Source: a virus | DNA length: 59,008 bases | Strand: one strand, 5' to 3' | IMG/VR virus record: IMGVR_UViG_3300045988_143098 | Translations under genes and position numbers: made by a program | The notes under the pieces: model-generated | Told to the model about the DNA's origin: nothing | Database searches by the model: none | Seen by the model: only the letters and a program-made list of their open reading frames with translations | Shown: positions 1 through 59,008 of the stretch, in pieces | Numbering within the stretch: position 1 is the first letter of the stretch | How the letters are laid out: each line of letters begins with the position of its first letter

Positions 1-12
1 CCCCAAAACACG

Positions 13-38
13 AAAAAAGCCCTGCAAAATGCAAGGCT
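13..38 (-). terminator. Rho-independent terminator of the tRNA (inside att repeat)
   Basis: Minus strand AGCCTTGCA-TTTT-TGCAGGGCT followed by TTTTTT directly after the CCA end. Confidence 0.75.
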
Positions 39-40
39 TA

Positions 41-84
41 TGGAGCTGATAACCAGATTTGAACTGGTGACCTCATCCTTACCA
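41..84 (-). tRNA. 3' fragment of a tRNA-Thr(GGU)-like gene (positions 33-76 incl. CCA); truncated, no 5' half follows
   Basis: Reverse complement reads T GGT AA / GGATG / AGGTC / ACCAG TTCAAAT CTGGT / TATCAGC T CCA = anticodon loop, anticodon-stem 3' strand, variable loop, T-arm, acceptor 3' strand, CCA. Bases 85-120 cannot supply pairing 5' strands. Confidence 0.75.
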
Positions 85-182
85 ATCAGTAATTAACATT
101 TAGGGAATCACGATTCTATTTCCATAACCGTAAGATAACCAAAGTTCCTCGCGCTATTCGGGAAATTTTGTTTATCTCACAG

Positions 183-205
183 TCGAAAATCGCATCCCCT
201 TTTAT
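183..205 (+). promoter_or_regulatory. Phage promoter-like motif copy A (TCGAAA-N11-TTTTAT)
   Basis: AGTCGAAAATCGCATCCCCTTTTATGAG, 35 nt upstream of ATG 240; same geometry as 9 other copies. Confidence 0.55.
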
Positions 206-239
206 GAGAGCGTATGAATCTTGTAAAAGGAGGTTGACT

Positions 240-434
240 ATGAAGCGGTATGCTTATATTGGCCCGGTGCTGGTGTTTGGTAAGATTACGAACCCGAAAT
301 GGAGCGGCGAAACTTTAGCCGTAAGTTTCGATAAGGCAAAGTCTAACTTGATGTACCAGTATAAAAAGCAAACTGGGCGAACAAAGAATGTAAAGATAGA
401 ATTTACAGGAAAAATATACGTTGTCGAAGAGTAA
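240..434 (+). CDS. hypothetical small protein (64 aa)
   Basis: ATG 240 preceded by AAAGGAGG; in frame within track ORF 168..434; hairpin terminator follows. Confidence 0.7.
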   Translation: MKRYAYIGPVLVFGKITNPKWSGETLAVSFDKAKSNLMYQYKKQTGRTKNVKIEFTGKIYVVEE

Positions 435-467
435 AGTCGAAGGAAATAATTTCTTCGACTTTTTTAT
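434..467 (+). terminator. intrinsic terminator
   Basis: AAGTCGAAG-loop-CTTCGACTT followed by T run. Confidence 0.8.
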
Positions 468-558
468 TTCCGCATGCATATTTTTGACTAAAAATGCATA
501 ACATATTACTACCGAGGGATGAAGTCTCCCCGGTAAATGAAAAGGAGGAAACGGTAAC

Positions 559-975
559 ATGAGTGAACGAGCTGAACTGAGCCGTAAGAACCCGTACTGG
601 ATTCCCCGTCATCGTTACTATGAGCTGAAGCACTTCTGCTTGCAGTTCCGTGACTACCAGCACAGGTGCCTTGAACTGGACGGAATGAGCAATTGCCATC
701 CTGCAGTTAGGGAAATTCAAAATGGTGTACAAAGCGCAGGCGAATTCACGGTTTCTCAGGCTATTGAGCGAGCCAGATTCGCCAAGTACATTGACATCAT
801 CGAATCTGCTGCTGAAGAAGCTGCTCCCGGTCTGTCAAAGTGGTTGTTAATCGGGGTGACGCAAAACGCCCATTACGACATCTTGAAACTTAGATTTGGG
901 ATTCCGTGCGGGAAAGATATGTACTACAACGTTTACCGTCGTTTCTTCTACATTCTGGATAAAAAACGCGAATAA
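559..975 (+). CDS. putative phage transcription regulator (sigma r4 / ArpU / RinA-like), weak call
   Basis: 138 aa, SD AAAGGAGG. The PYWIPRHRYYELKHFCLQFRDY and C-terminal YNVYRRFFYILD segments recall phage late-activator proteins (memory only). Confidence 0.4.
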   Translation: MSERAELSRKNPYWIPRHRYYELKHFCLQFRDYQHRCLELDGMSNCHPAVREIQNGVQSAGEFTVSQAIERARFAKYIDIIESAAEEAAPGLSKWLLIGVTQNAHYDILKLRFGIPCGKDMYYNVYRRFFYILDKKRE

Positions 976-985
976 CCAACTCTCT

Positions 986-1016
986 GAGAGATTTCGACTT
1001 GAAATCTCTCTTTTTC
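986..1016 (+). terminator. intrinsic terminator
   Basis: GAGAGATTT-CGACTTG-AAATCTCTC then TTTTT. Confidence 0.85.
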
Positions 1017-1081
1017 TTAGAATAACCGTACGCACTCTACCATTCTGTATGCTATTTTAGTAATGAGGAGGACACTTAAAA

Positions 1082-3055
1082 ATGGATTATATCGAGAAGC
1101 AAGCTATTGCGAAACGTATGACGTGGACTAATGAATTTGGTTGCAACGTTGCCAAGGCATACGACGAAATCAACTGCAACGACCCGGAGCATCATGACCT
1201 CAACCGAGAAAATGGGAACATCAACGGGAATACCCCAATGGGGGCAATGCTCCACATGGGCAGTGTTGCCGCAAAGGAGTATTACTTAGACGCAGACGTT
1301 GTTCCGCCGGAATACGCCCGTCTCCATCGGGAAGGCTACATTCATATTCATGACCTTGACTTCTACGGCTGGACAACGACCTGCACGCAGATCGACCTCC
1401 TGAAGCTGTTTCAAAATGGGTTTGACACGGGACATGGTCATCTTCGCGAACCAAAATCCATTGGCAGTTACGCTGCTCTCGCCGCCATTGCCATTCAGTC
1501 GAATCAGAATGACCAGCACGGTGGGCAGGCAATCGTAAATTTCGACTATGCGATGGCTGTGGGGGTTAAGCTAACTTACGAGAAGTATTACGATGAGGCT
1601 CATTCTATCCTCGAAAACCTTAGAAACGATAGCGGTGTAACGTTCAAACTCGCCTGCGGTCGTTCCAAATGGATACGGAACTACGCCACAGAGAAGACCA
1701 GGCGCGACACCTATCAGGCGATGGAGGGTTTTATCCACAATCTAAACACTATGCACAGTCGAGCCGGTGCTCAAGTCCCCTTCAGTTCTATCAACTACGG
1801 GATGGACACTTCTTGGGAAGGCAGACTTGCAATCGAGCAGCTTCTTCTTGCTACTGAGGCAGGATTGGGACATGGCGAAACTCCTATCTTCCCCATTCAG
1901 ATTTTCAGGGTTAAGGAGGGTATCAACTATAATCCCGGAGACCCGAACTACGACCTGTATCGACTTGCCATTCGAGTATCTGCAAAGCGATTGTTTCCGA
2001 ACTTCGCTTTCGTGGATGCTCCTTTTAATTTGCAGTATTATAAGCCCGGGCATCCTGAAACTGAAATTGCCTATATGGGATGCAGGACGCGGGTGATTGG
2101 GAACGTCTACGACCCTACTCGTGAGATTTGCAATCAGCGCGGGAATCTCTCATTCACAACAATCAATCTTCCTCGCTTAGCGCTTGACCTTCGAGATAGC
2201 GGTAACTCTGACATTGTCCCTGCGTTCCTGAACCGTGTCTCGGTAATGACGCATACTGTAATCCTCCAACTTATGGCAAGATTCAGAGTTCAAGCACAAC
2301 GCAAGGTTAAGAATTTTCCATTCTTGATGGGGCAAGGTGTGTGGCTCGATTCTGAAAAGCTAAATCCGGAAGATACCCTTGAAACGGTTCTAAAGCATGG
2401 CACACTAAGTGTTGGCTTCATTGGATTGGCTGAGGCGCTGAAATGCCTGATTGGGGTTCACCACGGTGAAAGTGAAGATGCACAAAAGTTGGGTTTGCGG
2501 ATTATTTCTATGATTCGTTCGATTTGCGATGCCGAATCGCAAAAATATGGAATGAACATCACCTGTCTCGCAACGCCAGCTGAGGGCCTCTCCGGGCGTT
2601 TCGTCAAAATGGATAGAGAAAAGTACGGGAACATTCCGGGCGTTACAGATAAAGAATACTATACAAACAGTTTTCACGTTCCCGTATATTACAAAATCGG
2701 AGCATATGATAAAATTAGAATAGAAGCTCCCTACCATGCGCTAACAAACGGCGGGCACATTACCTACATCGAAATGGATGGAGACCCTACAAAGAACCTT
2801 GACGCCTTTGAGATAGTGATTCGCTGTATGCATGATAACGGAATTGGCTACGGCAGTATTAACCATCCCGTAGACCGTGACCCAGTATGCGGATACACCG
2901 GAATCATCAACGACACATGCCCCAAATGCGGTCGCATTGAAGGCGATGTTCCGTTTGAGCGCATTCGTCGCATCACCGGTTACCTTGTTGGAAACATGAG
3001 CAAATGGAACGACGCAAAGCGTGCAGAGGAACGTGACCGAGTAAAGCATCTCTAA
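1082..3055 (+). CDS. nrdD: anaerobic ribonucleoside-triphosphate reductase (class III RNR)
   Basis: 657 aa; HREGYIHIHDLDF motif; C-terminal CPKCG zinc site and glycyl-radical motif RRITGYLVG. Confidence 0.95.
   Translation: MDYIEKQAIAKRMTWTNEFGCNVAKAYDEINCNDPEHHDLNRENGNINGNTPMGAMLHMGSVAAKEYYLDADVVPPEYARLHREGYIHIHDLDFYGWTTTCTQIDLLKLFQNGFDTGHGHLREPKSIGSYAALAAIAIQSNQNDQHGGQAIVNFDYAMAVGVKLTYEKYYDEAHSILENLRNDSGVTFKLACGRSKWIRNYATEKTRRDTYQAMEGFIHNLNTMHSRAGAQVPFSSINYGMDTSWEGRLAIEQLLLATEAGLGHGETPIFPIQIFRVKEGINYNPGDPNYDLYRLAIRVSAKRLFPNFAFVDAPFNLQYYKPGHPETEIAYMGCRTRVIGNVYDPTREICNQRGNLSFTTINLPRLALDLRDSGNSDIVPAFLNRVSVMTHTVILQLMARFRVQAQRKVKNFPFLMGQGVWLDSEKLNPEDTLETVLKHGTLSVGFIGLAEALKCLIGVHHGESEDAQKLGLRIISMIRSICDAESQKYGMNITCLATPAEGLSGRFVKMDREKYGNIPGVTDKEYYTNSFHVPVYYKIGAYDKIRIEAPYHALTNGGHITYIEMDGDPTKNLDAFEIVIRCMHDNGIGYGSINHPVDRDPVCGYTGIINDTCPKCGRIEGDVPFERIRRITGYLVGNMSKWNDAKRAEERDRVKHL
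1091..1131 (+). repeat. 41-bp exact direct repeat, copy 1 (inside nrdD codons 4-17)
   Basis: ATCGAGAAGCAAGCTATTGCGAAACGTATGACGTGGACTAA identical to 37735-37775. Confidence 0.95.
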
Positions 3056-3058
3056 TCG

Positions 3059-3081
3059 ACGAAAAAAGCAGTCACTATTAT
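3059..3081 (+). promoter_or_regulatory. Promoter-like motif copy J, degenerate (ACGAAA-N11-TATTAT)
   Basis: ACGAAAAAAGCAGTCACTATTATGG directly after the nrdD stop, 38 nt before ATG 3119. Confidence 0.4.
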
Positions 3082-3118
3082 GGAGAACCAATCTTATAGA
3101 TTGAAAGGAGAACTCTAT

Positions 3119-3502
3119 ATGAACGACCGACTAAAGGCTGAACTCGATGAGGAGTTTGACAAGCTGAATGCTCTTGGTCCCAGTGATGAAGGCTATAAGG
3201 AAGCAACTGAGCGGTTCACCAAGGTCTACTCCCTCTATCTGGAGGGAGAAAAGAATCAGGCAGAGGCCGAATTCAAGAAGCTACAAATTCAAAATGATGA
3301 GCTTATGAAAAAGGCTCAACTGTCTGAAACGAAAAAAGACAGATGGTGGAAAGTGGGGCTTGGCGTGGTTAGCTTAGTGCTGCCATTAGCCATTCAAACA
3401 GTGTGGTATAAGATGGGTATGAAGTTTGAAGAAACTGGCTCGTTTAGTTCTGCTTGTAGCAGGTCCATCTTCGGGAACCTGTTCAAGAATAAGACAAAGT
3501 GA
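3119..3502 (+). CDS. hypothetical coiled-coil protein with C-terminal TM helix
   Basis: ATG 3119 after GAAAGGAG; WWKVGLGVVSLVLPLAIQTVWY hydrophobic helix. Confidence 0.7.
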   Translation: MNDRLKAELDEEFDKLNALGPSDEGYKEATERFTKVYSLYLEGEKNQAEAEFKKLQIQNDELMKKAQLSETKKDRWWKVGLGVVSLVLPLAIQTVWYKMGMKFEETGSFSSACSRSIFGNLFKNKTK

Positions 3503-3552
3503 CTCAAAGGGAGGATGCCTGACTTTACAGGTACTCTTCCTTTTTCCATTTG

Positions 3553-3575
3553 TCGAAAAATGCAAGTTGTATAAT
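3553..3575 (+). promoter_or_regulatory. Promoter-like motif copy B (TCGAAA-N11-TATAAT) plus 5' hairpin 3578-3590
   Basis: TTGTCGAAAAATGCAAGTTGTATAATGAAGGGTATTACCCTATCAAATTTTAGGAGG, nearly identical to copy F. Confidence 0.65.
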
Positions 3576-3614
3576 GAAGGGTATTACCCTATCAAATTTT
3601 AGGAGGATGTTTTA

Positions 3615-3878
3615 ATGTTGCACGACTTACTTGAACTTGCTAAAGAAGTGACCATGGATCTCCGTCCTGAGGCTGGATACACCGACTACGAGTTGAACAT
3701 CGTTGGGGGTATCATAGTCGCCTGCGAGCTACCCGGTATGGTGATGGCGGCGATTTGTATCGGACTTTTCGACTTCGTTCGTAAGGTATTCCGGCATATC
3801 TCTGGAGGAAAGATGGCAAACGATGAGAGTTCAAATAACGTTGTTGACTTTCCCACCCCTAATGAAGATGATAAGTAA
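3615..3878 (+). CDS. small single-TM membrane protein, cassette family member
   Basis: 87 aa; AGGAGG SD; VGGIIVACELPGMVMAAICIGLF helix; shares promoter and terminator modules with 7137 and 14170 genes. Confidence 0.75.
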   Translation: MLHDLLELAKEVTMDLRPEAGYTDYELNIVGGIIVACELPGMVMAAICIGLFDFVRKVFRHISGGKMANDESSNNVVDFPTPNEDDK

Positions 3879-3885
3879 ACCCACG

Positions 3886-3921
3886 AGGAAAGATGCTGAT
3901 AACAAGGCATCTTTCTTTTTC
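3886..3921 (+). terminator. intrinsic terminator, conserved cassette type
   Basis: AGGAAAGATGC-TGATAACAAG-GCATCTTTCT then T run; same 10-nt loop at 7411 and 14492. Confidence 0.85.
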
Positions 3922-3926
3922 TAAAA

Positions 3927-3949
3927 TCGAAAAATTCAAGTTGTATAAT
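3927..3949 (+). promoter_or_regulatory. Promoter-like motif copy C (TCGAAA-N11-TATAAT) plus hairpin 3952-3963
   Basis: ATCGAAAAATTCAAGTTGTATAATGAAGGGACTACCCTATC. Confidence 0.6.
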
Positions 3950-3987
3950 GAAGGGACTACCCTATCAAAAATTGGAGGTAATTAAAA

Positions 3988-4107
3988 ATGGATATTGGTT
4001 CTTTTCTCATTGGCGTAGGTCTTACTATGGCAGCGACTTGTCGTGCTTTACTTGATAAATTTATCTGGTCTTTACTTAAATCTATCTGGATACAAAGAAA
4101 AAGATGA
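3988..4107 (+). CDS. 39-aa hydrophobic peptide (below ORF-track cutoff)
   Basis: ATG 3988 after TTGGAGG; MDIGSFLIGVGLTMAATCRALLDKFIWSLLKSIWIQRKR; own promoter copy C. Confidence 0.55.
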   Translation: MDIGSFLIGVGLTMAATCRALLDKFIWSLLKSIWIQRKR

Positions 4108-4196
4108 ATGAAGTGAACGACAAGTTGACCACACTCGAAAATACGCTAATCAAACAGGAACAATCGGAGAAAGACTAAATTAGATAGACATCCCTT

Positions 4197-4234
4197 AACA
4201 AACGACACCGTTTACAAGGTGTCATTTGTTTTCA
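4197..4234 (+). terminator. intrinsic terminator
   Basis: AACAAACGACACC-loop-GGTGTCATTTGTT then TTC. Confidence 0.7.
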
Positions 4235-4250
4235 AAAAGTCGACAAAAAG

Positions 4251-4273
4251 TCGACAAAAACATGTTGTATTAT
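4251..4273 (+). promoter_or_regulatory. Promoter-like motif copy D (TCGACA-N11-TATTAT), upstream block duplicated at 4240-4245
   Basis: AAAGTCGACAAAAAGTCGACAAAAACATGTTGTATTATGGG. Confidence 0.5.
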
Positions 4274-4304
4274 GGGAACCTAATAAATTTAAGGAGGTAT
4301 TTCC

Positions 4305-4580
4305 ATGAGAAATACGGTTTTCTTGTACGGGTTCACAAACATGCATGAGATGCACGGATGCTACTTCATCTGCTGCGAAGAGCTCAGTATTCAGAGAATC
4401 AAGAGCATAGCGAAGCTCATCGTCACGGAATATCCTGACGTGAAGCGTGTCTATGCGATTGATAATCGGAGAGGGCTCCGCAGAGAGTTCTTGGAAGCTG
4501 TCACATCTAAGGTGTTTGTGGACCGATTCGTGTTCGAGGACACCTGTAAGACGGAAGGGTTGCTTGTCTTAGAAATCTAA
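4305..4580 (+). CDS. hypothetical protein (91 aa)
   Basis: AAGGAGG SD; no recognisable motifs. Confidence 0.7.
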   Translation: MRNTVFLYGFTNMHEMHGCYFICCEELSIQRIKSIAKLIVTEYPDVKRVYAIDNRRGLRREFLEAVTSKVFVDRFVFEDTCKTEGLLVLEI

Positions 4581-4647
4581 GTTCCAAAGCGGAGGAGGTT
4601 GACAAAGCCTCTTCTGTTTTCATTGATATTTGAAAGGAGACTCCAAA

Positions 4648-5007
4648 ATGCGATACCATTTTGAGCGCCCGGTTAAAACAACTTCCCAGCATGGCGAGAC
4701 ATACCTGTGCGACCATCCTGTTTACAGTAGATGCACATTGTATAAGCTCGGAAATCGTGGACTTGCAGTGATTCAGCAGCGATACATTCGAGCTAACAAG
4801 GCTACGATTTGGCGAGAAATCTACCCTTGGCTCACAGATTCTATTTACTATGCACCGGGGTTCAATGAGTTCTTCAACGAGCGTGCTGGCGAAGCCGTTG
4901 ATGGTATCTATCCCACAGTAACTGTGCGCCAATTGATGTGGGCGCTCAAAATGAAGCCGCTTGAAAAGGAAAGATGGGAAACAGTGTTCGACCGGCGTGA
5001 TATTTGA
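4648..5007 (+). CDS. hypothetical protein (119 aa)
   Basis: ATG 4648 after AAAGGAGA; in frame within track ORF 4630..5007. Confidence 0.75.
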   Translation: MRYHFERPVKTTSQHGETYLCDHPVYSRCTLYKLGNRGLAVIQQRYIRANKATIWREIYPWLTDSIYYAPGFNEFFNERAGEAVDGIYPTVTVRQLMWALKMKPLEKERWETVFDRRDI

Positions 5008-5020
5008 GGAGGCAGTATAT

Positions 5021-5410
5021 ATGAAATTTTTCGATTATAATCCTGATAATACCGCATGGTACATCTACATTGACTACGAAAAACGTACTCCCTACTACAT
5101 TGACAACAGCGGTGTAAACATTATTGTTTGTCGAGATTATAAGCATGTACTGGATTCATTTCTGGTCGCATCTCATGCTACTGAGGGGACATTTGTTGCT
5201 GATATTCCTGTGGACACTTTGGGCGTCAGAGTTGTATCCTGTTTGCGCGATTTGGAGCAGCTTCGCCCATATTTGGTTCGCATTCACATCGACCCCGTAG
5301 GCGTTGTTGAAAAGCGCAAGTCAATCAAAAACATCATTGATATTTTGGAAAGTTATAACTACAAAGTCGAAGTTTACAATTCCTATAATGGAGAACCCAT
5401 TACAATTTAA
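5021..5410 (+). CDS. hypothetical protein (129 aa)
   Basis: ATG 5021 after GAGGAGG; in frame within track ORF 4961..5410. Confidence 0.75.
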   Translation: MKFFDYNPDNTAWYIYIDYEKRTPYYIDNSGVNIIVCRDYKHVLDSFLVASHATEGTFVADIPVDTLGVRVVSCLRDLEQLRPYLVRIHIDPVGVVEKRKSIKNIIDILESYNYKVEVYNSYNGEPITI

Positions 5411-5422
5411 GGAGGCGTAATC

Positions 5423-5779
5423 ATGCGTATCTACGTTATCCCCGATGAGAACGAAACGAAGTTTCAGTCGTTCAAACGGAAGGCGAAGGAAAAGTTCGAC
5501 AATGGAATTGATGCGATTAAGCAGCACAAGGAGGAAATCATTGAGATTGCTCCGTTAGCTTTGGGCGCACTGGCTGTGACGGCAAAAGTCATTACAAAGT
5601 CCGTGCATCTGAAGCAGGAGCGTGATTTGAAAGACCGCTTTGTCTGGGACAATCATCTTGGGCATTATTGGAAAACCAAACGGAAACTTTCCAACAACGA
5701 ATGGCTGGAAGTGGAGCGTCGTAAGAAATTGGGCGAGGACATCGGAACCATTTTGCGTTCTATGAAACTGCTGAGGTAA
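5423..5779 (+). CDS. hypothetical membrane-associated protein (118 aa)
   Basis: AAGGAGG SD; IIEIAPLALGALAVTAKVI hydrophobic segment. Confidence 0.75.
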   Translation: MRIYVIPDENETKFQSFKRKAKEKFDNGIDAIKQHKEEIIEIAPLALGALAVTAKVITKSVHLKQERDLKDRFVWDNHLGHYWKTKRKLSNNEWLEVERRKKLGEDIGTILRSMKLLR

Positions 5780-5785
5780 CCCCAC

Positions 5786-5822
5786 ACGGAAGGTCGTTTA
5801 GTACAGCGACTTTTCCGTTTCT
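5786..5822 (+). terminator. probable intrinsic terminator
   Basis: CGGAAGGTCG-loop-CGACTTTTCCG (G-U pairs, one bulge) then TTT. Confidence 0.55.
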
Positions 5823-5831
5823 CCTAAAAAG

Positions 5832-5854
5832 TCGAAAATTGCAACTCTTATTAT
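5832..5854 (+). promoter_or_regulatory. Promoter-like motif copy E (TCGAAA-N11-TATTAT) plus hairpin 5858-5869
   Basis: AGTCGAAAATTGCAACTCTTATTATGAAAGAGGTTGCTCTTGAC. Confidence 0.6.
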
Positions 5855-5895
5855 GAAAGAGGTTGCTCTTGACAAAAATTTTAGGAGGAATGACT

Positions 5896-6024
5896 ATGTT
5901 GCTTTTGGATTTGTTTTTCTACGGTTTCTTGTTCTGTGTGTTTTGTTTGGTAATTAAAAGAGCCGTACAACTAACGTTCAGATTCATCAATAGCCTATTT
6001 GATAAGATTAATAACATGCTGTAA
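5896..6024 (+). CDS. 42-aa hydrophobic peptide (below ORF-track cutoff)
   Basis: ATG 5896 after TAGGAGG; MLLLDLFFYGFLFCVFCLVIKRAV...; own promoter and terminator. Confidence 0.6.
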   Translation: MLLLDLFFYGFLFCVFCLVIKRAVQLTFRFINSLFDKINNML

Positions 6025-6033
6025 TCTCACGAC

Positions 6034-6078
6034 AAAGGAATTGGCTGAAATTGCAATCAGCCTTTCCTTTTGCTTTTT
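6034..6078 (+). terminator. intrinsic terminator
   Basis: AAAGGAATTGGCTGA-loop-TCAGCCTTTCCTTT then T-rich run. Confidence 0.8.
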
Positions 6079-6102
6079 CAAAATAAAAGGAGGGCTCATT
6101 CT

Positions 6103-6315
6103 ATGGAATTTGGAAAGAAGCTCGGCTTAATCGGTGGCATGATTGGTGGAAACACTAAGAATCCGTCGATTCTGAAAGAGATTCTGGGTTCACCGGATGA
6201 CTTCAAAATCGAGGCATCAATCGAAGATGGCGAACTTGTCATTCGCGTTCGACGGAAAACAGTCGCCGTCACTCGGAGAAAAAAGAAAGTCGTCAGGCGC
6301 TTACCCGGTGCTTGA
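6103..6315 (+). CDS. hypothetical protein with basic C-terminus (70 aa)
   Basis: ATG 6103 after AAAGGAGGG; RRKTVAVTRRKKKVVRR tail. Confidence 0.65.
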   Translation: MEFGKKLGLIGGMIGGNTKNPSILKEILGSPDDFKIEASIEDGELVIRVRRKTVAVTRRKKKVVRRLPGA

Positions 6316-6341
6316 TTACTACACAACAAGGAGGTATTTCT

Positions 6342-7064
6342 ATGGATATTCTGGGGTTTCTGAAGAAAAATCGGGCGTTCATCGGAACTTGCGGAGGCAT
6401 TCTTGGCACAATCGGAACTGGAATTCTTGCCGCAAGAGCTGCTTTGCGTGCCGACAAAGAACTCAACGGCAACACGTTGTCCGATGGAAAGGAAAAACTG
6501 AGAGTCATCGCAAAACATGCAAGTCTTCCGATGCTGTCGTGTGTATTTACTTCCTTTTGTATTCTTGATGCGCATAACACGCATGTTAAATTCGAGAATA
6601 GTCTCATTTCAAGTGGCGTTGCGTTGTGCGGACTTCTTCAGCAAACACAGCATGAGAAACGCCTTAATGCACCAAGCGAGCTTCTTGAAGAAGGTGATGC
6701 CACTTCTCAGTATGCTCTATTCCGCGAAATAAACACCGGATTGATATTTAATGCATCGGTTGATGACGTACTCGCCGCATGTAGAGACTTGAATCGCGGC
6801 ATCTACATCAATGGTTCGTCTACGCTTGGCGAGTTCTTTGAGTTCCTGAACATTGATTACATTTCTAAGGATGCGAAGAAAGCTGAGCCTGATTGGGGAT
6901 GGACGCCGGGGTACTGCGAAGAGTATTACATTATGCCATACGTCGAATTCGAGTACAAAAAAGTAGAGTTAGCTGACGGACGTGTCGTCATTGATATTTG
7001 TCCGGTAATCCCGCCGATACCACCAGATATGCTGGATGCTTACGACTCTTTCGGCGGTGCGTAA
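6342..7064 (+). CDS. 2-TM hairpin membrane protein, paralogue family member 1
   Basis: ATG 6342 after AAGGAGG. Two N-terminal hydrophobic helices plus C-terminal TLGEFFEFLNI...WGW module, shared with 10220, 13155 and 14736 genes. Confidence 0.8.
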   Translation: MDILGFLKKNRAFIGTCGGILGTIGTGILAARAALRADKELNGNTLSDGKEKLRVIAKHASLPMLSCVFTSFCILDAHNTHVKFENSLISSGVALCGLLQQTQHEKRLNAPSELLEEGDATSQYALFREINTGLIFNASVDDVLAACRDLNRGIYINGSSTLGEFFEFLNIDYISKDAKKAEPDWGWTPGYCEEYYIMPYVEFEYKKVELADGRVVIDICPVIPPIPPDMLDAYDSFGGA

Positions 7065-7073
7065 TTAGCATTT

Positions 7074-7096
7074 GTCGAAAATTGCAAGTTGTATAA
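7074..7096 (+). promoter_or_regulatory. Promoter-like motif copy F (TCGAAA-N11-TATAAT) plus hairpin 7099-7111
   Basis: Nearly identical to copy B over about 65 nt up to the start codon. Confidence 0.65.
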
Positions 7097-7136
7097 TGAA
7101 GGGTATTACCCTATCAAATTTTAGGAGGATGTTGGT

Positions 7137-7392
7137 ATGTTAATTAAACAACTCATTGACCAGTCTGCTGCGGCTGCTAAGGAGCACTCGGAGATGTTCT
7201 TTCATGGGCGTTACACCAAATTCATAATGCTTTCGACTATTGCTGCTATCGGGCCCGGAACCCTGCTGCAAGTTGGTATCTTGAAAGTTCTTCAGATGGT
7301 TGACAGCTTGAGAGGGTGATCCGGAGAACTTAACAGTTTTGAGACTGGTTAGAATTGAAAATTCGTTGACTTCCGACTCAATTGATGAGTAA
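7137..7392 (+). pseudogene. small membrane protein of the cassette family, reading frame broken at 7317 (60 aa as written; +1 frame continues to 7392)
   Basis: TGA at 7317-7319. The +1 frame stays open to TAA 7390-7392, which sits in the same TAAACCCACG context as the stop of the 3615 gene, just before the conserved terminator. Confidence 0.5.
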
Positions 7393-7400
7393 ACCCACGG

Positions 7401-7434
7401 GGGAGGATGCTGATAACAAGGCATCTTCCCTTTT
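7401..7434 (+). terminator. intrinsic terminator, conserved cassette type
   Basis: GGGAGGATGC-TGATAACAAG-GCATCTTCCC then TTTT. Confidence 0.85.
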
Positions 7435-7463
7435 GTATTATTTAGAAGAAGAGGTGCCGTGCT

Positions 7464-7790
7464 TTGGAAAAGTATCAAACAAACCATATTTCAAATGATT
7501 TACATTGTCTTTGGAACGGCAACGTTAGAACCATTCTTAAACTACTTAGGATTAGCCGCGCAGATTTTGCTCGAATGCTTGGGGTAAGCGATAATACGGT
7601 AGGTATGATGTTCTACAGATGCGGCCATACGTTAACGCATATGCAATTTCATGCTACGATGTGGGTTTTGTTCCTCTCCATAATGGAAGCGGAACAGGGG
7701 TGTCAGAAGCGTTTTGATGCTAACACAGCTTTAGCGAAAGAGCTCTGGAAAGAGATTCACTCTTTTTATATGGAGCATGGGCTGAATTAA
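7464..7790 (+). CDS. HTH DNA-binding protein (XRE/Cro-like)
   Basis: 108 aa, TTG start uncertain; ISRADFARMLGVSDNTVGMMF helix-turn-helix. Confidence 0.6.
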   Translation: MEKYQTNHISNDLHCLWNGNVRTILKLLRISRADFARMLGVSDNTVGMMFYRCGHTLTHMQFHATMWVLFLSIMEAEQGCQKRFDANTALAKELWKEIHSFYMEHGLN

Positions 7791-7813
7791 TCGAAAATTG
7801 CAGCTCTTATTAT
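7791..7813 (+). promoter_or_regulatory. Promoter-like motif copy G (TCGAAA-N11-TATTAT)
   Basis: TCGAAAATTGCAGCTCTTATTATGAAGGAGG starts right after stop codon 7788-7790. Confidence 0.55.
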
Positions 7814-7829
7814 GAAGGAGGTGATTAAA

Positions 7830-7979
7830 TTGAAGAAGTCCCCGTGGAAGATTCTCGGTGTTGTTCTTACTATTGCTGGCGCGGCAGTCGGGCTTGCAGG
7901 CTCGTTTGTCAGCGATAAGCAGCAGGAAGAAAGCATCCAGAAAGCTGTTCAGGATGAAATCAAGAAACTTAACGCCTAA
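7830..7979 (+). CDS. 49-aa single-TM peptide (TTG start; not in ORF track in this frame)
   Basis: GAAGGAGGTG SD 8 nt before TTG 7830; LKKSPWKILGVVLTIAGAAVGLAGSFVSDKQQEE... Confidence 0.55.
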   Translation: MKKSPWKILGVVLTIAGAAVGLAGSFVSDKQQEESIQKAVQDEIKKLNA

Positions 7980-8041
7980 TGAAACTGGAAGAGGTCAATA
8001 CAAGTCCTCTTCCTTTCTTGTCAATCTGAAAGGAGAATCAA
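7962..8041 (+). repeat. ~80-nt module-junction repeat, copy 1 (gene end + terminator + SD)
   Basis: About 93 percent identical by eye to 8938-9017. Confidence 0.85.
7987..8019 (+). terminator. intrinsic terminator
   Basis: GGAAGAGG-loop-CCTCTTCC then TTTCTT. Confidence 0.8.
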
Positions 8042-8042
8042 G

Positions 8043-8435
8043 TTGGCTAACGAAACGAAGGGACGCAGCAGCGTAATTAAAAAAATTGAGGGCGTTCGTT
8101 TTCCGTCCGACGATGTCGTCCTGCAATACGTCCTGTGCACGGACGGAAAGTGTGGGAAGGAGCTCTGGGTTGATATTGCGGCGTTTAAGCGTGGCGTCCG
8201 CAAATTCGGCTACGGCTCGTGCGCGTTAGAGGCCGAAAAAGTTAAGCTGAGTCCCAAGCAGGAAGCGCGGGTGTCAGCGTATTTGCAAGAGTACGCCCGT
8301 TTCCGGGCGGCCGTGAAGGAGTACAAGGAGGCTTTGCGCATTGCAGAAGACGCAAAACGCAAGCTGGAAGCAGAGTGTCCCACATTTTGTGCGGACTATC
8401 GCTATATGCCGCTCAGTTCCAATGCGGAAATTTAA
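8043..8435 (+). CDS. hypothetical protein (130 aa)
   Basis: TTG start 8 nt after GAAAGGAG; Cys-containing N-half, coiled-coil C-half. Confidence 0.65.
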   Translation: MANETKGRSSVIKKIEGVRFPSDDVVLQYVLCTDGKCGKELWVDIAAFKRGVRKFGYGSCALEAEKVKLSPKQEARVSAYLQEYARFRAAVKEYKEALRIAEDAKRKLEAECPTFCADYRYMPLSSNAEI

Positions 8436-8447
8436 GGAGGACAAGTA

Positions 8448-8948
8448 ATGAGCAAGTATGAACTGACCCCGCAGACGAAGGAATTCGCTGGCACAATTCT
8501 GCACCGAATCCGTGCACTGGTTGATATTCCGGAGCATGGTGTGAGGGCAGGCGACGTGGGCGGATGGATTCAGTGCGAGGAGAATCTATCTCAGAAAGGC
8601 TCCGCGTGGATCTCCGACGAGGCGTTGGTGTTCGGTAACGCGCGAGTATACGGCGATGCTGTCATACTCGAACACGCCTTTGTATATGGCTCAGCGGAGG
8701 TGTTCGGTAATGCTTCCGTGTATGGATATGCGGAAGTTTTTGGTCATGCTCGTGTGTTCGGTAATGCAAAAATTTCCTGCGGGGCACAGGTGTACGACGA
8801 GGCTTGTGTATTTGGTAATGCGGAGGCGGCCGATTATGCAAATGTGTACGATAACGCACTTGTGTTTGGTGATACACGGATAACCGGGTTTGCAGACGTG
8901 CACGGCAATGTCGTACTGGGTTATCAAGCCAAGCAAAAAGAAACTTAA
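8448..8948 (+). CDS. hexapeptide-repeat (left-handed beta-helix) protein, paralogue 1
   Basis: 166 aa; at least 12 consecutive [VI]xGxAx hexads (VFGNAS VYGYAE VFGHAR VFGNAK ...). N-terminal ILHRIRAL..AGDVGGWIQCEENLS shared with the next gene. Confidence 0.8.
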   Translation: MSKYELTPQTKEFAGTILHRIRALVDIPEHGVRAGDVGGWIQCEENLSQKGSAWISDEALVFGNARVYGDAVILEHAFVYGSAEVFGNASVYGYAEVFGHARVFGNAKISCGAQVYDEACVFGNAEAADYANVYDNALVFGDTRITGFADVHGNVVLGYQAKQKET

Positions 8949-9017
8949 CGCCTAATGAAACTGGAAGAGGTCAATGCAAGGCCTCTTCCTTTCTTTTTCA
9001 ATCTGAAAGGGGAATCA
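8938..9017 (+). repeat. ~80-nt module-junction repeat, copy 2
   Basis: Matches 7962-8041; the upstream ORF stops in a different frame within it. Confidence 0.85.
8963..8998 (+). terminator. intrinsic terminator
   Basis: GGAAGAGG-loop-CCTCTTCC then TTTCTTTTT. Confidence 0.8.
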
Positions 9018-9019
9018 GA

Positions 9020-9847
9020 ATGAGTCAGAAGTATGAGATGACTGACGAAACAAAACTCGTAGAAGGTCGGATTCTGCATCGCATCAAAGCGTTGAGAGAC
9101 TTTGATGGAGGCTTTATAAAAGTTAAAGCTGGTGAACTCGGCGGATGGGTTCAGTGCGAGGAGAATCTTTCCCACGAAGGAACTGCATGGGTTTACGACG
9201 ATGCTTGCGTGATGGATTCGGGCAAAATTGTCAATTCAGCAAAGGTGTATGGCACTGCTACTGTGCGAGATAAAGCAGTAGTCGCGGGTACTGCCATAGT
9301 CTGTGAACATGCTCTCGTCCGTGACTCAGCTGTTGTCTTTGGGCACGCTCTTGTCCGCGGAAATGCCATTGTGGGCGGAACTTCTGGGATTTTCGGGAAC
9401 GCCCATGTCGACGGACATGCATATGTTCGCGGAGATGCCAAAATCTATGAAGATGCCGTTGTTACTGGCGACACAACGGTCATAACTGGCAGAGCTGCCG
9501 TAGGCGGTGCTACCCACATTGACGGTGGCATGGTTACCAAGAATATTTATATTTGCGGGGCTCCGGTACTTGTCGGCTCACAAATCTGCATTTTCGAGAA
9601 TGAGCATTATCTTGTTGTCGGCGGACACGCTCGTCTGGATATGTGCTTAACATTCGCCAGAACAAACGACTGTCGAATTCGATTGATTTCCAGTAATTAC
9701 ACAGGTGACATTGAAGATTACAAAATGTCGTTGGTAAACGCAGAACCGGCAGAAGTACGGCGCATCGACAATTATTATAAAAGTGCTATTGAGCTCGCCA
9801 AGAATTATATCACTGACACGATTTATATGAAGGAGGATGGAAAATGA
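9020..9847 (+). CDS. hexapeptide-repeat (left-handed beta-helix) protein, paralogue 2, with extra C-terminal domain
   Basis: 275 aa; ILHRIKAL..AGELGGWVQCEENLS then VYGTAT VRDKAV VAGTAI ... repeats. Confidence 0.8.
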   Translation: MSQKYEMTDETKLVEGRILHRIKALRDFDGGFIKVKAGELGGWVQCEENLSHEGTAWVYDDACVMDSGKIVNSAKVYGTATVRDKAVVAGTAIVCEHALVRDSAVVFGHALVRGNAIVGGTSGIFGNAHVDGHAYVRGDAKIYEDAVVTGDTTVITGRAAVGGATHIDGGMVTKNIYICGAPVLVGSQICIFENEHYLVVGGHARLDMCLTFARTNDCRIRLISSNYTGDIEDYKMSLVNAEPAEVRRIDNYYKSAIELAKNYITDTIYMKEDGK

Positions 9848-9921
9848 TATTTATCATCTGGGGAATCGTGACCGTGCTTCCCTTTGTGATTGAAATCATC
9901 CGAGAGAAGTTCCGAGTATGA
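9844..9921 (+). CDS. 25-aa hydrophobic micro-ORF coupled by ATGA overlaps on both sides
   Basis: MIFIIWGIVTVLPFVIEIIREKFRV; the start overlaps the stop of 9020..9847 and the stop overlaps the start of 9918..10223. Confidence 0.4.
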   Translation: MIFIIWGIVTVLPFVIEIIREKFRV

Positions 9922-10223
9922 ATCGGGATGAAGTTGTCACCATACTGAAGTATCAAAAGCATAGATATTTCCCTGCCCCACTTCCCCACTGGTCTCTTGA
10001 TGAAACAGAGAGACGGTTCTTCGTGAGAATTTCTATTGATATTTTGATTGAGCGACTTTCCGATGACGAAGACTGGATTAACTACAAAATCGTCATCAAT
10101 GACTTCATCAACGAGATTGACGATATGGCAAGCTCAAAAACTCAAAATTGGCGTGCATACGCGGAAACGCGAGACGCACTCAATGATATTCTATTAGATT
10201 TAGAAAGGATGGAATTGCAATGA
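9918..10223 (+). CDS. hypothetical protein (101 aa)
   Basis: Track ORF, translationally coupled to neighbours. Confidence 0.7.
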   Translation: MNRDEVVTILKYQKHRYFPAPLPHWSLDETERRFFVRISIDILIERLSDDEDWINYKIVINDFINEIDDMASSKTQNWRAYAETRDALNDILLDLERMELQ

Positions 10224-10987
10224 AAAACGAACTGATTACGGCAACGAAGAACGTCGCCTCTGCTTTGGCGCGTCACAAGCCTCGAATCCTCCTATGGGCG
10301 GGTGTCGGCGGCTTGTTGTCTGCAGGCATTTGGGGCGTGACCGCTACTCCTGCCGCTCAGAAAGCCATTGCAAATAAGAAAAAGGAGGTTAAGCACGAAA
10401 AGCTCACTCCGGTTGAAACCATTGATGCCGTCTGGAAATGCTACGCAGGTCCCGTTGCTCTGAGTATGATTTCCGTCGCGGGAATTGCTATGGGTGACCG
10501 AGCATTAGACAAACAGCAGAAGGCTTTGATGGCGGCGTATTCTATAAGTGAAGCGGCTTTGAGCACCTATCAGGCGAAGACCCTTGAGGTCGTGGGCGAA
10601 GAAAAGGAACAAGATATTCGCGATGCCGTAGTTCACGCTAAGGGAGAGGACGCTAAGAAGCTCCTTCAGAACGAGCAGATTGTTTACACAGGTAAAGGCG
10701 ATACGCTCTGCTATGATGCAGTGACCGGGCGCTTGTTTATGTCAAGTGTTGATGTCATTCGGCAGGCCGTCCACAAGATTAACGACAGACTGTACGGCGA
10801 CATGTGCGTCAGTCTGAATGATTTCTATGACGAAATCAATTTGGGACGGGTTGAAGTTGGCGATATGCTTGGATGGAATATCGACAAGGGTTTCATTCAG
10901 ATGGATTTGGGCAGTCATCTGGTTGACGACAAACCTGTAGTCACGATTGACTACAAGGTGTATCCGAATTACGACCATTTCGCATAA
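10220..10987 (+). CDS. 2-TM hairpin membrane protein, paralogue family member 2
   Basis: ILLWAGVGGLLSAGIWGV and GPVALSMISVAGIAMG helices; KALMAAYS motif; C-terminal SLNDFYDEINLG...GW. Confidence 0.85.
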   Translation: MKNELITATKNVASALARHKPRILLWAGVGGLLSAGIWGVTATPAAQKAIANKKKEVKHEKLTPVETIDAVWKCYAGPVALSMISVAGIAMGDRALDKQQKALMAAYSISEAALSTYQAKTLEVVGEEKEQDIRDAVVHAKGEDAKKLLQNEQIVYTGKGDTLCYDAVTGRLFMSSVDVIRQAVHKINDRLYGDMCVSLNDFYDEINLGRVEVGDMLGWNIDKGFIQMDLGSHLVDDKPVVTIDYKVYPNYDHFA

Positions 10988-11009
10988 AATGAAAGGCGGT
11001 GCTGTAGAC

Positions 11010-11543
11010 ATGCCCGATAATAAAAAAGTCACTGTTCAGAACGAAGTAAAAATCGAGCAGAAGGGCGTTAAAAACGAAATTCTGTTCTCGATTAAAGAAC
11101 TGATTGTCCAGATTATCCAGAATACCATTGCCCCGGCTCTGCAAGATATGGGCTACAATGCATTCGACCAAGTCTCCCGGACGCTTTTTCATCAGGGAGT
11201 GAACCGGAATAACCGAAGCAGCAACGGCACCTATAACTACAGCAAAGCGTGGAACAACGCTCAGCAGGGAAATGCGGTGTTTGTCGGAGACAAGTTTTCA
11301 ATTGATAACATTGTCTTTCAAACACGCGGCGACGCAGAAAGTACACTGCGTGGTCTCCAAAACATTCTGAACTCTGATGGAGTTGTTCGAGTCTCTGCTC
11401 TGTATGAAATGATTGGCCAGTCTAACGTAAGCTACACCTGTAACTCATATGGATGGACGAATCTCAACGGAGTGCGTGTTATGCGTACTGTAAGCGGCGG
11501 GTGGATTATTCAGTTGCCTGACCCGATGCCGCTGAAGTATTGA
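11010..11543 (+). CDS. hypothetical protein (177 aa)
   Basis: ATG 11010 after GAAAGG; in frame within track ORF 10947..11543. Confidence 0.7.
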   Translation: MPDNKKVTVQNEVKIEQKGVKNEILFSIKELIVQIIQNTIAPALQDMGYNAFDQVSRTLFHQGVNRNNRSSNGTYNYSKAWNNAQQGNAVFVGDKFSIDNIVFQTRGDAESTLRGLQNILNSDGVVRVSALYEMIGQSNVSYTCNSYGWTNLNGVRVMRTVSGGWIIQLPDPMPLKY

Positions 11544-11565
11544 ACGAAAGGAGGATTATCGTATC

Positions 11566-11814
11566 GTGGAGCCAAGAGAAATGTTTAGCACTGACGTTTC
11601 CAACGATGAAGTAAATCATCCGAAGCATTACCAAAGTGGAGGTCTTGAGACCATTGACGTTATTAGTGCCTTCACTCAAGACTGCACTCCAATTGAGGCT
11701 TTCTGCATCGGGAATGCTCTTAAGTACCTTTGCCGTTGGAAAAAGAAGAACGGTATCGAGGACTTGAAGAAGGCACAATGGTACATCAATTATCTCATCG
11801 AATCTAAGAGGTGA
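11566..11814 (+). CDS. DUF3310-like phage protein
   Basis: HPKHYQSGGLETIDVI...GNALKYLCRWKKKNGIEDLKKAQWYINYL matches the HPxHY...GNxxKYxxR...DLxKAxxY pattern (memory). Confidence 0.7.
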   Translation: MEPREMFSTDVSNDEVNHPKHYQSGGLETIDVISAFTQDCTPIEAFCIGNALKYLCRWKKKNGIEDLKKAQWYINYLIESKR

Positions 11815-11818
11815 TAAA

Positions 11819-12451
11819 ATGAATATCCTTCCGAAAATCCGCACAATCTCTACTTTTTATCAATATGTTCGGAAATTAGAGAGAACCGGGCTTGATAAGT
11901 TATCAATTGCAGAAATTTGCGGATGCAAAGATCCCGCCATCGGCATTCAACTTTTGTATGATATGTCTTTAGCCGCTGTCGACGTAATTAAGGCGTTTGA
12001 CGACGAGGGAATACACGAATTGAAGCCGGACATGTTTTATCATTTTCTTGCGATGGAAGATTTTAAGTATAGTCCGGAAGTGTTACAAAAAGCACTCGAT
12101 TATGCCGAAAACTGTACAGAGCGGATTAAAACTTACATTGTTAATCAGGAGGGTCACGATGAAACTTTCAGATACAATGCAATTTTCATCAAGGAAAATG
12201 ATGGTCGCTACTCTGCCCTTTTCCCTGATTTCGACTGTGCAACGTGCGGTGACAGTCTTTCTCACGCGAACAGAATGGCTCAAGAGTGTTTGACACTCCA
12301 AATACGCACAATGCAGGATGAACAGCACACGCTTCCTGAGCCCTCTGAGCAGACTCCTGAACTGCTTAAAAAGACTTGTCTGGGCGTCGACGCTGACCCA
12401 GACTCCGCCTTTTGGGGTTCGATTGTAGTGAATGTTAAAAAATCCTTTTGA
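11819..12451 (+). CDS. two-domain protein: N-terminal domain paralogous to next gene + C-terminal HicB-like antitoxin fold
   Basis: C-half FRYNAIFIKENDGRYSALFPDFDCATCGDSLSHANRMAQECLTLQI...HTLPEPSE fits the HicB/UPF0150 pattern; no HicA-like gene nearby. Confidence 0.7.
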   Translation: MNILPKIRTISTFYQYVRKLERTGLDKLSIAEICGCKDPAIGIQLLYDMSLAAVDVIKAFDDEGIHELKPDMFYHFLAMEDFKYSPEVLQKALDYAENCTERIKTYIVNQEGHDETFRYNAIFIKENDGRYSALFPDFDCATCGDSLSHANRMAQECLTLQIRTMQDEQHTLPEPSEQTPELLKKTCLGVDADPDSAFWGSIVVNVKKSF

Positions 12452-12464
12452 GAGGAGCTCCAGT

Positions 12465-12920
12465 ATGGATATGCTTCAGAAAATTTACACGGTCTCTACC
12501 TTTTGTCAATATGCTCGGAGATTAGAGAGAATAGGACTCGACGAGGCATCAATCGCAGAAATTTGTGGATGTGAAGACCATATTGTTTTAGCAAGCCTCT
12601 GGGAGCTGTCCTTGGGAATCAAAGAGATGTTTCTTTCTAAGTTATCTAATGCGTTATATATGGCCGGGAAATCGGAGGATGACATCACCTATGATTTGAA
12701 ATTGTGCCGGTCAACCGTCCATATGTTTCTTCATCAGGATACACGTCATACTTGTGAGGTTGTTGAGGCGTTTTACCAATACGGTAGACGGATACACAAA
12801 TTTGATACATTTTATCACGATACGAAAAAGTTTGGTGATGTGCTTGACGAAGCTGTGAACTCTACAAAGCGTATCAAGGAATACGTTGTCAAAGAGGGAT
12901 TGGAGGGAGATTTGCAATGA
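12465..12920 (+). CDS. hypothetical protein, paralogue of N-domain of 11819..12451
   Basis: IYTVSTFCQYARRLERIGLDEASIAEICGCED vs IRTISTFYQYVRKLERTGLDKLSIAEICGCKD. Confidence 0.7.
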   Translation: MDMLQKIYTVSTFCQYARRLERIGLDEASIAEICGCEDHIVLASLWELSLGIKEMFLSKLSNALYMAGKSEDDITYDLKLCRSTVHMFLHQDTRHTCEVVEAFYQYGRRIHKFDTFYHDTKKFGDVLDEAVNSTKRIKEYVVKEGLEGDLQ

Positions 12921-13138
12921 AACTTAAAGATTTGTTTTCCGTCCTCACAGGTAACGAATTGATTGACGTATCCATTGAAGATGAACCGCGTTACCGCTTC
13001 GATTTTTGGTGCCACTGCTGGAAGAGGATATTGAATCCGGAACTTCTTGACTATGAGGTCACCGAAATACACACATCCCTTCGTAATGATAATCCAATGC
13101 TTGTTGTATGGATTAAAGCTCAGAACAGCGATAATTAA
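12917..13138 (+). CDS. hypothetical protein (73 aa)
   Basis: ATGA-coupled start; GGAGGGAG SD. Confidence 0.65.
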   Translation: MKLKDLFSVLTGNELIDVSIEDEPRYRFDFWCHCWKRILNPELLDYEVTEIHTSLRNDNPMLVVWIKAQNSDN

Positions 13139-13154
13139 AAAGGAGGATATTTCT

Positions 13155-14081
13155 ATGAACGCTATTACTAAAATGTGCAACAATGTTATCTTCGCTATGA
13201 AGCGAAACGCCCCCGCCATCCTTCTCTGGGTGGGTATCGGAACCGGTGCTGCTTGTGTCGGCAAGGCTTGCTACGACACAGCAAAGAAGACTGTCCCTCT
13301 CCTTACCAAGGCTAAGAATGATATTTCCGAAGTCAAGGCTTCTGTCACCGAGGAGACCCTTGCTGACGCGAAGAAAAAGCAGATGGATATTTGTCTTCGC
13401 ACAGCTGGGAAACTTGGTCTGATTTACATGCCCTCTGCCGCTCTCGGTCTGGTTTCCGTTGCCAGTCTGATTACTTCTCATAACATCGCTCATAAGCGTA
13501 TTCTTGGTCTCTCAGCGGCGTATGCGGCACTGGACAGCACTTTCAATACTTATCGCAATGGGGTGATTGATAAGTATGGCGAGACTGAGGATTACGAGCT
13601 TTTCAACGGTATCAAGACCGAGACCATCGAAAAAGATGTAACGGATGATGAAGACAACACCTATACCGTTACTGAAGAGAAGAAGGTAGTCACGGTCAAC
13701 CCAGAAACAAACATCTATACCCGTTTCTTCGACCGTGGAAATCCCGATTGGGACGATGACCCTGATATTCGGCGGCTGTTTCTGGAAGCAAAGGAACGCA
13801 CAGCTAACATGATGCTCGAAAATCGCGGTTATCTTCTGTTAAACGACGTCTACAAACTTCTCGGATACCCAGCAACCCGCGCTGGATATTCTGTTGGCTG
13901 GCTTCGCAATGACGACGAGAACCCGAATCATCATGGCTATGTCAGCTTTGGATGGAAAGATATTTCTGACAGTTATTCCCGCGCACTTTTGAATGGCTAT
14001 GAGGAATGTGTCATCTTGAACTTCAACGTTGAAGGCCCGATTCTCGACAAGGCTGTCAAGTATCGACTTCTCGGTGCTTGA
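13155..14081 (+). CDS. 2-TM hairpin membrane protein, paralogue family member 3
   Basis: ATG 13155 after AGGAGG; APAILLWVGIGTGAACVG and LIYMPSAALGLVSVASLI helices; LSAAYA motif; LLNDVYKLLGYP...GW. Confidence 0.85.
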   Translation: MNAITKMCNNVIFAMKRNAPAILLWVGIGTGAACVGKACYDTAKKTVPLLTKAKNDISEVKASVTEETLADAKKKQMDICLRTAGKLGLIYMPSAALGLVSVASLITSHNIAHKRILGLSAAYAALDSTFNTYRNGVIDKYGETEDYELFNGIKTETIEKDVTDDEDNTYTVTEEKKVVTVNPETNIYTRFFDRGNPDWDDDPDIRRLFLEAKERTANMMLENRGYLLLNDVYKLLGYPATRAGYSVGWLRNDDENPNHHGYVSFGWKDISDSYSRALLNGYEECVILNFNVEGPILDKAVKYRLLGA

Positions 14082-14105
14082 TATTTTCCATATTTTCCAT
14101 CAAAG

Positions 14106-14128
14106 TCGAAAAAAACAAACCGTATTAT
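14106..14128 (+). promoter_or_regulatory. Promoter-like motif copy H (TCGAAA-N11-TATTAT) plus hairpin 14131-14142
   Basis: AGTCGAAAAAAACAAACCGTATTATGAAGGGGAAACCCTATCAATAAATTTTAGGAGG. Confidence 0.6.
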
Positions 14129-14169
14129 GAAGGGGAAACCCTATCAATAAATTTTAGGAGGATTCTACA

Positions 14170-14469
14170 ATGGAAAACAATGAAATCATTGAACAGACTG
14201 CTGAGGTTGCTACGACTGTTGCCGAACAGGTTACGAAGCCCGGTTTCCTTAAGGAGACTGCTGAGGCGGTTAGGTCTTGGATTCCCTGCGGTGCTGGCGT
14301 ATGTCTTGGCGCGGCTACTGTCTTGGGAACGGGCGTGCTCGTGTGTAAGGCCGTCGCGAATTTGGTACCCAAGCTCCGTGACTGCAAGGCGAAGAAGGAG
14401 AAGCTGAAGAAGTCTAAGAACAATGACGACAACGTTGACGTTGGCGAAATGCCCGAAACGATTGATTGA
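14170..14469 (+). CDS. small single-TM membrane protein, cassette family member
   Basis: 99 aa; WIPCGAGVCLGAATVLGTGVLV helix; same promoter/UTR and terminator modules as the 3615 gene. Confidence 0.75.
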   Translation: MENNEIIEQTAEVATTVAEQVTKPGFLKETAEAVRSWIPCGAGVCLGAATVLGTGVLVCKAVANLVPKLRDCKAKKEKLKKSKNNDDNVDVGEMPETID

Positions 14470-14481
14470 GTAAACCCATAA

Positions 14482-14517
14482 GGGAAGATGCTGATAACAA
14501 GGCATCTTCCCTTTTTC
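14482..14517 (+). terminator. intrinsic terminator, conserved cassette type
   Basis: GGGAAGATGC-TGATAACAAG-GCATCTTCCC then TTTTT. Confidence 0.9.
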
Positions 14518-14538
14518 TTTTTGAAAGGAGAAACAAAT

Positions 14539-14739
14539 ATGTTGTCTGGAGAACGGGAACGATTCACATACGAAGTTGGTCACTTATTAAGTGCATATGA
14601 AGATTCTATATATGATAAAACATATTATAAAACAACGTGTTGGATTGATAAATTCTTCTACAATATAATTAAGCTCTTCTACAAGCTCTTCTACAATATG
14701 ATTGCAGCCCGCGATTATTTTAAGGAGCACGCAAAATGA
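14539..14739 (+). CDS. hypothetical protein (66 aa)
   Basis: ATG 14539 after GAAAGGAGA; contains short tandem CTCTTCTACAA nucleotide repeats (KFFYNIIKLFYKLFYNMI). Confidence 0.55.
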   Translation: MLSGERERFTYEVGHLLSAYEDSIYDKTYYKTTCWIDKFFYNIIKLFYKLFYNMIAARDYFKEHAK

Positions 14740-15473
14740 CAAAACTTCCTGAATGGATTACAAAACATGCACCAGCAATCCTGTCTGTCCTCGGTTGTGC
14801 TGGTCTTGTCGTCACGACGGCAGATGCGATTCGGTGCACGAACAAACGAAATGCCAAAATCGCCAAGGATTCATCTGTCGTTGAGGTAATCAAGGACTAC
14901 GGAACTACAATTGCACTCGGTGCTGGAACTATCGGCTGCGTTCTCGGCGCAAATGTTCTGAACCAAAAGCATCAGGCACTGCTTACAAGTGCATACACGC
15001 TTGTCGCTCAGGAATTTGACCAGTATAAGAACAAAGTGATTAGTCTTTGTGGCAAGGAAACAGATTACTCAGTCGAGAAAGCCGTGGCAGAAGAACAGCG
15101 TGCAAAAGATGAAGGACTGTCGGGTTTTACAGAGACTCAAACATTCTACTTTGAGCCTTATGGAAAGTTCTTTGAATCTACGATGGAAAACGTCATGCAG
15201 GCTGAGTATCATCTCAATCGTAATTTCATTCTTCGAGGATACGTTTCTGTAAACGATTTCCTTGATTTTTTGAAACTCGAACATACGACAAGTGGCGACA
15301 AAGACGGTTGGGAAGAGTTTGCGGGCGAGGCGTTTTACGGATACCGTTGGGTTGATTTTGAGCATCGACACTACACAACTGATGACGGACTCTCAGTTTG
15401 TGCAATCGAAACACCTTTTTACTGCCATAATCTAAACGAGTATGATGAGAAAATGGAGGAACGATTTCAATGA
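14736..15473 (+). CDS. 2-TM hairpin membrane protein, paralogue family member 4
   Basis: APAILSVLGCAGLVVTTA and TIALGAGTIGCVLGANVL helices; ALLTSAYT motif; SVNDFLDFLKLE...GW. Confidence 0.85.
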   Translation: MTKLPEWITKHAPAILSVLGCAGLVVTTADAIRCTNKRNAKIAKDSSVVEVIKDYGTTIALGAGTIGCVLGANVLNQKHQALLTSAYTLVAQEFDQYKNKVISLCGKETDYSVEKAVAEEQRAKDEGLSGFTETQTFYFEPYGKFFESTMENVMQAEYHLNRNFILRGYVSVNDFLDFLKLEHTTSGDKDGWEEFAGEAFYGYRWVDFEHRHYTTDDGLSVCAIETPFYCHNLNEYDEKMEERFQ

Positions 15474-15772
15474 TTGGAACCGTTGTGCTGACCGCTCTGG
15501 TCACAATTCTCGGTATGAGTGTTTTCCATCTGATTAGAGAACGTAATCAAGACAGGTCTTGGAATGCCGAGATTCAGAGTGAAAACGAGCAACTTAAATC
15601 TCTTGTGAACTTCTACAAAAATAACGAACAGTATCGCAGAGAACAACATTGCTACTCTGAGGGGGTTGTTGACGGGGAGAAGAAAGCTCAACTTCAACAG
15701 CGGTTTGCAGATGGGCTTTCTAACAACGGTCGGGCAACGATTCTCATTAACATGAACGATAAAATCCATTGA
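15470..15772 (+). CDS. N-terminal TM anchor + coiled-coil protein (100 aa)
   Basis: MIGTVVLTALVTILGMSVFHLI helix; ATGA coupling. Confidence 0.7.
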   Translation: MIGTVVLTALVTILGMSVFHLIRERNQDRSWNAEIQSENEQLKSLVNFYKNNEQYRREQHCYSEGVVDGEKKAQLQQRFADGLSNNGRATILINMNDKIH

Positions 15773-15795
15773 TATTTGGAAGGAGTGCAGAACCT

Positions 15796-16323
15796 ATGAT
15801 TATCAAGTACGATGAAAAAGAACTTCGACGTATCAAGCGCGGTGCTTGTCTTGCGATTGGCGGAATTGGACTGTTTTTAGGGGCCTTCGGTATAGCGTAT
15901 GCGTGCACCAAGTATCACAACATCGAGAAAATGGTCAGCGATGCAACGTCTCATATTTCCAAACTTACGTCTGTCGATGTGGAAGATTCTATTATTGAAA
16001 AGGCAGTTGCTGACTCCGCAAGTCGCCAAATTGACAAAGCTGTGTCTAAAGCCGTCAGTGCAATTAAAAATGATATTTCCATTCAATCTCGTAGTCTTAT
16101 CGAAGAAGCTGTTGCCGAACGATATGCAAAAATTGAATCGGTAGTTACTAATGCTGTCAATGATGCCATTGCGGAAAACGTTGATGTGGAATCTCTCTGC
16201 ATTGAGACCATGACTGAAGCGAAGCAAAACATGGTCGAAAAATTGGTCGAGAAAATGACGGATATTCTTGATGAGGATGACAACAAATCGTTGATTCGTA
16301 TCCTTCTTAAAGCAATTAAATAA
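15796..16323 (+). CDS. TM-anchored alpha-helical protein (175 aa)
   Basis: ATG 15796 after GGAAGGAG; ACLAIGGIGLFLGAFGIAYA helix. Confidence 0.7.
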   Translation: MIIKYDEKELRRIKRGACLAIGGIGLFLGAFGIAYACTKYHNIEKMVSDATSHISKLTSVDVEDSIIEKAVADSASRQIDKAVSKAVSAIKNDISIQSRSLIEEAVAERYAKIESVVTNAVNDAIAENVDVESLCIETMTEAKQNMVEKLVEKMTDILDEDDNKSLIRILLKAIK

Positions 16324-16338
16324 AGAGGTGTGATATTT

Positions 16339-16938
16339 GTGAACAAATACGTTTTGGCCTCGATTAGCACTCTTGCTGGCGCTGTCGGAGGTTTTTTCGC
16401 TGGGAAATTCTATTACGACAAAAAGTACAGCAAGCGTGCCGATGAAGAAGTTGAGTCCGTTAAGCAGGCTCTTGGTTTTTATAATGAGAAGGAAGATACA
16501 GCTTCTGCCGAAGAACAGTCTGATAAGAAGCCGCAAGTGGTCACAAATTCTCTTGACGTTGCGGAACTGAAAAACTATCAGAAATCAGTTGATATTTTGA
16601 AATATGCCACTACAACTTCTTCCGAAAAATCTACTGAGCCATATGTTATTCAAGCTGAGCAGTACGGCGACGAGGACGATTACGAAACGGTCACTCTGAA
16701 CTACTACAGCGAAGATAGCGTCGTTACTTATGATAATGACGATGCACTGAGCAAAGCGGATGTTCATAGGATGATTGGTGAAAACTTTGCAGAGGCTTTC
16801 GAGAAGACTCATTACACTGTGTATGTCAGAAATGATATTCTGAAGTGTGACTATGAGATTCTCCTCATCATGGGCAGCTACGAGGATGTTCTTACAGAGC
16901 ATCCATATTTGCGAAAGGACAATACTGATGACGATTAA
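16339..16938 (+). CDS. N-terminal TM anchor + acidic domain protein (start 16330 or 16339)
   Basis: YVLASISTLAGAVGGFFAG helix; GTG 16339 is 10 nt after GAGG. Confidence 0.65.
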   Translation: MNKYVLASISTLAGAVGGFFAGKFYYDKKYSKRADEEVESVKQALGFYNEKEDTASAEEQSDKKPQVVTNSLDVAELKNYQKSVDILKYATTTSSEKSTEPYVIQAEQYGDEDDYETVTLNYYSEDSVVTYDNDDALSKADVHRMIGENFAEAFEKTHYTVYVRNDILKCDYEILLIMGSYEDVLTEHPYLRKDNTDDD

Positions 16939-17428
16939 ACTTACTGCTTATGAAGCATGGCTTTTTCAATTCGTTACAAACGAGCCGGAGCATAAGAATT
17001 ATTCTTCTCTGCTCCGAACGCTGAACGAGATTTCCTTTCAAGTTGCCAAGCATCGAGGGGATTACAATCGGATGCTTGACGGCTTCTGTCTTCGCCAACG
17101 ATATTACGGCCCAATTGCGCTGGAAGAATGCAGTGTTCTTGAAATGATGGTTGCATTGGCGAAGCGTATTGACGATGATATTCTATACGACTATGAAATC
17201 GGCACCCAAACCGAAAAATGGTTCTGGATGATGATTGACAGTCTTGGCCTAAGTGGTATGACGGATGATTCGTTTGACGAGAATACTGTCACTCGCATCA
17301 TCTATAACTTTATGGATTACAATTTTGCCCCGGATGGGAAAGGAGGTTTGTTCTACGTTCCGGGGTATAACGGCGATATCCGAGAGATGGAGATTTGGTA
17401 TCAGATGACAAAATTTCATTTCGACTAA
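16928..17428 (+). CDS. hypothetical protein (166 aa)
   Basis: ATG 16928 overlaps the upstream stop; in frame within track ORF 16847..17428. Confidence 0.7.
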   Translation: MTIKLTAYEAWLFQFVTNEPEHKNYSSLLRTLNEISFQVAKHRGDYNRMLDGFCLRQRYYGPIALEECSVLEMMVALAKRIDDDILYDYEIGTQTEKWFWMMIDSLGLSGMTDDSFDENTVTRIIYNFMDYNFAPDGKGGLFYVPGYNGDIREMEIWYQMTKFHFD

Positions 17429-17444
17429 AGGGAGATGCTTAATC

Positions 17445-17639
17445 ATGTATGATATTTTCAGTTTCATGATGAATACAATCGAAAAACGTGCTTCTCGACA
17501 ATCTGTCCTGAACGGTCTCTTTGCTGCTGGACTCGGTGTGCTTGCATACACTGTGGTGAAGCAAAAAAAGCGTCTTGATATTTTAGAAGCATCCATCGAA
17601 ACAGTCGAAGTGGATGATAACGACGAAGAAGAGGAATAA
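17445..17639 (+). CDS. small TM protein with acidic tail (64 aa)
   Basis: LNGLFAAGLGVLAYTVV helix; ends VEVDDNDEEEE. Confidence 0.65.
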   Translation: MYDIFSFMMNTIEKRASRQSVLNGLFAAGLGVLAYTVVKQKKRLDILEASIETVEVDDNDEEEE

Positions 17640-17645
17640 TCGGCC

Positions 17646-20600
17646 ATGTTGGACTTTCTGCTGATTTCAACTCGTTCTCAAAAGCGCGGAACGATTGAAA
17701 TCGTTCCGAAGTTCATCATCAAGAAAAGCTCTGACCTGATGATTCGTGGCGGCGATTTCTACGCTATCTGGGATGAAGAGAAAAAGCTCTGGTCTACGGA
17801 TGAGCAAGACGTTGTTCGTCTCGTCGATGCACAACTTGACGAGTTTGCAAAAAGCAATTGCAGTCATCTTGAAGGTGATGTGCGTGTGCTGCATATGTGG
17901 GATGCTGCATCTGGCATGATTGATATTTGGCATAAATATTGTCAGCGTCAGATGCGGGACTCCTATCATATGCTGGACGAACGATTGATATTTGCAAATA
18001 CTGAGACGAAAAAAACTGATTACGCAAGCAAGAAGCTCCCCTACCCTCTGGAATTTGGGACTACATCTGCTTGGGAACAGTTGATGAGCACACTGTATCA
18101 GCCAGCTGAACGTCACAAAATCGAGTGGGCAATCGGTTCAATCGTCAGTGGCGACTCTCGGAAACTGCAGAAGTTCATGGTTCTCTATGGCGCAGCTGGT
18201 ACGGGTAAGTCAACAGTGCTAAACATCATTCAGCAGCTTTTTGATGGATATTTGTCAGTATTCGATGCCAAAGCACTTGGTTCTTCATCGAACGCTTTCG
18301 CGCTTGAAGCGTTCAAGTCAAACCCTTTGGTTGCCATTCAGCATGACGGTGACCTTTCCCGAATCGAGGATAATACTCGGTTAAACTCGCTGGTATCTCA
18401 TGAAAAGATGACAGTCAATGAAAAGTTCAAATCCACATATACGAACGACTTCAAGGCTTTTCTCTTCATGGGTACTAATAAGCCGGTAAAGATTACGGAT
18501 GCGAAGTCCGGTTTGATTCGCCGACTCATCGACGTAACTCCGTCAGGTAATAAACTACCCCGCGACGAGTATCAGACAATCATGGCTCAAATTCCGTTTG
18601 AACTTGGGTCAATTGCCGCTCGTTGCAAAGAAATCTACGAGAAGAATCCGGGAGCTTATGATGACTACATCCCCATTAACATGATGGGTGCGTCCAACGA
18701 TTTCTATAACTTTGTTATGGATTCGTGGTTGATATTTAAGAAGGAGGATGAAACGACCCTTAAGACGGCTTGGGAAATGTATAAAGTATACTGCGAAGAT
18801 GCGAAAGTGCTTTATCCGGAGAATAAGCGCGTATTTAAGGAGGAACTGAAAAACTACTTCAAGGAGTATTACGAGCGCATCGTCATGACCGACGGTTCTC
18901 GGATTCGGAACTACTACAAGGGATTCAAGTACGATAAATTCGAGGAGGCGGAAACTCAAAATGTCGTCGACATTGAAAAACCAGCGGTCACTTCCATACC
19001 AGATTGGTTATCGCTTAGGCAGCAGCACTCAATCCTTGATGATATTTGCGCTGACTGCAAGGCGCAGTATGCTTCGGAAGATGAGAAACCTCTTCTAAAA
19101 TGGGATAGCGTTGCCACGACTTTGAAAGACATCGACAGCAAGAAACTGCACTACGTTCTGTTCGGAAAAGAGTTTCTTAATCTTATCATCATTGACTTTG
19201 ATATTCGGGACGCATCTGGGAAAAAGTCGTTTGAAGAAAACGCTAAAGCAGCGAGCAAATGGCCGAAGACGTATGCTGAAACGAGTAAAAGCGGTGCAGG
19301 GATTCACCTGCACTATTTTTATTCCGGTGATGTCACGAATCTCAGTCGAATTTATGATGACCAGATTGAGGTCAAAGTCATGGTCGGTAACAGTTCCCTG
19401 CGCCGCATGTTGACAGTATGCAATGATATTCCTATTGCGACGATTAGTTCCGGTCTCCCGCTCAAGGAGGAAAAGGATGTGGTAGACAAGAAAACTATCT
19501 CAAATGAAAAGAATCTCAGAATCCTCTTGAAAAGGACGATGAATAAAGAATTTCTCCCGGGAACGAAGCCAAGTGTCGATTTCATTGTTAAGATTTTGGA
19601 TGATGCGTATGCGAGTGGGATGCAGTATAATGTTTCAGATATGTATACTGCCGTCCTTGCGTTTGCATCCAGAAGCACTAATCATGCGGACTATTGTCTA
19701 AAGCAGATTGGGAAGATGAAATTCCAATCGAAGGACGATGATGAAACGACCGAACTTGCTAATGCAAAACCGCCTGATGAGGTGATTGATGAGCAATTGA
19801 TATTTTTCGATGTCGAGGTCTTCCCGAACCTCGTACTTGTCTGCTGGAAAGTTCAGGGTGAAGGGAAAAGTGTCGTAAGATGGTTTAACCCAACACCGAC
19901 TGATATTTCTAAACTTGTCGAGCATCGGTTGGTCGGGTTCAACAACCGAAACTATGACAACCACATCATTTATGCAATCATGATGGGATATACTCCAGAA
20001 CAGATTTACAACCTCTCACAGCGAATCATCAACGGAAAGACCTCTGCGGAACGCCGGAATGCTCTGTTTGGAAGTGCTTACGACCTTTCTTACACTGATA
20101 TTTACGATTTCGCTTCTGCCGGAAATAAAAAAAGTCTTAAGAAGTTGGAAATCGAAATGGGAATCCATCATCAGGAATTGGGATTGCCGTGGGACGAACC
20201 CGTGGACAAGGAAAAATGGGAGATGGTTGGCAACTATTGCGAAAATGACGTAATTGCTACCGAGACTGCTTTCGAGCATCTTTCTGCCGACTGGATAGCT
20301 CGCGTCATTCTATCGGATTTGGCGGGCATGAAGGTCAACGATACTACGAACAGTTTAACAACAAAAATTATATTTTCTGGTGACCGTTCTCCGCAACATG
20401 AGTTTCAGTACCGGAATCTTGCAGAGCCAGTCATGAACCTTGACGATGACATGGAGCAATTTCTGAAGAATGCAGCACCGGTCATGATGTCTGAACCTCA
20501 CGGCGAGGCCAATAGTTTGCTCCCCTATTTTGATGGATATTCTTTTGAGCAAGGGGTATCTACATTCATGGGTGAAAAGGTTAGTGAAGGTGGATGGGCT

Positions 20601-21659
20601 AAAGGCGAACCCGGAATGCACATCAATGTCGCACTGTTGGATATTACGTCGATGCACCCGCATAGCGTCATCGCCGAATGTCTATTTGGTGTGCGTTACA
20701 CACAGCGTTTCAAGGAACTCGTGGATGCTCGTGTGGAAATCAAGCATGAGAATTGGGATAAGGTTAGAACGATGCTGGATGGCAAACTTACGCCATACAT
20801 TCAGTGGGTCAAAGACGGGCGAATCACCGCTAAAGACCTCGCTAATGCTCTGAAGACTGCCATCAACTCAGTCTACGGACTCACGTTTGCCAAGTTCCAG
20901 AACGCATTCCGGGACATTCGGAATATTGATAACATTGTTGCGAAGCGCGGTTCATTGTTCATGGTACGCTTGAAAAATGAGGTGATGAAACGCGGATTCA
21001 CGGTCTGCCATGTGAAAACGGACTCCGTGAAGATACCGAATGCAACACCGGAAATCATCAAGTTTATTATGGAGTTCGGAAAGCGTTACGGATACAACTT
21101 TGAACACGAGGCCACCTACGAGAAGATGTGCCTTGTTAATCATTCTGTTTACGTTGCAAAGTATGCTTCAACTGAATGGTGCGAGAAGACATACGGATAT
21201 ATTCCTGATGACAATCGTAAACATTCCGGCGAATGGACAGCAACTGGTGAGCAGTTCAAAGTTCCCTACGTCTTCAAGACATTGTTCTCGAAAGAACCGA
21301 TTGTCTTTGACGACATGTGCGAAGTGAAGTCTGTAACATCTGCCCTCTACCTTGACAGGAGAGAAGGACTTGCCGAGGACGAGCATTGCTACCAGTTCAT
21401 TGGAAAGACTGGCCAGTTTACGCCCGTGCTTCCCGGACACTGCGGTGGGGAACTCAAACGAATTACGAAAGACAAGAATGGGAACAAAAAGTTCGACAAT
21501 GCTTCAGACTGCTCTGGATACCTTTGGGAAGAGTCCGAAAAATTGCGCGGAACTGATGCTGAATCCTATGTAGATAAAAGTTACTACAACCGACTCGTTG
21601 ACGCTGCCGTCGATACGCTTCAGAAGAATGGATGCGATGTCGAATGGTTTGTTAGTTAA
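17646..21659 (+). CDS. fused replicase: D5/P4-type SF3 helicase + AEP-type primase + family-B DNA polymerase
   Basis: Walker A VLYGAAGTGKST (aa ~185). AEP motifs IIIDFDIRD and SGAGIHLHYFY (aa ~520-560). Exo motifs FFDVEVFPN, NNRNYDNH, YCENDV. PolB motifs DITSMHPHS (A), KTAINSVYG (B), HVKTDSV (C). Confidence 0.85.
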   Translation: MLDFLLISTRSQKRGTIEIVPKFIIKKSSDLMIRGGDFYAIWDEEKKLWSTDEQDVVRLVDAQLDEFAKSNCSHLEGDVRVLHMWDAASGMIDIWHKYCQRQMRDSYHMLDERLIFANTETKKTDYASKKLPYPLEFGTTSAWEQLMSTLYQPAERHKIEWAIGSIVSGDSRKLQKFMVLYGAAGTGKSTVLNIIQQLFDGYLSVFDAKALGSSSNAFALEAFKSNPLVAIQHDGDLSRIEDNTRLNSLVSHEKMTVNEKFKSTYTNDFKAFLFMGTNKPVKITDAKSGLIRRLIDVTPSGNKLPRDEYQTIMAQIPFELGSIAARCKEIYEKNPGAYDDYIPINMMGASNDFYNFVMDSWLIFKKEDETTLKTAWEMYKVYCEDAKVLYPENKRVFKEELKNYFKEYYERIVMTDGSRIRNYYKGFKYDKFEEAETQNVVDIEKPAVTSIPDWLSLRQQHSILDDICADCKAQYASEDEKPLLKWDSVATTLKDIDSKKLHYVLFGKEFLNLIIIDFDIRDASGKKSFEENAKAASKWPKTYAETSKSGAGIHLHYFYSGDVTNLSRIYDDQIEVKVMVGNSSLRRMLTVCNDIPIATISSGLPLKEEKDVVDKKTISNEKNLRILLKRTMNKEFLPGTKPSVDFIVKILDDAYASGMQYNVSDMYTAVLAFASRSTNHADYCLKQIGKMKFQSKDDDETTELANAKPPDEVIDEQLIFFDVEVFPNLVLVCWKVQGEGKSVVRWFNPTPTDISKLVEHRLVGFNNRNYDNHIIYAIMMGYTPEQIYNLSQRIINGKTSAERRNALFGSAYDLSYTDIYDFASAGNKKSLKKLEIEMGIHHQELGLPWDEPVDKEKWEMVGNYCENDVIATETAFEHLSADWIARVILSDLAGMKVNDTTNSLTTKIIFSGDRSPQHEFQYRNLAEPVMNLDDDMEQFLKNAAPVMMSEPHGEANSLLPYFDGYSFEQGVSTFMGEKVSEGGWAKGEPGMHINVALLDITSMHPHSVIAECLFGVRYTQRFKELVDARVEIKHENWDKVRTMLDGKLTPYIQWVKDGRITAKDLANALKTAINSVYGLTFAKFQNAFRDIRNIDNIVAKRGSLFMVRLKNEVMKRGFTVCHVKTDSVKIPNATPEIIKFIMEFGKRYGYNFEHEATYEKMCLVNHSVYVAKYASTEWCEKTYGYIPDDNRKHSGEWTATGEQFKVPYVFKTLFSKEPIVFDDMCEVKSVTSALYLDRREGLAEDEHCYQFIGKTGQFTPVLPGHCGGELKRITKDKNGNKKFDNASDCSGYLWEESEKLRGTDAESYVDKSYYNRLVDAAVDTLQKNGCDVEWFVS

Positions 21660-21679
21660 ATAAAAGGAGATTGATATTT

Positions 21680-22177
21680 ATGACTAAGTCTTATAAGAAC
21701 ATTACTTTCATGGACGCACAGATTCTCTTCAAGAATTTCGCCGGTGAGGAACGCAAGTTCAATCCGGCAGGCAATCGGAATTTCTGTCTTGTAATTGAGG
21801 ATGAAGTGCAGGCACGGCAGATGTTTGAAGAGGGGTGGAATGTTCGGATTCTGCCTCCGCGAACTGACGATGAGGTAGCCAAGCATTATATTCCCGTTGC
21901 CGTCAGTTATCGAAATAATGATAGCTTTCCGGTGTGTGTCTACATCGTCGACGGTAATCAGCGAACGCTGCTTAACGAGGATACTATCGGTAGGCTCGAC
22001 CATGCCGATATTGCGACTGTCGACCTGACGATTCGCCCTCGTTATTGGGACGACAATGGCCAAACAAAGATTAAAGCCTATCTGAAGACGATGTACGTCA
22101 CACTGAACGTTGATGAACTTGACCAGCGGTACGCCAGCGGTAACTATGGTATGACCTCTGAGGACGCGCCTTTCTAA
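21680..22177 (+). CDS. putative T7 gp2.5-like single-stranded DNA-binding protein
   Basis: 165 aa directly after the polymerase; acidic C-terminus ending in Phe (MTSEDAPF), as in the gp2.5 tail; fold not verified. Confidence 0.55.
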   Translation: MTKSYKNITFMDAQILFKNFAGEERKFNPAGNRNFCLVIEDEVQARQMFEEGWNVRILPPRTDDEVAKHYIPVAVSYRNNDSFPVCVYIVDGNQRTLLNEDTIGRLDHADIATVDLTIRPRYWDDNGQTKIKAYLKTMYVTLNVDELDQRYASGNYGMTSEDAPF

Positions 22178-22197
22178 GATGAGGAGGTTTGAAGAAT

Positions 22198-22347
22198 ATG
22201 CCATACGGTTATCCTGTTCTCCCGTATTATTGGCTGGCTAAATATCGTTGCTTTGTCGATGATGGACTACTTACGCATGAGGAGTTTACCAATCTCATGA
22301 AGAAACGTCTCAATGTCGTGTTCGGGGTGCCGAAGAGCGGTGTGTAA
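22198..22347 (+). CDS. 49-aa hypothetical protein (below ORF-track cutoff)
   Basis: ATG 22198 after GAGGAGG; MPYGYPVLPYYWLAKYRCFVDDGLL... Confidence 0.5.
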   Translation: MPYGYPVLPYYWLAKYRCFVDDGLLTHEEFTNLMKKRLNVVFGVPKSGV

Positions 22348-22349
22348 TC

Positions 22350-23567
22350 ATGCCTGATGCAGGATTGCGTGACTATCAGCGAAAAGCTGTGGCAAAAATG
22401 AAAAACGGCTGCATCCTATGTGGCGGCGTCGGGAGTGGTAAGTCGAGGACTTCCTTGGCTTACTACTCCCTTTTTCAGGGTGAGTCTATTGATATTCCGG
22501 GAGTACATCGAAAGAGCCACCAAGATTTGTACATCATCACGACAGCCCGAAAAAGAGACAGCAAGGAATGGGATGGTGATATGATTCCGTTCCTTCTCTC
22601 TCCGGGTGTTTGTGATGAATGGCATAACATAGTGGTTGTTGACAGCTGGAACAACATCGGGAAGTATGCAGACGTGTCTGGAGCATTCTTTATATTTGAT
22701 GAGCAACGAGTCATCGGCAGTGGGGCATGGACTCGAAACTTTCTCAAAATCACAAAGAAGAATGCTTGGGTATTGCTGTCCGCAACTCCCGGCGACACAT
22801 GGCTCGATTACATCCCTGTATTCGTGGCGAATGGTTTCTACAAAAATCGGTCTGAGTTTCTGCGTGAGCATGTAATATTCAAGCGGTTTGCAAAGTTCCC
22901 GCAAGTTGACCGCTATGTTGAAACCAATCATCTTGAGGAACTCCGACGTGAAATTCTTGTCGACATGCCGTTCAGAAGGGAGACGAAACAGCACCATGAG
23001 ACAATTTATGTGTCATATGATGTAGAAAAGTATAAATTCATAACGAAAAATCGTCAGAACATCTTTGAAAATGGGCTTCCGTTGCAGAATGCCGCTGAGT
23101 TGTGTTTTACATGGCGCAGGCTGGTAAATAGTGCTCCGGAACGAGTTCGTGCGGTCATTGATATTCTGAAAAAGCATCCAAAAGCCATCGTCTTCTACAA
23201 CTTCGATTTCGAGTTGGAGCTATTGAAGAAATCACTGACTGATGCAGGATTGATATTTTCGGAATGGAACGGTCATGCGCACGAGCCGATTAGAGAGGAG
23301 TGTGAAAGTTGGGCTTACTTGGTGCAGTATACCGCTGGATGCGAAGGTTGGAACTGCACGAGCACTGACACGATGATATTCTACTCGCAGAATTACTCTT
23401 ACAAAGTAATGGCTCAGGCGGCAGGACGAATCGACCGCATGAATACACCGTTCACTGACTTGTGGTATTACCATTTGAAAAGCCGTTCCCCGATTGATTT
23501 AGCAATTGGAGATGCAATAGAGAAAAAAAAGACGTTTAACGCACGAGCATTTGTTAAGTGGGAATGA
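22350..23567 (+). CDS. SF2 (DEAD/SNF2-like) helicase
   Basis: GGVGSGKSRTS (motif I), FIFDEQRV (II), LSATPGD (III), QAAGRIDR (VI). Confidence 0.85.
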   Translation: MPDAGLRDYQRKAVAKMKNGCILCGGVGSGKSRTSLAYYSLFQGESIDIPGVHRKSHQDLYIITTARKRDSKEWDGDMIPFLLSPGVCDEWHNIVVVDSWNNIGKYADVSGAFFIFDEQRVIGSGAWTRNFLKITKKNAWVLLSATPGDTWLDYIPVFVANGFYKNRSEFLREHVIFKRFAKFPQVDRYVETNHLEELRREILVDMPFRRETKQHHETIYVSYDVEKYKFITKNRQNIFENGLPLQNAAELCFTWRRLVNSAPERVRAVIDILKKHPKAIVFYNFDFELELLKKSLTDAGLIFSEWNGHAHEPIREECESWAYLVQYTAGCEGWNCTSTDTMIFYSQNYSYKVMAQAAGRIDRMNTPFTDLWYYHLKSRSPIDLAIGDAIEKKKTFNARAFVKWE

Positions 23568-23583
23568 TATTTGAGGAGGAATT

Positions 23584-24456
23584 GTGATGCGACTCGGCTA
23601 TTATCCTAAAGCGATGGGTCAAAAAATCGGTTTCGAGAATTTTGCAAGATATGAATTGGAACTGGTTAAAAAGTATGAAATCATTTCTGAAGTCCAATTC
23701 GAGGATTACATCCACCGGGTCGATTTAATCAAAATCGGCTATGATAGTTATGCACAAGCCTGTAAGGATGAACTTCTGGATAGGCTATTAAACTATAAGC
23801 CGCTTACCCCCATAACCGGTAATGATTGCGAATGGATTTATCGTGACCCGCTGGCTCGAAAAGGAAAATCCATTCCGCTATTTTACAATCGTCGTTGTCC
23901 GTCTCTTGTCAAAATTTGCGGGCGCGTCTACGACCTTGACAACGGCGGGTTTGTGTCGTATGATGGTGGTTCATCATGGATAAGAACAATTGACCATTGC
24001 CCGACAGTTAATTTCCCCTACTTTCCTAAAAATGTAGTACGTCGAGTGTATCTCGAACCTAAATGGGTCAACGGGGACTGCATAAAGGATATTTCAGAGT
24101 ATCCCGAACGCATCCTCAAGCTCAGAAAGCTGATGGAGAAAGCACAAGATGTTCTTCCCCTCACTGTCTTGAAGAATATGATGTCTGACTACAGAAAGCA
24201 ATACTCGACGAATGACATGACCATATTCCTTGAACTTCGTAATCCGGGTACCGGTATACCGAGAGTGCAACCTGTCCGTGTGCTTCTCAATAAGGATGAG
24301 GTTGAGTTAGACGATTCATTTCTCTTCTACATTTGGGGCGGCACAACCCACATGATAGGTATTAAAGATTTCTCGACTTATGGCATCGAATGGCGATGCT
24401 GGCTGTTTGTTCCGCCTGAAGAACGCTTGAAAAATACACCGTGGGAGGAATGCTGA
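23584..24456 (+). CDS. hypothetical protein (290 aa)
   Basis: GAGGAGG SD; start GTG 23584 or ATG 23587. Confidence 0.75.
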   Translation: MMRLGYYPKAMGQKIGFENFARYELELVKKYEIISEVQFEDYIHRVDLIKIGYDSYAQACKDELLDRLLNYKPLTPITGNDCEWIYRDPLARKGKSIPLFYNRRCPSLVKICGRVYDLDNGGFVSYDGGSSWIRTIDHCPTVNFPYFPKNVVRRVYLEPKWVNGDCIKDISEYPERILKLRKLMEKAQDVLPLTVLKNMMSDYRKQYSTNDMTIFLELRNPGTGIPRVQPVRVLLNKDEVELDDSFLFYIWGGTTHMIGIKDFSTYGIEWRCWLFVPPEERLKNTPWEEC

Positions 24457-24458
24457 AT

Positions 24459-24908
24459 ATGACAACCTGCGAATTCGATGAGGCGATTAAAAAGGAGATG
24501 CGTAAAGTGAAAAGTGTAGATTGCATGAGCGAATACCAAGAGGAAGCTCTCCGAACTGCAAACAAGATGAGCACGATTTTTCTGATGCAGTATGTCATCA
24601 ACGATTGCGAGGAAAATCCGGATTCTGATAAGGTTGCATGGATGCTTGAAGGTGCGCTTGGTCTGTCCGGCGAGGTTGGCGAAGTGGTTGATATTTTGAA
24701 GAAGAGTATCTTTCAGGGGCATCCCCTTGATACGAGGAAGGTTGCCCTTGAACTCGGCGATGTGATGTGGTACTTGACATTGTTGACACACTCTATCGGC
24801 TATAATCTTAATGAGGTGACTAAGATAAACATTGAAAAGTTGAAGAATAGATATCCTAATGGGTTTAGCACAACAGACAGCCTGAATCGGAAAGAAGGTG
24901 AGTATTAA
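24459..24908 (+). CDS. mazG: MazG-like nucleoside triphosphate pyrophosphohydrolase
   Basis: EYQEEALRTA...LGLSGEVGEVVDILKK...ALELGDVMWYLTLL...NIEKLKNRYPNGF; ATG 24459 is 9 nt after GGGAGGA. Confidence 0.85.
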   Translation: MTTCEFDEAIKKEMRKVKSVDCMSEYQEEALRTANKMSTIFLMQYVINDCEENPDSDKVAWMLEGALGLSGEVGEVVDILKKSIFQGHPLDTRKVALELGDVMWYLTLLTHSIGYNLNEVTKINIEKLKNRYPNGFSTTDSLNRKEGEY

Positions 24909-24909
24909 G

Positions 24910-25122
24910 ATGCGCGCTGGCATTAAGGGAATTCTTTTTCTGTCTTTCTGTCCGATTGTTCTGCTTATTGCTTCCCTGTTTGTCGAGGCGGTTGCACTGC
25001 GTACAGTTGTTGCCGCATATGCTTGGGCACGCCTGTTGATTCTCCCGTTGATTGCAGTGGTTCTTGCAGGTGCTGCTGAACCTGAGAAACGACGAAAACG
25101 AGAAGAGCAATCTGAAAAATGA
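24910..25122 (+). CDS. small multi-TM membrane protein (70 aa)
   Basis: GILFLSFCPIVLLIASLFV and LLILPLIAVVLAGAA helices. Confidence 0.65.
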   Translation: MRAGIKGILFLSFCPIVLLIASLFVEAVALRTVVAAYAWARLLILPLIAVVLAGAAEPEKRRKREEQSEK

Positions 25123-25130
25123 ATAAAGTT

Positions 25131-25414
25131 CTGCCCACTTTTGAATGCGATGAAAGTGGGCAGAACGTTTTCTGAGGGTAAAAGTAACCAAACTGCCATG
25201 ATATTTTGAACGAAAATGGCAAGCTATAGCTTATTTTTTGCCCACTTGCCCACTTTGTGCCCACTTTTGAAAATAAAAGTGGGCAGCCGCAAAGCCTTGA
25301 TTTTACTGGGTTTGCGGGTTTTCTGCCCACTTTCCCACTTTTATTTCTATTTAATTGCGATAAAAAAATATAGAAATTATATAGAATAGAGAAAAAAAGT
25401 GGGCAAGTGGGCAC
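25131..25414. repeat. Iteron/dyad array: 10 copies of GCCCACTT (6 forward, 4 reverse) around an AT-rich core; candidate replication origin or operator region
   Basis: Forward copies 25133, 25240, 25248, 25259, 25325, 25333 (TCCCACTT). Reverse copies 25154, 25277, 25397, 25405. AT-rich 25341-25396. No credible ORF. Confidence 0.7.
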
Positions 25415-25448
25415 GGACTCAGAAATTCAATTTTTCCCAGAAAGAACA

Positions 25449-25477
25449 TTGAAAAAGAGCCCCCTTCGTGGTATACT
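25449..25477 (+). promoter_or_regulatory. canonical sigma-A/sigma-70 type promoter with extended -10
   Basis: TTGAAA - 17 nt - TATACT with TG at -15/-14 (cgTGgTATACT), 40 nt upstream of ATG 25517. Confidence 0.75.
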
Positions 25478-25516
25478 GACAGTCGGTTTCAATGGGCACG
25501 AGAGGAGGAGTTTTCA

Positions 25517-25957
25517 ATGGACGGTAAAGATTTTTTCGATGACTACGGCAAGTATTATCCTGACGAAGATGCACCCGTTTATGACCCGAACGACATCTGC
25601 GATTTTCGGGAGGAGCAGGAGGAATACGAATACGACACAACGGACGTTTGCGGAAGACCTGTTCATGTATATGTTGATAGGTTTGGGGAGCATCATGATA
25701 GTGTCGATTTTGATTCAGAAGCACATAAGAGGTTGTATAGAAAGACCGGGAAACAATTTTGTGGTCTTTGCAAATCCGGTGCCGAAATGAAATATATACA
25801 GGTCAATCCTAAGCGAAAGTCAAAATTCTACGATTATTGGGAATGCCCTGAATGTCATTTCGCAGTTTTGGCAGAAGATGTCGTAAATGGTGATTACAAT
25901 TTCCCCACTCCTGAGTCTGTTAAAGACCCTTGGAACGAATTTTTTAGAATTTTTTAA
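25517..25957 (+). CDS. acidic protein with C-terminal CxxC...CxxC zinc ribbon
   Basis: 146 aa; GAGGAGG SD; CGLCKSG...CPECH. Confidence 0.7.
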   Translation: MDGKDFFDDYGKYYPDEDAPVYDPNDICDFREEQEEYEYDTTDVCGRPVHVYVDRFGEHHDSVDFDSEAHKRLYRKTGKQFCGLCKSGAEMKYIQVNPKRKSKFYDYWECPECHFAVLAEDVVNGDYNFPTPESVKDPWNEFFRIF

Positions 25958-25991
25958 CAGATATTTATTAACACTTAGTGGAGGTAACAGT

Positions 25992-26420
25992 ATGAAAAAG
26001 ATACTCTCAGTCATCTTGGCTATCGGTTTAGCATCTGCTCCCGTTGTTGCTGAAAGCCCCACGGTCGATTTGAGTGCCATGACACTCGATGAACTGGTAG
26101 AGCTGCGAGACCGCGTGAACTTTGAGATTGACTCTCGAATTTGTGTGAGCGATTCGACTATCGGTCGAGGGATTTATACTGTCGGTGTATCCATTGCCCC
26201 CGGTGTATACGAATTCACGGCAACTGAAGTGGAAATGGGTGCGGGCAGCGAGTGTCGTATCTACGTCTATGGGGCTGACGATAAAGAGAATCCTAAGATA
26301 GGGATTTATGACATTCCAGTCGGTTCTCCATCCGTTATCGAACTGATTGATGGCGATACACTTGAAATAAGAGGCGGCAGTGGATTTTTGAAGAGAGCCG
26401 ATAAAAGTTGGATGCCTTAA
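25992..26420 (+). CDS. secreted protein with signal peptide (moron-like)
   Basis: MKKILSVILAIGLASAPVVAES signal-like N-terminus; strong terminator follows. Confidence 0.75.
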   Translation: MKKILSVILAIGLASAPVVAESPTVDLSAMTLDELVELRDRVNFEIDSRICVSDSTIGRGIYTVGVSIAPGVYEFTATEVEMGAGSECRIYVYGADDKENPKIGIYDIPVGSPSVIELIDGDTLEIRGGSGFLKRADKSWMP

Positions 26421-26436
26421 CGATAGCATATCATCA

Positions 26437-26473
26437 AGAGTAGCTGTAAAATACAGCTACTCTTCTTTTTTTC
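26437..26473 (+). terminator. strong intrinsic terminator
   Basis: GAGTAGCTGT-AAAA-(T)ACAGCTACTC then TTCTTTTTTT. Confidence 0.9.
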
Positions 26474-26476
26474 AAG

Positions 26477-26499
26477 TCGAAAATCGCAAGTCCTCTTAT
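26477..26499 (+). promoter_or_regulatory. Promoter-like motif copy I (TCGAAA-N11-TCTTAT) in front of the nuclease/RNA-polymerase operon
   Basis: AGTCGAAAATCGCAAGTCCTCTTATGAGGAG. Confidence 0.55.
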
Positions 26500-26506
26500 G
26501 AGGAGA

Positions 26507-26542
26507 AAGAGAATGTGTAAAAATCGCATTCTCTTTATTTTT
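26507..26542 (+). terminator. leader hairpin + T run (attenuator candidate) or second tandem promoter copy
   Basis: AAGAGAATG-loop-CATTCTCTT then TATTTTT, between promoter copy I and ATG 26562; the loop repeats the promoter core AAAATCGCA. Confidence 0.45.
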
Positions 26543-26561
26543 ATGCAAAGGAAATATTATT

Positions 26562-26888
26562 ATGGCATTACTTGAGCGCGATTTCCAAGCAACTATCGTT
26601 CGCGAACTGCAATCTCGCTTTCCCGGATGTATCGTTTGCAAGATGGATGCGAATTACAAGCAAGGATTTCCTGATATTTTGGTGCTGTATCGTGACAAGT
26701 GGGCTCTTCTCGAATTGAAGCGTTCTGGTAGCGCTCGACATCAGCCAAATCAAGATTACTATGTGAACTTGCTTAACGAAATGTCTTATGCCAACTTTAT
26801 ATTTCCAGAAAATAAGGAGAGTGTATTTGATGACTTACAACGAACATTCAAAATTGGCAGGCACTCATGCTTTGTTGAGCGCGAGTAA
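26562..26888 (+). CDS. VRR-NUC / PD-(D/E)xK-type nuclease
   Basis: GFPDILVLYRDKWALLELKR = PD...E-x-K core. Confidence 0.65.
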   Translation: MALLERDFQATIVRELQSRFPGCIVCKMDANYKQGFPDILVLYRDKWALLELKRSGSARHQPNQDYYVNLLNEMSYANFIFPENKESVFDDLQRTFKIGRHSCFVERE

Positions 26889-27456
26889 ATACTACTGGCT
26901 GAACTATTCTGACGAAGATATTCAGCGCGCCTACATTAGCAGCTACAGTCAGCGGATAGGAACTCTAATTCACGAACTCGCCGCATCTCTGATTAAGCAT
27001 AGAATCCGGGTCAACAAAACGGATAAACATTTACTTCTTCATCATCTTCTCGCAAATGATGTTCCAGAGTGCGCGTTTAATGTTGACCAATATTTTCAGA
27101 ACTTTGCTTCCTACGTTAATGATGCAATTCAGTACGATATGACACCAGAAGTGACGCTGGTCTACTCAGCATCGTGCTATGGGACAGCAGATGCTATTGC
27201 TTTTGATGGCTCAAAGTTGCGCATCCATGACCTGAAGACCGGCATTACGCAGGCTCACATGGAGCAGCTTCTAATTTATGCAGCGCTGTTCTGCTTGGAA
27301 TACGATATTGACCCTGAAGAGACACATGTCGAGTTGCGTCTTTACCAGTCCAATGACGTCACCGTCGAACTACCTAAAGTAGATGACGTTGTTCTTGTGA
27401 TGGAAAAAATCACCCACGCCTCTGAAATCGTTGATGGAATAAAGGAGAGTAGATGA
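26830..27456 (+). CDS. RecB/Cas4-like PD-(D/E)xK exonuclease (DUF2800-like)
   Basis: THALLSASKYYW N-terminus; ADAIAFDGSKLRIHDLKTG...QLLIYA core; ATG 26830 after AAGGAGAG. Confidence 0.6.
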   Translation: MTYNEHSKLAGTHALLSASKYYWLNYSDEDIQRAYISSYSQRIGTLIHELAASLIKHRIRVNKTDKHLLLHHLLANDVPECAFNVDQYFQNFASYVNDAIQYDMTPEVTLVYSASCYGTADAIAFDGSKLRIHDLKTGITQAHMEQLLIYAALFCLEYDIDPEETHVELRLYQSNDVTVELPKVDDVVLVMEKITHASEIVDGIKESR

Positions 27457-27457
27457 T

Positions 27458-30247
27458 ATGAACCGTGTTAAGAATGATATTTTGATGCACTACGGACGGA
27501 GTGTCGACGACGGTGCTCCCGGTCCGGGTTCTGGTCGTTATCCAAAGGGTTCGGGAGAAGACCCAAATCAACATAGCATCAATTTCGCAGAGCGTGTTCA
27601 AGAACTGAAAAAAAGCGGCATGGACGAAAAAGACATTGCGAAAGCAGTCGGATGTAAAAGCACAACTGAACTTCGGTCTCTGTATAAAATCTCCATCAAT
27701 GATAAGCGTTCTCGACTTGTGGACCGTGCGATGGCACTGAAGGCAGATGGTAAAACTCGTTCGGAAATAGCAAGACTGATGGGCGTTGCCCCTTCTACAG
27801 TTGATTCCTATCTGAATGCTGATGCAGCAGCTCGTTCTGATAAAGCTAAAGTTGTTGCTGAATACATCAAGAAACAAGTCGATGAAAAGGGAATGGTTGA
27901 CGTCGGAAAAGGTACAGAAATATATTTGGGGATTTCTGAACCGAAATTGGGGGAAGCGCTCCAGCGTTTGAAGCTGGAAGGTTATATCATAGAAAAGCGC
28001 AGCGTCCCTCAGGGAGGCGTTGATAGTGCACATTCTACTACGATGCTAATAGCCTGCCGCCCTGACGATTACGACAAAACGAAAAAATACAATGACCCGA
28101 CCGCAATCAAAACCCTTGATATTGTTAGAGTTCGAGAGGACGAAAACGGGAATGACTTTATCACAAAGCCTTTTGAGTATCCGGCATCTATGGATTCCAG
28201 CCGTTTAGCGATTCGGTATGCCGAGGATGGTGGTAAAGAGAAAGACGGTGTTGTGGAAATTCGGCGTGGTCTTAAAGACCTAAATCTCGGCAATTCCAAT
28301 TATGCACAAGTCCGTATTCTCGTGGACGGAAATAGGTATATTAAAGGCATGTGCATGTACAGCGATGACCTGCCTGATGGAGTAGATTGTTTATTCAACA
28401 CGAATAAGTCGAAGGACGTCCCGAAACTTGAAGTATTGAAAGCAATCAAAAATGACCCAACTAATCCTTTTGGTGCGAATCTTCGTGAAGAGGGTGGGCA
28501 ATCCTACTACACGGGCGACGATGGGAAGCAACATCTCAACTTGATCAATAAAACAAGGGTTGAAGGCGACTGGGGTGCTTGGGAAGATAGCCTTAGTTCC
28601 CAATTCTTAAGTAAGCAACCCGTCAAGTTAATTAAACAGCAGCTCGATGCCGCTTTGGAAAATAAAAAGCAAGAATATAATGATATTCTTGCTCTTGAAT
28701 GTATTCCTGTCAAGCGAGCTCTACTCGAAGAATTCGCTGACTCGTGCTCTTCGGATTCCGTCGAACTCAAAGGTGCTGCTCTTCCGAGACAAAGATGGAA
28801 CGTAATATTGCCAGTGCCAACTCTAACCGATAACGAAGTGTACGCTCCGAATTTCAAGGATGGGGAAACTCTGGCTTTAATTCGATACCCTCACGCAGGA
28901 CAGTTTGAAATCGTTATTGCCAAGAATAACACAAAGCACTCTGATGGCGCACGATTGATTGGGAAAACCCCTGCTGATGCCATCGGAATTAGTCCCCATT
29001 CCGCCGAGAAACTATCTGGTGCTGACTTTGACGGCGATACTGTACTTGTAATCCCCTGTAATTCGCCAGACAACAAAGTGAAAATTCACGCAAAAGACTC
29101 TCTTCGTGGTCTTGAAGGATTCGACCCTAAGATGGAATACCCTGAGAGACCCGGCATGAAATACATGAAGCGCACTGAAATTGTTCGTGTAAAACAGAAG
29201 GATGGTTCTTATCGTGAATTTGAGAAGGAGATTAATCATACTGGCAAAGAAATGGGCATGATTTCCAATCTGATTACCGATATGACATTGAAGGGTGCCT
29301 CCGATGATGAATTAGCACGCGCAGTTAGACATAGCATGGTGGTAATTGACGCAGCAAAGCACAAGTTGGACTATGAACGGTCATTTCGAGACAACAGAAT
29401 TGCTGAGCTGAAGAAAAAATACCAAGGTCATTATACTGAAGACGGACGTTATAGCGAAGGTGCATCCACTTTGATTTCGAGGGCAAGTGCCGAAGCAACC
29501 ATACGAAAGCGAAAAGGAGCGCCGAAGACGGACCCCGAGACTGGCGACCAGATTTATAAGACTGACGATGAGTTTTATTACGACAAAAAGGGCAATAAAC
29601 ACTATCGTCAGGAAAAAACAACCCAAATGCAGACTGTCAAGGATGCCCATGCACTATCTACCGGACGGCAGGTAGAAGAGATATATGCCAACTATGCTAA
29701 TGCGTTGAAAGATATGGAACGTACAGCACGTTTGGAATTACTACATCCAATGAAATTGTGGCATGATAGTCAAGCTAAAAAAGAATATTCTGACGAAGTT
29801 CAATCACTTAAACGAAAACTAAACGATGCAAAAATGAATGCCCCGATTGAACGTCAGGCACAGCTTGCGGCCGCTGCAGTTGTAAAGGGTGCAGAATTAG
29901 ATAATCCGTTTATGTCCAAAGCTGAGAAAAAGAAGATGGGACAGAGAGCATTGAGTGCCGCTCGTCGTCGACTTGGCGCGCATCGTAGGCAGATTGATAT
30001 TACTGATAGAGAGTGGGAAGCCATCCAACGAGGTGCTATCAGTGACAATACGTTTCAAGAAATTTATAGGTTCTGCAATAAAGATGATGTTCGAGAACGT
30101 TCGACTCCTAAATCTCGCCGTATTTTGACGACAGCGCAGGAAGCCAAGATTCGCTCGATGAAGAACAGTGGTAAAACTACAGCCCAGATTGCTGATGCTC
30201 TTGGAGTTTCTGTCTCGACGGTCTCGAAAGTCATCAGCGGAAACTAA
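27458..30247 (+). CDS. single-polypeptide two-barrel RNA polymerase (YonO / cellular-RdRP-like) with N- and C-terminal HTH modules
   Basis: 929 aa. aa 280-322 SNYAQVRILVDGNRYIKGM...DLPDG...TNKSK. aa 472-531 LALIRYPH...AIGISPHSAEKLSGADFDGDTVLVIP (DFDGD = nt 29024-29038). aa 600-636 GMISNLITD...LARAVRHSMVVIDAAKHK. HTHs at aa 96-120 and 905-927. Confidence 0.7.
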   Translation: MNRVKNDILMHYGRSVDDGAPGPGSGRYPKGSGEDPNQHSINFAERVQELKKSGMDEKDIAKAVGCKSTTELRSLYKISINDKRSRLVDRAMALKADGKTRSEIARLMGVAPSTVDSYLNADAAARSDKAKVVAEYIKKQVDEKGMVDVGKGTEIYLGISEPKLGEALQRLKLEGYIIEKRSVPQGGVDSAHSTTMLIACRPDDYDKTKKYNDPTAIKTLDIVRVREDENGNDFITKPFEYPASMDSSRLAIRYAEDGGKEKDGVVEIRRGLKDLNLGNSNYAQVRILVDGNRYIKGMCMYSDDLPDGVDCLFNTNKSKDVPKLEVLKAIKNDPTNPFGANLREEGGQSYYTGDDGKQHLNLINKTRVEGDWGAWEDSLSSQFLSKQPVKLIKQQLDAALENKKQEYNDILALECIPVKRALLEEFADSCSSDSVELKGAALPRQRWNVILPVPTLTDNEVYAPNFKDGETLALIRYPHAGQFEIVIAKNNTKHSDGARLIGKTPADAIGISPHSAEKLSGADFDGDTVLVIPCNSPDNKVKIHAKDSLRGLEGFDPKMEYPERPGMKYMKRTEIVRVKQKDGSYREFEKEINHTGKEMGMISNLITDMTLKGASDDELARAVRHSMVVIDAAKHKLDYERSFRDNRIAELKKKYQGHYTEDGRYSEGASTLISRASAEATIRKRKGAPKTDPETGDQIYKTDDEFYYDKKGNKHYRQEKTTQMQTVKDAHALSTGRQVEEIYANYANALKDMERTARLELLHPMKLWHDSQAKKEYSDEVQSLKRKLNDAKMNAPIERQAQLAAAAVVKGAELDNPFMSKAEKKKMGQRALSAARRRLGAHRRQIDITDREWEAIQRGAISDNTFQEIYRFCNKDDVRERSTPKSRRILTTAQEAKIRSMKNSGKTTAQIADALGVSVSTVSKVISGN

Positions 30248-30271
30248 TCCATATCGAAAGAAGGAGTAATA

Positions 30272-30520
30272 TTGAGCGGAACTTACGATGTAGCGCTTAC
30301 AACGGTCGATAATCCGTACAATCCGTTCACTCACCCGAACGAATGGTACATGTATGACATGACTCATGGCTATGATACTTGTGGCTACATCGACAGAATC
30401 ACAGTTTTCACGCCACAAATGACTGATGAAGAGGTTGACGAAGAAATTATTCGTGCTATAAACGTCATTCTGAAGAATGACTACGGGGATTTCTACAAAA
30501 AAGTCTACCGTAATGAATAA
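30272..30520 (+). CDS. hypothetical small phage protein (82 aa, TTG start)
   Basis: AAGGAG SD 5 nt before TTG 30272. Confidence 0.6.
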   Translation: MSGTYDVALTTVDNPYNPFTHPNEWYMYDMTHGYDTCGYIDRITVFTPQMTDEEVDEEIIRAINVILKNDYGDFYKKVYRNE

Positions 30521-30528
30521 AAGATACC

Positions 30529-30561
30529 GGGAGGGGGTCTCCGAAAAACACACCCCCTCCC
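30529..30561 (+). other. GC-rich perfect 10-bp hairpin (GGGAGGGGGT / ACCCCCTCCC), followed by the most GC-rich tract in this intergenic region
   Basis: Seen directly; followed by CGCATCGCCCGCC, no T run. Confidence 0.7.
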
Positions 30562-30617
30562 CGCATCGCCCGCCTCTTCAAAAATTCTCCGGGGGAGAGT
30601 TTTCTGGAAACAAAATT

Positions 30618-30737
30618 GGGCGGATTTCGGGCATGGCGGTGAGCTTATGAGATATTTTCAGTGTTCTTTATGCCGATTCTCCTTTCAGCATGTGAAAAAG
30701 TATCTCATAAGTTCACTTCCATGCCCGATTTCTGCCC
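30618..30737 (+). repeat. 120-nt imperfect inverted repeat (43-nt arms, ~33-nt loop) upstream of the packaging module
   Basis: GGGCGGATTTCGGGCATGGCGGTGAGCTTATGAGATATTTT pairs with AAAAGTATCTCATAAGTTCACTTCCATGCCCGATTTCTGCCC; four of the seven non-Watson-Crick positions are G-U on the + strand. Confidence 0.75.
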
Positions 30738-30755
30738 ACGTTCAGGGAGAAACCA

Positions 30756-31112
30756 ATGGGAAAGCGATTAAAACCAATAGAAAATCATACAGAAACTCGC
30801 GTTCCGGCGGTTGACAGACCGTCGACGACACTGGAAGGGCGAGAGAATCAAGCGATTGAGCTTGCCGTGAACCTTGCTGTAGAGCAATTGCGGGCAGGTA
30901 CAGCTTCGTCGCAGGTGATTTGCCACTATCTTAAGCTGGGAACGACAAGAGAAAAGGCGGAACAGCAGTTACTCAAGAAGCAGCTGGAACTGATGGATGC
31001 GAAAATTCGGAATCTTCAGGATGCTTCCAACACTGCCGAACTGTATCAGAAGGCGCTGGAGGCTATGAATAGATATTCTGGTCGAAACGATTCTGATGAC
31101 GAAATTTACTAA
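30756..31112 (+). CDS. hypothetical; positional candidate for small terminase/DNA-recognition protein
   Basis: 118 aa, first gene of the late cluster; GGGAGA SD; helical, no firm motif. Confidence 0.3.
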   Translation: MGKRLKPIENHTETRVPAVDRPSTTLEGRENQAIELAVNLAVEQLRAGTASSQVICHYLKLGTTREKAEQQLLKKQLELMDAKIRNLQDASNTAELYQKALEAMNRYSGRNDSDDEIY

Positions 31113-31117
31113 GAGCT

Positions 31118-31537
31118 ATGGGACACATACGATGCTATTCGGAGCTGATTCAGATTCCGGACTATAAAGAACGCTTCGAGTATTTGAAACTTGGCGGGAT
31201 AGTCGGTGCAGAGACGTTCGGGCACAATAGATATTTGAACCAAATCTTCTACACGTCTCAGGAATGGCGACGTTTTCGGGATAAGATTATCATACGGGAC
31301 AACGGGTGCGATATGGGCGTAGACGGCTATGAGATAAATACCAGAGCAACTATCCACCACATCGAACCGATTTGTGTCAATGATATTTTGTACCAGAGCA
31401 GTCGACTATTTGATGAAGAGAACGTCATTTGTGTATCAAGCGAAACTCACAAGGCTATTCACTATGGGGATGCTGATTTGCTGGTGCTCCCCTTTGCCGA
31501 ACGAAAACCAAACGATATGTGCCCATGGCGGAAATGA
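31118..31537 (+). CDS. HNH endonuclease
   Basis: IHHIEP...N...VCVSSETHKAIHYG (H-N-H core). Confidence 0.85.
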   Translation: MGHIRCYSELIQIPDYKERFEYLKLGGIVGAETFGHNRYLNQIFYTSQEWRRFRDKIIIRDNGCDMGVDGYEINTRATIHHIEPICVNDILYQSSRLFDEENVICVSSETHKAIHYGDADLLVLPFAERKPNDMCPWRK

Positions 31538-31552
31538 TGGAGGTGATAACCA

Positions 31553-32272
31553 ATGCACGAGACAGCAATGAATGTCAGACTGATTCAGTACACGCCCTTA
31601 TGTGATGCTGCCGTTGCCCTTGGTGGAAAAATGTGCTACTCCGATGCAGACCTTGATGACATGATTCAAGGAGTGATTGATAAAGACAACTCTGCGATGA
31701 TTCGCCGGATTATCAATTCCGGTCATGAATCCGTATTGGAGCACGTTTCCTTTACGTTCGCCATTAGTGGGGTTTCACGGGCACTTCTTGCACAAATTAC
31801 ACGGCATCGTATGGCAAGTTTCAGTGTACGGAGTCAGCGGTATGTGAATTACGACAAGGGGTTTAACTACGTCATTCCCCCGGCTATTGAAAAACTTGGG
31901 GAGGATGCCATTGCCGAGTACCGCGCCCAGATGGAGCAGATGAACAAATGGTATCGGGAATGGACTGAGAAACTGGGTTCTGGTGAGAAGGCTAACGAAG
32001 ATGCAAGATTTGTCCTTCCAAATGCTTGCGAAACTTCTATGCTCGTCACCATGAATGCTCGTGAGCTTCGTCATTTCTTCGAGCTGAGAATGTGCCGTCG
32101 AGCCCAGTGGGAAATCAGAGCACTGGCAACAATTATGTGGACACTCTGCAAGAGCGAGTGCCCCGTACTATTTGAAGATGCTGGACCATCCTGCATCAGA
32201 GGGAAGTGCGCTGAAGGCAATAAGAGCTGTGGGAAACCTCTTAAGCATCAGTTGGAGACTTACGATGAATGA
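31553..32272 (+). CDS. thyX: flavin-dependent thymidylate synthase
   Basis: ThyX signature RHRMASFSVRSQRY. Confidence 0.95.
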   Translation: MHETAMNVRLIQYTPLCDAAVALGGKMCYSDADLDDMIQGVIDKDNSAMIRRIINSGHESVLEHVSFTFAISGVSRALLAQITRHRMASFSVRSQRYVNYDKGFNYVIPPAIEKLGEDAIAEYRAQMEQMNKWYREWTEKLGSGEKANEDARFVLPNACETSMLVTMNARELRHFFELRMCRRAQWEIRALATIMWTLCKSECPVLFEDAGPSCIRGKCAEGNKSCGKPLKHQLETYDE

Positions 32273-32621
32273 TAACAGCATTCTTGATACCATCAAGAAA
32301 CTTCTTGGCATCCAGAACGAAGCCTTTGATACAGACATCATCATTCATATCAACTCTACTTTCATGATTCTGCATCAATTAGGCATCGGACCCACAAACG
32401 GATTTCAAATCAGCGGTTCCACAGAGACATGGGAACAATTTATCGGAAATTCCTCGATACAACTATCTTCTATCAGAAGCTACGTTTACCTAAGAGTCAA
32501 AATGGTATTTGACCCAAGTGCCTCTTCTGTTGTTACAGAGAGTCTCGAACGTACATTGCGGGAATACGAATGGAGATTACAAGTTAATTCCGAGAGCGCG
32601 GTTTTGGAGAAGAATTCTTAA
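32265..32621 (+). CDS. hypothetical phage protein (118 aa), possibly structural
   Basis: ATG 32265 overlaps the thyX stop (ATGAATGA); in frame within track ORF 32172..32621. Confidence 0.65.
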   Translation: MNDNSILDTIKKLLGIQNEAFDTDIIIHINSTFMILHQLGIGPTNGFQISGSTETWEQFIGNSSIQLSSIRSYVYLRVKMVFDPSASSVVTESLERTLREYEWRLQVNSESAVLEKNS

Positions 32622-32629
32622 CGAACGTC

Positions 32630-32664
32630 GATGAGGCAAGTATTGCACTCGTCTTTTTTTTTTT
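32630..32664 (+). terminator. intrinsic terminator with T11 run
   Basis: GATGAGGCAA-GTA-TTGCACTCGTC followed by 11 T. Confidence 0.8.
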
Positions 32665-32695
32665 GTACTCATTTTTTACAGAAGGGAGGGATAAT

Positions 32696-33298
32696 ATGGA
32701 TGAATCCAAACATGTGATTGTCCATTACGGCAAGCCCGGTATGCATTGGGGTGTGCGGCTATATCAAAATAGAGATGGCAGTCTGACACCACTTGGAAAA
32801 CAGAGATACGGGAAGGGTAAAGGAAACAACAATAACAGTGCTGTAAAAACTGTAACAATCAAAGCAAAAAAATTATTTTCTGTTGTATCCAAAAAGGTAA
32901 AAAAAGGTGTATCTTCTGTTGCCGAGAAGGTATCCGAACGCCACAAGATGAAAAATCCTGAAACCATGACCGATGAAGAGCTTAAAACCGTCGTCGACCG
33001 CCTACAAATGGAGAAGCGTTATCGAGACCTGATGAATGCGCGTGCTGAAGCTAATACAGGTGTCGGAAGAAAATTGGTAAAAAAACTACTTGCTAAGAGT
33101 GGCGATGCTGCGGTAGATGCGCTTGTGCAAGGACCCATTAGAAAGCGGTTCGATAATTTGTTCGCAAATCTTAATCCTAAAGATAAGCCGGGAAATAATT
33201 CCAATAATAACCGGCAGAATTCTACAAACAACAGCTCCTCGACTTCTTCCGATGCAAATAGCAGCAACTCTTCGTCGAGTTCCGATTCTGCATCTTGA
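32696..33298 (+). CDS. leader-tagged protein P1 (HYG..W.R.YQN.DGSLT..GKQRYG leader; Asn/Ser-rich tail)
   Basis: ATG 32696 after GAAGGGAGGG; VIVHYGKPGMHWGVRLYQNRDGSLTPLGKQRYGKG; C-terminal NNSNNNRQNSTNNSSSTSSD... Confidence 0.75.
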   Translation: MDESKHVIVHYGKPGMHWGVRLYQNRDGSLTPLGKQRYGKGKGNNNNSAVKTVTIKAKKLFSVVSKKVKKGVSSVAEKVSERHKMKNPETMTDEELKTVVDRLQMEKRYRDLMNARAEANTGVGRKLVKKLLAKSGDAAVDALVQGPIRKRFDNLFANLNPKDKPGNNSNNNRQNSTNNSSSTSSDANSSNSSSSSDSAS

Positions 33299-33403
33299 AA
33301 TAGCACTGGCGGGGGCGATAGCGGAAATCAAAGCAGCGGGCGTCGAAACCGCAATCAGCGGAATGCGCCAACTGAATAGCTATTCAGATAAGAGGTTTAA
33401 TAT

Positions 33404-35143
33404 ATGGCATTGTCGAACACCGCAGTACCAAAGTATTACGGCATGTTTCGTGATGCCGTACTGCGAGGGGAAATTCCAGTAAACCAAAACATCTCGATGG
33501 AGATGAATCGGATTGATGCGCTCATCGCGAATCCCGGTGTATACTATGACCCCGCGCCGGTTGAGGGATTTATTGCTTTCTGCGAAAATGAGATGACGCT
33601 GGTGGACGGCTCGGATCTGCATTTGCTCGATACTTTTAAGCTATGGGCAGAAGTGCTGTTGTGCTGGTTCACATTTGAGGAAATTACAGAATTCGTCCCG
33701 GATGATTACGGCGGACATTATGTGCGGAAGCGACGGAAGAAGCGACTCATTAACAAGCTCTTCCTCATCGTTGGGCGTGGCGCTGCCAAATCTCTGTTTG
33801 AAACATGCATTCACGCCTATATCGAGAATGTTGACACTTCCACGACGTACCAAATGACGACAGCACCGACAATGCGGCAAGCCGAGGAAGTGATGTCACC
33901 CTACAAAACGGCAATCGCTCGTGCCAGAGGTCCACTGTTTAAGTTTTTGACAGAAGGGTCATTGCAAAATACCACCGGTTCACGAGCAAAGCGATTGAAG
34001 CTGGCATCTACGAAGAAAGGCATAGAGAATTTTCTCACAAACTCTATTCTGGAAGTACGACCGATGTCGATTGATAGATTACAGGGTATGCGACCGGCTG
34101 TTGCTTCTGTTGACGAATGGCTGTCTGGCGACATGCGAGAAGACCCCATCGGCGCGATTGAGCAGGGTGCTTCCAAAGTCGACGACTACATTATCCTTGC
34201 TGTGAGTTCCGAAGGCACTGTCCGAAACGGGTGCGGTGACGACATCAAAATGGAACTCAAGAAAATCTTAAAAGGTGATTTCTTCGCTCCGAATGTCTCC
34301 ATTTGGTGGTATGCGTTGGACTCTGTGGATGAAGTTGCTGACCCAAACATGTGGCTAAAGGCGAACCCGAATATCGGCAAAACCATCAGCTACGAAGCAT
34401 ATCAGCGAGATGTTGAGCGTGCAGAGAATGTGCCGTCGGCGAGAAATGATATCCTTGCAAAACGATTCGGGATTCCGATGGAAGGCTACACTTATTTCTT
34501 CACCTACGAAGAGACCCTCCCTCAGCGAAAACGTGAATACTGGAAGATGCAATGTGCAATGGGTGCCGACCTGTCAAGAGGTGACGACTTCTGCTCGTTC
34601 ACATTTCTATTTCCGTTAAATAATGGATGTTTCGGCATCAAGAATCGAAGTTATATATCGGAGCTAACGTATCAGCAGCTTCCAAGAAGTCTGCGTGAAA
34701 AATATGACCTGTTCATCTGCGAAGGAACAATGGTTGTTATGGATGGCACTGTACTTGACTTGCTGAAGGTATATGCTGACCTCTATCAGTTCATCAACGA
34801 AAAACACTATGACATTCGCGCGTTTGGCTATGACCCTTGGAATGCAAAAGAGTTCGTCGCCCAATGGGAAATGGACTTTGGGTCTTACGGAAACGAGTCC
34901 GTCCAGCAGGGTTCAAGAACTGAATCCGTTCCGCTTGGCGAACTAAAGAAGATGGCCGAATCTCAATTGCTTTACTTTGACGAGGAAATCATCAAGTTCA
35001 CCATGGGAAACTGTGTTGTATTGACCGATACGAACGGAAACCGAAAGCTCTATAAACAACGCCACGACCAAAAGATTGATGCCATTTCTGCCCTTTTGGA
35101 CGCCTATGTAGCATATAAGCATCACAGGGAGTCATTCGATTAA
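33404..35143 (+). CDS. terL: terminase large subunit
   Basis: 579 aa; Walker-A-like LIVGRGAAKS, VASVDEW Walker B region, C-terminal nuclease-like half; position upstream of the portal. Confidence 0.9.
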   Translation: MALSNTAVPKYYGMFRDAVLRGEIPVNQNISMEMNRIDALIANPGVYYDPAPVEGFIAFCENEMTLVDGSDLHLLDTFKLWAEVLLCWFTFEEITEFVPDDYGGHYVRKRRKKRLINKLFLIVGRGAAKSLFETCIHAYIENVDTSTTYQMTTAPTMRQAEEVMSPYKTAIARARGPLFKFLTEGSLQNTTGSRAKRLKLASTKKGIENFLTNSILEVRPMSIDRLQGMRPAVASVDEWLSGDMREDPIGAIEQGASKVDDYIILAVSSEGTVRNGCGDDIKMELKKILKGDFFAPNVSIWWYALDSVDEVADPNMWLKANPNIGKTISYEAYQRDVERAENVPSARNDILAKRFGIPMEGYTYFFTYEETLPQRKREYWKMQCAMGADLSRGDDFCSFTFLFPLNNGCFGIKNRSYISELTYQQLPRSLREKYDLFICEGTMVVMDGTVLDLLKVYADLYQFINEKHYDIRAFGYDPWNAKEFVAQWEMDFGSYGNESVQQGSRTESVPLGELKKMAESQLLYFDEEIIKFTMGNCVVLTDTNGNRKLYKQRHDQKIDAISALLDAYVAYKHHRESFD

Positions 35144-35144
35144 C

Positions 35145-36164
35145 ATGAAAGATTTGAGAAAAGACAGAACATTTAGAGTGGATTTTTACCAAACGGCAAC
35201 AGAAAAGAATGGTCAGACTCAATGCTCTTCGTCAGGGAACGATTTAATCAATAATACAAATCGGAATTACGTTATCCATTACTGCGATGATATTTCGTCT
35301 TACCCATTAGAAAAGCAAAGAGAATCCAGTTATGTAATTGTTCATCACGGTATAAAAGGTCAACGATGGTATCATCGTCGTTACCAAAATCCAGATGGCA
35401 GTTTGACAGCTCTCGGAAAGCAGAGATATGGGAAGGGTAATGGAAGCAACGTGGATGGCGGGCTTTCAACTGTGTATGTCACAATCATTGCTGCTCATGC
35501 CGCCTGCTATGCTATTTCGCGCATTCGCAAGAGTCTGAAAGTCCGTTCAGCTATGCGACAGGCAAGTGAGATTTCCAACGACAAGGCATACGCTTCTGAG
35601 CGCCTAACAGAAAAAGTCGATTCAGAAACAGGATTATATCTTATTAACGAAAAAATGACAGAAGAAGAGAATATGAAACGCGTAAACCCCTCCTACGATA
35701 GCAAGAATCTGGCATTCGGAGTTAATTGCACTGCATGTACTGTATCCATGGAACTGCGGGAACGCGGATTTGATGTTCATGCAGGTATAGATGGAAGTAA
35801 GATGCTGAGTGCTGGTGGAACGACTATACCGGAGCGTATGAGTTGGTATACTGACAATCCGTACAAGAACACAAAGAGATACATCAGAAGTAAAAACAAT
35901 ATTGCAAAATTCCGACAAGAGATTTTGGGCGATGGTGACGCAAGAGGCGAGTTTTCAGTACAGTATATGGTAGGTGGTGGGCACTCTCTTTATTACAAAG
36001 TCAAAGATGGACAGCTTTATGTTTACGACACACAGTCAAATAAAAAAATGACTGACCCAGAACTGAATACTCTTCTTGCCTCTACATCGACATTTTCATA
36101 CACTCGCTTAGACCAAGCAAAACCGAATATTGACTATTTGAAGAGCCATAATTATATTTGCTGA
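35145..36164 (+). CDS. leader-tagged protein P2: leader + hydrophobic helix + papain-like Cys/His/Asp hydrolase (toxin/effector-like) domain
   Basis: aa 63-98 YVIVHHGIKGQRWYHRRYQNPDGSLTALGKQRYGKG. VYVTIIAAHAACYAI helix. VNPSYDS..GVNCTACTVSMELRERG ... GGGHSLYYKVKDGQLYVYDTQ. Confidence 0.65.
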   Translation: MKDLRKDRTFRVDFYQTATEKNGQTQCSSSGNDLINNTNRNYVIHYCDDISSYPLEKQRESSYVIVHHGIKGQRWYHRRYQNPDGSLTALGKQRYGKGNGSNVDGGLSTVYVTIIAAHAACYAISRIRKSLKVRSAMRQASEISNDKAYASERLTEKVDSETGLYLINEKMTEEENMKRVNPSYDSKNLAFGVNCTACTVSMELRERGFDVHAGIDGSKMLSAGGTTIPERMSWYTDNPYKNTKRYIRSKNNIAKFRQEILGDGDARGEFSVQYMVGGGHSLYYKVKDGQLYVYDTQSNKKMTDPELNTLLASTSTFSYTRLDQAKPNIDYLKSHNYIC

Positions 36165-36178
36165 AACCGGAGGATACA

Positions 36179-36415
36179 GTGAATCTCAACGAATTAAAAC
36201 GTCAGTTGGATAATGCTGGCGGCGATATTAAGGTAAAGTCGATTATTGATTATACGGAAAATAGTATAATCGTTGTCTACGAGTCTGGAGATACTATTCC
36301 CGGTATTATGTTTCAAATCAACAAGAAAACTGGAGAAACAACGCCTTTTAGGATTGCCGATGATTTGATAGGTTTTTCAAAAGCTGCAAAAAATCGTTCT
36401 ATAACTTTCACATAA
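36179..36415 (+). CDS. hypothetical small protein (78 aa); candidate immunity/partner of P2
   Basis: GTG 36179 is 5 nt after GGAGGA; in frame within track ORF 36158..36415. Confidence 0.55.
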   Translation: MNLNELKRQLDNAGGDIKVKSIIDYTENSIIVVYESGDTIPGIMFQINKKTGETTPFRIADDLIGFSKAAKNRSITFT

Positions 36416-36449
36416 GAGAAGTCGTAATTGCTTCGATGGAGGGGATAAA

Positions 36450-36731
36450 ATGTGCAACGACAAAATCAAAAAGAAAATTCAGCAGAAAGTTGCTGAATAT
36501 CTAAACAACAGACCAGCACAAAAAACAAATCTACGTCTATTCGTATCGGCGGATGAAATCACCACAGTAGACTTGCCATCCGTCAGCAGTCATCGGGTAA
36601 TTCTTGCGTATAATCCGCATTACACTGGAACACTCTTCATGTGTACGCTCATTCAAGAGCGTGATGAAATTCTAATGATGCCCTGCTTCAGACAGGAAAC
36701 CGTCGTGATTTCGGTAGGCGATGACTATTGA
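36450..36731 (+). CDS. hypothetical small protein (93 aa)
   Basis: GGAGGGG SD; track ORF. Confidence 0.65.
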   Translation: MCNDKIKKKIQQKVAEYLNNRPAQKTNLRLFVSADEITTVDLPSVSSHRVILAYNPHYTGTLFMCTLIQERDEILMMPCFRQETVVISVGDDY

Positions 36732-37144
36732 ACGAATTTTATCACTGGGGGATTCATGGTATGCGCTGGGGAATTCGACGATACCAGAATCCAGACGGCA
36801 CGCTAACACCTGCGGGGAAGAAACGTTATGGGGAGGCTCTTTCTAAAATCACCAGTGTAGACTGGGACAAGTATGCTGAGATTGGAAAAGAGAAAGCCGG
36901 TGTTTCCAGAGTTGACGCTAATACAGACATTATTAAACGGGGAAGCAGTATCAATCGTTATGCTACCTCTAACGAGACACTCGACTCGCGCAGAAAATAC
37001 GCATCATTGACAAATAATGACCGCGACTTATATAGGGACCAAATAGTTCTTGGCGGCATTGATTCTGATTTCGGCGAACCGATTTCTCTATTTGAATATG
37101 AAGCGAAAAAAAACTACGAATCGCAAGTGGAGAAAAGGTGGTAA
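36728..37144 (+). CDS. leader-tagged protein P3, N-terminal part (0 frame)
   Basis: TTG start overlapping the upstream stop; FYHWGIHGMRWGIRRYQNPDGTLTPAGKKRYG; contains the A8 tract 37106-37113. Confidence 0.7.
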   Translation: MNEFYHWGIHGMRWGIRRYQNPDGTLTPAGKKRYGEALSKITSVDWDKYAEIGKEKAGVSRVDANTDIIKRGSSINRYATSNETLDSRRKYASLTNNDRDLYRDQIVLGGIDSDFGEPISLFEYEAKKNYESQVEKRW

Positions 37145-37485
37145 ACGATTTAATTGATAGTTATGGCGACTCGTCAATACGAGAAATGTATGACTATGTT
37201 CATAAATATAGAAATACCGTGAACGGAATGAATCGCCGAACTGCCTCTAAGGTGCAAAAAGAAGCAGCTTCGTATGTGGAAAAATCATCGTCGACCCTTG
37301 ACAAGTTTTTTGCCGATGCAATGAAACTACACATGGATGACATCAGTAACAGATATTCTAAGGAAAAGTACGATGGTTTCGTTGATGCTGAAGATTGGGC
37401 AACGAAGTTCGCCGATTATCCTATCGTAATAATCAATCCCAAAGAGAGTATGAAATTGAAACGAAAAGAAGAAGTTTACTATTGA
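37138..37485 (+). CDS. hypothetical protein in the -1 frame; either an independent GTG start or the C-terminal part of P3 via frameshift
   Basis: -1 frame open from 37102 across the A_AAA_AAC site; GGAG lies 5 nt before GTG 37138. Confidence 0.6.
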   Translation: MVNDLIDSYGDSSIREMYDYVHKYRNTVNGMNRRTASKVQKEAASYVEKSSSTLDKFFADAMKLHMDDISNRYSKEKYDGFVDAEDWATKFADYPIVIINPKESMKLKRKEEVYY

Positions 37486-37499
37486 CAGGAGACATACGA

Positions 37500-37775
37500 A
37501 TGGATAGCAACAAATTTACTGATTTGGTTAAACAGTGCATTGTTGACGACATGAACGAACGATTTGGGAGCAATCGGATTACTCCAGATGACGTCTACAT
37601 TGTCTGGCTCTCCAAAGTGCTGCAGAATAATAAGGCGCTTGCCTCGACACCGGTTCCAAATTCCCCATATTACGAAATCACCTATGACGGAGATAAGCAC
37701 GCTGTTTACATTGATACCTATCAGCGTACAGCGAATCGAGAAGCAAGCTATTGCGAAACGTATGACGTGGACTAA
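37500..37775 (+). CDS. conserved small phage protein upstream of the portal (91 aa)
   Basis: ATG 37500 after CAGGAGA; VYIVWLSKVLQNNKALAST...YYEITYDGDKHAVYIDTY. Confidence 0.7.
   Translation: MDSNKFTDLVKQCIVDDMNERFGSNRITPDDVYIVWLSKVLQNNKALASTPVPNSPYYEITYDGDKHAVYIDTYQRTANREASYCETYDVD
37735..37775 (+). repeat. 41-bp exact direct repeat, copy 2 (last 13 codons + stop of 37500..37775)
   Basis: Identical to 1091-1131 but translated in a different frame. Confidence 0.95.
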
Positions 37776-37787
37776 GGAGAATTCAAA

Positions 37788-39032
37788 ATGGGAGTCTTAG
37801 ATAATCTGAAACACGCTTGGGACGTGTTCCGAAATCGCTCACCGACCTATGTTGATTTAGGCTACGGGAGCAGTTACCGACCAGATTGGCATGGTTTTAC
37901 GCGAGGTGTAGAGCGTTCCATTGTAACCTCGATTAACAACCGGATTGCGATGGATGTAGCGGCAATCTCGATTCAGCATGTAAAAGTAGATAGCAACGGG
38001 AGATTTCTCGACACGGTGAAATCCGGTTTGAATCAGTGCTTGACACAGAGTGCCAACATTGACCAGACCGGATTTTCTTTTCGTCTCGACATTGCAGCTT
38101 CCATGCTTGACGAGGGTTGTATCGCTATTGTACCCACCGAGGTGAACGAGAGACTTGATGCAGAACATGTATCAACTTATTCTATCAACTCGATGCGGGT
38201 CGGAAAAATTGTAGAGTGGTATCCCAAACATGTGCGCGTAAAGCTCTACAATGAAGAAACCGGTCAGCAGGAAGAAATCATTCTGCCAAAATCATATGTC
38301 GCCGTTGTTGAGAATCCATTCTATGCGGTGATGAATGAACCTAATGCGATTGCTCAGCGATTGATTAGGAAACTGAATATGCTCGATGCTATTGATGAGC
38401 AGACCAGTTCTGGGAAACTGGACATGATTATTCATCTCCCCTATTCTACTCGTGATACCCTCCGGCATGAACAGGCTGAAAAGCGAAAAGCTGAGTTGGA
38501 AGGACAACTCCGTAATTCCAAGTACGGTATTGCATGGCTCGACCAGACCGAAAAGATTACGCAGTTGAATCGACCTATTGAAAATAACATGCTGGAGCAA
38601 ATCGACTATCTGACGAACATGCTATATAGTCAGCTCAACATGACACAGAGCATCATGGATGGAACAGCGGACGAAAAAGTTATGCTGAATTATTACAATC
38701 GAACGGTCGAGCCGATTCTGACTGCCATTGTTGAGGCAATGCAGCGTACTTTTCTTACGAAAACCGCCATCTCGCAAGGGCAACGACTAATGTACTTCCG
38801 CAATACATTCAAGTTGACACCGGTCACACAAATTGCTGAAATTTCGGATAAGCTGACACGCAACGAAATTGCAACAGCAAATGAAATCCGACAAATCATC
38901 GGCTGGAAACCTGCTGACGACCCGAACGCCGACAAACTGAAGAATTCAAACATTAAAGGCTCGAATGAGGAACAAGACACCGTTCCTGCATTCCAGCCGA
39001 CTGAAGGAGAAAATCAAAATGGATACGAGTAA
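37788..39032 (+). CDS. portal protein
   Basis: 414 aa between terminase cluster and capsid; AAGGAGA SD; C-terminal ...TRNEIATANEIRQIIGWKP typical portal tail (memory). Confidence 0.8.
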   Translation: MGVLDNLKHAWDVFRNRSPTYVDLGYGSSYRPDWHGFTRGVERSIVTSINNRIAMDVAAISIQHVKVDSNGRFLDTVKSGLNQCLTQSANIDQTGFSFRLDIAASMLDEGCIAIVPTEVNERLDAEHVSTYSINSMRVGKIVEWYPKHVRVKLYNEETGQQEEIILPKSYVAVVENPFYAVMNEPNAIAQRLIRKLNMLDAIDEQTSSGKLDMIIHLPYSTRDTLRHEQAEKRKAELEGQLRNSKYGIAWLDQTEKITQLNRPIENNMLEQIDYLTNMLYSQLNMTQSIMDGTADEKVMLNYYNRTVEPILTAIVEAMQRTFLTKTAISQGQRLMYFRNTFKLTPVTQIAEISDKLTRNEIATANEIRQIIGWKPADDPNADKLKNSNIKGSNEEQDTVPAFQPTEGENQNGYE

Positions 39033-40743
39033 TTACGATTTTGCAGGATGGGCGACACGGAACAATGTGAAATGTTCTGACGGTCGCGTCATCATGCAAA
39101 ACGCTTTTCAGGGCAACAATGGGGCAATCGTCCCTCTGGTCTGGAATCATCAGCACGATAACCCAGACTGCGTTCTGGGGCAGGCACTGCTGGAAAACCG
39201 TCCGGAGGGTGTATATGCGTATTGTCGCTTCAATGGCACTGAATCCGGCAATACGGCAAAGGAGTTGGTGGAACACGGTGATGTTAGCTCGCTTTCCATC
39301 TTCGCCAATCAGCTGAAGGAACAGGGCAGCAACGTTCTTCATGGCAACATTCGTGAAGTCAGTCTTGTCCTTGCCGGTGCTAACCCCAAGGCATATATCG
39401 AGGATGTTTTTGCACATAGCGACGATGAGGAAGAAGACGGCATCCGGATTTATATGGGCGAACCGCTTACCTCGTTGAGCCACAGCGACACCCAGACCGA
39501 ATCGGATGAAAAACAGTCTGACGATACTAAGGACGACGACGAAACTGTCGGCGATGTGTTTAATTCGCTGACTGAGAAACAGAAAAAGGTTTTCTATTTC
39601 ATGCTTGCCAAAGCAATGAACGAAGAAAAAGCGGATGGCGAGGATGACGAAAATAAGGATACGAACAACAAGGAGGAAAACACGGTGAAGCACAATGTCT
39701 TCGACCAGACCACGGATGAAACGAATGGCGGCACGCTCTCCCATGATGCAATGAACGCCATTATCAAGGACACGAAGCGATTCGGAACGATGAAGGAAAG
39801 TTACCTTCAGCACGCGGACGAATACGGCATCGAGAACATCGAGTATCTGTTCCCGGAAGCCCACAATTTGAACGAAACGCCCGAATTCATCAAGCGCGAC
39901 ACTGGCTGGGTGAGCAAGGTTATGAGCGGTGTTCATCACAGCCCGTTCAGCCGAATCAAGAGCATGTTCGCGAACATCACGGAAGACCAAGCGCGTGCGA
40001 AGGGCTACATCAAGGGCAACCTGAAGAAGGACGAAGTCTTCAGTCTGCTTAAGCGAACGACGACCCCCACGACCGTCTACAAGAAGCAGAAGATTGACAA
40101 GGACGACTGGGATGATATTACTGACTTTAACGTTGTCAGCTGGCTGAAGACGGAAATGCGAATGATGCTGGATGAGGAACTGGCGCGTGCATATCTGCTT
40201 GGCGATGGTCGTTCGACTTCCGATGACGACAAGATTAATGAACAGAACATTCGCCCCGTTGCAAAAGATGAAGCGCTGTTCACAATTCAGAAGGCGGTTA
40301 ATGTTACTTCTAACGCAACGGACGATGATAAGGCTAAGGCGTTTATCAAGGCTGTCATTCGCTCCCGGAAGGAATACAAGGGTTCGGGCAATCCCACGCT
40401 GTACACCACGGAAGATATGCTCACTACCTGCCTGCTTCTGACCGACACGACTGGTCGCGACATTTATGAAGATGTCAACCAGCTCTGCAAGAAGCTCCGC
40501 GTGAAGGAAATCGTCACTGTTCCGGTGATGGAGAGCGTTAAGGCGAAGGATGGCAACGATATGCTGGCGATTTTGGTCAACATGAACGACTACAACGTTG
40601 GCGCAGACAAGGGCGGCAGTGTGAATATGTTCGACGACTTTGACATCGACTACAATCAGCAGAAGTTCCTGATGGAGACCCGCTGCTCTGGTGCACTGAC
40701 GAAGCCGTACTCTGCCATCGTTTACTCGCTGGTTGTCGCGTAA
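39019..40743 (+). CDS. prohead protease (HK97/S78-like) - acidic scaffold-like linker - major capsid protein fusion
   Basis: N-term VPLVWNHQHD...GDVSSLSIFAN...IREVSLVLAGANPKAYI. Acidic run aa ~135-215. HK97-fold-type MCP C-half (...ELARAYLLGDGRS...). Confidence 0.8.
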   Translation: MDTSNYDFAGWATRNNVKCSDGRVIMQNAFQGNNGAIVPLVWNHQHDNPDCVLGQALLENRPEGVYAYCRFNGTESGNTAKELVEHGDVSSLSIFANQLKEQGSNVLHGNIREVSLVLAGANPKAYIEDVFAHSDDEEEDGIRIYMGEPLTSLSHSDTQTESDEKQSDDTKDDDETVGDVFNSLTEKQKKVFYFMLAKAMNEEKADGEDDENKDTNNKEENTVKHNVFDQTTDETNGGTLSHDAMNAIIKDTKRFGTMKESYLQHADEYGIENIEYLFPEAHNLNETPEFIKRDTGWVSKVMSGVHHSPFSRIKSMFANITEDQARAKGYIKGNLKKDEVFSLLKRTTTPTTVYKKQKIDKDDWDDITDFNVVSWLKTEMRMMLDEELARAYLLGDGRSTSDDDKINEQNIRPVAKDEALFTIQKAVNVTSNATDDDKAKAFIKAVIRSRKEYKGSGNPTLYTTEDMLTTCLLLTDTTGRDIYEDVNQLCKKLRVKEIVTVPVMESVKAKDGNDMLAILVNMNDYNVGADKGGSVNMFDDFDIDYNQQKFLMETRCSGALTKPYSAIVYSLVVA

Positions 40744-40754
40744 GGAGGTACTGA

Positions 40755-41048
40755 ATGGACAAGGTGTTTGCGCGTGCTGAAGACAAGAATGTCATCGGCA
40801 CTTTTGTTTACGGGAACGGCACTGATGGCTATGCGTACTGTGACGATGAGCATAAACATTATATGAGCGCTCCGATGCTGAAGAACCTCTTTTTCAAGGG
40901 GAGCTTCATCAGCATTCAGGATGTCATTTACAAGCCGGTCTCTATGAATGTCGTGAGCAATGAAGTTGTTGTCACTTATGTGAAAACCGATACTTCTACC
41001 GCCACGACTGCCGTTCTTGGGACCCTCTCGTCCAAGACGGAAGCGTAA
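40755..41048 (+). CDS. hypothetical head-associated protein (97 aa)
   Basis: AAGGAGG SD; position after capsid. Confidence 0.55.
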   Translation: MDKVFARAEDKNVIGTFVYGNGTDGYAYCDDEHKHYMSAPMLKNLFFKGSFISIQDVIYKPVSMNVVSNEVVVTYVKTDTSTATTAVLGTLSSKTEA

Positions 41049-41062
41049 AGGAGAAAATCAAA

Positions 41063-41386
41063 ATGGCAAAGTTTTGTGGGGGAATTGGGTTTGCAGAAGC
41101 AGTTCAGACAGCACCCGGTGTGCATCGAGAACAAGTAACCGAGCATGTCTACTATGGGGATGTCATTAAAAATGCTCGTCGATATGATAACGGCGGGAAG
41201 ATTAACACAGATGTCTCGCTGAACAATACAATCAGCATCGTGATGGATGACTACCTGACGAATCACTTCTTTGCCATTCGTTATGTTCGCTGGATGGGGG
41301 TATGCTGGTCGATTGAATCAGTTGAAATACAGCACCCCCGTGCAATTCTGACTATCGGAGGAATCTACAATGGTGAAACGGTATGA
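41063..41386 (+). CDS. hypothetical head-tail joining region protein (107 aa)
   Basis: AAGGAGA SD; position. Confidence 0.55.
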   Translation: MAKFCGGIGFAEAVQTAPGVHREQVTEHVYYGDVIKNARRYDNGGKINTDVSLNNTISIVMDDYLTNHFFAIRYVRWMGVCWSIESVEIQHPRAILTIGGIYNGETV

Positions 41387-41714
41387 ATTGAATGAGAAAC
41401 TCTGTCTCGCCTTAGCGTCTGCCGCGTATCACGGTATCGTCAAAGAAGCAGAGAATCACGTTTATTATCAGCCGCCGGAAAACTTGAAGCTGAGTTATCC
41501 ATGCATCATCTATGAGTGGGATGGAACAACGACACGTTACGCCGACAATCGTATCTATTCGATGATGAGGCGATATACAGTCACCGTCATTGACCGAGAC
41601 CCCGATAGTCAGATCCCCCTTGCGGTCGCCAAACTGCCAATGTGCAGCCACGACCGCAATTTTATTTCCGACGGTCTCTATCACTTTGTTTATACACTTT
41701 ATTTCCAAAACTAA
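41370..41714 (+). CDS. hypothetical head-tail joining / tail terminator region protein (114 aa)
   Basis: GGAGGA SD; overlaps the upstream gene; position. Confidence 0.55.
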   Translation: MVKRYELNEKLCLALASAAYHGIVKEAENHVYYQPPENLKLSYPCIIYEWDGTTTRYADNRIYSMMRRYTVTVIDRDPDSQIPLAVAKLPMCSHDRNFISDGLYHFVYTLYFQN

Positions 41715-41726
41715 GGAGGATTTTAT

Positions 41727-42383
41727 ATGTCTCGTATTCAGTGGGATACGGAAGGTCAGAAGTTTTATGAGTTTGGCGTGTCTAAGGGCGTTCTGTTTGT
41801 CAAGGATACCAATGGTTACGGCAACGGTGTCCCGTGGAATGGTCTCACTGCCGTGAATGACAACCCAACTGGCGGTGAATCGCAGGACTTGTGGGCGGAT
41901 GATATTCTTTACGGCAGTTTCCGCAGCACTGAGCGCTACGAAGCCACCATTGAAGCCTATACCTATCCCGACGAGTTTGCAGCTTGTGACGGCAGTGCAG
42001 AAATTGCCCCGGGCGCTTACCTCGGCCAGCAGGGCCGTAAGCGGTTCGGCTTTGCGTTTGTGACCAAAATTGGCAGTGATGCTGATGATGGCGACCCCGG
42101 TGCGTACCGCCTGAAGCTCGTTTATGGTGCGTCCGCAAAGCCGTCTGGCAAAGACCATTCTACTATCAATGATTCCCCGGATGCGGCGACTTTCTCGTGG
42201 GAAGTCGACACGCTACCCGTGGCAGTGACTGGCCATAAGCCGACCGCAACCTTTGAGCTCGATAGTCGTACGGTTGACGCCGCGAAGCTGAAGCAGATTG
42301 AAGACCTGCTGTATGGTACCGAAACTAACGAACCGAAGCTCCCGATGCCGGATGAAATCATCCAGATTCTGACCGGCAAGTAA
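41727..42383 (+). CDS. major tail protein
   Basis: 218 aa; GVPWNGLTAVNDNPTGGES...ATIEAYTYPDEFAACDG pattern typical of siphovirus tail tube proteins (memory); position before chaperones/TMP. Confidence 0.75.
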   Translation: MSRIQWDTEGQKFYEFGVSKGVLFVKDTNGYGNGVPWNGLTAVNDNPTGGESQDLWADDILYGSFRSTERYEATIEAYTYPDEFAACDGSAEIAPGAYLGQQGRKRFGFAFVTKIGSDADDGDPGAYRLKLVYGASAKPSGKDHSTINDSPDAATFSWEVDTLPVAVTGHKPTATFELDSRTVDAAKLKQIEDLLYGTETNEPKLPMPDEIIQILTGK

Positions 42384-42476
42384 TTAACCTTATTGGCGAG
42401 TGTTTTATAAAACATGGGATTTCCGTAGTTGGCGGGGACACGGCATCATAAACGAATTGAAAAGGAGAACAAACAC

Positions 42477-42905
42477 ATGCTTAAGAAGCATATCAAGTAT
42501 GAGGATTTTAACGGGAATGCGCGCGAAGAAGACTATCTCTTCAATCTGACCAAGTCTGAAATCATGGCGATGAACATGGAATACGATGGCGGTCTGGTAG
42601 AACTGTTGGAGAGCATCTCGTCTAAGATGGACATTCCAAAGATGTTGGAAATTATTAAGCGGCTTATCCTCGATTCGTATGGCGAAAAGAGTCTGGATGG
42701 CAAGCGTTTTGAGAAGCCCGAAACGAAGAAGCGTGAATTCGAGCAGAGTGCAGCTTACGACGCACTGTTCATGGAATTGATGACCGACGGCAATGCGGCG
42801 GCGCAGTTTATCAACGGCATTGTGCCGAAGGATATTGCAAGCGAAGCGGCAAAGGCGGCCGCAAACGACCCCAAGCTGGCTCTTCTTCAGTCTTCCACTA
42901 ATTAA
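42477..42905 (+). CDS. tail assembly chaperone
   Basis: ATG 42477 after AAAGGAGA; acidic helical 142-aa protein between tail tube and TMP. Confidence 0.6.
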   Translation: MLKKHIKYEDFNGNAREEDYLFNLTKSEIMAMNMEYDGGLVELLESISSKMDIPKMLEIIKRLILDSYGEKSLDGKRFEKPETKKREFEQSAAYDALFMELMTDGNAAAQFINGIVPKDIASEAAKAAANDPKLALLQSSTN

Positions 42906-42926
42906 CATAAAGAAGTGAGAACGAGA

Positions 42927-43466
42927 ATGCTTCAGATTACAATTCCTGAAAACGAATTTTTTAATGATTCAACAGGCGAATTCATCAGTATTCGGAAAAC
43001 TACATTGCGATTGGAGCATTCTCTTCTTTCTCTATCCGAATGGGAAGCTAAGTGGCATGTGCCATTCCTGACAGAGAAAGAAAAAACACAAGAGCAATGT
43101 ATTGACTACATTCGCTGCATGACAATCACGCCAAATGTTGACCCGATAGTATATCTCGGATTAACGAAAGAAAATTTCGAGGCAGTAAACAACTATATTG
43201 ACGACCCGGCAACAGCCACAACTATCAAAGAGACTCGAAAAAACCGAAGCAGAGAAATCGTCACATCAGAGATTATTTATTATTGGATGGTTTCTCTAAA
43301 TATTCCGTTTGAATGCGAAAAATGGAACCTCAATCGTCTAATCATGTTGGTTAGAGTCTGCTCCATCAAAAACGAGCCGCCTAAGAAAGCGAATCGGCGC
43401 GACTTATACGCCCGGAATAATATGCTGAATCAGCAGCGGCGAAAGATGTTAAATAGCACAGGCTAA
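42927..43466 (+). CDS. second tail-chaperone-like protein (Gp15-like)
   Basis: LEHSLLSLSEWEAKWHVPFL motif (memory); separate ORF, not a frameshift extension. Confidence 0.5.
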   Translation: MLQITIPENEFFNDSTGEFISIRKTTLRLEHSLLSLSEWEAKWHVPFLTEKEKTQEQCIDYIRCMTITPNVDPIVYLGLTKENFEAVNNYIDDPATATTIKETRKNRSREIVTSEIIYYWMVSLNIPFECEKWNLNRLIMLVRVCSIKNEPPKKANRRDLYARNNMLNQQRRKMLNSTG

Positions 43467-43488
43467 AAATTCAAAATGGAGTGAAGAT

Positions 43489-43866
43489 ATGATTAAACTT
43501 CGCTCAAAAGGTAATTTCAATAAAACATATCGTTTTCTCAAGAAAGCCAGACGCCCCCGCTATCAAGAACTGCTTGAAATGTATGGGCAGTTGGGGGTAA
43601 ATGCACTAAGAGATGCTACGCCAAAATCAACGGGAAAGACTGCTTCATCATGGTCTTACGAAATCACGGAGGAAGACGGCAAGACCATTATCGCATGGCA
43701 CAATTCTAACGTAAATAAGGGTGTTAATGTCGCCATTATTCTTCAGTACGGACACGGAACAGGGACAGGCGGATATGTGACCGGGATAGATTACATCAAT
43801 CCTGCCTTATCCCCTATTTTTGAAGAACTTGCAACACGAGCGTGGAAGGAGGTGACGTCCGGGTGA
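43489..43866 (+). CDS. HK97 gp10-like tail/neck component
   Basis: NALRDATPKSTGKTASSWSYEI motif; GTGA overlap with the TMP start. Confidence 0.5.
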   Translation: MIKLRSKGNFNKTYRFLKKARRPRYQELLEMYGQLGVNALRDATPKSTGKTASSWSYEITEEDGKTIIAWHNSNVNKGVNVAIILQYGHGTGTGGYVTGIDYINPALSPIFEELATRAWKEVTSG

Positions 43867-46800
43867 GTTCAATTGATACCAGAGTTGTCGAAATGTCATT
43901 TGACAACAAACAATTTGAAGAAGGCGTAGATACTACTATTAGCTCGCTAAAGAACCTCGATAAGAAAATTCGCGAATCTTCAACAAAGGACTCATTTGAG
44001 GGGTTGGAACGGGCGGCTTCTTCCGTCTCCTTTGATAGATTATATAATAACATTGAAAAAATTGCCAATCGTTTCAGCATTTGGGGTATTGCAGTAGAGA
44101 CAACCATTCGCTCCGCTGTTCGGAGTGCTGAACGATACCTGAAGAATTTTATAAAATCATTTACCACTGACCCCATCGCTTCCGGTTTTGACGAATATCA
44201 GACCCAGATTGACGCGACCCAGACGATTATGTCCAACACGTCATGGGAAATTGAAGACGACGTAGAACGTCTGGAGAAAGTCAATAGTGCCCTGAGCACA
44301 CTGAATGCATACGCCGACAAGACGATTTACAATTTTACGGAGATGACCCGTAATATCGGCACGTTTACGGCGGCAGGCGTTGGACTGCAAGACTCAACTG
44401 ACGCTATTCAAGGTATCTCGAACCTCGCCGCTGTGTCTGGTTCAACAAGTCAACAAGCGAGCACAGCCATGTATCAGCTGTCACAGGCTATGTCGTCTGG
44501 TGCCGTCAAGGCACAGGACTGGAACTCGGTTGTCAACGCAGGCATGGGCGGTAAGATGTTCCAAGATGCACTTGTTGCTACCGCATCCGCGATGGGCGTC
44601 ACCGTTGAAAAGACCGTAACTGAAATCGGCAAGAACGGGAAAACGACGAAGAAAAAAGTCAAGAAAACCGTTCAGGAACTCATCAATGAAGGTAGTTTCC
44701 GCGAAAGTCTCAGTGAAGGCTGGCTCAGCAAAGATGTCCTTCTGAATACCCTGAAACAGTTTAGCGGTGTTTACACAGAAGCTAACAAGGGCGAACTGGA
44801 GGTATTGGGTTTCACCAGCCAGCAGATTGAAGATATTATCAAAATGGGTGAAGACGCGACCGAGGCCGCAACGAAGGTCAAGACTGTTCGTCAGCTGATG
44901 GACACCTTGAAGGAATCAGCGCAGTCCGGCTGGACGCAGTCTTGGCAAATTATCGTTGGCGACTTTGCAGAAGCGAAAGAACTGCTTACCAAAGTAAGCG
45001 ACTATTTCGGTGGCTTGATCCAGCAGTCCTCAGATGCACGAAACGCCATTCTTCAGGGATGGAAAGACGGCGGCGGACGAGACAAAATCATTAAAGCGTT
45101 CTGGGACATGTCAGAAGCTATCGAAAAAATCGGAAGTGTTGCGAAAAATGTATTCAATTCTGTTCTGCCAAAAATCACTTCTGATACACTCGTTGATATT
45201 TCTACAAAAATTGGAGAGTTCGCTGGTAAGTTCAAAGATTTTTTCTCGGATACGGATAACCTTGAAAAAGTTAGACGGATTTTTGAAGGGATGGCCGCTC
45301 CACTTGAAATCGTAAGAGCGGTGTTATCGGGCATCGGTGAAATTGTCTCCGCATTATTTTCTACGCTTGTTCCGAATGGGATGGGGTCGCTTCTTGACCT
45401 GTATGCCAATGTCGGCGATGTGCTTGTCAGCATAAAGGATTTTATTCTCGGAAACGGAACCATTAAAGAAATCTTCAGCCAGCTTCTTGACGTCGCAAAA
45501 ACTATAGGTGTGCGCCTCTCTGAAATACTCGGAGGTATCGCCAATTTACTTGCTAAGCTCAAGAAAGTTGCGAAAGACAGCGGCTTTATCGACAAAATCA
45601 AAGATACTTTATCAGGGATTTCAGATTTTATCAAAAGCGCAATTGTCGGCGTTCGCGACCTTGGTATGCAGTTTGTTGAGTTCATCACACAGTCCGATAT
45701 TGGCGTGAAAATCTTCAACAAAATCAAAACTGCATTCGAGAATATCAGCCGTATCGTAAAGAAATGCACTGAAAAGATTTCAACATTTATGAAGTCTCTA
45801 TTCGGTGCACAAGAACAGTCAAACGGCGGCAGAAGCGAAAAAGAGAATGTATTCACTCGTGTCCTCAATTGGATAATCAATGCAAAGAACAAAGCACAGA
45901 TCATCCTCGCATCTGTCGGCGAGATGCTACATGTTGACGAAATTGTCGATAAAATCAAAACGTTCTTTTCCGAAATACAGGCTGCTTTCGTTAATAGTGA
46001 CGGTTCTGTAGACGTTGAAAACGGACTTGATTGGATTGTTGATAAGCTAAAAAAGTTTTTTTTAGCGATTAAGTCCCTACTCATGTGGGTATTGGATTTT
46101 CTAAAGAATAGCGTCTTGGCAATCTTTGATGTTGTTAAGCAGATGCCCATCAATGACTTTCTGAAAATTTCCCTTGCCGTCGGCAACATCATTCGAGCGA
46201 TTAGTCTATTTAGAGGCATGTCCGCCATTTCATCTGCCGCAAAGGGACTTGAATCTGCTGGAAGAGGATTCAGTGGCATTGCCGATGCGTTGAAGAACAT
46301 TGCCAAAAACGGTCTCAAAGTTACGAAAGGCGAGAAAAAGTTTGATACCATAGGAACCACTTTGTTGAAAATTGCCGGTTCGTTACTTCTTGTAGTCGGT
46401 GCGGTATGGTTGTTGACACGGATAAAAGCCAGTGATATGAATTCCGCCATGCTCAGACTTTCCGAAATCGCCGCGGTTATTCTCCTCGTTGGGCTTGTTT
46501 CCAAGCTGGCATTCGGGGATGACGCCGCCGTCGGAGACAATATAAAGAGCATTTCTATCTCTATTGCGTTGATGGCTGGGCTTGTCTACCTAATTAATCT
46601 CATTCCGCAAAGTATGTTCTACAACGGTCTTGCGCGGGTCGGCTTGATGGTGCTCGTCTTCGGCGGACTTATCACGGCAATGTCCATCATCAATGGGAAA
46701 TTGGGCGGAAGCGGATTCGATACAAGCAAATCGAAATTCATATCCATGGCGGTCGCCATTGGCATCCTGTCCCTATGCGTTGCCGGACTCGCGAAAATTG

Positions 46801-49800
46801 AACCACTCGCACTGGCAAGAGGTGCCGCGGCGGTATTCGTTCTCGGTATTGTTCTTGGTGCTCTTGCTGTTGTCATTGGGAAATACGGAAGCTATAGCAA
46901 TGGTGCCAAGCCGCGTGGTCTCATTGCAATGAGCATTGCAATTGGCATTCTTGCTCTGTGCGTCGCAGGACTTGCGGCAATTCCAACCTCCGATATGCGG
47001 CGCGGTGTTGCAGCCGTATCCATCCTGGGAATTGTCCTTGCGGGACTTGTCCTTGCGGTTGGTGCAGCTTCAAAATGGGCTGGCGGCGGTAAACGTGTGC
47101 TGGCTGTCGTGGCTTCTACTATCTTGGGAATCGCGGCACTGGTCTGGGCGGTTCTTTCACTAAAAGACATCCCATTCAGCAGACTGGCTGAGATTATAGG
47201 GTCTATAACTGTTGCTCTTGTTGGGATCTTTCTTGCAATCGCTGGTTCGGCAAGATTAGCTGGAAAGGGCGGCGGAACTCGTGCATTTGTGGAAGCTATC
47301 GGGGCAGTTTTAGCCATTGCAGCACTTGTAGCCGCAATTCTATTGCTGAAAGATGTTCCCGAAGAACAGATTAAAACAATTTGTATCTCCTTGGGCGCTG
47401 CTTTAAGTGCTTTATTCCTATCCATCGGCGGTGCGGTTCGTCTTGCTGGACATAATATACTTGGGACTATCGGGATTGTTCTCGTACTGGTTCTATCACT
47501 TGTCGCCGTCTGCGCCGCACTGAAATTCATATCTGATAACGATATTAAATGGGAAACGATTGCTGCTTTGTGCGGTGGCGTATCCGTACTTGCGCTGGCC
47601 ATTGCCGGTGCTTGTAAGTTAGCAGGTGCAGGTGCTGGCTCGACCTTGTTAGGCGCGGCCGTCCTCGCCGGTGCTCTTCTGCTAATTGGCCTTGGTATTG
47701 CCGCCTTCGCAATGCTCGCAGGAAGCGCGATGGATTCCTTCTCGACCGGCATATTTAAGCTGGGTGCAAATCTTGACCTCGCAAAAACAGCAGCAGAAGG
47801 AATTGACGGCGACACATTCCAGCCTATGATTGACGCGGTCGAGTCGCTGGTCACACTCGCCACGAGTCTTCTGACCGTCAATACTTCTGGAATCGACAGC
47901 TTCGGAACGGCAATTACAAATCTCGGTGCTCGGTTGAATCTGTTCAGCACTTTGACTTCCAACATTTCAGGGGATACCTCGAACGTGACATCGGTCATCG
48001 AAGGGATTAGCAGCATCAGCACCACTTTTGCAGACTTGGCAGAGCGAAATATTGACATCGAGAAATTGACGAACAGTCTTGTCAATATTGGCGCAGCCAT
48101 TAACCTATACAGCACATTAGTGGGCGATGGAACGATTGCACCTGAATTGTTGGCGGGCTCTGATAAGGAAATCGACGCTTCTAAAGTAAAGGCGCTGTTC
48201 GATAACCTTTCCGAAAACATTCCCGACGAATCAACCATTGAGAAAGTCGCCTCTTTCGCAGAGGGCGGAGGTAATGACCTCACGAATTTCTCGCTGGGAT
48301 TGACCGCCCTTGGCGGTGCATTGAACTCCTACAAGGATAGCGTCGCGGGTCTCGATGGCGATGCTGACATCACTGCTGCCGAAAATGTTCTCGATAGCAT
48401 TTCGCGCCTGAAGAACAAGCTCGCTAACGATGAGAAACAAGGAAAGTTCCTTGACTGGTGGAATGGCAAAGGAACGACACTGCAAGAATTTTCGGAAAAC
48501 ATCGTTCTGCTGGGCGGTGGCTTAAAGTCCTTTAAGGACAGCGTCGCTGGAATTTCCGGAATCTCGGTTGACTCTGACGGTACCGAAAAGACAGTGGACG
48601 ATGTCTCCAGTGCACTTTCCGTTGTGGATACGCTTGTCGAGATGGAAGACAAGCTAACTAAGAACGGTGGGGTTTTGCAATGGTTCAGCGGCTCGAAAGA
48701 CTTTGGTGCGTTTGCAACCAGAATCAATCAGTTGGGCATTGGCCTGAAAGCCTATTACGATTCCATCAAAATGGTGGATTCGAGCACACTTGGGAGCTTA
48801 ACTTCCCCAATTGAAGCTCTCGCAAGCATTGAAACAACACTTGATAACAGTGGCGGTTTGCTACAGATATTAGAGGGTTCTTCCAACATTGGTACGCTGG
48901 GCGAAAATCTGAAGAACTTCGGTACTGGGTTCTTGGTGTTCTGCAAGACTATGCAGGAAGCAGATGAAGACGGTTTCAAGGTTAATCCGGAAGCTATCCA
49001 GAAGATGATTACGCTCTGCTTTGACCCGTTAGTTGGGCTTGAAGAGCGGATGTCTGCCATTCCGTCTTCGGGCTTCAATCTGGAAGACTTGATTGACCAT
49101 CTTGGCGATAACAAAACTCGGTTGACAAATATCGTCGAGTTCTTTGACAGTGTAAAGACAAAGGACTTCACTGCTGCGGCTAAGGGATTCGTTGACAATG
49201 TGATTACGCCGTTGATTACGGTTGAAAGCAGTCTAAATGGACTCAATACAGAAGGATTCAGACTGAAAGACTTGCTGTTCGATTTGGGCTATAACTACGG
49301 AACAGCAACTGACCCTGCTTCGCTTACCAACATTGCTACTTTCTTTACAGAACTGGCCGACAATAATGTTGGAGAAGCCGCCAAGAACTTCGTGGATGAC
49401 GTAATCGTTCCGCTGGCGAATGTTGAGACATCTCTTAGTGGAATCAAGAATCCGGGAATGCGTTTGAAGGATTTACTCTATGACCTCGGTTCTCAGAATG
49501 AGCAGATGACCAACTTCAACAACTTCATCAAGACTCTTTCTGACAATGGAACATCCACGGTCATGTCTGATTTCGTTGCGAATGTCATCGACCCACTTGC
49601 TGCCATCGAGGTAAAGCTCGCCGCAATCAAGCGAGATGACTTCAATCTTTCGGATTTGTTCGACCACATCGGCTCGATTGACTCCACAGCATCCATCGAG
49701 ACACTTGCGACGCTTATCTCAAGTATGATTGATTCGGTCAACGAGCTTCATTATCAGTGGGTCGCTACGGGCGAGTATTCTATGAGCGGATTTGCGACGG

Positions 49801-50417
49801 GCATTAGAAACAAGCAGAGCCTTGTGACGTCAACCGCCATTGCAGTCGCTAAGAGCGCGTATCTGGCGGCTCAGCGAACGCTTAGGATTGGGTCACCGTC
49901 CAAGGCATTTGCCGAAGTTGGCATGTATAGCGACATGGGCTGGGCACAAGGCATGAACCGCTATGGATATATGGTGGAAGCAAGTGTCGAAAACACGGCA
50001 GACAACACCCTGTTCTTGGCACACGACTTGATGTCTTCGTTGGCGTATCTGATGTCCGACATGGATTCTGCACCGACAATTCGTCCTGTCCTCGACACCA
50101 CGGAAATTCAAAATGGTTTCGATATGATGGATGGCATGTTCGGGAATCGCAGTTTGAGTCTCGGCATCAACGAAGCATCCAGAACTGCCCGAAACATGGC
50201 AAGCTGGGTGAACGATGGCCATCAGGTAACTTTGCATACAGACAACAGCGACGTTGTGAACGCAATTAACGTTCTTTCGCAGAACTTCAATCAGCTCAGC
50301 GACGCTGTTTCCAATATGCAGATGGTGCTGGACACTAACACTGTTGTTGGTCGTCTCAGCCCCAAAATTGATAAACGGCTTGGCGTACTTGCAAGTCAAC
50401 GCGGGAGGGGGAACTAA
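43863..50417 (+). CDS. tape measure protein (2184 aa)
   Basis: GTG 43863 after GGAAGGAGGTGA. Helical N-region, about six tandem hydrophobic modules (aa ~800-1330), four ~50-aa C-proximal repeats, C-terminal RIGSPSKAFAEVGMYSDMGWAQGM motif. Confidence 0.95.
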   Translation: MSSIDTRVVEMSFDNKQFEEGVDTTISSLKNLDKKIRESSTKDSFEGLERAASSVSFDRLYNNIEKIANRFSIWGIAVETTIRSAVRSAERYLKNFIKSFTTDPIASGFDEYQTQIDATQTIMSNTSWEIEDDVERLEKVNSALSTLNAYADKTIYNFTEMTRNIGTFTAAGVGLQDSTDAIQGISNLAAVSGSTSQQASTAMYQLSQAMSSGAVKAQDWNSVVNAGMGGKMFQDALVATASAMGVTVEKTVTEIGKNGKTTKKKVKKTVQELINEGSFRESLSEGWLSKDVLLNTLKQFSGVYTEANKGELEVLGFTSQQIEDIIKMGEDATEAATKVKTVRQLMDTLKESAQSGWTQSWQIIVGDFAEAKELLTKVSDYFGGLIQQSSDARNAILQGWKDGGGRDKIIKAFWDMSEAIEKIGSVAKNVFNSVLPKITSDTLVDISTKIGEFAGKFKDFFSDTDNLEKVRRIFEGMAAPLEIVRAVLSGIGEIVSALFSTLVPNGMGSLLDLYANVGDVLVSIKDFILGNGTIKEIFSQLLDVAKTIGVRLSEILGGIANLLAKLKKVAKDSGFIDKIKDTLSGISDFIKSAIVGVRDLGMQFVEFITQSDIGVKIFNKIKTAFENISRIVKKCTEKISTFMKSLFGAQEQSNGGRSEKENVFTRVLNWIINAKNKAQIILASVGEMLHVDEIVDKIKTFFSEIQAAFVNSDGSVDVENGLDWIVDKLKKFFLAIKSLLMWVLDFLKNSVLAIFDVVKQMPINDFLKISLAVGNIIRAISLFRGMSAISSAAKGLESAGRGFSGIADALKNIAKNGLKVTKGEKKFDTIGTTLLKIAGSLLLVVGAVWLLTRIKASDMNSAMLRLSEIAAVILLVGLVSKLAFGDDAAVGDNIKSISISIALMAGLVYLINLIPQSMFYNGLARVGLMVLVFGGLITAMSIINGKLGGSGFDTSKSKFISMAVAIGILSLCVAGLAKIEPLALARGAAAVFVLGIVLGALAVVIGKYGSYSNGAKPRGLIAMSIAIGILALCVAGLAAIPTSDMRRGVAAVSILGIVLAGLVLAVGAASKWAGGGKRVLAVVASTILGIAALVWAVLSLKDIPFSRLAEIIGSITVALVGIFLAIAGSARLAGKGGGTRAFVEAIGAVLAIAALVAAILLLKDVPEEQIKTICISLGAALSALFLSIGGAVRLAGHNILGTIGIVLVLVLSLVAVCAALKFISDNDIKWETIAALCGGVSVLALAIAGACKLAGAGAGSTLLGAAVLAGALLLIGLGIAAFAMLAGSAMDSFSTGIFKLGANLDLAKTAAEGIDGDTFQPMIDAVESLVTLATSLLTVNTSGIDSFGTAITNLGARLNLFSTLTSNISGDTSNVTSVIEGISSISTTFADLAERNIDIEKLTNSLVNIGAAINLYSTLVGDGTIAPELLAGSDKEIDASKVKALFDNLSENIPDESTIEKVASFAEGGGNDLTNFSLGLTALGGALNSYKDSVAGLDGDADITAAENVLDSISRLKNKLANDEKQGKFLDWWNGKGTTLQEFSENIVLLGGGLKSFKDSVAGISGISVDSDGTEKTVDDVSSALSVVDTLVEMEDKLTKNGGVLQWFSGSKDFGAFATRINQLGIGLKAYYDSIKMVDSSTLGSLTSPIEALASIETTLDNSGGLLQILEGSSNIGTLGENLKNFGTGFLVFCKTMQEADEDGFKVNPEAIQKMITLCFDPLVGLEERMSAIPSSGFNLEDLIDHLGDNKTRLTNIVEFFDSVKTKDFTAAAKGFVDNVITPLITVESSLNGLNTEGFRLKDLLFDLGYNYGTATDPASLTNIATFFTELADNNVGEAAKNFVDDVIVPLANVETSLSGIKNPGMRLKDLLYDLGSQNEQMTNFNNFIKTLSDNGTSTVMSDFVANVIDPLAAIEVKLAAIKRDDFNLSDLFDHIGSIDSTASIETLATLISSMIDSVNELHYQWVATGEYSMSGFATGIRNKQSLVTSTAIAVAKSAYLAAQRTLRIGSPSKAFAEVGMYSDMGWAQGMNRYGYMVEASVENTADNTLFLAHDLMSSLAYLMSDMDSAPTIRPVLDTTEIQNGFDMMDGMFGNRSLSLGINEASRTARNMASWVNDGHQVTLHTDNSDVVNAINVLSQNFNQLSDAVSNMQMVLDTNTVVGRLSPKIDKRLGVLASQRGRGN

Positions 50418-51119
50418 GTGTATCACTCAATCACCATAGGGGACAAAAACACATGGGATGATTGGCACTTAGTGCCTCTCTCCCGCCCCTTTTTTTCTCC
50501 GCCGATTCCGAAAACAAATTTTGTTGATATTCCGGGCGGTGACGGGTCTATTGACTTATCGACTGCACTTTCCGGGAGAACGGTCTACGAAAATCGAACG
50601 GGGACTATTGAGTTCATGATTGTGAATGGCTATAAAGAATGGTACATCCTTTACAGTGAAATCATGAACTACCTTCAGGGAAGAAAACTTCGTGCTGTTC
50701 TCGAAGATGACCCCGGTTTCTATTATGAGGGTCGCTTCTGGCTGAAGACTTGGAAATCTGGCGAACATTATTCCAGCATTACAATGGAATACAACGTCAG
50801 TCCGTACAAGAGAAGTGTAAACACCAATGAAGATTGGATTTGGGATACTTTCAACTTTGAAAACGGTATCATCTACAGCTATACTAATTTGTCTATTGGC
50901 GATGGTCTAACCATCGAAGTTCCCGGAACGATTGCTGGCATGTCTGTGGACGTAACGTGTTCCGATGATGGCGTTGTGCTATCTATGAATGGACTTGATT
51001 ACACATTAGAACAAGGGCGGAACATTCTCTCGGATACCTCCCTATCTATCGGGATGAATACTCTCAGCTTTAGAGGAACAGGGACGATTACAATCAATAA
51101 CGTCGGGAGGTCACTGTAA
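50418..51119 (+). CDS. distal tail protein (Dit)
   Basis: 233 aa immediately after the TMP; FVDIPGGDGSIDLS... siphovirus tail-component pattern. Confidence 0.75.
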   Translation: MYHSITIGDKNTWDDWHLVPLSRPFFSPPIPKTNFVDIPGGDGSIDLSTALSGRTVYENRTGTIEFMIVNGYKEWYILYSEIMNYLQGRKLRAVLEDDPGFYYEGRFWLKTWKSGEHYSSITMEYNVSPYKRSVNTNEDWIWDTFNFENGIIYSYTNLSIGDGLTIEVPGTIAGMSVDVTCSDDGVVLSMNGLDYTLEQGRNILSDTSLSIGMNTLSFRGTGTITINNVGRSL

Positions 51120-53504
51120 ATGTTTAGCATCTATGTTGATGGTGAACTGCTATATCGACCCGATGGCGACATTGACTGCGCGGCCACAGACCCGGTTCTC
51201 AAACTTGAAATGGGCAAATCCGGTTCCTTGACTTTCGGGTTACCGGTCACGAATGCACTTTACGGGCGATTGCAGAAGCTGGTCTCCATCGTTCAGGTGT
51301 TCTACGACGAACAGGAAGTATTTGAAGGGCGTGTCCTCTCGCTTACAAGAGATTTCAACAACACACTTCAAGTCGAATGCGAGGGTGAACTCTCCTATTT
51401 GGTCGACTCTGTTCAGCGAAATGATGCGTTTACTGGTAAAACCACTGAACTGCTTGCTGAAATCATTGCCCGTCATAACGAAATGGTGGAGCCTTTCAAA
51501 CAATTCAAAATGGGGAAAGTCACTGTTGAAGAACGTGACATCACCATTGCGGGACAGTCTGATAAGACCACTGATGATGAAGGGAACTTCGATTATCGGC
51601 AAATCGAAATCAACTCCACCACAAGCGAATGGCGAGACACTCTGGACTACATTGAAACATGTCTAATCAATTACTGCGGTGGATATTTGCGGGCGCGTCG
51701 TGATGTAGCTGGCAATCTATATCTGGATTGGATTGCCAACTACTATGACCAGACAACACAAACAATTGAGTTTGGTGTGAATATGCTCGACCTCGAGGAA
51801 GAGGACGACGTGAATGATATTTTTACGATACTCATTCCACTCGGCACGAATAATTTGACAATCGAAGAAGTCAACGATGGCAACCCTATGCTGATTGACG
51901 AAGAACGGGTTGCCAAATACGGCAGAATCATAAAAACAAAAACATTCGATAGTGTGTCGAAACCAGAGACACTGAAAGAAAACGGCGAGCGATACTTACG
52001 CGAGAACGGTTTTCCAAAAGTTACACTGACAATCAATGCCGTAGACCTCCATCAGTATGATAAGAATGTCGAGATGATTCGGCTTGGTGACCGGGTGCAT
52101 GTATTGTCCGCCCCGCATAGCATTGGCGATTATTTGATATGCACAGAGATTGAATACGATTTGGCAGACCCCGCAAATACAGAGTATACATTTGGGCAGC
52201 CTACGCAATCACTTACGCAGCGCTGGCGAAAAGACGCCCAAAAATCCGGCGGTGGTGGCGGTGGTGGCGCTGCAGAAGCGGCATCCGAAGAAGCACAACG
52301 GAAAATTTACGATGCATGGATTAATGTAGATTCTGAGGCAGGACATGTGACACTTGGCGCACTGGCAGATAAGGCTGACAGAACTGAAAAGACCATCACA
52401 GGCATGAAAGAATACCTGAACATGAAGGTCGGCATTGATGTGGATGCAAAAGACCCAGAAGCAGGGGTCGATATTAACATCTACACAATGCGGTCGGTTC
52501 TTGACGAGCACGATAAGACGCTGCTCGAACAGGGAACGTACATTAAACAAATCAACGATGATACTAAGTCAGCGATTGAGCAGACAACAGCATACGTTGA
52601 CCAAGTTAATGCAGCTGTAGCGAATCACTACACTGAATTCATCCAGAAGTCGAGCGACATTGAATCGAGCCTCACATTGAAAGCCTCGTCCGATGAAGTA
52701 CATGCCGTCGTTACAAAGACGGAAGAGCTTGGTAAAGAAGTTGCTAACAAAGCTGACACACAGTGGGTGACCACACAGACGAAACTTCTTGATGAGGAAG
52801 TCGCAAAGAAAGCAACAAAGGAAGAAGTTGTTGACCTTGATGCTAAAGTTGCATCGCTTGAAGTATCTGTCTCGGATAACGAATCGAAAATCACGGCACA
52901 GGCAGATACGATAACCCTCAAAGCCAACAAAACCTATGTTGATTCGCAGATTACTGAAGTGAAAAAGCTCATTGCTGATGAGATTGAAGCCCGGAAAGCT
53001 GACCTTGATTGGGTCAATAGCATTCGAGTAAACAGCGCAACAATGAGCGTTGCAGTTCTTGACGTTAGAATCAGTTCTTCTCTTGGTGCAGCTTCTGCCG
53101 TGACTTTGGCGGTCAACAACGGTCTCAGTGCCGGAACCATGATAACAGCGCCCGCCATTGCCGCGTCCATGACAATGCGTGTCGGTGGAAAGAATGTGGC
53201 AACGGAAGATTGGGTAAACGAGCAAATCGCTGCTATCACAATTCCTGACATCAGCGGTGATATTTCAGTAGACAGCATTACTGCTGCCAGTGGAAGTTTT
53301 AGTTCGCTTACTCTCGGCGAAAACACTTTAACTCGGAAAAGCCACACTGCGATAACCGGCATTAAGGGCATCGCAATCAAAACAACGACCGCCACATTGC
53401 GTTACACCAATGCAAATGGGGATGTCGCCAGTCAGAAAATCGTTACTGGTGTCACCATCGACCAAACAGGACTTACAAAATCGACAATCTACTACTACGG
53501 CTAA
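51120..53504 (+). CDS. tail-associated (Tal / baseplate hub) protein with Gly6 hinge and long coiled coil
   Basis: 794 aa after Dit; KSGGGGGGAAEA at aa ~375; heptad-rich C-half. Confidence 0.7.
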   Translation: MFSIYVDGELLYRPDGDIDCAATDPVLKLEMGKSGSLTFGLPVTNALYGRLQKLVSIVQVFYDEQEVFEGRVLSLTRDFNNTLQVECEGELSYLVDSVQRNDAFTGKTTELLAEIIARHNEMVEPFKQFKMGKVTVEERDITIAGQSDKTTDDEGNFDYRQIEINSTTSEWRDTLDYIETCLINYCGGYLRARRDVAGNLYLDWIANYYDQTTQTIEFGVNMLDLEEEDDVNDIFTILIPLGTNNLTIEEVNDGNPMLIDEERVAKYGRIIKTKTFDSVSKPETLKENGERYLRENGFPKVTLTINAVDLHQYDKNVEMIRLGDRVHVLSAPHSIGDYLICTEIEYDLADPANTEYTFGQPTQSLTQRWRKDAQKSGGGGGGGAAEAASEEAQRKIYDAWINVDSEAGHVTLGALADKADRTEKTITGMKEYLNMKVGIDVDAKDPEAGVDINIYTMRSVLDEHDKTLLEQGTYIKQINDDTKSAIEQTTAYVDQVNAAVANHYTEFIQKSSDIESSLTLKASSDEVHAVVTKTEELGKEVANKADTQWVTTQTKLLDEEVAKKATKEEVVDLDAKVASLEVSVSDNESKITAQADTITLKANKTYVDSQITEVKKLIADEIEARKADLDWVNSIRVNSATMSVAVLDVRISSSLGAASAVTLAVNNGLSAGTMITAPAIAASMTMRVGGKNVATEDWVNEQIAAITIPDISGDISVDSITAASGSFSSLTLGENTLTRKSHTAITGIKGIAIKTTTATLRYTNANGDVASQKIVTGVTIDQTGLTKSTIYYYG

Positions 53505-53523
53505 GCAGGAAGGAGGCACGGCC

Positions 53524-53721
53524 ATGCACGAAAAAATTGACGAAATTTCTAAAACCGCGCGAACGATTCGGGACGTTTTGAATCTGGTAACAGTTAAGGG
53601 ACAGGATGATTGCGCTCGGATTGTCTACTGCTGTAACAAGTGCAACGAAATTGCTGAAAAGGCAGCAGCTCTTCCGAATGATAAATCAGAAGATGCAATC
53701 GAGGTGGTAACGAGTGACTAA
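53524..53721 (+). CDS. hypothetical protein (65 aa)
   Basis: ATG 53524 after GGAAGGAGG. Confidence 0.55.
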   Translation: MHEKIDEISKTARTIRDVLNLVTVKGQDDCARIVYCCNKCNEIAEKAAALPNDKSEDAIEVVTSD

Positions 53722-54109
53722 GTTCTTTGAAAACCTTCTCTCTTCTTTGAAAACCACCATATATGGAAGAGAGATGCGTCAGCTGATTCATGATGCTTTC
53801 AAAGAAATCGGTGAAACGATGCTTACCCCAGCTGAAGTCGATTCTTCTACGTCCATTGGTATACTGCAACGCAACGGGACAGATATTTACCCCAAAACCG
53901 TCCCCGAAGCAATTATGGATGTTAGCGGGGAGAATGCAGGAAAATCACTTGTGTTTGGCGATGATGGGAAAGTACACCCAAGTGATACGGCTGGACTCAC
54001 GCAGGAGGATAAAGAACTAATCCTGTCTCTTTTCGATAAGGCTTCCTATTTCACAGATGAAGCAGATGCTGTACTCACAAAACTACGCAACAAATGGACA
54101 GGAGGTTAA
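53714..54109 (+). CDS. putative baseplate/tail-fibre component
   Basis: GTG 53714 after GAGGTGG; TTIYGREMRQLIHDAF N-terminus resembles fibre/BppU-type N-termini (memory). Confidence 0.45.
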   Translation: MTKFFENLLSSLKTTIYGREMRQLIHDAFKEIGETMLTPAEVDSSTSIGILQRNGTDIYPKTVPEAIMDVSGENAGKSLVFGDDGKVHPSDTAGLTQEDKELILSLFDKASYFTDEADAVLTKLRNKWTGG

Positions 54110-54115
54110 TGAGAT

Positions 54116-54331
54116 ATGGCTTGGCATCTGTTTGCCGAAATCAATGTAAAGACAGATCCGCAAGGTTACAAAGAGTTTATGCTTGATAGCCCTGAAGACT
54201 TGACAAACGGAACAGAACCGCCGAACTCCGGATGCTTTGGGAGCATTTGTTTCACGCCGGGTTTCAAAGGCATGTGGCAAAAAGCTCCGAGCGGAGAATG
54301 GGTCAAAATGGGGGTGGAAGATAATGCCTGA
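54116..54331 (+). CDS. hypothetical protein (71 aa)
   Basis: AGGAGG SD. Confidence 0.55.
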   Translation: MAWHLFAEINVKTDPQGYKEFMLDSPEDLTNGTEPPNSGCFGSICFTPGFKGMWQKAPSGEWVKMGVEDNA

Positions 54332-55595
54332 TACATCCACAATCGGTGCCGTTTTGAACCTTTTCGGCGCTGGCAGAAATTCCGGAACTAAAGTACCGCT
54401 GACAACTGACAAAACTTTATCGCTTGCGGACAGGGCCGCTGATGCACAGAAGGTTGGCGAAGCACTGGATACGAAAGCGGATAAAGCCCGCGAGAATTTC
54501 CTTATTGGCAGAGCATCTGGTGCAGCGATTAGCGTTGATGATGCTTTTGCCGCGCCCATGCTTGGTTTGCATGTGTATGGTAAAAGCACACAGGACAGCA
54601 CGCCGACACCGACCGTGCCCGTACCGATTACCAGTGCCGGCAGTGGCGGGACAGTAACCGTCCGCTTGACAGGAGAAAATCTGCTAAACCCGTCGCTCTT
54701 TCAAGATGGGCGATACCAGAATTTTGACGGCACTTCCGCTAATTACGCCATTGCCACCAACGACAATTACTGGATTACCGGGCTTCAGCCGTGCGTACCG
54801 GGAACGGCGTATCACGTCAACCGCGTCTTCGCCGGTGGATGCTTCTATGATGAAGCACGGCAGCCGCTTGGAGCAATCAGCGTCGGCGAGAGTTTCCGTA
54901 CGCCTACCCGATGCGGCTATTTTTGTCTGAACTTTGAAAAGTCAGCTGTGGCATTCGGCGCGCAGGTTGCTGTTGCGCTGGGCGATGCAATTTATGCACC
55001 CTACGCCGAACAGACGCTGATGCTGCAAACGCCGAATGGTCTTCCCGGCATCCCGGTCGCATCCGGCGGCAACTACACGGATGAAAACGGGCAGCAGTGG
55101 GTCTGCGATGAGGTGGATTTGGCGCGCGGGGTATATGTGCAGCGAATCACCAAAATCAAGGTGACGTCGTCGCTTAGCTGGCAAACAACGGGAAATGCGG
55201 TTGACCGTTACTTTGCGTGGTTCAGCGGCATTTACACGTCTAACGTGCTCTGCACGCACTTTTCCACCGCACTGGGTGCTGAAACAGTCGGTGGCGCGAT
55301 TGCCAACCGAAACAACCTTGTTGGCTTTGCATACGGCGCAAAAGGGGCAACGACACTCGATGACTTCAAGGCGTTCCTCGATGCGAATGACGTGTACATC
55401 TGGGCGGCACTCGAATCCCCTGTTGAAACTGCTCTTTCATCCGCCGAAATCGCCGCGTACAAGGCGCTGACCACCTACGCCCCGATGACCGTCATCACGA
55501 CAAACGGCGCAGGTGCAATGACGTTGTACCAGCGTGATGTGAATATCGTAGTGAAAGCATTAGAAGACGCAATTGCGTCCATGACGACGCACTAA
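54324..55595 (+). CDS. putative receptor-binding / tail fibre protein
   Basis: ATG 54324 overlapping the upstream stop; 423 aa last structural gene before lysis; beta-rich. Confidence 0.5.
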   Translation: MPDTSTIGAVLNLFGAGRNSGTKVPLTTDKTLSLADRAADAQKVGEALDTKADKARENFLIGRASGAAISVDDAFAAPMLGLHVYGKSTQDSTPTPTVPVPITSAGSGGTVTVRLTGENLLNPSLFQDGRYQNFDGTSANYAIATNDNYWITGLQPCVPGTAYHVNRVFAGGCFYDEARQPLGAISVGESFRTPTRCGYFCLNFEKSAVAFGAQVAVALGDAIYAPYAEQTLMLQTPNGLPGIPVASGGNYTDENGQQWVCDEVDLARGVYVQRITKIKVTSSLSWQTTGNAVDRYFAWFSGIYTSNVLCTHFSTALGAETVGGAIANRNNLVGFAYGAKGATTLDDFKAFLDANDVYIWAALESPVETALSSAEIAAYKALTTYAPMTVITTNGAGAMTLYQRDVNIVVKALEDAIASMTTH

Positions 55596-55608
55596 AGGAG
55601 GCATTTTT

Positions 55609-55854
55609 ATGGCAATTAACAGCAAAGCTCGGCACGACCTGACTTTCCGTGCAATTAAGCGCGAGATTTCTTCCGGTCGCGACGTGGCATTCTGGCTCGA
55701 TAAGGCTTATGCACACCTTGATAACGGGCTGTTTGGCGAGAACGACATCTCTGAAATTGAGACGCTGGCACAGGCATACTACGATTCGCTGGATGCGGCG
55801 GACAAAAACAGCGAATTGGCTGACTCAACCGACGAGGGCAGAACAGGAACATGA
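55609..55854 (+). CDS. hypothetical protein (81 aa)
   Basis: AAAGGAGG SD. Confidence 0.6.
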   Translation: MAINSKARHDLTFRAIKREISSGRDVAFWLDKAYAHLDNGLFGENDISEIETLAQAYYDSLDAADKNSELADSTDEGRTGT

Positions 55855-56654
55855 GTAAAATTAAGGTTTCTGACCTTCTGTCGGAGCTCAACATCATGCT
55901 AAAAGAGCACTGGAGCTACATCTGGGGTTCTGCTTCCAAGGGATGTGTAGACTGCTCTGGGGCTTTAGTTTATGTTTTCCGCAAGTACGGTCACAGCATC
56001 TATCATGGGTCGAACAGGATTGCGCGGGTCGAGGTGGACGAGCTTCTCCCAATCAGTCGGGCGAAACCCGGTATGGTGGCTTTCAAGGCGCGAAATCCGG
56101 GAGATGCCAAGTATGCTCTGCCGAGTGCCTACAAAAGCGGCGGAAAGAATTACAATGGGGACTTGCGAGACTTCTATCATGTCGGCGTCGTCGGTCAAAA
56201 TGGTAAAGTGCTGAACGCGCAGAGTTCCTCGACTGGCTTCGTGGAGTCCCCCATCAAGACGTGGACGTGCGTTGGATACCTGAAGCAGGTGGATTATGGG
56301 GACATGCAGGAGGATAATATGACAAACGATTCTATTGATATTTGTGGCACAGCCGAAGTAATCGCTGAATCTGGCACTACGGTGCGGATGCGCTCGAAGC
56401 CGCTGAAGAATGCCCCAATCGTGGCGAATGTCAAAGTTGGGACACTGGTAAACCTTCTGGAAACCACTTCCGATTGGTGTCAAATTGAGGTGAACGGCAA
56501 GGTCGGATACATGATGAGCAAGTTCCTGAATAAAATTGATTCGGTGCAAGAGTCCGAACCCGACCTGAGTGATTCTATTGATATTCTGGCGCTGGCCAAC
56601 CGAGTCGAAAATCTCGAAGCTCGCGTAACCGTACTTGAAGGTGGTGTCGGCTGA
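55851..56654 (+). CDS. endolysin: NlpC/P60 cysteine peptidase + SH3b-like wall-binding domain
   Basis: GCVDCSGALVYVFRKYG (catalytic Cys), FYHVGVV (His); C-terminal TVRMRSKP...WCQIEVNGKVGYMMSKFL SH3-like. Confidence 0.9.
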   Translation: MSKIKVSDLLSELNIMLKEHWSYIWGSASKGCVDCSGALVYVFRKYGHSIYHGSNRIARVEVDELLPISRAKPGMVAFKARNPGDAKYALPSAYKSGGKNYNGDLRDFYHVGVVGQNGKVLNAQSSSTGFVESPIKTWTCVGYLKQVDYGDMQEDNMTNDSIDICGTAEVIAESGTTVRMRSKPLKNAPIVANVKVGTLVNLLETTSDWCQIEVNGKVGYMMSKFLNKIDSVQESEPDLSDSIDILALANRVENLEARVTVLEGGVG

Positions 56655-57001
56655 TGCCCGAATGGGTCAAAACACTCATCACTGTTCTCATAGCGGTGTT
56701 CGGTTCGTCCGGTTTCTGGGCATACATCGCCAAGCGAAACGAAAAAAAAGACGTCAAAACGCAAATGCTCATCGGTCTTGCGCACGACCGAATTTTGTTT
56801 CTGGGGATGCGATACGTTGAACGGGGATATATCACCCGTGATGAATATGAAAACCTCTATGAGTATTTGTATCAACCTTATGAAAAGATGGGCGGAAACG
56901 GCTCCGCCAAACGTGTGATGCAAGAAGTAAACAAGCTGCCGATTCATTCGCAGCAAGTTGAGTATAAAAAGGAGGGGTCACCATGCACAAAGCGATGTTG
57001 A
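56654..57001 (+). CDS. N-terminal TM protein of lysis cassette (holin/lysis-accessory candidate)
   Basis: WVKTLITVLIAVFGSSGFWAYI helix; ATGA-type coupling to the endolysin. Confidence 0.5.
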   Translation: MPEWVKTLITVLIAVFGSSGFWAYIAKRNEKKDVKTQMLIGLAHDRILFLGMRYVERGYITRDEYENLYEYLYQPYEKMGGNGSAKRVMQEVNKLPIHSQQVEYKKEGSPCTKRC

Positions 57002-57306
57002 GTCAGCCCATGGGCGGCAAGACTCAGGAAGAAATCGTGGAAACCCGCGAACGTGCAATTCGTGCGCTTCAAGATAGGGGCTACAAAGTCGTCAACACCC
57101 TGTTTACGGATGAGTGGTACAGCAAGGAGGCCATGGAGGCGCGCGGCGTTGTGCAGATTCCGCTGTGTTTCCTTGCCAAGTCTCTGGAAAACATGAGTCT
57201 TTGTCATGCCGCTTATTTTTGTAGGGGTTGGGAACAGGCTCGCGGTTGTCGCATCGAACATGAAGCCGCAAAGAGCTACGGACTTGAAATCATTTATGAA
57301 GAATAA
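56983..57306 (+). CDS. DUF4406 / nucleoside 2-deoxyribosyltransferase-like protein
   Basis: MLSQPMGGK...; AAYFCRGWEQARGCRIEHEAAKSYGLEIIYE matches the LPGWExSxGAxxEhxxA pattern (memory). Confidence 0.55.
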   Translation: MHKAMLSQPMGGKTQEEIVETRERAIRALQDRGYKVVNTLFTDEWYSKEAMEARGVVQIPLCFLAKSLENMSLCHAAYFCRGWEQARGCRIEHEAAKSYGLEIIYEE

Positions 57307-57319
57307 TGAGGAATAAATT

Positions 57320-57529
57320 ATGTTGAGCAATAAGGTTTACGACGTTCTGAAGTGGATTGCGATGTATCTTCTGCCTGCGCTGGGCACGCTGTATTTCGCT
57401 CTGGCGGGCATTTGGAACTTTCCCTACGGTGAAGAGGTGGTTGGCACAATTACCGCCGTAGACACGTTTCTGGGCGTGATTCTGGGCATCAGCACGGCAC
57501 AGTATAATAAGACACTCGATGGTGAATAA
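57320..57529 (+). CDS. holin (phi-LC3-type family)
   Basis: KVYDVLKWIAMYLLPALGTLYFALAGIWNFPYGEEVVGTITAVDTFLGVILGIS. Confidence 0.8.
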   Translation: MLSNKVYDVLKWIAMYLLPALGTLYFALAGIWNFPYGEEVVGTITAVDTFLGVILGISTAQYNKTLDGE

Positions 57530-57537
57530 TTGAAAAC

Positions 57538-57581
57538 GAGGGAAGCGCTAATTGCTTCAACAGCGCTTCCCTCAAAATTTT
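57538..57581 (+). terminator. 12-bp perfect hairpin separating the lysis genes from int
   Basis: GAGGGAAGCGCT-loop-AGCGCTTCCCTC then AAAATTTT (could act in both directions). Confidence 0.8.
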
Positions 57582-57597
57582 AGAGGAGACGTTGACA

Positions 57598-58764
57598 ATG
57601 CCTGAGCTTCCGGAGTATATTAAAGACCTGATTGGGGAAACATTGATGCAGGTTACCGACAAACTGAACCTTGGCAACTCCATACCGAATCGTGATTCCT
57701 TGGAAAGCGAGGAATTTATGTCTAATACGATTCGACGGCATGTCCGAATCAACGGAACGACCGTATGGATTACAGCAAAGACCGAACAGGAGTACATGGA
57801 AAAAGTTGTCCGACTTAGCGGCGGGAATGTGATGCCCGTGAGTAAGCCCAAGCATCCGTTTGGCGAGTATGCGCTTACTTGGCTGAATGTGTTCTCGCGT
57901 CCAAACGTAGAGCGGGTTACATCAGTTAGTTATGAGCAGCAGCTTAAGAACTACATTCTCCCCGTCTTAGGTGAGATGAATCTGGAGGACATTACCCCTG
58001 CGGATGTGCAGAAAATCTTCAACAACATGGGTAAGCGCATGAAGCAGGAGTCCAAGAATAAAGTAAAAATCGTCCTAAATCAAATTTTCAAAATGGCGAT
58101 GAACGATGATATTATTGCGAAGAATCCTCTGGAAGCCCCCTCTATCCGAATCAAGGGTGAGAAGTCAACCCCTACAGTACCATACAGTGTAAACGAAATG
58201 CGGTATATGGCGGAACACCTGATTGATATTCAGAGTGGCATGGATAGAGCATGGCTGGCTATCTCTATCTCACTTCCGCTGCGTCCCGAAGAGGTTTTGG
58301 GGTTGACGTGGGCTGATGTCGATGAAGTCAATGGGGTTTTCCATATTAGGAATACAGTCTCACATCCCGCTCGAAATGAGCCGGAGTTCAAGACATACAC
58401 AAAGACCGCTGCGAGCATTCGAGACCTTGCTGTTTCAGAAGAACTCCTCAGCTGTCTGCCAGTTCGTGGAAAACCCAATGAATTCGTCATCGGCGGAAAG
58501 ACTCCCCTGACCTACATGCAAGTCCGGCGGATGCGGGAGCGAATTCAGCGGGATATCCAGTTTGATGGTAGTATCACACCGAGGCGATTCCGGACAACAG
58601 TAGCAACGGATATTTCAGCACAGACCCATGACCTGAAACTCGTCCAGAAAATGTTGGGACATTCCTCACCGCAGATGACCCTGAAGCACTATGATAAAGG
58701 TCGCAGCACGACGGTCGATGCGACTGACGCAATCGCTTCATGCTACGGATTAAAGCGAATGTGA
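57598..58764 (+). CDS. int: tyrosine integrase
   Basis: 388 aa; SAM-like N-domain (YEQQLKNYILPVLGEMNLEDITPADVQ); catalytic R...HDLKLVQKMLGHSSPQMTLKHYDKG. Confidence 0.95.
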   Translation: MPELPEYIKDLIGETLMQVTDKLNLGNSIPNRDSLESEEFMSNTIRRHVRINGTTVWITAKTEQEYMEKVVRLSGGNVMPVSKPKHPFGEYALTWLNVFSRPNVERVTSVSYEQQLKNYILPVLGEMNLEDITPADVQKIFNNMGKRMKQESKNKVKIVLNQIFKMAMNDDIIAKNPLEAPSIRIKGEKSTPTVPYSVNEMRYMAEHLIDIQSGMDRAWLAISISLPLRPEEVLGLTWADVDEVNGVFHIRNTVSHPARNEPEFKTYTKTAASIRDLAVSEELLSCLPVRGKPNEFVIGGKTPLTYMQVRRMRERIQRDIQFDGSITPRRFRTTVATDISAQTHDLKLVQKMLGHSSPQMTLKHYDKGRSTTVDATDAIASCYGLKRM

Positions 58765-58923
58765 GTTCTCGTCGTGCAGGCTTAGTGCAGAAGAATCCGC
58801 CTCAAACCCAGTAAAATCAAGGCTTTCCGGACTTGTTCGGTGTAGACTTGATGCAGAAAAATAGGGATGAGGTCAGGAAAAACGTCGAGGCTGCAATGTG
58901 TTCTGCTTATAAATGCAAAATCT

Positions 58924-59007
58924 GCCCCAAAACACGAAAAAAGCCCTGCAAAATGCAAGGCTTATGGAGCTGATAACCAGATTTGAACTGGTGACCTCAT
59001 CCTTACC
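58924..59007. repeat. Right copy of 84-bp terminal direct repeat (attR / attP)
   Basis: Identical to 1-84; the window ends inside the tRNA anticodon loop. Confidence 0.95.
58964..59007 (-). tRNA. 3' part of tRNA-Thr(GGU)-like gene; the 5' half, if present, lies beyond the window end
   Basis: Same sequence as 41-84; orientation places the tRNA 5' half to the right of 59007, next to int, as expected for tRNA-targeting integrases. Confidence 0.65.
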
Positions 59008-59008
59008 A

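Follow-up and report, generated by a model that had tools for sequence, protein, structure and literature searches.

The window, that is, the whole 59,008-nt stretch of viral DNA analysed here (IMG/VR record IMGVR_UViG_3300045988_143098), is the ~59 kb genome of a temperate phage with a Faecalibacterium host. A tyrosine integrase gene (57592..58764, + strand) marks the temperate lifestyle. The last 84 bp (58925..59008) repeat positions 1-84 exactly and include the 3' end of a minus-strand tRNA gene; this repeat probably represents the att core. A Faecalibacterium sp. CAG:74 scaffold contains two 85-bp matches to it, at 99-100% identity. No close isolate relative was found, megablast of positions 1-20000 against GenBank phages returning only an 83-bp match. 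Neither the window nor the IMG/VR relatives closest to it yielded any tRNAs.

An operon on the + strand begins with genes for a VRR-Nuc-like endonuclease (26562..26888) and a PD-(D/E)XK / DUF2800 exonuclease (26788..27456), both kept in all relatives, and continues with a 929-aa protein (27458..30247). The evidence supports this protein being a single-chain two-barrel RNA polymerase of the QDE-1/YonO type with a helix-turn-helix (HTH) domain at both ends. It matches phrog_4291 (1055 bits), and its GADFDGD sequence at residues 521-527, the DxDGD metal-binding loop, shows no variation among 33 metagenomic and 9 isolate-phage sequences. The Pfam RdRP match is weak (E = 0.0045, below cutoff) and a sequence search against the PDB returned HTH matches only, so that fold comparison was needed. 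Foldseek placed QDE-1 first (7y7s, E = 1.1e-4, probability 1.00), then RDR2, followed by Rpb1 and beta' chains, the large subunits of multisubunit polymerases; the structural model itself is only moderately good (pLDDT 73, pTM 0.57), with TM-scores to QDE-1 of about 0.28. The N-terminal HTH (about residues 88-143) matches Sigma70_r4_2 (Pfam, above threshold) and HTH_3, and the C-terminal one (about 886-928) HTH_23 and HTH_38. Koert et al. (2021; bioRxiv 10.1101/842583), who reported an HHpred probability of 95.7%, flagged the family only as a putative enzyme. Most GenBank records annotate the homologs as "helix-turn-helix DNA-binding domain protein". Packaging of the polymerase in the virion found no support, the Lactococcus 1706 homolog not being annotated as structural. 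An 82-aa protein (phrog_4303; 30272..30520, + strand) is encoded directly 3' of the polymerase gene in every relative examined, and one may speculate that it is a polymerase cofactor.

The window also carries a repeated motif, TCGAAA-N11-TATwAT, which an earlier note had reported in ten copies and which proved real. Exact TCGAAA-N11-TATWAT occurs 6 times against 0.01 expected, and 11 times against 0.74 expected with at most one mismatch; all 11 copies are on the + (coding) strand and none on the opposite strand. With a 31-nt weight matrix (-26 to +5, counting from the G after the second hexamer as +1), the 11 sites score 29.7-42.6 bits (19.1-39.7 in leave-one-out), the next best site on either strand scores 8.5, which leaves a gap of >20 bits to the background, and the highest score over 30 random Markov-1 genomes is 17.9. 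Conservation spans about -26 to +5 as one contiguous ~31-bp block, aaGTCGAAAAwtGCA-N5-TATwAT-GAAGG, and four copies have a further 35-nt leader in common. Nine of the ten copies lie where they had been placed; the one listed at 7074-7096 is really at 7075-7097, and an eleventh, at 5367-5389 (TCGAAG...TATAAT), had been overlooked. The details of the motif given in the note also held: the spacer is 11 nt in all 11 copies, a central GCA/ACA (described as (T/C)GCA in most) is found in 11/11, and G(A/G) follows the second hexamer in 11/11. Start codons, two of which were mended by eye after automatic calling, follow at roughly +17 to +63, each after a Shine-Dalgarno sequence (SD), as reported. The statement that a hairpin terminator usually stands just before a copy applies to 6/11, which have a hairpin and T-run directly upstream.

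All copies are given here as 31-nt blocks with the predicted +1. Copy 1 (180..210; G206; 34.2 bits) has the hexamer TTTTAT. Copy 2 (3056..3086; G3082; 29.7 bits), an ACGAAA variant, lies directly 3' of the nrdD stop codon and has the initial sequence GGAGAACC. Copy 3 (3550..3580; G3576; 41.6 bits) follows a hairpin at 3516-3533, and copy 4 (3924..3954; G3950; 38.9 bits) a conserved terminator repeat at 3869-3923. Copy 5 (4248..4278; G4274; 33.2 bits) is a TCGACA variant with a second TCGACA duplicated upstream at 4240-4245. The overlooked copy 6 (5364..5394; G5390; 34.5 bits) lies within the 3' end of ORF 4961-5410 and upstream of ORF 5423-5779. Copy 7 (5829..5859; G5855; 42.6 bits) is downstream of a hairpin at 5788-5815; copy 8 (7072..7102; G7098) scores 42.1 bits; and copy 9 (7788..7818; G7814) has its SD, AAGGAGGTGA, from +2 and a TTG start codon at 7830. 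Copy 10 (14103..14133; G14129; 39.6 bits), downstream of a hairpin at 14054-14083, stands at the head of a unit running through a terminator (14480-14513) into replication genes. Small 5'-UTR stem-loops after the copies at 3553, 3927 and 14106 are individually nonsignificant (z about 0 to -0.5).

Copy 11 (26474..26504; G26500; hexamer TCTTAT; 40.0 bits) heads the nuclease, exonuclease and polymerase operon and then structural genes, in agreement with the earlier claim that one copy precedes the polymerase operon. A strong intrinsic terminator (26436..26472, + strand; -18.4 kcal/mol, z = -7.8) lies just upstream of it, and a leader hairpin followed by a U-run (26500..26545, + strand; -16.4 kcal/mol, z = -3.7) starts at the predicted +1. 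This hairpin is possibly an attenuator or a 5' stabiliser of the late operon. A site matching copy 11 in position and type is present in FP_oengus and in relatives L019, L020 and L021, and a similar leader in FP_oengus and L021.

The motif recurs in related phages. All nine other isolate phage genomes examined that bear a polymerase homolog (9/9) carry a version of their own, in the same register and confined to the coding strand (FP_oengus, 13 sites; Lactococcus 1706, 11; D_HF4_2, 4; BitterVaud1, 7; Camille, 8; Mudcat, 7; Kenosha, 8; Moozy, 6; Qui, 29), and with the window included 104/104 sites in 10 genomes are on the coding strand. Three metagenomic relatives each have one matching site, before the polymerase operon. 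The window's exact pattern is not enriched in FP_oengus (9 matches against 6.2 expected); the orthologous FP_oengus motif surfaced only through de novo repeat finding. Consensus variants are phage-specific: the upstream box in relatives is CGCG/CGCA plus an A/T-rich run, and the hexamer is CTTTAT in 10/13 FP_oengus sites, with TAnnnT almost or entirely absent from the 13, and TATAAT/TATTAT in most actinophage copies. When a relative's version served as the query of a DNA-pattern scan, at least 120 viral contigs were retrieved; 107/120 encode protein markers of the phage family, and 59 encode the polymerase. This ties the motif to the phage family that carries the polymerase. The isolates examined infect Firmicutes and Actinobacteria, and their hosts vary widely in G+C and phylum.

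The earlier note had recognised that the geometry does not fit sigma-A and that the sites look like promoters. Both points stand: the box is only 11 nt from the hexamer, a sigma-70 scan of positions 1-15000 calls none of the copies, and positions -42 to -27, where a -35 element would lie 16-18 nt upstream, are unconserved in all nine phages compared. The position of transcription starts bears on how the sites are read. In FP_oengus, an Rfam-confirmed tRNA (47.9 bits), flanked by an upstream hairpin and a downstream T-run, begins at +3. Among IMG/VR contigs, 18 tRNA or tRNA-like genes stand behind the motif, with 13 distinct promoter variants, and tRNA position 1 is at +2 or +3 in 17/18 and at +6 in the other. 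Of 68 sites called automatically, 13 have an SD core that begins no later than +7 (~11 robust by eye: copy 9 of the window and about 10 sites in relatives, at +1 to +7), and no start codon comes closer than +13. A start 5-9 nt past the hexamer, as had been proposed, would truncate the SD of copy 9, and it conflicts with tRNA genes and SDs that already begin 1-7 nt after the hexamer. From this placement we infer that transcription most likely starts at the purine directly after the hexamer, a G in the window. The +1 to +8 sequence itself is kept across phyla (GAGAACC, GAGACCCC).

These observations weigh against the sites being -10-only promoters of host sigma-A, aided by a factor at the upstream box and starting ~7 nt past the hexamer, a reading that we regard as unlikely. 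Such promoters would resemble the middle promoters of T4, in which a MotA box centred near -30 substitutes for the -35 element (sigma appropriation). In T4 (MotA box, sigma-70 -10, AsiA), too, the box lies ~11-13 bp upstream of TAnnnT, there is no -35, and the 11-nt distance in the window is MotA-box-like. TATAAT/TATTAT is found in 9/11 window copies as well as in most actinophage copies, and genes that look early and the operon of the polymerase itself lie downstream of the sites, so that host transcription would solve the bootstrapping problem. However, the MotA box (TGCTTtA) and the window box (GTCGAAAA) are unrelated in sequence, the hexamer degenerates to CTTTAT in relatives, and the downstream elements put the start directly after it. 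Orthologous CTTTAT, TTTTAT and TCTTAT lack A at hexamer position 2, which together with the placement of tRNAs and SDs (from +1 to +7) argues against the second hexamer being a sigma-A -10 element, as the note had implicitly taken it to be. The conserved +1 to +8 sequence and the lack of an extended -10 TG also count against this reading. No small early protein or activator is kept across the family; the Pfam scan, which bears on MotA or AsiA homologs, covered 30 of ~79 window ORFs.

A second possibility is dual use, in which host sigma-A starts weakly a few nucleotides downstream and the phage polymerase then takes over at +1. The polymerase gene itself stands behind one of these sites and a strong terminator, which raises the bootstrapping problem. 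Because the phage is temperate, some host-polymerase route to the enzyme must exist on induction, and dual use would supply the first polymerase molecules; it would also explain the near-perfect TATAAT in phages with G+C-rich genomes and hosts. Promoters with only a -10 element are common in Actinobacteria. The nine window hexamers that fit TAnnnT (A2, T6) could be used weakly by host sigma-A; the exceptions are copy 1 and copy 11, and it is the polymerase-operon copy that fits a -10 worst, with TCTTAT in the window and TTTTAT in FP_oengus, L020 and L021. FP_oengus, with its near lack of TAnnnT, also speaks against dual use, which we consider improbable. A sigma-70 consensus scan of positions 1-15000 was barely enriched (33 against 23.9 expected) and matched no motif copy, and no convincing host sigma-A promoter was seen by eye in positions 1-600 or near 26.4 kb.

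The sites might instead not be promoters but oriented protein-binding sites (repressor stoperators), RNA-processing sites or other regulatory sites. The stoperators of cluster A mycobacteriophages are asymmetric, intergenic and in one orientation. The sites share these properties, and the window phage is temperate; stoperators have also been described in cluster CA (PMC10986025). Against this, relatives that are lytic or have neither a repressor nor an integrase gene show this architecture too, Camille being listed as lytic (PMC7302621). Moreover, the sites lie between a terminator and a ribosome-binding site or tRNA, and they contain a conserved purine start behind an A/T-rich block. The stoperator reading was rejected because of the lytic-listed relative and the sites that abut tRNA 5' ends, and we judge any nonpromoter function very improbable.

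The 11 sites are instead probably phage-specific promoters recognised by the phage's own 929-aa polymerase. Of the two alternatives offered earlier, a host -10 with an adjacent factor and a phage-specific factor, the second is favoured, with the polymerase as the specific reader. It is the only conserved nonstructural protein of the family in which an HTH DNA-binding domain was detected, the others kept in all relatives being replication/recombination enzymes or of unknown function. The other two proteins that had been named as candidates are not conserved with the motif: among 8 other family genomes, only FP_oengus encodes a homolog of the regulator 559-975 and none encodes one of the protein 7464-7790, and neither protein has a Pfam HTH match. 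The N-terminal HTH helix reads APSTVDSYLN only in the window and an 81%-identical relative (xESxxRSLLN in the others), and GTCG at -24 to -21 is likewise confined to these two (CGCG/CGCA in the others). Helix and upstream box thus appear to co-vary, in what amounts to one evolutionary event only.

Under this proposal, the promoter would be one contiguous ~30-bp block in which four elements follow one another: an upstream box (GTCGAAAA in the window) at -24 to -17; a central (G/A)CA at -14 to -12; the A/T-rich TATwAT at -6 to -1, probably a melting region and not a sigma -10 element; and a purine-rich initial transcribed sequence from G at +1 (GAAGG, GGAGAACC). The two HTH domains of the polymerase, one of them sigma-region-4-like, may dock on the duplex upstream elements, so that the enzyme would need no separate sigma factor for promoter recognition. 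The individual promoters, mostly just after an intrinsic terminator, would each drive a short and probably highly expressed gene, and read-through would carry transcription into promoterless genes behind terminators, among them the whole replication module (14.5-26.4 kb). Copy 11 would drive the nuclease, exonuclease and polymerase genes and on into the structural genes. The result would be positive autoregulation and late expression.

YonO of the Bacillus prophage SPbeta, also a single-chain two-barrel RNA polymerase, is the only enzyme of this class for which DNA-dependent RNA synthesis has been shown (Forrest et al. 2017; PMC5467207). Both enzymes are phage-encoded single polypeptides of the beta'/beta-like, QDE-1-like class with a DxDGD loop, and YonO transcribes phage genes, the role that we propose for the 929-aa polymerase. 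In contrast, Pfam detects no HTH domain in YonO (839 aa), which serves one late operon from one mapped start, whereas the window has 11 candidate promoters, mostly before early-looking genes. The YonO start was mapped to B. subtilis 168 position 2225998, and its promoter was left undefined (PMC5467207). Between yonN and yonK, SPbeta has two copies of TCGnnTAATnnTCATTTAT followed directly by GA(A/G)GGT. They resemble the window family's TCG...TTTAT sites followed by G(G/A)AGG, but with the TCG box 4 nt nearer the hexamer, and one copy falls inside the amplicon of the published P_YonO primer-extension primers. For the family of the window polymerase itself, no promoter and no transcriptomic or biochemical work on any member was found in the literature searched. 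A Rhodococcus WC1 transcriptome paper concerns an unrelated cluster, and cluster EL is treated without mention of any such repeat in a paper on Microbacterium phages.

Promoters of T7, T3 and SP6 are contiguous elements of ~23-30 bp that end at the start, with an A/T-rich TATA-like segment before +1 and initiation at G followed by a purine-rich initial sequence; each phage has its own variant, which changes along with the polymerase, and the genomes are built from promoter-gene-terminator units with partial read-through. The proposed window promoters have the same layout of a block up to the start, an A/T-rich segment and a G start, and would likewise form promoter-gene-terminator units with partial read-through; as in T7, the block ends at the predicted +1, occurs only on the coding strand and upstream of genes, and both accompanies its cognate polymerase and diverges with it. 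Since T7 polymerase has a Pol-I-like right-hand fold and the 929-aa enzyme a two-barrel fold, any resemblance would be convergent, and recognition would differ as well (fused HTH domains here, a specificity loop and an AT-rich recognition loop in T7). Within the same superfamily, P23-45 gp96/gp64 have their own motif, AT-rich or GC-rich, upstream of mapped starts (PMC10770324), and the crAss-like phi14:2 gp66 and the AR9/phiKZ nonvirion polymerases each have a promoter motif of their own, that of AR9 being a uracil-containing template-strand motif; all these motifs differ from the one in the window. Unlike the 929-aa polymerase, these enzymes are virion-packaged, multisubunit or without HTH fusions, and their starts have been mapped, whereas those of the window family are predicted from sequence.

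We see roughly even chances that a very large family of tailed phages has self-contained transcription, with a single-chain two-barrel polymerase, bearing sigma-region-4-like HTH domains at both ends, that alone recognises a duplex promoter of ~30 bp and initiates at the purine next to a TATAAT-like melting block; counts for the family stand at 250 or more isolate genomes (Actinobacteria and Firmicutes) and 8000 or more metagenomic proteins. If this is true, the consensus would be the first one available for the YonO class and might even apply to YonO. The candidate consensus, with its predicted start and contacts, bears on how such enzymes find promoters, an issue since YonO (2017), and it would open promoter recognition to direct tests in a minimal, ancestral-like two-barrel enzyme, many family members being cultivable (SEA-PHAGES actinophages, Lactococcus 1706 and FP_oengus). 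The system might also be developed into a new orthogonal tool for gene expression in Gram-positive bacteria. Annotation would gain as well, since many gut and soil phages could then have their transcription units, small RNAs and tRNA-like genes predicted. For the phages themselves, the finding suggests a programme mostly independent of host sigma factors.

We searched the window for TCGAAA-N11-TATWAT and found six exact matches (0.01 expected) and 11 with at most one mismatch (0.74 expected), every one on the plus strand. The ten copies of the earlier note were all recovered, the one listed at 7074-7096 lying in fact at 7075-7097, and an overlooked copy at 5367-5389 (TCGAAG...TATAAT) brings the total to 11. 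Aligning the flanks of the 11 copies showed that conservation exceeds the two hexamers, as aaGTCGAAAAwtGCA-N5-TATwAT-GAAGG. A 31-nt weight matrix gives these sites 29.7-42.6 bits (19.1-39.7 bits in leave-one-out scoring), against 8.5 bits for the runner-up position on either strand and a maximum of 17.9 bits across 30 random Markov-1 genomes; because the scores stand clear of background, the window holds exactly 11 sites. The second hexamer (positions -6 to -1, with +1 the base directly after it; "the hexamer" below) is followed by G and then A or G at 11/11 sites, as had been claimed, and the claimed misfit to sigma-A spacing also holds: no -35-like hexamer lies 16-18 nt away at any of the 11 sites, and a sigma-70 scan called none of them. 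A hairpin with a T-run lies immediately 5′ of six of the 11 copies.

Four of the 11 copies have a common leader, GAAGGGtAtTACCCTATCAAAtTTTAGGAGG (3576-3610, 3950-3985, 7098-7132, and 14129-14165). In these leaders, a GGG...CCC stem at +4 to +14 keeps its pairing with varying loops (UAUUA, ACUA, and GAAA), and is followed by UAUCAA and then the SD; single-sequence folding of the four leaders gave no significance. Several short transcription units in the window are closed by near-identical intrinsic terminator families with 78-97% identity (3869-3923, 7383-7437, and 14464-14518; also 7962-8019 and 8938-8995).

The same geometry was sought in nine other isolate phages that carry a homolog of the 929-aa protein (27458-30247, plus strand), a predicted single-chain two-barrel RNA polymerase, by de novo repeat finding and weight-matrix refinement. 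A repeat confined to the coding strand and in the same register was present in 9/9 genomes. With a slash before +1, the consensuses are gaCGCGAAAAa..Ca...t.cTTTAT/Gga.g in FP_oengus (13 sites), cacAtgTTTTACAta..CTATAGT/AGAaagaag in Lactococcus 1706 (11 sites), cGCAAAAa..AC....cctATAAT/GAGAAC in D_HF4_2 (four sites), ttCGCGA..aaAaCATcGCttAt.AT/GAa in BitterVaud1 (seven sites), TCGCg.aAaaaACAgg.c.TATgaT/GAgAacc in Camille (eight sites), CGCg.aAAttACA.GggcTATAAT/g in Mudcat (seven sites), ctCGCa.a.atTACAcg.ccTATAaT/GAGAcccc in Kenosha (eight sites), and TCGCA.G.ttTaC.tGc..TaTaat/GAGACCCC in Moozy (six sites); in Qui, the 29 individual sites read TTCGCAGAAATCACAAGGCATATAAT/GAGAACCC or nearly so. 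Including the window, all 104 of 104 sites lie on the coding strand. Of these phages, FP_oengus infects F. prausnitzii, Mudcat and Qui are Arthrobacter phages, and Kenosha is a Gordonia phage. All 10 share C-22 and G/A-21, which usually form part of CGCG or CGCA at -24 to -21. An A/T-rich stretch, the pair C-13 and A-12, and five unconserved bases come next, followed by a TATAAT-like hexamer at -6 to -1 and a purine at +1; no conservation was found 5′ of -26 across the compared phages. From these common features, the TCGAAA box and the central (T/C)GCA read, by alignment, as local forms, in the window, of two elements found throughout the family. Wherever its position could be verified (in the window, FP_oengus, Camille, and Mudcat), the final copy heads an operon of nuclease, exonuclease, and polymerase that continues into the structural genes, and three metagenomic relatives (L019, L020, and L021) have one matching site each in the same place before the polymerase operon.

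The earlier note implicitly took the hexamer for a -10 element with transcription starting 5-9 nt downstream, a reading disfavored by three independent kinds of downstream element: tRNA genes, SD sequences, and the identity of the hexamer itself. In FP_oengus, a copy ending in ...CCCTTAT at 2933 is followed by a tRNA that begins at about 2935-2936 (Rfam, 47.9 bits, full length), with a hairpin 5′ of the motif and a T-run 3′ of the tRNA. Among the IMG/VR matches listed, 18 tRNA or tRNA-like genes lie immediately behind the motif, with 13 distinct 26-nt promoter sequences. Seventeen of the 18 have tRNA position 1 at +2 or +3, and the other, a tRNA-Val, has it at +6; with a start 5-9 nt past the hexamer, all these tRNAs would lose their 5′ ends. 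At copy 7791 of the window, GAAGGAGGTGATTAAATTG follows the hexamer and supplies a perfect SD that begins at +2, ahead of a TTG start codon at 7830; FP_oengus has two similar sites, Lactococcus 1706 seven, and BitterVaud1 one. Across the 68 sites with a scripted SD and start codon (two calls set right by eye), start codons are never nearer than +13 and SDs never earlier than +1. A is missing from the second hexamer position in 13/13 FP_oengus sites, 10 of which read CTTTAT, and also in the late-operon copies (TCTTAT or TTTTAT) of the window, L019, FP_oengus, L020, and L021. Furthermore, +1 to +8 is conserved (GAAGG and GGAGAACC in the window; GAGAACC and GAGACCCC in actinophages), and the leader hairpin of the late-operon copies begins at +1. 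Combining these positions, we place the likely start at the purine after the hexamer, or within one or two nt of it. No sigma-70-family holoenzyme fits such a geometry, which is that of T7-type phage promoters.

The tRNA-like genes behind promoter copies are found at 2935-3006 in FP_oengus (L001) and at 17 IMG/VR loci (e.g., L026 5316-5388, L039 4210-4281, and L042 11231-11303). ARAGORN calls the gene "tRNA-???" and gives it an anticodon of only two bases, which differ by contig (tc, ga, ca, aa, or ta); the anticodon loop is therefore shortened. The gene opens with bases (GGAGGAGA, GGAAGGAGA) that match the initial transcribed consensus of the promoter.

The association of the motif with the polymerase family was approached with the DNA pattern alone. 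An IMG/VR scan with its gut-clade version, CGCGAAAAANNCANNNNNNTTTATG, returned at least 120 stretches, many of them multi-copy, where our own rough estimate of chance expectation is fewer than ten. Among the matches listed, 107 of the 120 stretches carry at least one family protein marker (polymerase in 59, VRR-Nuc in 68, exonuclease in 66). A phage-specific factor had been proposed as one of two alternatives, with the polymerase and the products of 559-975 and 7464-7790 as candidates. A phage-specific reader is favored, with the polymerase as the most likely one. Conservation of the other two does not follow that of the motif, 559-975 having a homolog only in FP_oengus among the eight other family genomes compared and 7464-7790 in none of the eight, and neither has a Pfam HTH match. 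The nonstructural set shared by every relative comprises primase-polymerase, ssDNA-binding protein, helicase, two nucleases, DUF6353 proteins, the polymerase, and an 82-aa protein encoded just 3′ of it (phrog_4303, no assigned function), and among them an HTH DNA-binding domain was detected only in the polymerase. DUF6353 (phrog_2152) has four paralogs in the window (6312-7064, 10220-10987, 13047-14081, and 14736-15473), is kept in most relatives examined, and is multi-copy in FP_oengus too.

A phrog_4291 match spans the whole 929-aa protein (1055 bits), and its Pfam RdRP match is below threshold. Above threshold are an N-terminal HTH at about 88-143 (Sigma70_r4_2, HTH_3) and a C-terminal HTH at about 886-928 (HTH_23, HTH_38). 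Its GADFDGD is invariant in 33 metagenomic and nine isolate-phage homologs, and the best hit of a fold search with the AlphaFold2 model (pLDDT 73) is QDE-1 (E = 1e-4), ahead of plant RDR2 and, next in order, multisubunit polymerase large subunits. The same polymerase reading was obtained with HHpred by Koert et al. (bioRxiv 10.1101/842583), who described the protein as a signature of a supercluster of actinophages and Lactococcus/Faecalibacterium phages and described no promoter. The recognition helix of the N-terminal HTH is xES(S/T)xRSLLN in 31/33 gut homologs, with close variants (ES[S/T][VI]R) in eight isolate-phage homologs; APSTVDSYLN occurs only in the window and an 81%-identical relative, and only these two have GTCG at -24 to -21, with CGCG or CGCA elsewhere. 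This co-variation of helix and box would favor direct promoter recognition by the polymerase, as weak evidence because it represents a single evolutionary event.

In the proposed mechanism, the HTH domains of the two-barrel polymerase would read the duplex upstream part of the promoter, and the enzyme would melt the A/T-rich -6 to -1 block and initiate with GTP at +1. Terminator read-through would reach the promoterless genes, i.e., 559-975, nrdD, 7464-7790, 8043-14081, and the replication block at 14.5-26.4 kb. The late operon begins at copy 26477, 3′ of a strong terminator (-18.4 kcal/mol), and the leader of this copy (26500-26545) forms a hairpin (-16.4 kcal/mol, z = -3.7) with a U-run after it; there are comparable leaders in FP_oengus (L001 27708-27750) and L021 (about 9104-9145); we speculate that it is an attenuator delaying late expression. 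The polymerase gene lies behind its own promoter type, and the first polymerase could be supplied in three ways. The host might use the TATwAT copies weakly. The polymerase might be delivered with the virion, for which no support was found, the Lactococcus 1706 homolog not being annotated as structural. Its gene might also be transcribed from an unrecognized host promoter, since induction of a temperate phage would seem to require one; no convincing one was found by a sigma-70 scan of 1-15000 or by eye in 1-600 and near 26.4 kb.

The window is a complete temperate Faecalibacterium siphophage genome of ~58.9 kb, because its ends (1-84 and 58925-59008) are an identical 84-bp repeat that includes a tRNA gene 3′ end (minus strand), a tyrosine integrase (57592-58764) adjoins this repeat, and the repeat occurs twice in Faecalibacterium sp. 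CAG:74 scaffold FR899901 (85-bp match, 99-100% identity), where one copy runs on 73 nt into the phage right end (157 nt in total). Repeat and integrase suggest attP/attB sites, a temperate phage, and Faecalibacterium as the host; comparison with GenBank phages found no close isolate relative. All real genes are on the plus strand, with small genes and nrdD at 0-14 kb, replication genes (a 1337-aa primase-polymerase, ssDNA-binding protein, and helicase) at 14.5-26.4 kb, then the operon of VRR-Nuc nuclease, exonuclease, and 929-aa protein, and then terminase, portal, capsid, and tail genes. The 5′ end of nrdD and the 3′ terminus of ORF 37395-37775, immediately 5′ of the portal gene, share a 44-nt repeat (98% identical; 1091-1134 and 37735-37778), perhaps a scar left by recombination when the nrdD module was acquired. 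The N-terminal part of the 23584-24456 product matches Pfam Tad3 (Thoeris inhibitor, E = 2e-8), a domain also carried by relatives (with WDGH in L020), making it a candidate anti-defense gene. Two adjoining ORFs at 8448-9847 are made of degenerate 18-nt periodic repeats (GTGTTCGGTAATGC-like), which would fit left-handed beta-helix (hexapeptide-repeat) proteins; their sole Pfam match is a weak LbH hit. G+C is ~45% in the window vs. ~54% in Faecalibacterium flanking DNA (L015 and L016), and cluster EL phages have 51-56% against 69% in their host (PMC7302621); phages of the polymerase-bearing lineage may characteristically have a G+C content well below that of their hosts.

The closest known enzyme is YonO of SPbeta, which has no Pfam HTH, whereas the 929-aa protein has one at both ends. 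Its authors left the YonO promoter undefined and placed an unannotated noncoding RNA in the gene-free yonN-yonK stretch (PMC5467207). At the head of this stretch (L017 7153-8835, minus strand, ~1.7 kb) are two copies of CAGTT..TCGnnTAATnnTCATTTAT/GA(A/G)GGT, 157 nt apart. Of these, the second falls within the amplicon (60331-60573) of the published P_YonO primer-extension primers, 108 nt from the reverse primer 5′ end, and position 60438 of the SPbeta c2 record (NC_001884, minus strand) is the G after TCATTTAT. This copy is a candidate YonO promoter and could be related to the window motif, a lead rather than a result. In function the window sites resemble T7 and SP6 promoters, by convergence, their likeness to T4 middle promoters is limited to the box-to-hexamer distance, and the motifs of P23-45, crAss-like, and AR9/phiKZ polymerases are unrelated. 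The literature searched gave no description of promoters for the HTH-fused family, and the Microbacterium phage paper that includes Camille reports intergenic repeats in other clusters and none for cluster EL (PMC7302621). Homologs of the polymerase occur in 250 GenBank phage records, and a metagenomic protein collection includes at least 7999 among the best 8000 scored candidates. A phage polymerase with cognate promoters is a known kind of system; here it is proposed for an uncharacterized and very widespread family of HTH-fused two-barrel polymerases.

Follow-up and report, generated by a model that had tools for sequence, protein, structure and literature searches.

A two-barrel RNA polymerase flanked by helix-turn-helix modules, encoded beside a phage cos end, and a candidate promoter class in phages of its family

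How do minimal two-barrel RNA polymerases (RNAPs) find their promoters when they use neither sigma nor TFIIB-type factors? The question is raised here by a 929-aa open reading frame at 27458–30247 (+ strand, ATG start) of a viral DNA of 59,008 nucleotides, the whole of which is referred to as the window. A preliminary description had read this gene as a YonO/cellular-RdRP-like two-barrel polymerase carrying helix-turn-helix (HTH) modules. The ORF list gave the same span, strand and start, the peptides quoted from it (S280...K322, L472...P533 and G600...K636) lie at the residues given, and Foldseek, PHROG and Pfam all pointed to this type of protein.

The 929-aa protein matched the PHROG 4291 profile from end to end, both HTH ends included (E=0, 1055 bits; aa 3–927 on profile positions 6–906 of 909). 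This family comprises about 1,160 clusters at 50% identity and occurs in 250 isolate genomes, and in 249 of the 250 phage records at least 80% of the protein was aligned. Identity to the members is 42–55% (44% for the nearest isolate), with values of 99% or 81% for relatives from metagenomes. Residue invariance was scored over 104 representatives with less than 50% mutual identity. Q284, R286, K296, G297, R476, P478, H479 and D523 are invariant in all 104, as are D525, G526, D527, G600, N604, D631, K634 and H635. The three polymerase motifs therefore stand far above chance. The family was known before: a computational study by Koert et al. (bioRxiv 10.1101/842583) has described this HTH-flanked YonO/RdRP-like protein, recognized as an RdRP by HHpred (95.7%), in an account that makes no mention of promoters, cos adjacency or virion association. 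A literature search for a biochemical assay of any PHROG 4291 member found none. Databases name the members 'RNA-dependent RNA polymerase' (RefSeq, PHROG) or 'helix-turn-helix DNA-binding domain protein' (actinophages), and FP_oengus gp55 is entered as 'putative RNA polymerase'.

An AlphaFold model of the core (pLDDT 92.7, pTM 0.85) was compared with the PDB using Foldseek. It gave 23 matches at E<=1e-3, and the top 50 were all two-barrel RNAPs, headed by QDE-1 (4.1e-8), the nvRNAP P74-26 gp62 (7.3e-8) and RDR2 (9e-6), with beta-prime and Rpb1 following. The full-length model gave the same ranking, and viral 'RdRP' entries matched the model at 1e-7 to 2e-4. Structure and profile searches alike thus returned polymerases with double-psi beta-barrels (QDE-1, gp62, RDR2 and the YonO family profile phrog_8308). 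The two-barrel interpretation holds because the PHROG 4291 match runs from end to end and the core model matches two-barrel RNAPs only; on the strength of the model, we regard fold and family as virtually certain.

Two-barrel polymerases share a DxDxD/DxDGD metal triad in the beta-prime-like barrel and two basic residues in the beta-like barrel, and the RdRP/YonO-like clade does not have the SBHM 'flap' insert in the latter (PMC7824862). In the core model the first, beta-like barrel (DPBB-B; aa ~280–368, nt 28295–28561, +) is formed by strands 282–289, 293–301, 311–313, 348–352 and 358–368 and is only about 85–90 residues long, which leaves little room for an SBHM. It carries the Q284/R286...K296-G297 motif, invariant in the 104 representatives. 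R286 and K296 (with G297) lie on its strands, parallel YonO R266...K271-G272 and are in the model the candidate pair of basic residues. The second, beta-prime-like barrel (DPBB-A; aa ~446–533, nt 28793–29056, +, delimited by model strands) holds R476-x-P478-H479 and the catalytic loop, and was aligned by hhalign and hmmsearch to YonO LRSPH...FDNDGD. Arithmetic on the ORF bears out the position given for the DFDGD triad, nt 29024–29038 (+, aa 523–527). The motif reads D523-F-D525-G-D527 and has the superfamily form, with D523, D525, G526 and D527 invariant in the 104 representatives. Behind the barrels, a bridge-helix-like helical pair (aa ~595–656, nt 29240–29425, +; helices 595–611 and 616–635 in the models) bears the motifs MGxxSNLITDM and IDAxKH, with the YonO analogues IGEISNNITK and IDYAK; here M599, G600, N604, L605, D608, M609, D631, K634 and H635 are invariant in the representatives. 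Pfam RdRP (PF05183) matched the window protein with 16.2 bits (E=0.0045), below the 23.8-bit cut-off, at positions 427–559 around the catalytic loop. Among ten diverse relatives, four matched at E<0.01, one of them above the cut-off (25.4 bits), and the alignments always fell at profile positions ~426–556. The two barrels are predicted to form one active site, the second providing the D523-x-D525-G-D527 metal site and the first the candidate residues R286 and K296, and the protein is very probably a catalytically active RNA polymerase.

The core is flanked by HTH modules. The N-terminal helical region (aa ~43–144, nt 27584–27889, +), delimited by Pfam, phrog_664 and model helices, has two of them. 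The HTH previously placed at aa 96–120 exceeded Pfam cut-offs at aa ~88–121 (HTH_7 aa 88–121, Sigma70_r4_2 aa 96–119), with HTH_3 matching at aa 93–143, and the weaker one placed at aa 53–76 corresponds to an HTH-like helix pair at ~43–76, seen in the model helices and in phrog_664, which matches aa 43–129 in two stretches. The C-terminal module, placed at aa 905–927, likewise exceeded Pfam cut-offs at aa ~886–928 (nt 30113–30241, +), with HTH_38 at aa 886–928 and HTH_23 at aa 902–926; GerE matched at aa 892–923. YonO has neither a Pfam match nor an HTH, in line with the preliminary description. Its term 'sigma-like' applies only insofar as the modules are HTHs of a generic kind: Sigma70_r4_2 is above its cut-off (38.1 bits), with HTH_23, HTH_38, HTH_7, HTH_3 and GerE equal or better on the same residues; a sigma region 2 gave no match in the Pfam search. 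A PHROG named 'terminase small subunit' also gave a weak match to the C-terminal aa 777–923 (E=1.4e-5). Ahead of the HTHs lies a conserved, disordered peptide (aa 1–41, nt 27458–27580, +; pLDDT <40) of the form HYG...SGRYPxGSGExPxQH, with G13, S25, G26, R27, G31 and G33 invariant in the 104 representatives. It had been likened to a leader of head-module cargo proteins. No second copy was found among the window ORFs by regex or blastp-short, and the peptide matched no PHROG except 4291, so that a shared leader fails as an argument for packaging.

The RNAP gene closes the row of large genes in the right arm and lies within about 0.3 kb of cos. It follows a VRR-Nuc-type endonuclease (26562–26888, phrog_93) and an exonuclease (26788–27456, phrog_3953), which together occupy 26562–27456 (+), an order kept in FP_oengus, RavenPuff and Circum. 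It is followed by an 82-aa ORF (30272–30520, +; phrog_4303), which is always 3′ of the RNAP gene (1706 orf76, ReqiPepy6 gp107, RavenPuff gp59, Circum gp99). The window thus has the arrangement conserved for PHROG 4291: VRR-Nuc, exonuclease, polymerase, small ORF and right cos end. The strong structure proposed downstream of the gene was confirmed (30515–30760, MFE -113 kcal/mol, z = -8.9). Its proposed role as a promoter target of the polymerase (30521–30755) does not stand, as the ends of related contigs and the cos annotation of ReqiPepy6 identify the hairpin as the cos genome terminus. The cos site (30529–30575, +) consists of a GC-rich hairpin (30529–30562), GCAT and CGCCCGCCT (30567–30575), the predicted 9-nt 3′ overhang at the right genome end. 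The hairpin occurs once in the window and recurs in 63 of 80 related loci. No fewer than 17 contigs terminate 3–9 nt past it, and in one of the relatives (L024) an Illumina adapter is fused at this point. In ReqiPepy6 the same hairpin and GCAT are followed by an annotated 3′ cos overhang, CGCCGCCCT, and 45 read-through loci conserve the junction. Beyond it, a structured left-end non-coding region (30576–30755, +) with a short palindrome and a hairpin of about 120 nt (30617–30735) precedes the first left-arm gene. The left ends of relatives are structured as well (median z = -5.35), and an Rfam search of this region returned no family.

Which sequences might such an enzyme read? The TCGAAA-N11-TATwAT motif noticed earlier is real: six exact copies were found where 0.01 are expected, and 11 copies at one mismatch or less, all on the + strand. 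One copy (TCGAAAATCGCAAGTCCTCTTAT, 26477–26499, +) precedes the VRR-Nuc/exonuclease/RNAP operon, and RavenPuff and the relatives L039, L075 and L080 have an equivalent copy about 1 kb upstream of their RNAP gene. The ten further copies, 23 nt each, lie in the early region (183–14128, +), starting at 183, 3059, 3553, 3927, 4251, 5367, 5832, 7075, 7791 and 14106, each about 30–45 nt upstream of a ribosome binding site and start codon. The motif falls within a promoter class without a -35, TCG-N6-8-[AG]C[AG]-N5-TATA[AG]T, which members of the phage family on Lactococcus, Streptomyces, Arthrobacter and gut hosts have in common. The window has 11 copies, 1706 nine, Circum eight and RavenPuff six, the distance from TCG to the -10 being 2 nt shorter in the window than in the three isolates. 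One strict pattern gave 34 sense-strand matches versus one antisense match in 1.4 Mb; it gave none on either strand in the scanned region of SPbeta, in sk1 or in phiC31, and none in FP_oengus between 8.6 and 51 kb. TTGACA was found 16–18 nt away in none of the promoter-class copies, compared with 7/7 annotated -35/-10 early promoters of phage sk1. Actinobacterial promoters often have no -35. Within each phage, conservation around the motif spans 30–45 contiguous nt, as in phage-polymerase promoters, and a search for promoter-class copies before late genes found none. Because the host primary sigma also recognizes a TATAAT-like -10, the motif could be a host promoter combined with an operator. 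Judged from sequence, it is a credible target of the polymerase, and we put recognition of this promoter class by the enzyme at an even chance.

We propose that the polymerase is most likely DNA-templated, like YonO, and would transcribe phage genes without a sigma factor, the two N-terminal HTHs and the C-terminal one supplying promoter recognition. Its target would be TCG-N6-8-[AG]C[AG]-N5-TATA[AG]T ahead of the early genes and of the polymerase's own operon, and the enzyme may travel within the virion, or with the DNA end that enters first, so as to set off early transcription. By analogy, a role as a DNA-templated phage transcriptase is probable; for the composite, an active phage transcriptase that reads the TCG...TATA[AG]T class, we see slightly better than even prospects. 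Delivery in the virion is possible, though we would not quite expect it. The ortholog in Lactococcus phage 1706, ORF75, is annotated 'structural protein', a label used selectively in that record and repeated in a note of the ReqiPepy6 record. Two small ORFs of the non-structural modules of 1706 share it, so that ORF75 may have co-purified. The RNAP gene itself ends the block of replication and nuclease genes, follows a promoter copy of the early class and is not part of the virion or late module. Together, the findings suggest a virion-delivered polymerase that recognizes its own promoters. The fullest version of this idea is a self-sufficient single-chain machine, with a cellular-type two-barrel core and HTHs of its own, which is delivered in the virion at the first-entering cos end and reads TCGC-N8-ACA-N5-TATA[AG]T, a class conserved along with it in phages of Firmicutes and Actinobacteria; this we offer tentatively and with more doubt than belief. 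If true, common siphoviruses would run early transcription without the host RNA polymerase.

The same observations can be read with YonO in mind, whose transcription of the late operon of SPbeta begins at a single start site (PMC5467207). Host RNAP would then read TCG...TATAAT as -10-dominated promoters, perhaps with a phage regulator bound upstream, and the phage enzyme would be a middle protein that transcribes the late structural genes processively from near or across the joined cos. The -10 box does equal the sigma-70 consensus, the gene is directly upstream of cos and of the late genes on the circularized genome, and the absence of the motif before late genes means that another promoter type must exist. 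However, a conserved late promoter was not found, and the right-end hairpin and cos separate the polymerase operon from the late genes. Phages of Lactococcus and of Streptomyces moreover share the upstream element, TTGACA, which sk1 has, is missing, and the long contiguous conservation in each phage resembles that of phage-polymerase promoters. We consider this late role unlikely.

A different function for the enzyme could also be envisaged. An RNA-templated polymerase, or a specialized primer or small-RNA synthase that amplifies or makes regulatory or anti-defence RNAs, would suit the closest solved folds (QDE-1 and RDR2 are cellular RdRPs) and the location within a replication/nuclease block. 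The name 'RNA-dependent RNA polymerase' stems from a Pfam family label and not from experiment, YonO of the same clade is DNA-dependent (PMC5467207), and QDE-1 accepts DNA templates too (PDB titles). As the window encodes a separate, dedicated primase-polymerase, priming by the 929-aa enzyme is unneeded, and three HTHs of sequence-specific type together with a genome-wide promoter motif suit recognition of double-stranded promoter DNA; an RNA-templated role is thus improbable. Finally, the protein might act mainly at DNA ends or in packaging, its HTHs binding the cos-proximal hairpin in a TerS-like or end-protecting manner and polymerase activity being secondary or lost. The gene is always beside the cos end and a conserved hairpin, the RavenPuff and 1706 records have no annotated small terminase, the 1706 ortholog bears the structural label, and the weak terminase match of aa 777–923 points the same way. 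That similarity is probably due to the HTH alone, though, and the invariance of the metal triad and of the remaining motifs of the active site over the ~1,160 clusters of PHROG 4291 argues for selection for catalysis, which makes a packaging protein very improbable. The preferred reading is still the DNA-templated transcriptase with promoters of its own.

Two things come out of the analysis: a candidate promoter that is shared by phages of different host phyla, and an exact map of the cos terminus beside the gene. With these in hand, the question of promoter recognition becomes directly testable in PHROG 4291, an abundant natural fusion of a catalytic core with DNA-binding modules. The 250 isolates include many SEA-PHAGES phages, which are easily grown, and some phages from the human gut. 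The names now used in databases do not serve the family well: 'RNA-dependent RNA polymerase' probably misnames it, and 'HTH DNA-binding domain protein' says too little.

Among known proteins, FP_oengus gp55 and the actinophage members share with the 929-aa protein the HTHs at both termini, DxDGD and the N-terminal peptide, and differ from it in sequence divergence only. YonO of the Bacillus prophage SPbeta is an experimentally proven DNA-dependent RNAP (PMC5467207), whose promoter recognition was left unresolved by the authors of that work. It is also a single chain with the beta-like barrel before the beta-prime-like one, and shares with our protein the collinear motifs (F/Q)xVR...KG, RxPH, DxDGD, G..SN.IT and ID.AK. 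However, YonO has invariant cysteines at its C-terminus (C799, C802, C816 and C819) that have no counterpart in the window protein, and does not have the N-terminal peptide. BLASTP of the window protein against YonO gave no significant match, the profile–profile links by hhalign were weak (E=0.055 and 0.015), and the YonO family profile phrog_8308, which detects YonO itself at E=0, matched partially (E=4.3e-7 over aa 452–798). Membership in the YonO family proper was rejected on this partial match, the HTHs at both ends and the absent cysteine cluster; by sequence comparison, PHROG 4291 is a sister family of YonO and not part of it.

QDE-1 of Neurospora and plant RDR2 are the best structural matches to the core (TMq up to 0.43 over 450–570 aligned columns, 11–14% identity). 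Yet both are enzymes of eukaryotic RNA silencing, have no HTH modules and use mainly RNA as template, whereas we expect the 929-aa protein to be the transcriptase of a dsDNA phage. Multisubunit RNAP has the same two-barrel catalytic core, as the beta-prime matches indicate, but five subunits instead of one chain. The candidate promoter has no -35 at sigma spacing, and the 929-aa protein has no region 2 although its HTHs exceed the Sigma70_r4_2 cut-off. N4 gp50 (T7-like fold) and gp66 (two-barrel) of phi14:2, a crAss-like phage, are possible functional analogues as virion-delivered RNAPs for early promoters, a likeness that rests on the label of 1706 ORF75 and the candidate early promoters of non-host type. 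Their genes lie in the virion module, while the 929-aa gene is in a non-structural operon; crAss-like proteins gave marginal structural matches to the model only; and N4 promoters take the form of hairpins, whereas the one beside our gene is cos. The non-virion RNAP of Thermus phages, P23-45 gp64/P74-26 gp62 (PDB 8F5M), ranks second among the structural matches (E=7e-8, TMq 0.40, 12% identity, rmsd 7.8 over 426 columns). It is shorter (about 590 aa), its solved chain has no fused HTH modules, and its phage has in addition a separate virion RNAP fused to the tape measure, but like the polymerase proposed here it is a phage single-chain two-barrel RNAP, and it reads its own promoter motif.

The polymerase gene extends from 27458 to 30247 on the + strand and encodes, from an ATG start, a protein of 929 aa, exactly as stated in the preliminary description. 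The three peptide motifs noted there were found at their residues, and the sequence places DFDGD (aa 523-527) at nt 29024-29038 (+). The protein matches PHROG 4291 ('RNA-dependent RNA polymerase') from end to end (aa 3-927, E=0, 1055 bits). A tblastn search returned 250 phage records, 249 of which align with 80% or more of the protein's length at 35-44% identity; they include phages of Arthrobacter (95), Gordonia (55), Streptomyces (54) and Lactococcus (13) as well as Faecalibacterium phage FP_oengus and gut siphoviruses. The names on family records disagree ('HTH DNA-binding domain protein', 'RNA-dependent RNA polymerase', 'putative RNA polymerase', 'structural protein'). In large protein collections the family forms at least 8,000 clusters at 90% identity and, at E<=1e-30, 1,160 clusters at 50% identity, the top 150 of which are all full length. 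Koert et al. (bioRxiv 10.1101/842583) have already described this protein, reporting HTHs at both ends, an HHpred match of 95.7% to Pfam RdRP, and the DxDGD and YonO/crAss-like motifs; they suggested that it marks, as a signature gene, an actinophage supercluster together with the Lactococcus and Faecalibacterium phages. The two-barrel/HTH finding as such is already in the literature and databases; the family is biochemically uncharacterised, and our literature search found no biochemical study of PHROG 4291.

PDB sequence searches with the single protein and with the family profile gave HTH matches only and no polymerase, so that structure was needed for the assignment. Sequence links to known polymerases are real, if weak. 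Pfam RdRP aligned to the window protein at the catalytic loop with 16.2 bits, below the cut-off of 23.8 bits; the same catalytic-loop alignment was obtained for four of ten diverse relatives, in one case above the cut-off. The phrog_8308 profile, whose founding member (E=0) is YonO, the single-chain DNA-dependent RNA polymerase of Bacillus prophage SPbeta, matched aa 452-798 with E=4.3e-7, and hhalign against the YonO alignment aligned the correct barrel (RxPH...DxDGD), but with E-values of 0.055 and 0.015. The question was settled by structure prediction, in which the polymerase shows a two-barrel fold. The AlphaFold and Foldseek check suggested in the preliminary description was run: for the full-length model (pLDDT 76), Foldseek ranked plant RDR2 first, followed by 36 beta-prime/Rpb1-type chains, while the core-only model (aa 262-770; pLDDT 92.7, pTM 0.85) gave 23 PDB matches with E<=1e-3, all top-50 matches being two-barrel RNA polymerases. 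QDE-1 was best (E=4e-8, 450-570 aligned columns), and weaker matches to beta-prime subunits ranked after QDE-1, the non-virion RNA polymerase gp62 of Thermus phage P74-26 (E=7e-8, TMq 0.40) and RDR2 (E=9e-6, TMq 0.43). Among 104 family representatives less than 50% identical to each other, Q284, R286, K296 and G297 of the first barrel, R476, P478, H479, D523, D525, G526 and D527 of the second barrel and G600, N604, D631, K634 and H635 in the helices after it are invariant. Motifs in the same collinear order are likewise invariant across the YonO family, and they correspond to the superfamily-defining features given in PMC7824862, with R286 and K296 as the candidate pair of basic residues.

The HTH modules claimed from the sequence scored above the Pfam cut-off at aa ~88-121 and ~886-928 (HTH_23, HTH_38, HTH_7, Sigma70_r4_2, HTH_3, GerE), and a further HTH-like pair at aa ~43-76 was indicated by phrog_664, matching aa 43-129 in two stretches, and by helices of the AlphaFold model. 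The term 'sigma-like' holds only in a generic sense: on these residues many HTH families reach equally good scores, and the Pfam search detected no sigma region 2 in the polymerase. The C-terminal helical region with its HTH (aa 777-923, window 29786-30226) weakly matches phrog_309, 'terminase small subunit' (E=1.4e-5), as do two relatives, and no small terminase is annotated in Streptomyces phage RavenPuff or Lactococcus phage 1706; this match may reflect no more than the HTH. The N-terminal peptide HYG...SGRYPxGSGExPxQH (aa 1-41, window 27458-27580, +) is nearly invariant family-wide, predicted to be disordered and unique to the polymerase family; it may serve in an interaction or in targeting. 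Its supposed likeness to the leader of head-module cargo proteins was not borne out, since there is no second copy among the window ORFs and no match in other PHROGs, and a common cargo signal was discarded as evidence for packaging.

Synteny links the window to FP_oengus, RavenPuff, Arthrobacter phage Circum and 1706; the conserved order is primase-polymerase, helicase, VRR-Nuc, exonuclease, polymerase and an ORF of ~80 aa (phrog_4303). In every isolate whose ends are determined, no large gene follows the polymerase gene, which lies 320-570 nt from the right end. The phrog_4303 ORF (82 aa, window 30272-30520; orthologs 1706 orf76, ReqiPepy6 gp107, RavenPuff gp59 and Circum gp99), with no function assigned, always follows it as the last ORF before cos. 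The primase-polymerase fusion of 1337 aa (window 17646-21659; phrog_4210, E=0), equal in gene length to FP_oengus gp28, belongs to the same conserved backbone.

Among related viral contigs, 48 extend the full 10 kb upstream of the polymerase gene, and 22 of these end fewer than 600 nt beyond it. A GC-rich hairpin, GGGGAGGGGGTC...ACACCCCCTCC (window 30529-30562), is unique in the window and present in 63 of the 80 comparison loci L003-L082. At least 17 contigs terminate 3-9 nt beyond this hairpin, in ...CAT, and in locus L024 an Illumina adapter is fused just beyond it, marking a genuine DNA end. In phage ReqiPepy6 (L084 6180-6243), the annotated '3' cos overhang' CGCCGCCCT directly follows the same hairpin and GCAT; in the window, GCAT and then CGCCCGCCT occupy 30563-30575, and this junction is kept in 45 read-through relatives. 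The whole cos site covers window 30529-30575 and is found at L084 6180-6243, at the right end of 1706 (L083) and in those 63 loci, so that across host phyla the layout is a GC-rich hairpin, GCAT and a 9-nt GC-rich 3' overhang. Many metagenomic contigs terminate exactly at cos, and untrimmed adapters occur in public IMG/VR contigs (last 30 nt of L024, Illumina AGATCGGAAGAGC; last ~40 nt of L038, Nextera CTGTCTCTTATACACATCT). Since window positions 1-84 and 58925-59008 are identical (84 nt), the window is a circular assembly; the genome of ~58.9 kb was opened at an arbitrary point and its true ends lie near 30566/30567. The region downstream of the polymerase gene is strongly structured (z = -8.9) and matched no Rfam family. 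Contig ends, the adapter junction and the ReqiPepy6 overhang identify it as the cos region together with a structured left end; region 30521-30755 was therefore rejected as an N4-like hairpin promoter or ncRNA, and with it the earlier suggestion of a polymerase target. Immediately inward of the left genome end, a near-perfect hairpin of ~120 nt (30617-30735) precedes the first gene of the left arm (phrog_4259); it could serve in terminase binding, as a late promoter or as an origin. In most relatives, too, the left-end 230 nt show strong structure (median z = -5.35).

The polymerase ortholog of 1706, ORF75 (full-length match, 35% identity), is named 'structural protein' in the phage record. 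This label is given to orf11, 12, 13, 17, 20, 21, 62, 71 and 75, whereas the ORFs around them are called 'unknown' or 'putative ...'; selective use of this kind would be expected if the labelled proteins had been identified experimentally. Garneau et al. reportedly analysed virions by SDS-PAGE and LC-MS/MS in 2008. The polymerase may thus be packaged in the virion, with independent support from this label, whereas the leader argument does not hold.

The TCGAAA-N11-TATWAT motif, previously listed with 10 copies, is real: the window contains six exact copies (0.01 expected) and 11 with at most one mismatch. All are on the + strand, each 30-45 nt upstream of an RBS and start codon, 10 in the early region (0.2-14 kb) and one ahead of the VRR-Nuc/exonuclease/polymerase operon. 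A canonical sigma-70 promoter was rejected because TCGAAA lies 11 nt, not 17, from the -10-like box and the copies contain no TTGACA at 16-18 nt from it; in lactococcal phage sk1, seven of seven annotated early promoters are TTGACA-17-TATAAT. In several copies, the -10-like box is immediately followed by a small palindrome (GAAGGGTATTACCCTATC; AGGGTA/TACCCT; window 3576-3593, 3950-3967, 7098-7115, 14129-14146), a possible operator or 5' stem-loop of the transcript; in the RavenPuff copies, GAGACCCCTAC occupies the corresponding place.

Other family phages have their own early-region motif of the same layout, a promoter-like repeat of 30-70 nt in 6-9 copies each: TCGCATGTTTTACATATAC-TATAGT in 1706 (9 copies, L086 18400-30150), TCGCACGTTTTACGTGCTT-TATAGT in RavenPuff (6 copies, L085 22700-27000) and TCGCGTAAATTACACGGGG-TATAAT in Circum (8 copies, L087 16600-23250). 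The Lactococcus and Streptomyces versions have TCGCA[TC]GTTTTAC[AG]T...TATAGT in common. The strict pattern TCG-N6-8-[AG]C[AG]-N5-TAT[AT][AG]T occurs in sense orientation eight times in the window, six in Circum, twice in RavenPuff, once in 1706 and 17 times in 1.16 Mb of related contigs, each with zero antisense matches. FP_oengus (8.6-51 kb) has one antisense and no sense match, SPbeta, sk1 and phiC31 have none in either orientation, and shuffles gave 0-0.1 matches per genome. As the IMG/VR loci span only 10 kb on each side of the polymerase gene, their early regions were mostly missed. Genome-wide dyad counting found nothing in RavenPuff, where the motif surfaced only by intergenic-gap inspection and repeat search. 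The Arthrobacter phage paper does not mention promoters, and inspection of the SPbeta yonN-yonK gap revealed no convincing motif related to this class.

The analysis shows a two-barrel fold, invariant catalytic motifs, fused HTHs, a terminal gene position, the cos site and a conserved promoter class. On this basis the protein would be a DNA-templated phage transcriptase that uses its HTHs to recognise the promoter class and may be delivered with the virion. The main alternative is that the host polymerase reads promoters dominated by their -10 box and the phage enzyme acts late, for which YonO is a precedent. The GC content of the hosts is 35% for the Firmicute and 72% for the actinomycete; an upstream element common to phages of both is unlikely to substitute for a host -35 and points to a conserved phage factor, for which the polymerase, with its HTHs, is the natural candidate. 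RNA-templated or primer synthesis is a lesser alternative, and the separate primase-polymerase counts against it; a cos-end or packaging protein is likewise a minor reading of a gene in this terminal position. Koert et al. mention neither the promoter class shared across phyla nor the precise map of cos next to the gene nor the virion hint; these bring the factor-independent recognition of promoters by a minimal two-barrel polymerase within reach of direct tests.

The polymerase probably works like YonO, yet lies outside the YonO family. Membership was rejected because direct BLASTP and hhalign comparisons with YonO or a 43-sequence YonO alignment were not significant; in these same comparisons the catalytic barrel aligned repeatedly. 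YonO is assigned to a different PHROG. Four C-terminal cysteines (C799, C802, C816 and C819; SPbeta yonO, L002 21356-23875) are invariant in its family and suggest a zinc ribbon; the polymerase has none such. YonO is also devoid of an HTH and of any Pfam match, whereas the polymerase carries HTHs at both ends.

Follow-up and report, generated by a model that had tools for sequence, protein, structure and literature searches.

Why should three proteins encoded around the terminase and portal genes of one phage share a peptide near their N-termini and have nothing else in common? The locus that raises this question lies in a 59,008-nt stretch of viral DNA, the whole of which we call the window. 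In six-frame regular-expression scans of the window, the motif was found exactly three times, always on the plus strand, in the proteins P1, P2 and P3 (Table 1). Comparison of three 40-residue stretches gave 17 invariant positions in the 33-residue motif (H, G, G, W, R, YQN, DG, LT, GK and RYG). Because the parts that follow the tag fall into three separate BLAST clusters, the original prediction of a leader shared by otherwise unrelated proteins holds, with the motif where it had been placed.

Table 1. Features of the window discussed in the text, with coordinates on the plus strand.
Feature	Position	Strand	Remarks
YonO-like RNA polymerase, N-terminal motif ILMHYG...GSGRYPKGSGEDPNQH	27479..27574	+	conserved in 14 distinct homologues
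Connector protein	32268..32621	+	Pfam Phage_connect_2 E=1e-34; conserved left neighbour of tag genes
P1, 200 aa	32696..33298	+	ATG 32696, RBS GGGAGGG in front; PHROG 32444/7021/24711
P1 tag, residues 8-39, IVHYGKPGMHWGVRLYQNRDGSLTPLGKQRYG	32717..32812	+	six-frame scan; DUF7211 20.6 bits
Large terminase (TerL)	33404..35143	+	tag genes on both sides, here and in nearly all related loci
P2, 339 aa	35145..36164	+	open reading frame; no start codon near tag
P2 tag, residues 65-96, IVHHGIKGQRWYHRRYQNPDGSLTALGKQRYG	35337..35432	+	six-frame scan
85-residue ORF, candidate immunity protein	36158..36415	+	overlaps P2 end
P3, split here	36728..37144 + 37138..37485	+	intact single ORFs in relatives
P3 tag, residues 4-35, FYHWGIHGMRWGIRRYQNPDGTLTPAGKKRYG	36737..36832	+	six-frame scan; DUF7211 22.3 bits
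A8 homopolymer in P3	37106..37113	+	A9 in close relatives
Portal protein	37788..39032	+	Pfam Phage_portal E=5e-18; PHROG 12
Prohead protease (S78)::HK97-type major capsid protein fusion	38965..40743	+	Pfam, PHROG; acidic linker between
Capsid-fusion His codons, phi-x-H-[GSADN]	39415 (H151), 39481 (H173), 39691 (H243), 39742 (H260), 39811 (H283)	+	candidate maturation cuts

The leader is Pfam DUF7211 (PF23847), a family without an assigned function on which we found no paper in the literature. It had been described as having no assigned function, which is correct, except that the motif was already in the catalogue under this name. All three window tags score below the family's gathering cut-off of 27 bits, P2 without any DUF7211 score. 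A profile of the three tags matched 26,625 protein clusters (E<=1e-3), and all of the best 150 of these matches lie above the cut-off; by this transitive homology the window tags are divergent DUF7211 members. They fit the family core L-x-H-[HYW]-G-x-x-G-x-x-W-G-x-R-R-Y-Q-N-x-D-G-[ST]-L-T, obtained from the column frequencies of 454 distinct instances, except that P2 reads Y-H instead of G-V behind its Trp. The tag is about 33 residues long and basic (charge +5), and AF2 predicts a beta-hairpin followed by a helix for the P3 copy at modest confidence (mean pLDDT 64). Cell-wall-binding or YD/Rhs-type hairpin repeats were looked for and not found: CW_binding and RHS repeat models gave no Pfam match at E<=1, and tag copies lie 130-400 residues apart, not in tandem.

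How general is this arrangement? The profile search, which had been proposed originally along with a list of the attached domains, was complemented by 126 related loci retrieved with patterns derived from this window. Each locus carries 1-9 tag genes, all on the strand of TerL and the portal gene, and the tag lies within the first 30 residues in 249 of 274 distinct tag ORFs. Their cargo is diverse, 160 sequences forming 72 BLAST clusters, of which 69 representatives match DUF7211 at E<=0.001. The earlier claim of one conserved N-terminal module on diverse cargo is thereby borne out. The pI exceeds 9 in 92% of the tag proteins. Cargo domains include GNAT, peptidoglycan hydrolase, HTH, Gln_amidase and XopAD-like domains, as well as sigma-like ones. 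In 62 of 264 tag proteins, about a quarter, there is a hydrophobic, transmembrane-like helix, which is also compatible with a function in the membrane of the producing cell; most cargo has no such helix and looks cytosolic. Among the 72 cargo representatives, 8 match PHROG 35934 ('virion structural protein'), and in gp69 of Faecalibacterium phage FP_oengus, scanned separately, the match to it covers the tag region. Judging from these sequences, DUF7211 marks small, basic accessory proteins that form a hypervariable family and are encoded in the head-gene block.

The gene order of that block is constant: connector, tag gene(s), TerL, tag gene(s), portal and protease::capsid fusion, the last with its true start likely at M19 (39019). 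Tag genes adjoin TerL in nearly every locus where it is covered, upstream of the portal and fusion genes. They belong to the head and packaging module, as suggested originally, and lie in among the genes for connector, TerL, portal and capsid. In a few loci, tag genes occur without TerL, portal or capsid-fusion neighbours. TerL of the related loci is 61-71% identical to that of the window, and all the loci belong to one lineage, the FP_oengus-like temperate siphophages of gut Clostridia, and the source virus is itself a gut Clostridia phage; this restriction to one lineage may be overstated, since the loci were sampled with window-derived patterns. FP_oengus is the only cultured tag-bearing phage that we found, and it is an inducible prophage. 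The literature yielded no virion proteome of a tag-bearing phage and no mass spectrometry data for FP_oengus.

The three window proteins illustrate how the cargo varies. In P1, the tag is followed by a basic region, a helix with the motif 'MTDEELKxxVDRLQMEKRY' and an Asn/Ser-rich tail; this cargo class is the commonest (53 of the 160 cargo sequences). P2 comprises a 62-residue N-extension, which is real, then the tag, a long hydrophobic helix and a papain-fold Cys/His/Asp domain with an invariant triad (C195/H280/D295). The Pfam family Gln_amidase ('Papain fold toxin 1') matches P2 at E=7e-4 here and at 8.6e-9 and 4e-8 in relatives, AF2 models the C-terminal domain with pLDDT 80-95, and Foldseek gave weak matches to papain-like effectors and toxins; in sequence and predicted fold, the domain looks like a toxin. 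In 7 of 11 distinct cases, a P2-like gene is followed by an ORF of 82-92 residues, and several of these ORFs have in common a motif resembling '..NK.TGE', noted by eye. The segment with P2 and the 85-residue ORF (35142-36467) is absent from three close relatives (L003, L004 and L046); its breakpoints fall at the stop codon of TerL and ahead of the following ORF, and none inside a tag. To go by this indel, P2 and the candidate immunity ORF behave as a gain/loss cassette. As had been proposed, the cargo looks effector-like: besides the toxin-like papain-fold enzyme and its immunity-like neighbour, it includes GNATs, peptidoglycan hydrolases and HTH domains. The start codon of P3, TTG at 36728, overlaps the stop codon of the ORF before it. 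It had been taken for a 138-residue protein (36728..37144); intact P3 has 252 residues, as in the single ORFs of the relatives L005 and L002 (99-100% identity), and a 1-nt deletion in the A-run (A8 vs A9) shifts the frame and truncates it here. Between close relatives, P3 cargo can be swapped, at 49% identity with flanks 94-97% identical in DNA.

What connects such different proteins to the head? New here are tag-cargo polyproteins whose junctions share a His motif with the capsid linker. Each of the best 150 of the 26,625 profile matches carries 2-5 tags, the first of them N-terminal in nearly all. One polyprotein with five tag-cargo units (P0037) fills the gap between TerL and portal in three independent contigs. 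The junctions carry phi-x-His followed by Ser, Gly, Ala or Asp, with the consensus [LIVMA]-[KR]-H-S-D: H-[SADTGN] lies 5-25 residues upstream of 79% of internal tags, compared with a background of 19%, and the spacing from junction His to tag matches the distance from Met to tag in stand-alone proteins. The same kind of motif occurs in the protease-capsid linker, which has a net charge of -20. In a 46-sequence alignment of the capsid fusion, H151, H173 and H283 are conserved in 100%, H243 in 87% and H260 in 72%, the invariant His residues standing in an otherwise variable acidic linker. With a weight matrix from 211 capsid-linker sites, junction His residues outscore other His residues by far (Mann-Whitney p=3e-43), and the two motifs are found paired within one contig.

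Since the junction motif is the same as the capsid-linker motif at its invariant positions, the prohead protease may cut the polyproteins inside proheads. We infer that the phi-x-His motifs are protease sites, probably cleaved after His by the S78 prohead protease; this is indirect evidence that the tag proteins come within reach of the capsid-fused enzyme. Candidate sites are not depleted in the portal protein or the RNA polymerase, and the protease model thus gains no avoidance signal. In stand-alone tag proteins, candidate sites between tag and cargo are essentially absent (0.07 per 100 residues), and about half of those few precede a second tag. The earlier idea of a detachable leader cleaved from its cargo is not supported by this: the candidate cuts are upstream of each tag and not between tag and cargo, so the tag would be retained on the product.

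Our preferred explanation is that DUF7211 tags proteins travelling inside the capsid, the tag being the targeting element and the cargo being encapsidated and ejected; it is the likeliest of the readings weighed here, though to our minds the sequence evidence leaves it evenly balanced. On this proposal, the tag would draw any fused cargo into the procapsid, its likely partner being the acidic scaffold-like linker or the protease domain, both present on every capsid subunit. The capsid-fused prohead protease would cut polyproteins after the His just upstream of each tag, and the freed units would again begin about 10 residues before their own tag. Because it is not removed, the tag probably has a further role once maturation is over, whether in keeping the protein on the DNA, in leaving by way of portal and tail, or within the next host, which the cargo would enter along with the DNA. 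If the tag loads capsids, a single peptide of 33 residues would account for tens of thousands of gut-virome clusters that have no annotation, as phage-delivered effectors. Temperate phages of the key commensals Faecalibacterium, Christensenellaceae and Lachnospiraceae would then deliver toxins, acetyltransferases and wall hydrolases before gene expression, and the tag could serve as a portable signal to package engineered proteins into phages of hard-to-manipulate anaerobes. The His-specific cut by a capsid-fused S78 protease, if true, would be a new specificity.

The proposal has a precedent in phage T4, whose capsid-targeting sequence (CTS), about 10 weakly conserved residues at the N-termini of IPI-III and Alt, is removed by gp21 after loading; the T4 internal proteins are diverse, basic and non-essential, are ejected with the DNA, and foreign proteins can be loaded by fusion (PMC9026906). 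In both systems, a short N-terminal peptide is common to diverse basic proteins and a prohead protease is implicated, here by sequence conservation, with a head-internal location presumed; the high pI of the tag proteins parallels the basic T4 internal proteins. Unlike the CTS, DUF7211 spans about 33 nearly invariant residues and is not removed at a site just after the signal, the candidate cuts lying upstream so that it is kept on the product. The two have no sequence relationship. The CTS is the only known capsid-targeting peptide that we compared, and the far higher conservation and the retention of the tag count against the proposal.

MuF polymorphic toxins of temperate Firmicute phages are encoded in packaging modules by the portal gene, and their delivery by phage has been proposed (PMC5576092). 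They resemble the tag proteins in this position, in a conserved N-terminal module with variable C-terminal domains, and in abundance in the human gut; P2, with its toxin-like domain and candidate immunity ORF, may add a further likeness. The tag differs in being a 33-residue motif rather than a portal-associated domain of ~300 residues, with several tag genes per genome and polyproteins possible. Of the likeness to SPP1 gp7/MuF drawn originally, the position of a gene adjacent to the portal stands and homology finds no support, Phage_Mu_F being absent from the Pfam families listed for P1-P3 and from those matched by most members among the 150 multi-tag proteins and the 72 cargo representatives. 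The Dar anti-restriction head proteins of phage P1 and the ejection proteins of giant phages such as SPN3US become part of the head as it is assembled and accompany the DNA into the cell; those of SPN3US are processed by the prohead protease (PMC12810830, PMC10052503). Head-loaded accessory proteins that enter the cell with the DNA are what we propose here as well, in hosts and lineages that differ from theirs. Loading of the Dar and giant-phage ejection proteins depends on specific partner proteins, and we know of no common portable tag in these systems. Polyvalent proteins of phages and conjugative elements, described by Iyer, Aravind and colleagues in 2017, reportedly concatenate effector domains, which would reach the recipient along with the DNA and be separated by proteolysis. 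The tag polyproteins likewise join several effector-like domains in one polypeptide; by contrast, every unit brings a small tag of its own, the motif at the junctions is that of capsid maturation, and there is no embedded dedicated peptidase domain.

Could the proteins be encapsidated without the tag being the loading signal? The tag might instead be a DNA-binding or DNA-condensing peptide acting after assembly, or a signal for N-terminus-first exit through portal and tail, with loading dependent on something else. Its retention, and the cutting of polyproteins so that every unit regains an N-terminal tag, would suit a function after proteolysis, and both the tag and the whole proteins are strongly basic. 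Nevertheless, no nucleic-acid-binding family matches the tag, and since 72 unrelated cargo classes share no other element, the tag offers the simplest account of any step that they have in common, loading among them. We regard this alternative as unlikely.

A more specific form of the encapsidation model is unlikely as well: DUF7211 would be a universal encapsidation tag for a very large lineage of gut Clostridia phages, a non-cleavable pseudo-substrate that docks in the active site of the capsid-borne protease and loads any cargo, and it would offer a protein-delivery handle for Faecalibacterium and its relatives. Its invariant L-x-His would mimic substrate positions P3-P1 of phi-x-His before Ser, and a bulky aromatic residue and Gly come next, which is why the tag would dock; cargo loaded in this way would include toxins that have immunity partners and perhaps the YonO-like RNA polymerase, which has the same L-x-H-Y-G start.

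The proteins might also stay outside virions altogether, with DUF7211 as the cytoplasmic N-terminal domain of late membrane or envelope proteins for superinfection exclusion, lysis control or cell-wall remodelling. A basic tag ahead of the helix in the 62 helix-bearing proteins would fit the positive-inside rule, P2 has the order tag, helix, papain-fold domain, and one cargo is peptidoglycan-hydrolase-like. However, most cargo (GNAT, HTH, sigma-like) is helix-free, the genes are interleaved with those for connector, TerL, portal and capsid, and the copy of the capsid-linker motif at polyprotein junctions would go unexplained, which makes a membrane role rather improbable in our estimate.

Much less probable is that the conserved stretch serves chiefly as a handle for recombination, by which accessory cassettes are exchanged, and encodes a peptide of little function. 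The P1 and P2 tags are 84.1% identical in DNA over 69 nt (32762-32830 vs 35382-35450) and use the same codon for 19 of 28 shared residues; the similarity of ~85% over ~66 nt noted originally is therefore sound, with P2 coordinates one base off. Close relatives also differ by whole cassettes and swapped P3 cargo. Yet the P1/P3 and P2/P3 tags are only 53-55% identical in DNA (same codon for 7 of 20 shared residues in P1/P3) with all key residues kept, so conservation acts at the protein level; moreover, the 17 invariant residues are kept through thousands of clusters, and the P2 cassette breaks outside the tag. Finally, it is hardly credible that the P1-type protein is the missing small terminase or another packaging factor, with DUF7211 as the peptide that binds TerL or portal: a small terminase was not identified, 32 of 53 P1-type genes lie directly upstream of TerL and one multi-tag protein matches a small-terminase Pfam family, but in FP_oengus no tag gene precedes TerL, the number and position of P1-type genes are variable, P1 has no HTH, terminase small-subunit or terminase family match in Pfam or PHROG, and the tag also sits on enzymes and toxins.

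A last observation concerns the RNA polymerase, which had been thought to begin with a degenerate version of the leader. The tag HMM gave no significant match to its N-terminus, nor did Pfam give any, and only the L-x-H-Y-G start is in common; the polymerase has a separate conserved motif, L-x-HYG-x-x-R-x-SGRYPWGSG-x-NP-x-QH.

Six-frame translation of the 59,008 nt and a regular-expression search confirmed the shared motif on three proteins: it occurred three times, always on the + strand, in P1 (32696..33298), P2 (35145..36164) and P3 (from 36728). We call this ~33-residue motif the tag and the protein part downstream of it the cargo. Seventeen positions were invariant among the three tags in a 40-residue alignment, and the downstream parts fell into separate BLAST clusters, as the original prediction of otherwise unrelated proteins had it. 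The nucleotide similarity noticed between the P1 and P2 tags was also reproduced, at 84% over 69 nt (32762-32830 vs 35382-35450). Identical residues were encoded by the same codon in 19/28 cases for P1/P2 and in 7/20 for P1/P3. Overall, the conservation of the tag is therefore in its protein sequence, P1 and P2 having in addition been linked by a recent duplication or conversion event. A start for P2 close to the tag was rejected because no start codon is found there, so the ~62 residues ahead of its tag are a real extension. P3 has an A8 run at 37106-37113 where two near-identical relatives (L005, L002) have A9; the missing A cuts P3 short and splits it into two ORFs, the intact protein having 252 residues and taking in ORF 37138..37485. 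Possible explanations of the difference are an error in the assembly, a pseudogene and slippage. In another relative, L004, the P3-like gene is likewise split, at a different position.

Coordinates of tag-gene starts, capsid-fusion sites and neighbouring features in the window
Feature	Position (nt)	Description
YonO-like RNA polymerase N-terminal motif	27479-27574	lineage-conserved L-x-HYG-x-x-R-x-SGRYPWGSG-x-NP-x-Q-H-[SG]
Connector	32268-32621	Pfam Phage_connect_2, E=1e-34
P1 start	32696	ATG; GGGAGGG ribosome-binding site upstream
P3 start	36728	TTG; overlap with upstream stop codon
Protease::capsid fusion	38965-40743	S78 protease, acidic linker, capsid protein
H151	39415	His codon, 100% conserved
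H173	39481	His codon, 100% conserved
H243	39691	His codon, 87% conserved
H260	39742	His codon, 72% conserved
H283	39811	His codon, 100% conserved

The tag is Pfam DUF7211 (PF23847), a family of unknown function modelled over 25 positions. None of the window copies reaches its cut-off, P1 scoring 20.6 bits, P3 22.3 bits and P2 not at all; all three proteins match PHROG 32444, also of unknown function. The proposed search with a profile from the three leaders was productive, giving 26,625 clusters (50% identity) at E<=1e-3 and 17,787 at E<=1e-10, and 150/150 of the best hits passed the Pfam DUF7211 cut-off. A word-indexed protein search with a 40-residue profile returned 43-70 residue proteins only and was of no use for listing cargo, so the cargo-bearing matches come from an exhaustive representative search. 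A literature search for 'DUF7211' returned nothing and motif strings returned unrelated papers only, while a PDB sequence search with the tag gave a chance match, the motif being in no solved structure. The motif is catalogued yet undescribed, and its link to polyproteins and a protease appears to be new. In an AlphaFold2 model of the tag (37 homologues), a beta-hairpin precedes a helix; confidence is modest (mean pLDDT 64). The tag probably adopts its fold on a partner.

The window is a temperate phage with integrase, NrdD, polymerase-primase, helicase and a YonO-like RNA polymerase, and is kin to Faecalibacterium phage FP_oengus (TerL 65% and portal 54% identical). FP_oengus was the sole cultured phage found with the motif, on gp69 directly upstream of the portal; this protein (L001 8986-9633) ends ...TMKVH-SE, where two residues follow a candidate cut site. 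Megablast of the window region against GenBank phages gave no match, the matches of tblastn with P3 and the consensus tag were confined to FP_oengus, contigs labelled uncultured 'Bacteriophage sp.' and two weak hits in Streptomyces phages, and tblastn with the P1 cargo gave none. No virion mass spectrometry was found in either Faecalibacterium phage paper. We studied 77 loci from IMG/VR and 49 from bacterial genomes (Christensenellaceae, Oscillospiraceae, Lachnospiraceae, Ruminococcus, Blautia and others, plus some mis-binned contigs). Genes followed one constant order: YonO-like polymerase, connector, tag gene(s), TerL, tag gene(s), portal, protease::capsid fusion. In a few loci the tag genes had no such neighbours within the sequence retrieved. 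Tag ORFs numbered 1-9 per locus, all on the structural-gene strand, and the tag lay <=30 residues from the ORF start in 249/274 distinct ORFs. Every TerL found in the loci was 61-71% identical to that of the window, so the tag family looks restricted to one large lineage, as far as search patterns derived from the window reach.

The cargo was diverse. In all, 160 cargo sequences were drawn from FP_oengus, the window and the 77 loci from IMG/VR, and they formed 72 clusters. The largest cluster (53 members) is P1-like and mostly adjoins TerL; its members have a conserved 'MSDxELRxRxNRLxLExQY' helix, and at the C-terminus there is usually a hydrophobic helix rich in Gly and Ala. Further cargo includes GNAT acetyltransferases, a PG_binding/SleB-like peptidoglycan hydrolase, HTH and sigma-like domains, a XopAD-like repeat protein and the papain-fold 'Gln_amidase' domain of P2. 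The pI exceeded 9 in 92% of tag proteins. In P2 relatives a Cys/His/Asp triad was invariant; the C-terminal domain of P2 gave a confident AF2 model (pLDDT 80-95), whose likeness to papain-like effectors and toxins in Foldseek was weak and below significance. P2 and an overlapping 85-residue ORF (36158..36415) form a cassette (35142-36467) missing from three near-identical relatives (L003, L004, L046), a layout that looks like a candidate toxin-immunity pair. An ORF of 82-92 residues followed P2-like genes in 7/11 cases, and by eye several of these share a short '..NK.TGE'-like motif. Some proteins (P0208-P0210; L098 2774-4474; L120 4714-5364) carry a shorter tag variant, with '(R/K)NGPPYPL' for 'RRYQNxDGSLT' after HHGIKGQKWGV. 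In others the tag is C-terminal and no cargo comes after it, and there are also tag-only ORFs of 43-70 residues, some on ~56 kb contigs (P0044, P0062, P0130; P0001-P0035; L026 5348-6163). These could be real mini-proteins or the outcome of gene truncation or frameshifts.

Among the best 150 of the 26,625 profile matches, each protein carried 2-5 tags, the first N-terminal in nearly all and the others 130-400 residues apart; in such proteins, tag-cargo units follow one another head to tail. On three independent contigs one of them, P0037 (1335 residues, five tags), takes the place of the entire TerL-portal gene cluster. Recoding or assembly artefacts were rejected, since with the standard code P0037 reads through without internal stops on these contigs. 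At the C-terminal end of P0037, a candidate site stands before a truncated prefix of the tag (...SASH-AAFIEDGTLRLEY...). A [LIVMA]-[KR]-His-Ser-Asp motif preceded 79% of internal tags against a background of 19%, lying 5-25 residues ahead of the tag, the Met-to-tag distance of stand-alone proteins; loci seen in context showed the same pattern. Candidate cut sites were almost absent from stand-alone tag proteins and essentially absent between tag and cargo, which argues that the tag is kept on the product. A detachable leader, as had been proposed, is thus not likely. A density comparison gave no sign of selection against protease sites: portal and polymerase were not depleted of candidate sites, and the comparison is confounded by Y-H-H-G within the tag, which itself fits the site pattern.

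The protease::capsid fusion offers a matching signal. Across 46 fusions (38-62% identical), the otherwise variable acidic linker holds five conserved His columns, each in the context phi-x-His-[Gly/Ser/Ala/Asp/Asn], with Gln at some sites; the last lies ~50 residues before the HK97-type Pfam capsid match, which begins at residue 336. The annotated ATG of the window fusion is probably 18 codons too early, since relatives begin at the M19 equivalent. With a weight matrix from 211 capsid-linker sites, junction-window His of polyproteins scored far above other His (p=3e-43), and junction and linker sites were also paired within one contig. The simplest reading of these sequence patterns is that both are prohead-protease maturation sites, which suggests that the protease cuts after His. 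If so, polyproteins would be cut inside proheads, which would place the tag proteins in the capsid.

We propose that the basic tag (+5) would draw its cargo into the procapsid, its likely partner being the acidic linker (-20) or the protease domain carried by every capsid subunit. The protease would then degrade the linker and split polyproteins upstream of each tag, and the tag-headed basic units would remain with the DNA and exit with it at infection. We judge this model about equally apt to be right or wrong. Cutting would restore an N-terminal tag on every unit, so the tag probably has a further role after maturation; that it functions post-assembly only is rather unlikely. Action at the membrane of the producing cell also seems doubtful. 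A more speculative variant of the proposed model, itself doubtful, makes the tag a pseudo-substrate: its initial L-x-His would mimic P3-P1 of the cut site, an aromatic residue taking the P1' position; the L-x-His piece of the tag start is also present in the polymerase N-terminus. A recombination handle is very improbable, and a packaging factor hardly credible.

Tag-driven loading finds its closest working analogy in the capsid targeting sequence of T4 internal proteins, which is short, weakly conserved and removed (PMC9026906); removal is a defining feature of that signal, whereas the tag would stay on the product. MuF polymorphic toxins have genomic position, gut Firmicute setting and toxin logic in common with the tag proteins (PMC5576092). 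Yet no MuF family occurred in the Pfam listings for window proteins or in three bulk listings of the families most members match. The original interpretation is supported in part: the cargo is likely modular, the leader is probably not detachable, and the listings give no support for MuF homology. Dar proteins of phage P1, giant-phage ejection proteins and polyvalent proteins are looser parallels.

The RNA polymerase had been thought to bear a degenerate leader, but it did not match the tag HMM and has only L-x-H-Y-G in common with the tag. Its own N-terminal motif had no Pfam match and often ends in Q-H-S/G, like a candidate cut site, the His being Arg or lost in some homologues. The head-tail connector gene lies upstream of TerL instead of following the capsid gene. 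A small terminase was not recognised in the window; a coiled-coil ORF (30756..31112; PHROG 4259, unknown) adjoining an HNH endonuclease (31118..31537) is a candidate. By eye, ORF 31553-32272 looks like a flavin-dependent thymidylate synthase ThyX (RHR...S...S.RY signature), and at its 3' end it overlaps the connector ORF when the latter is read at its longest.
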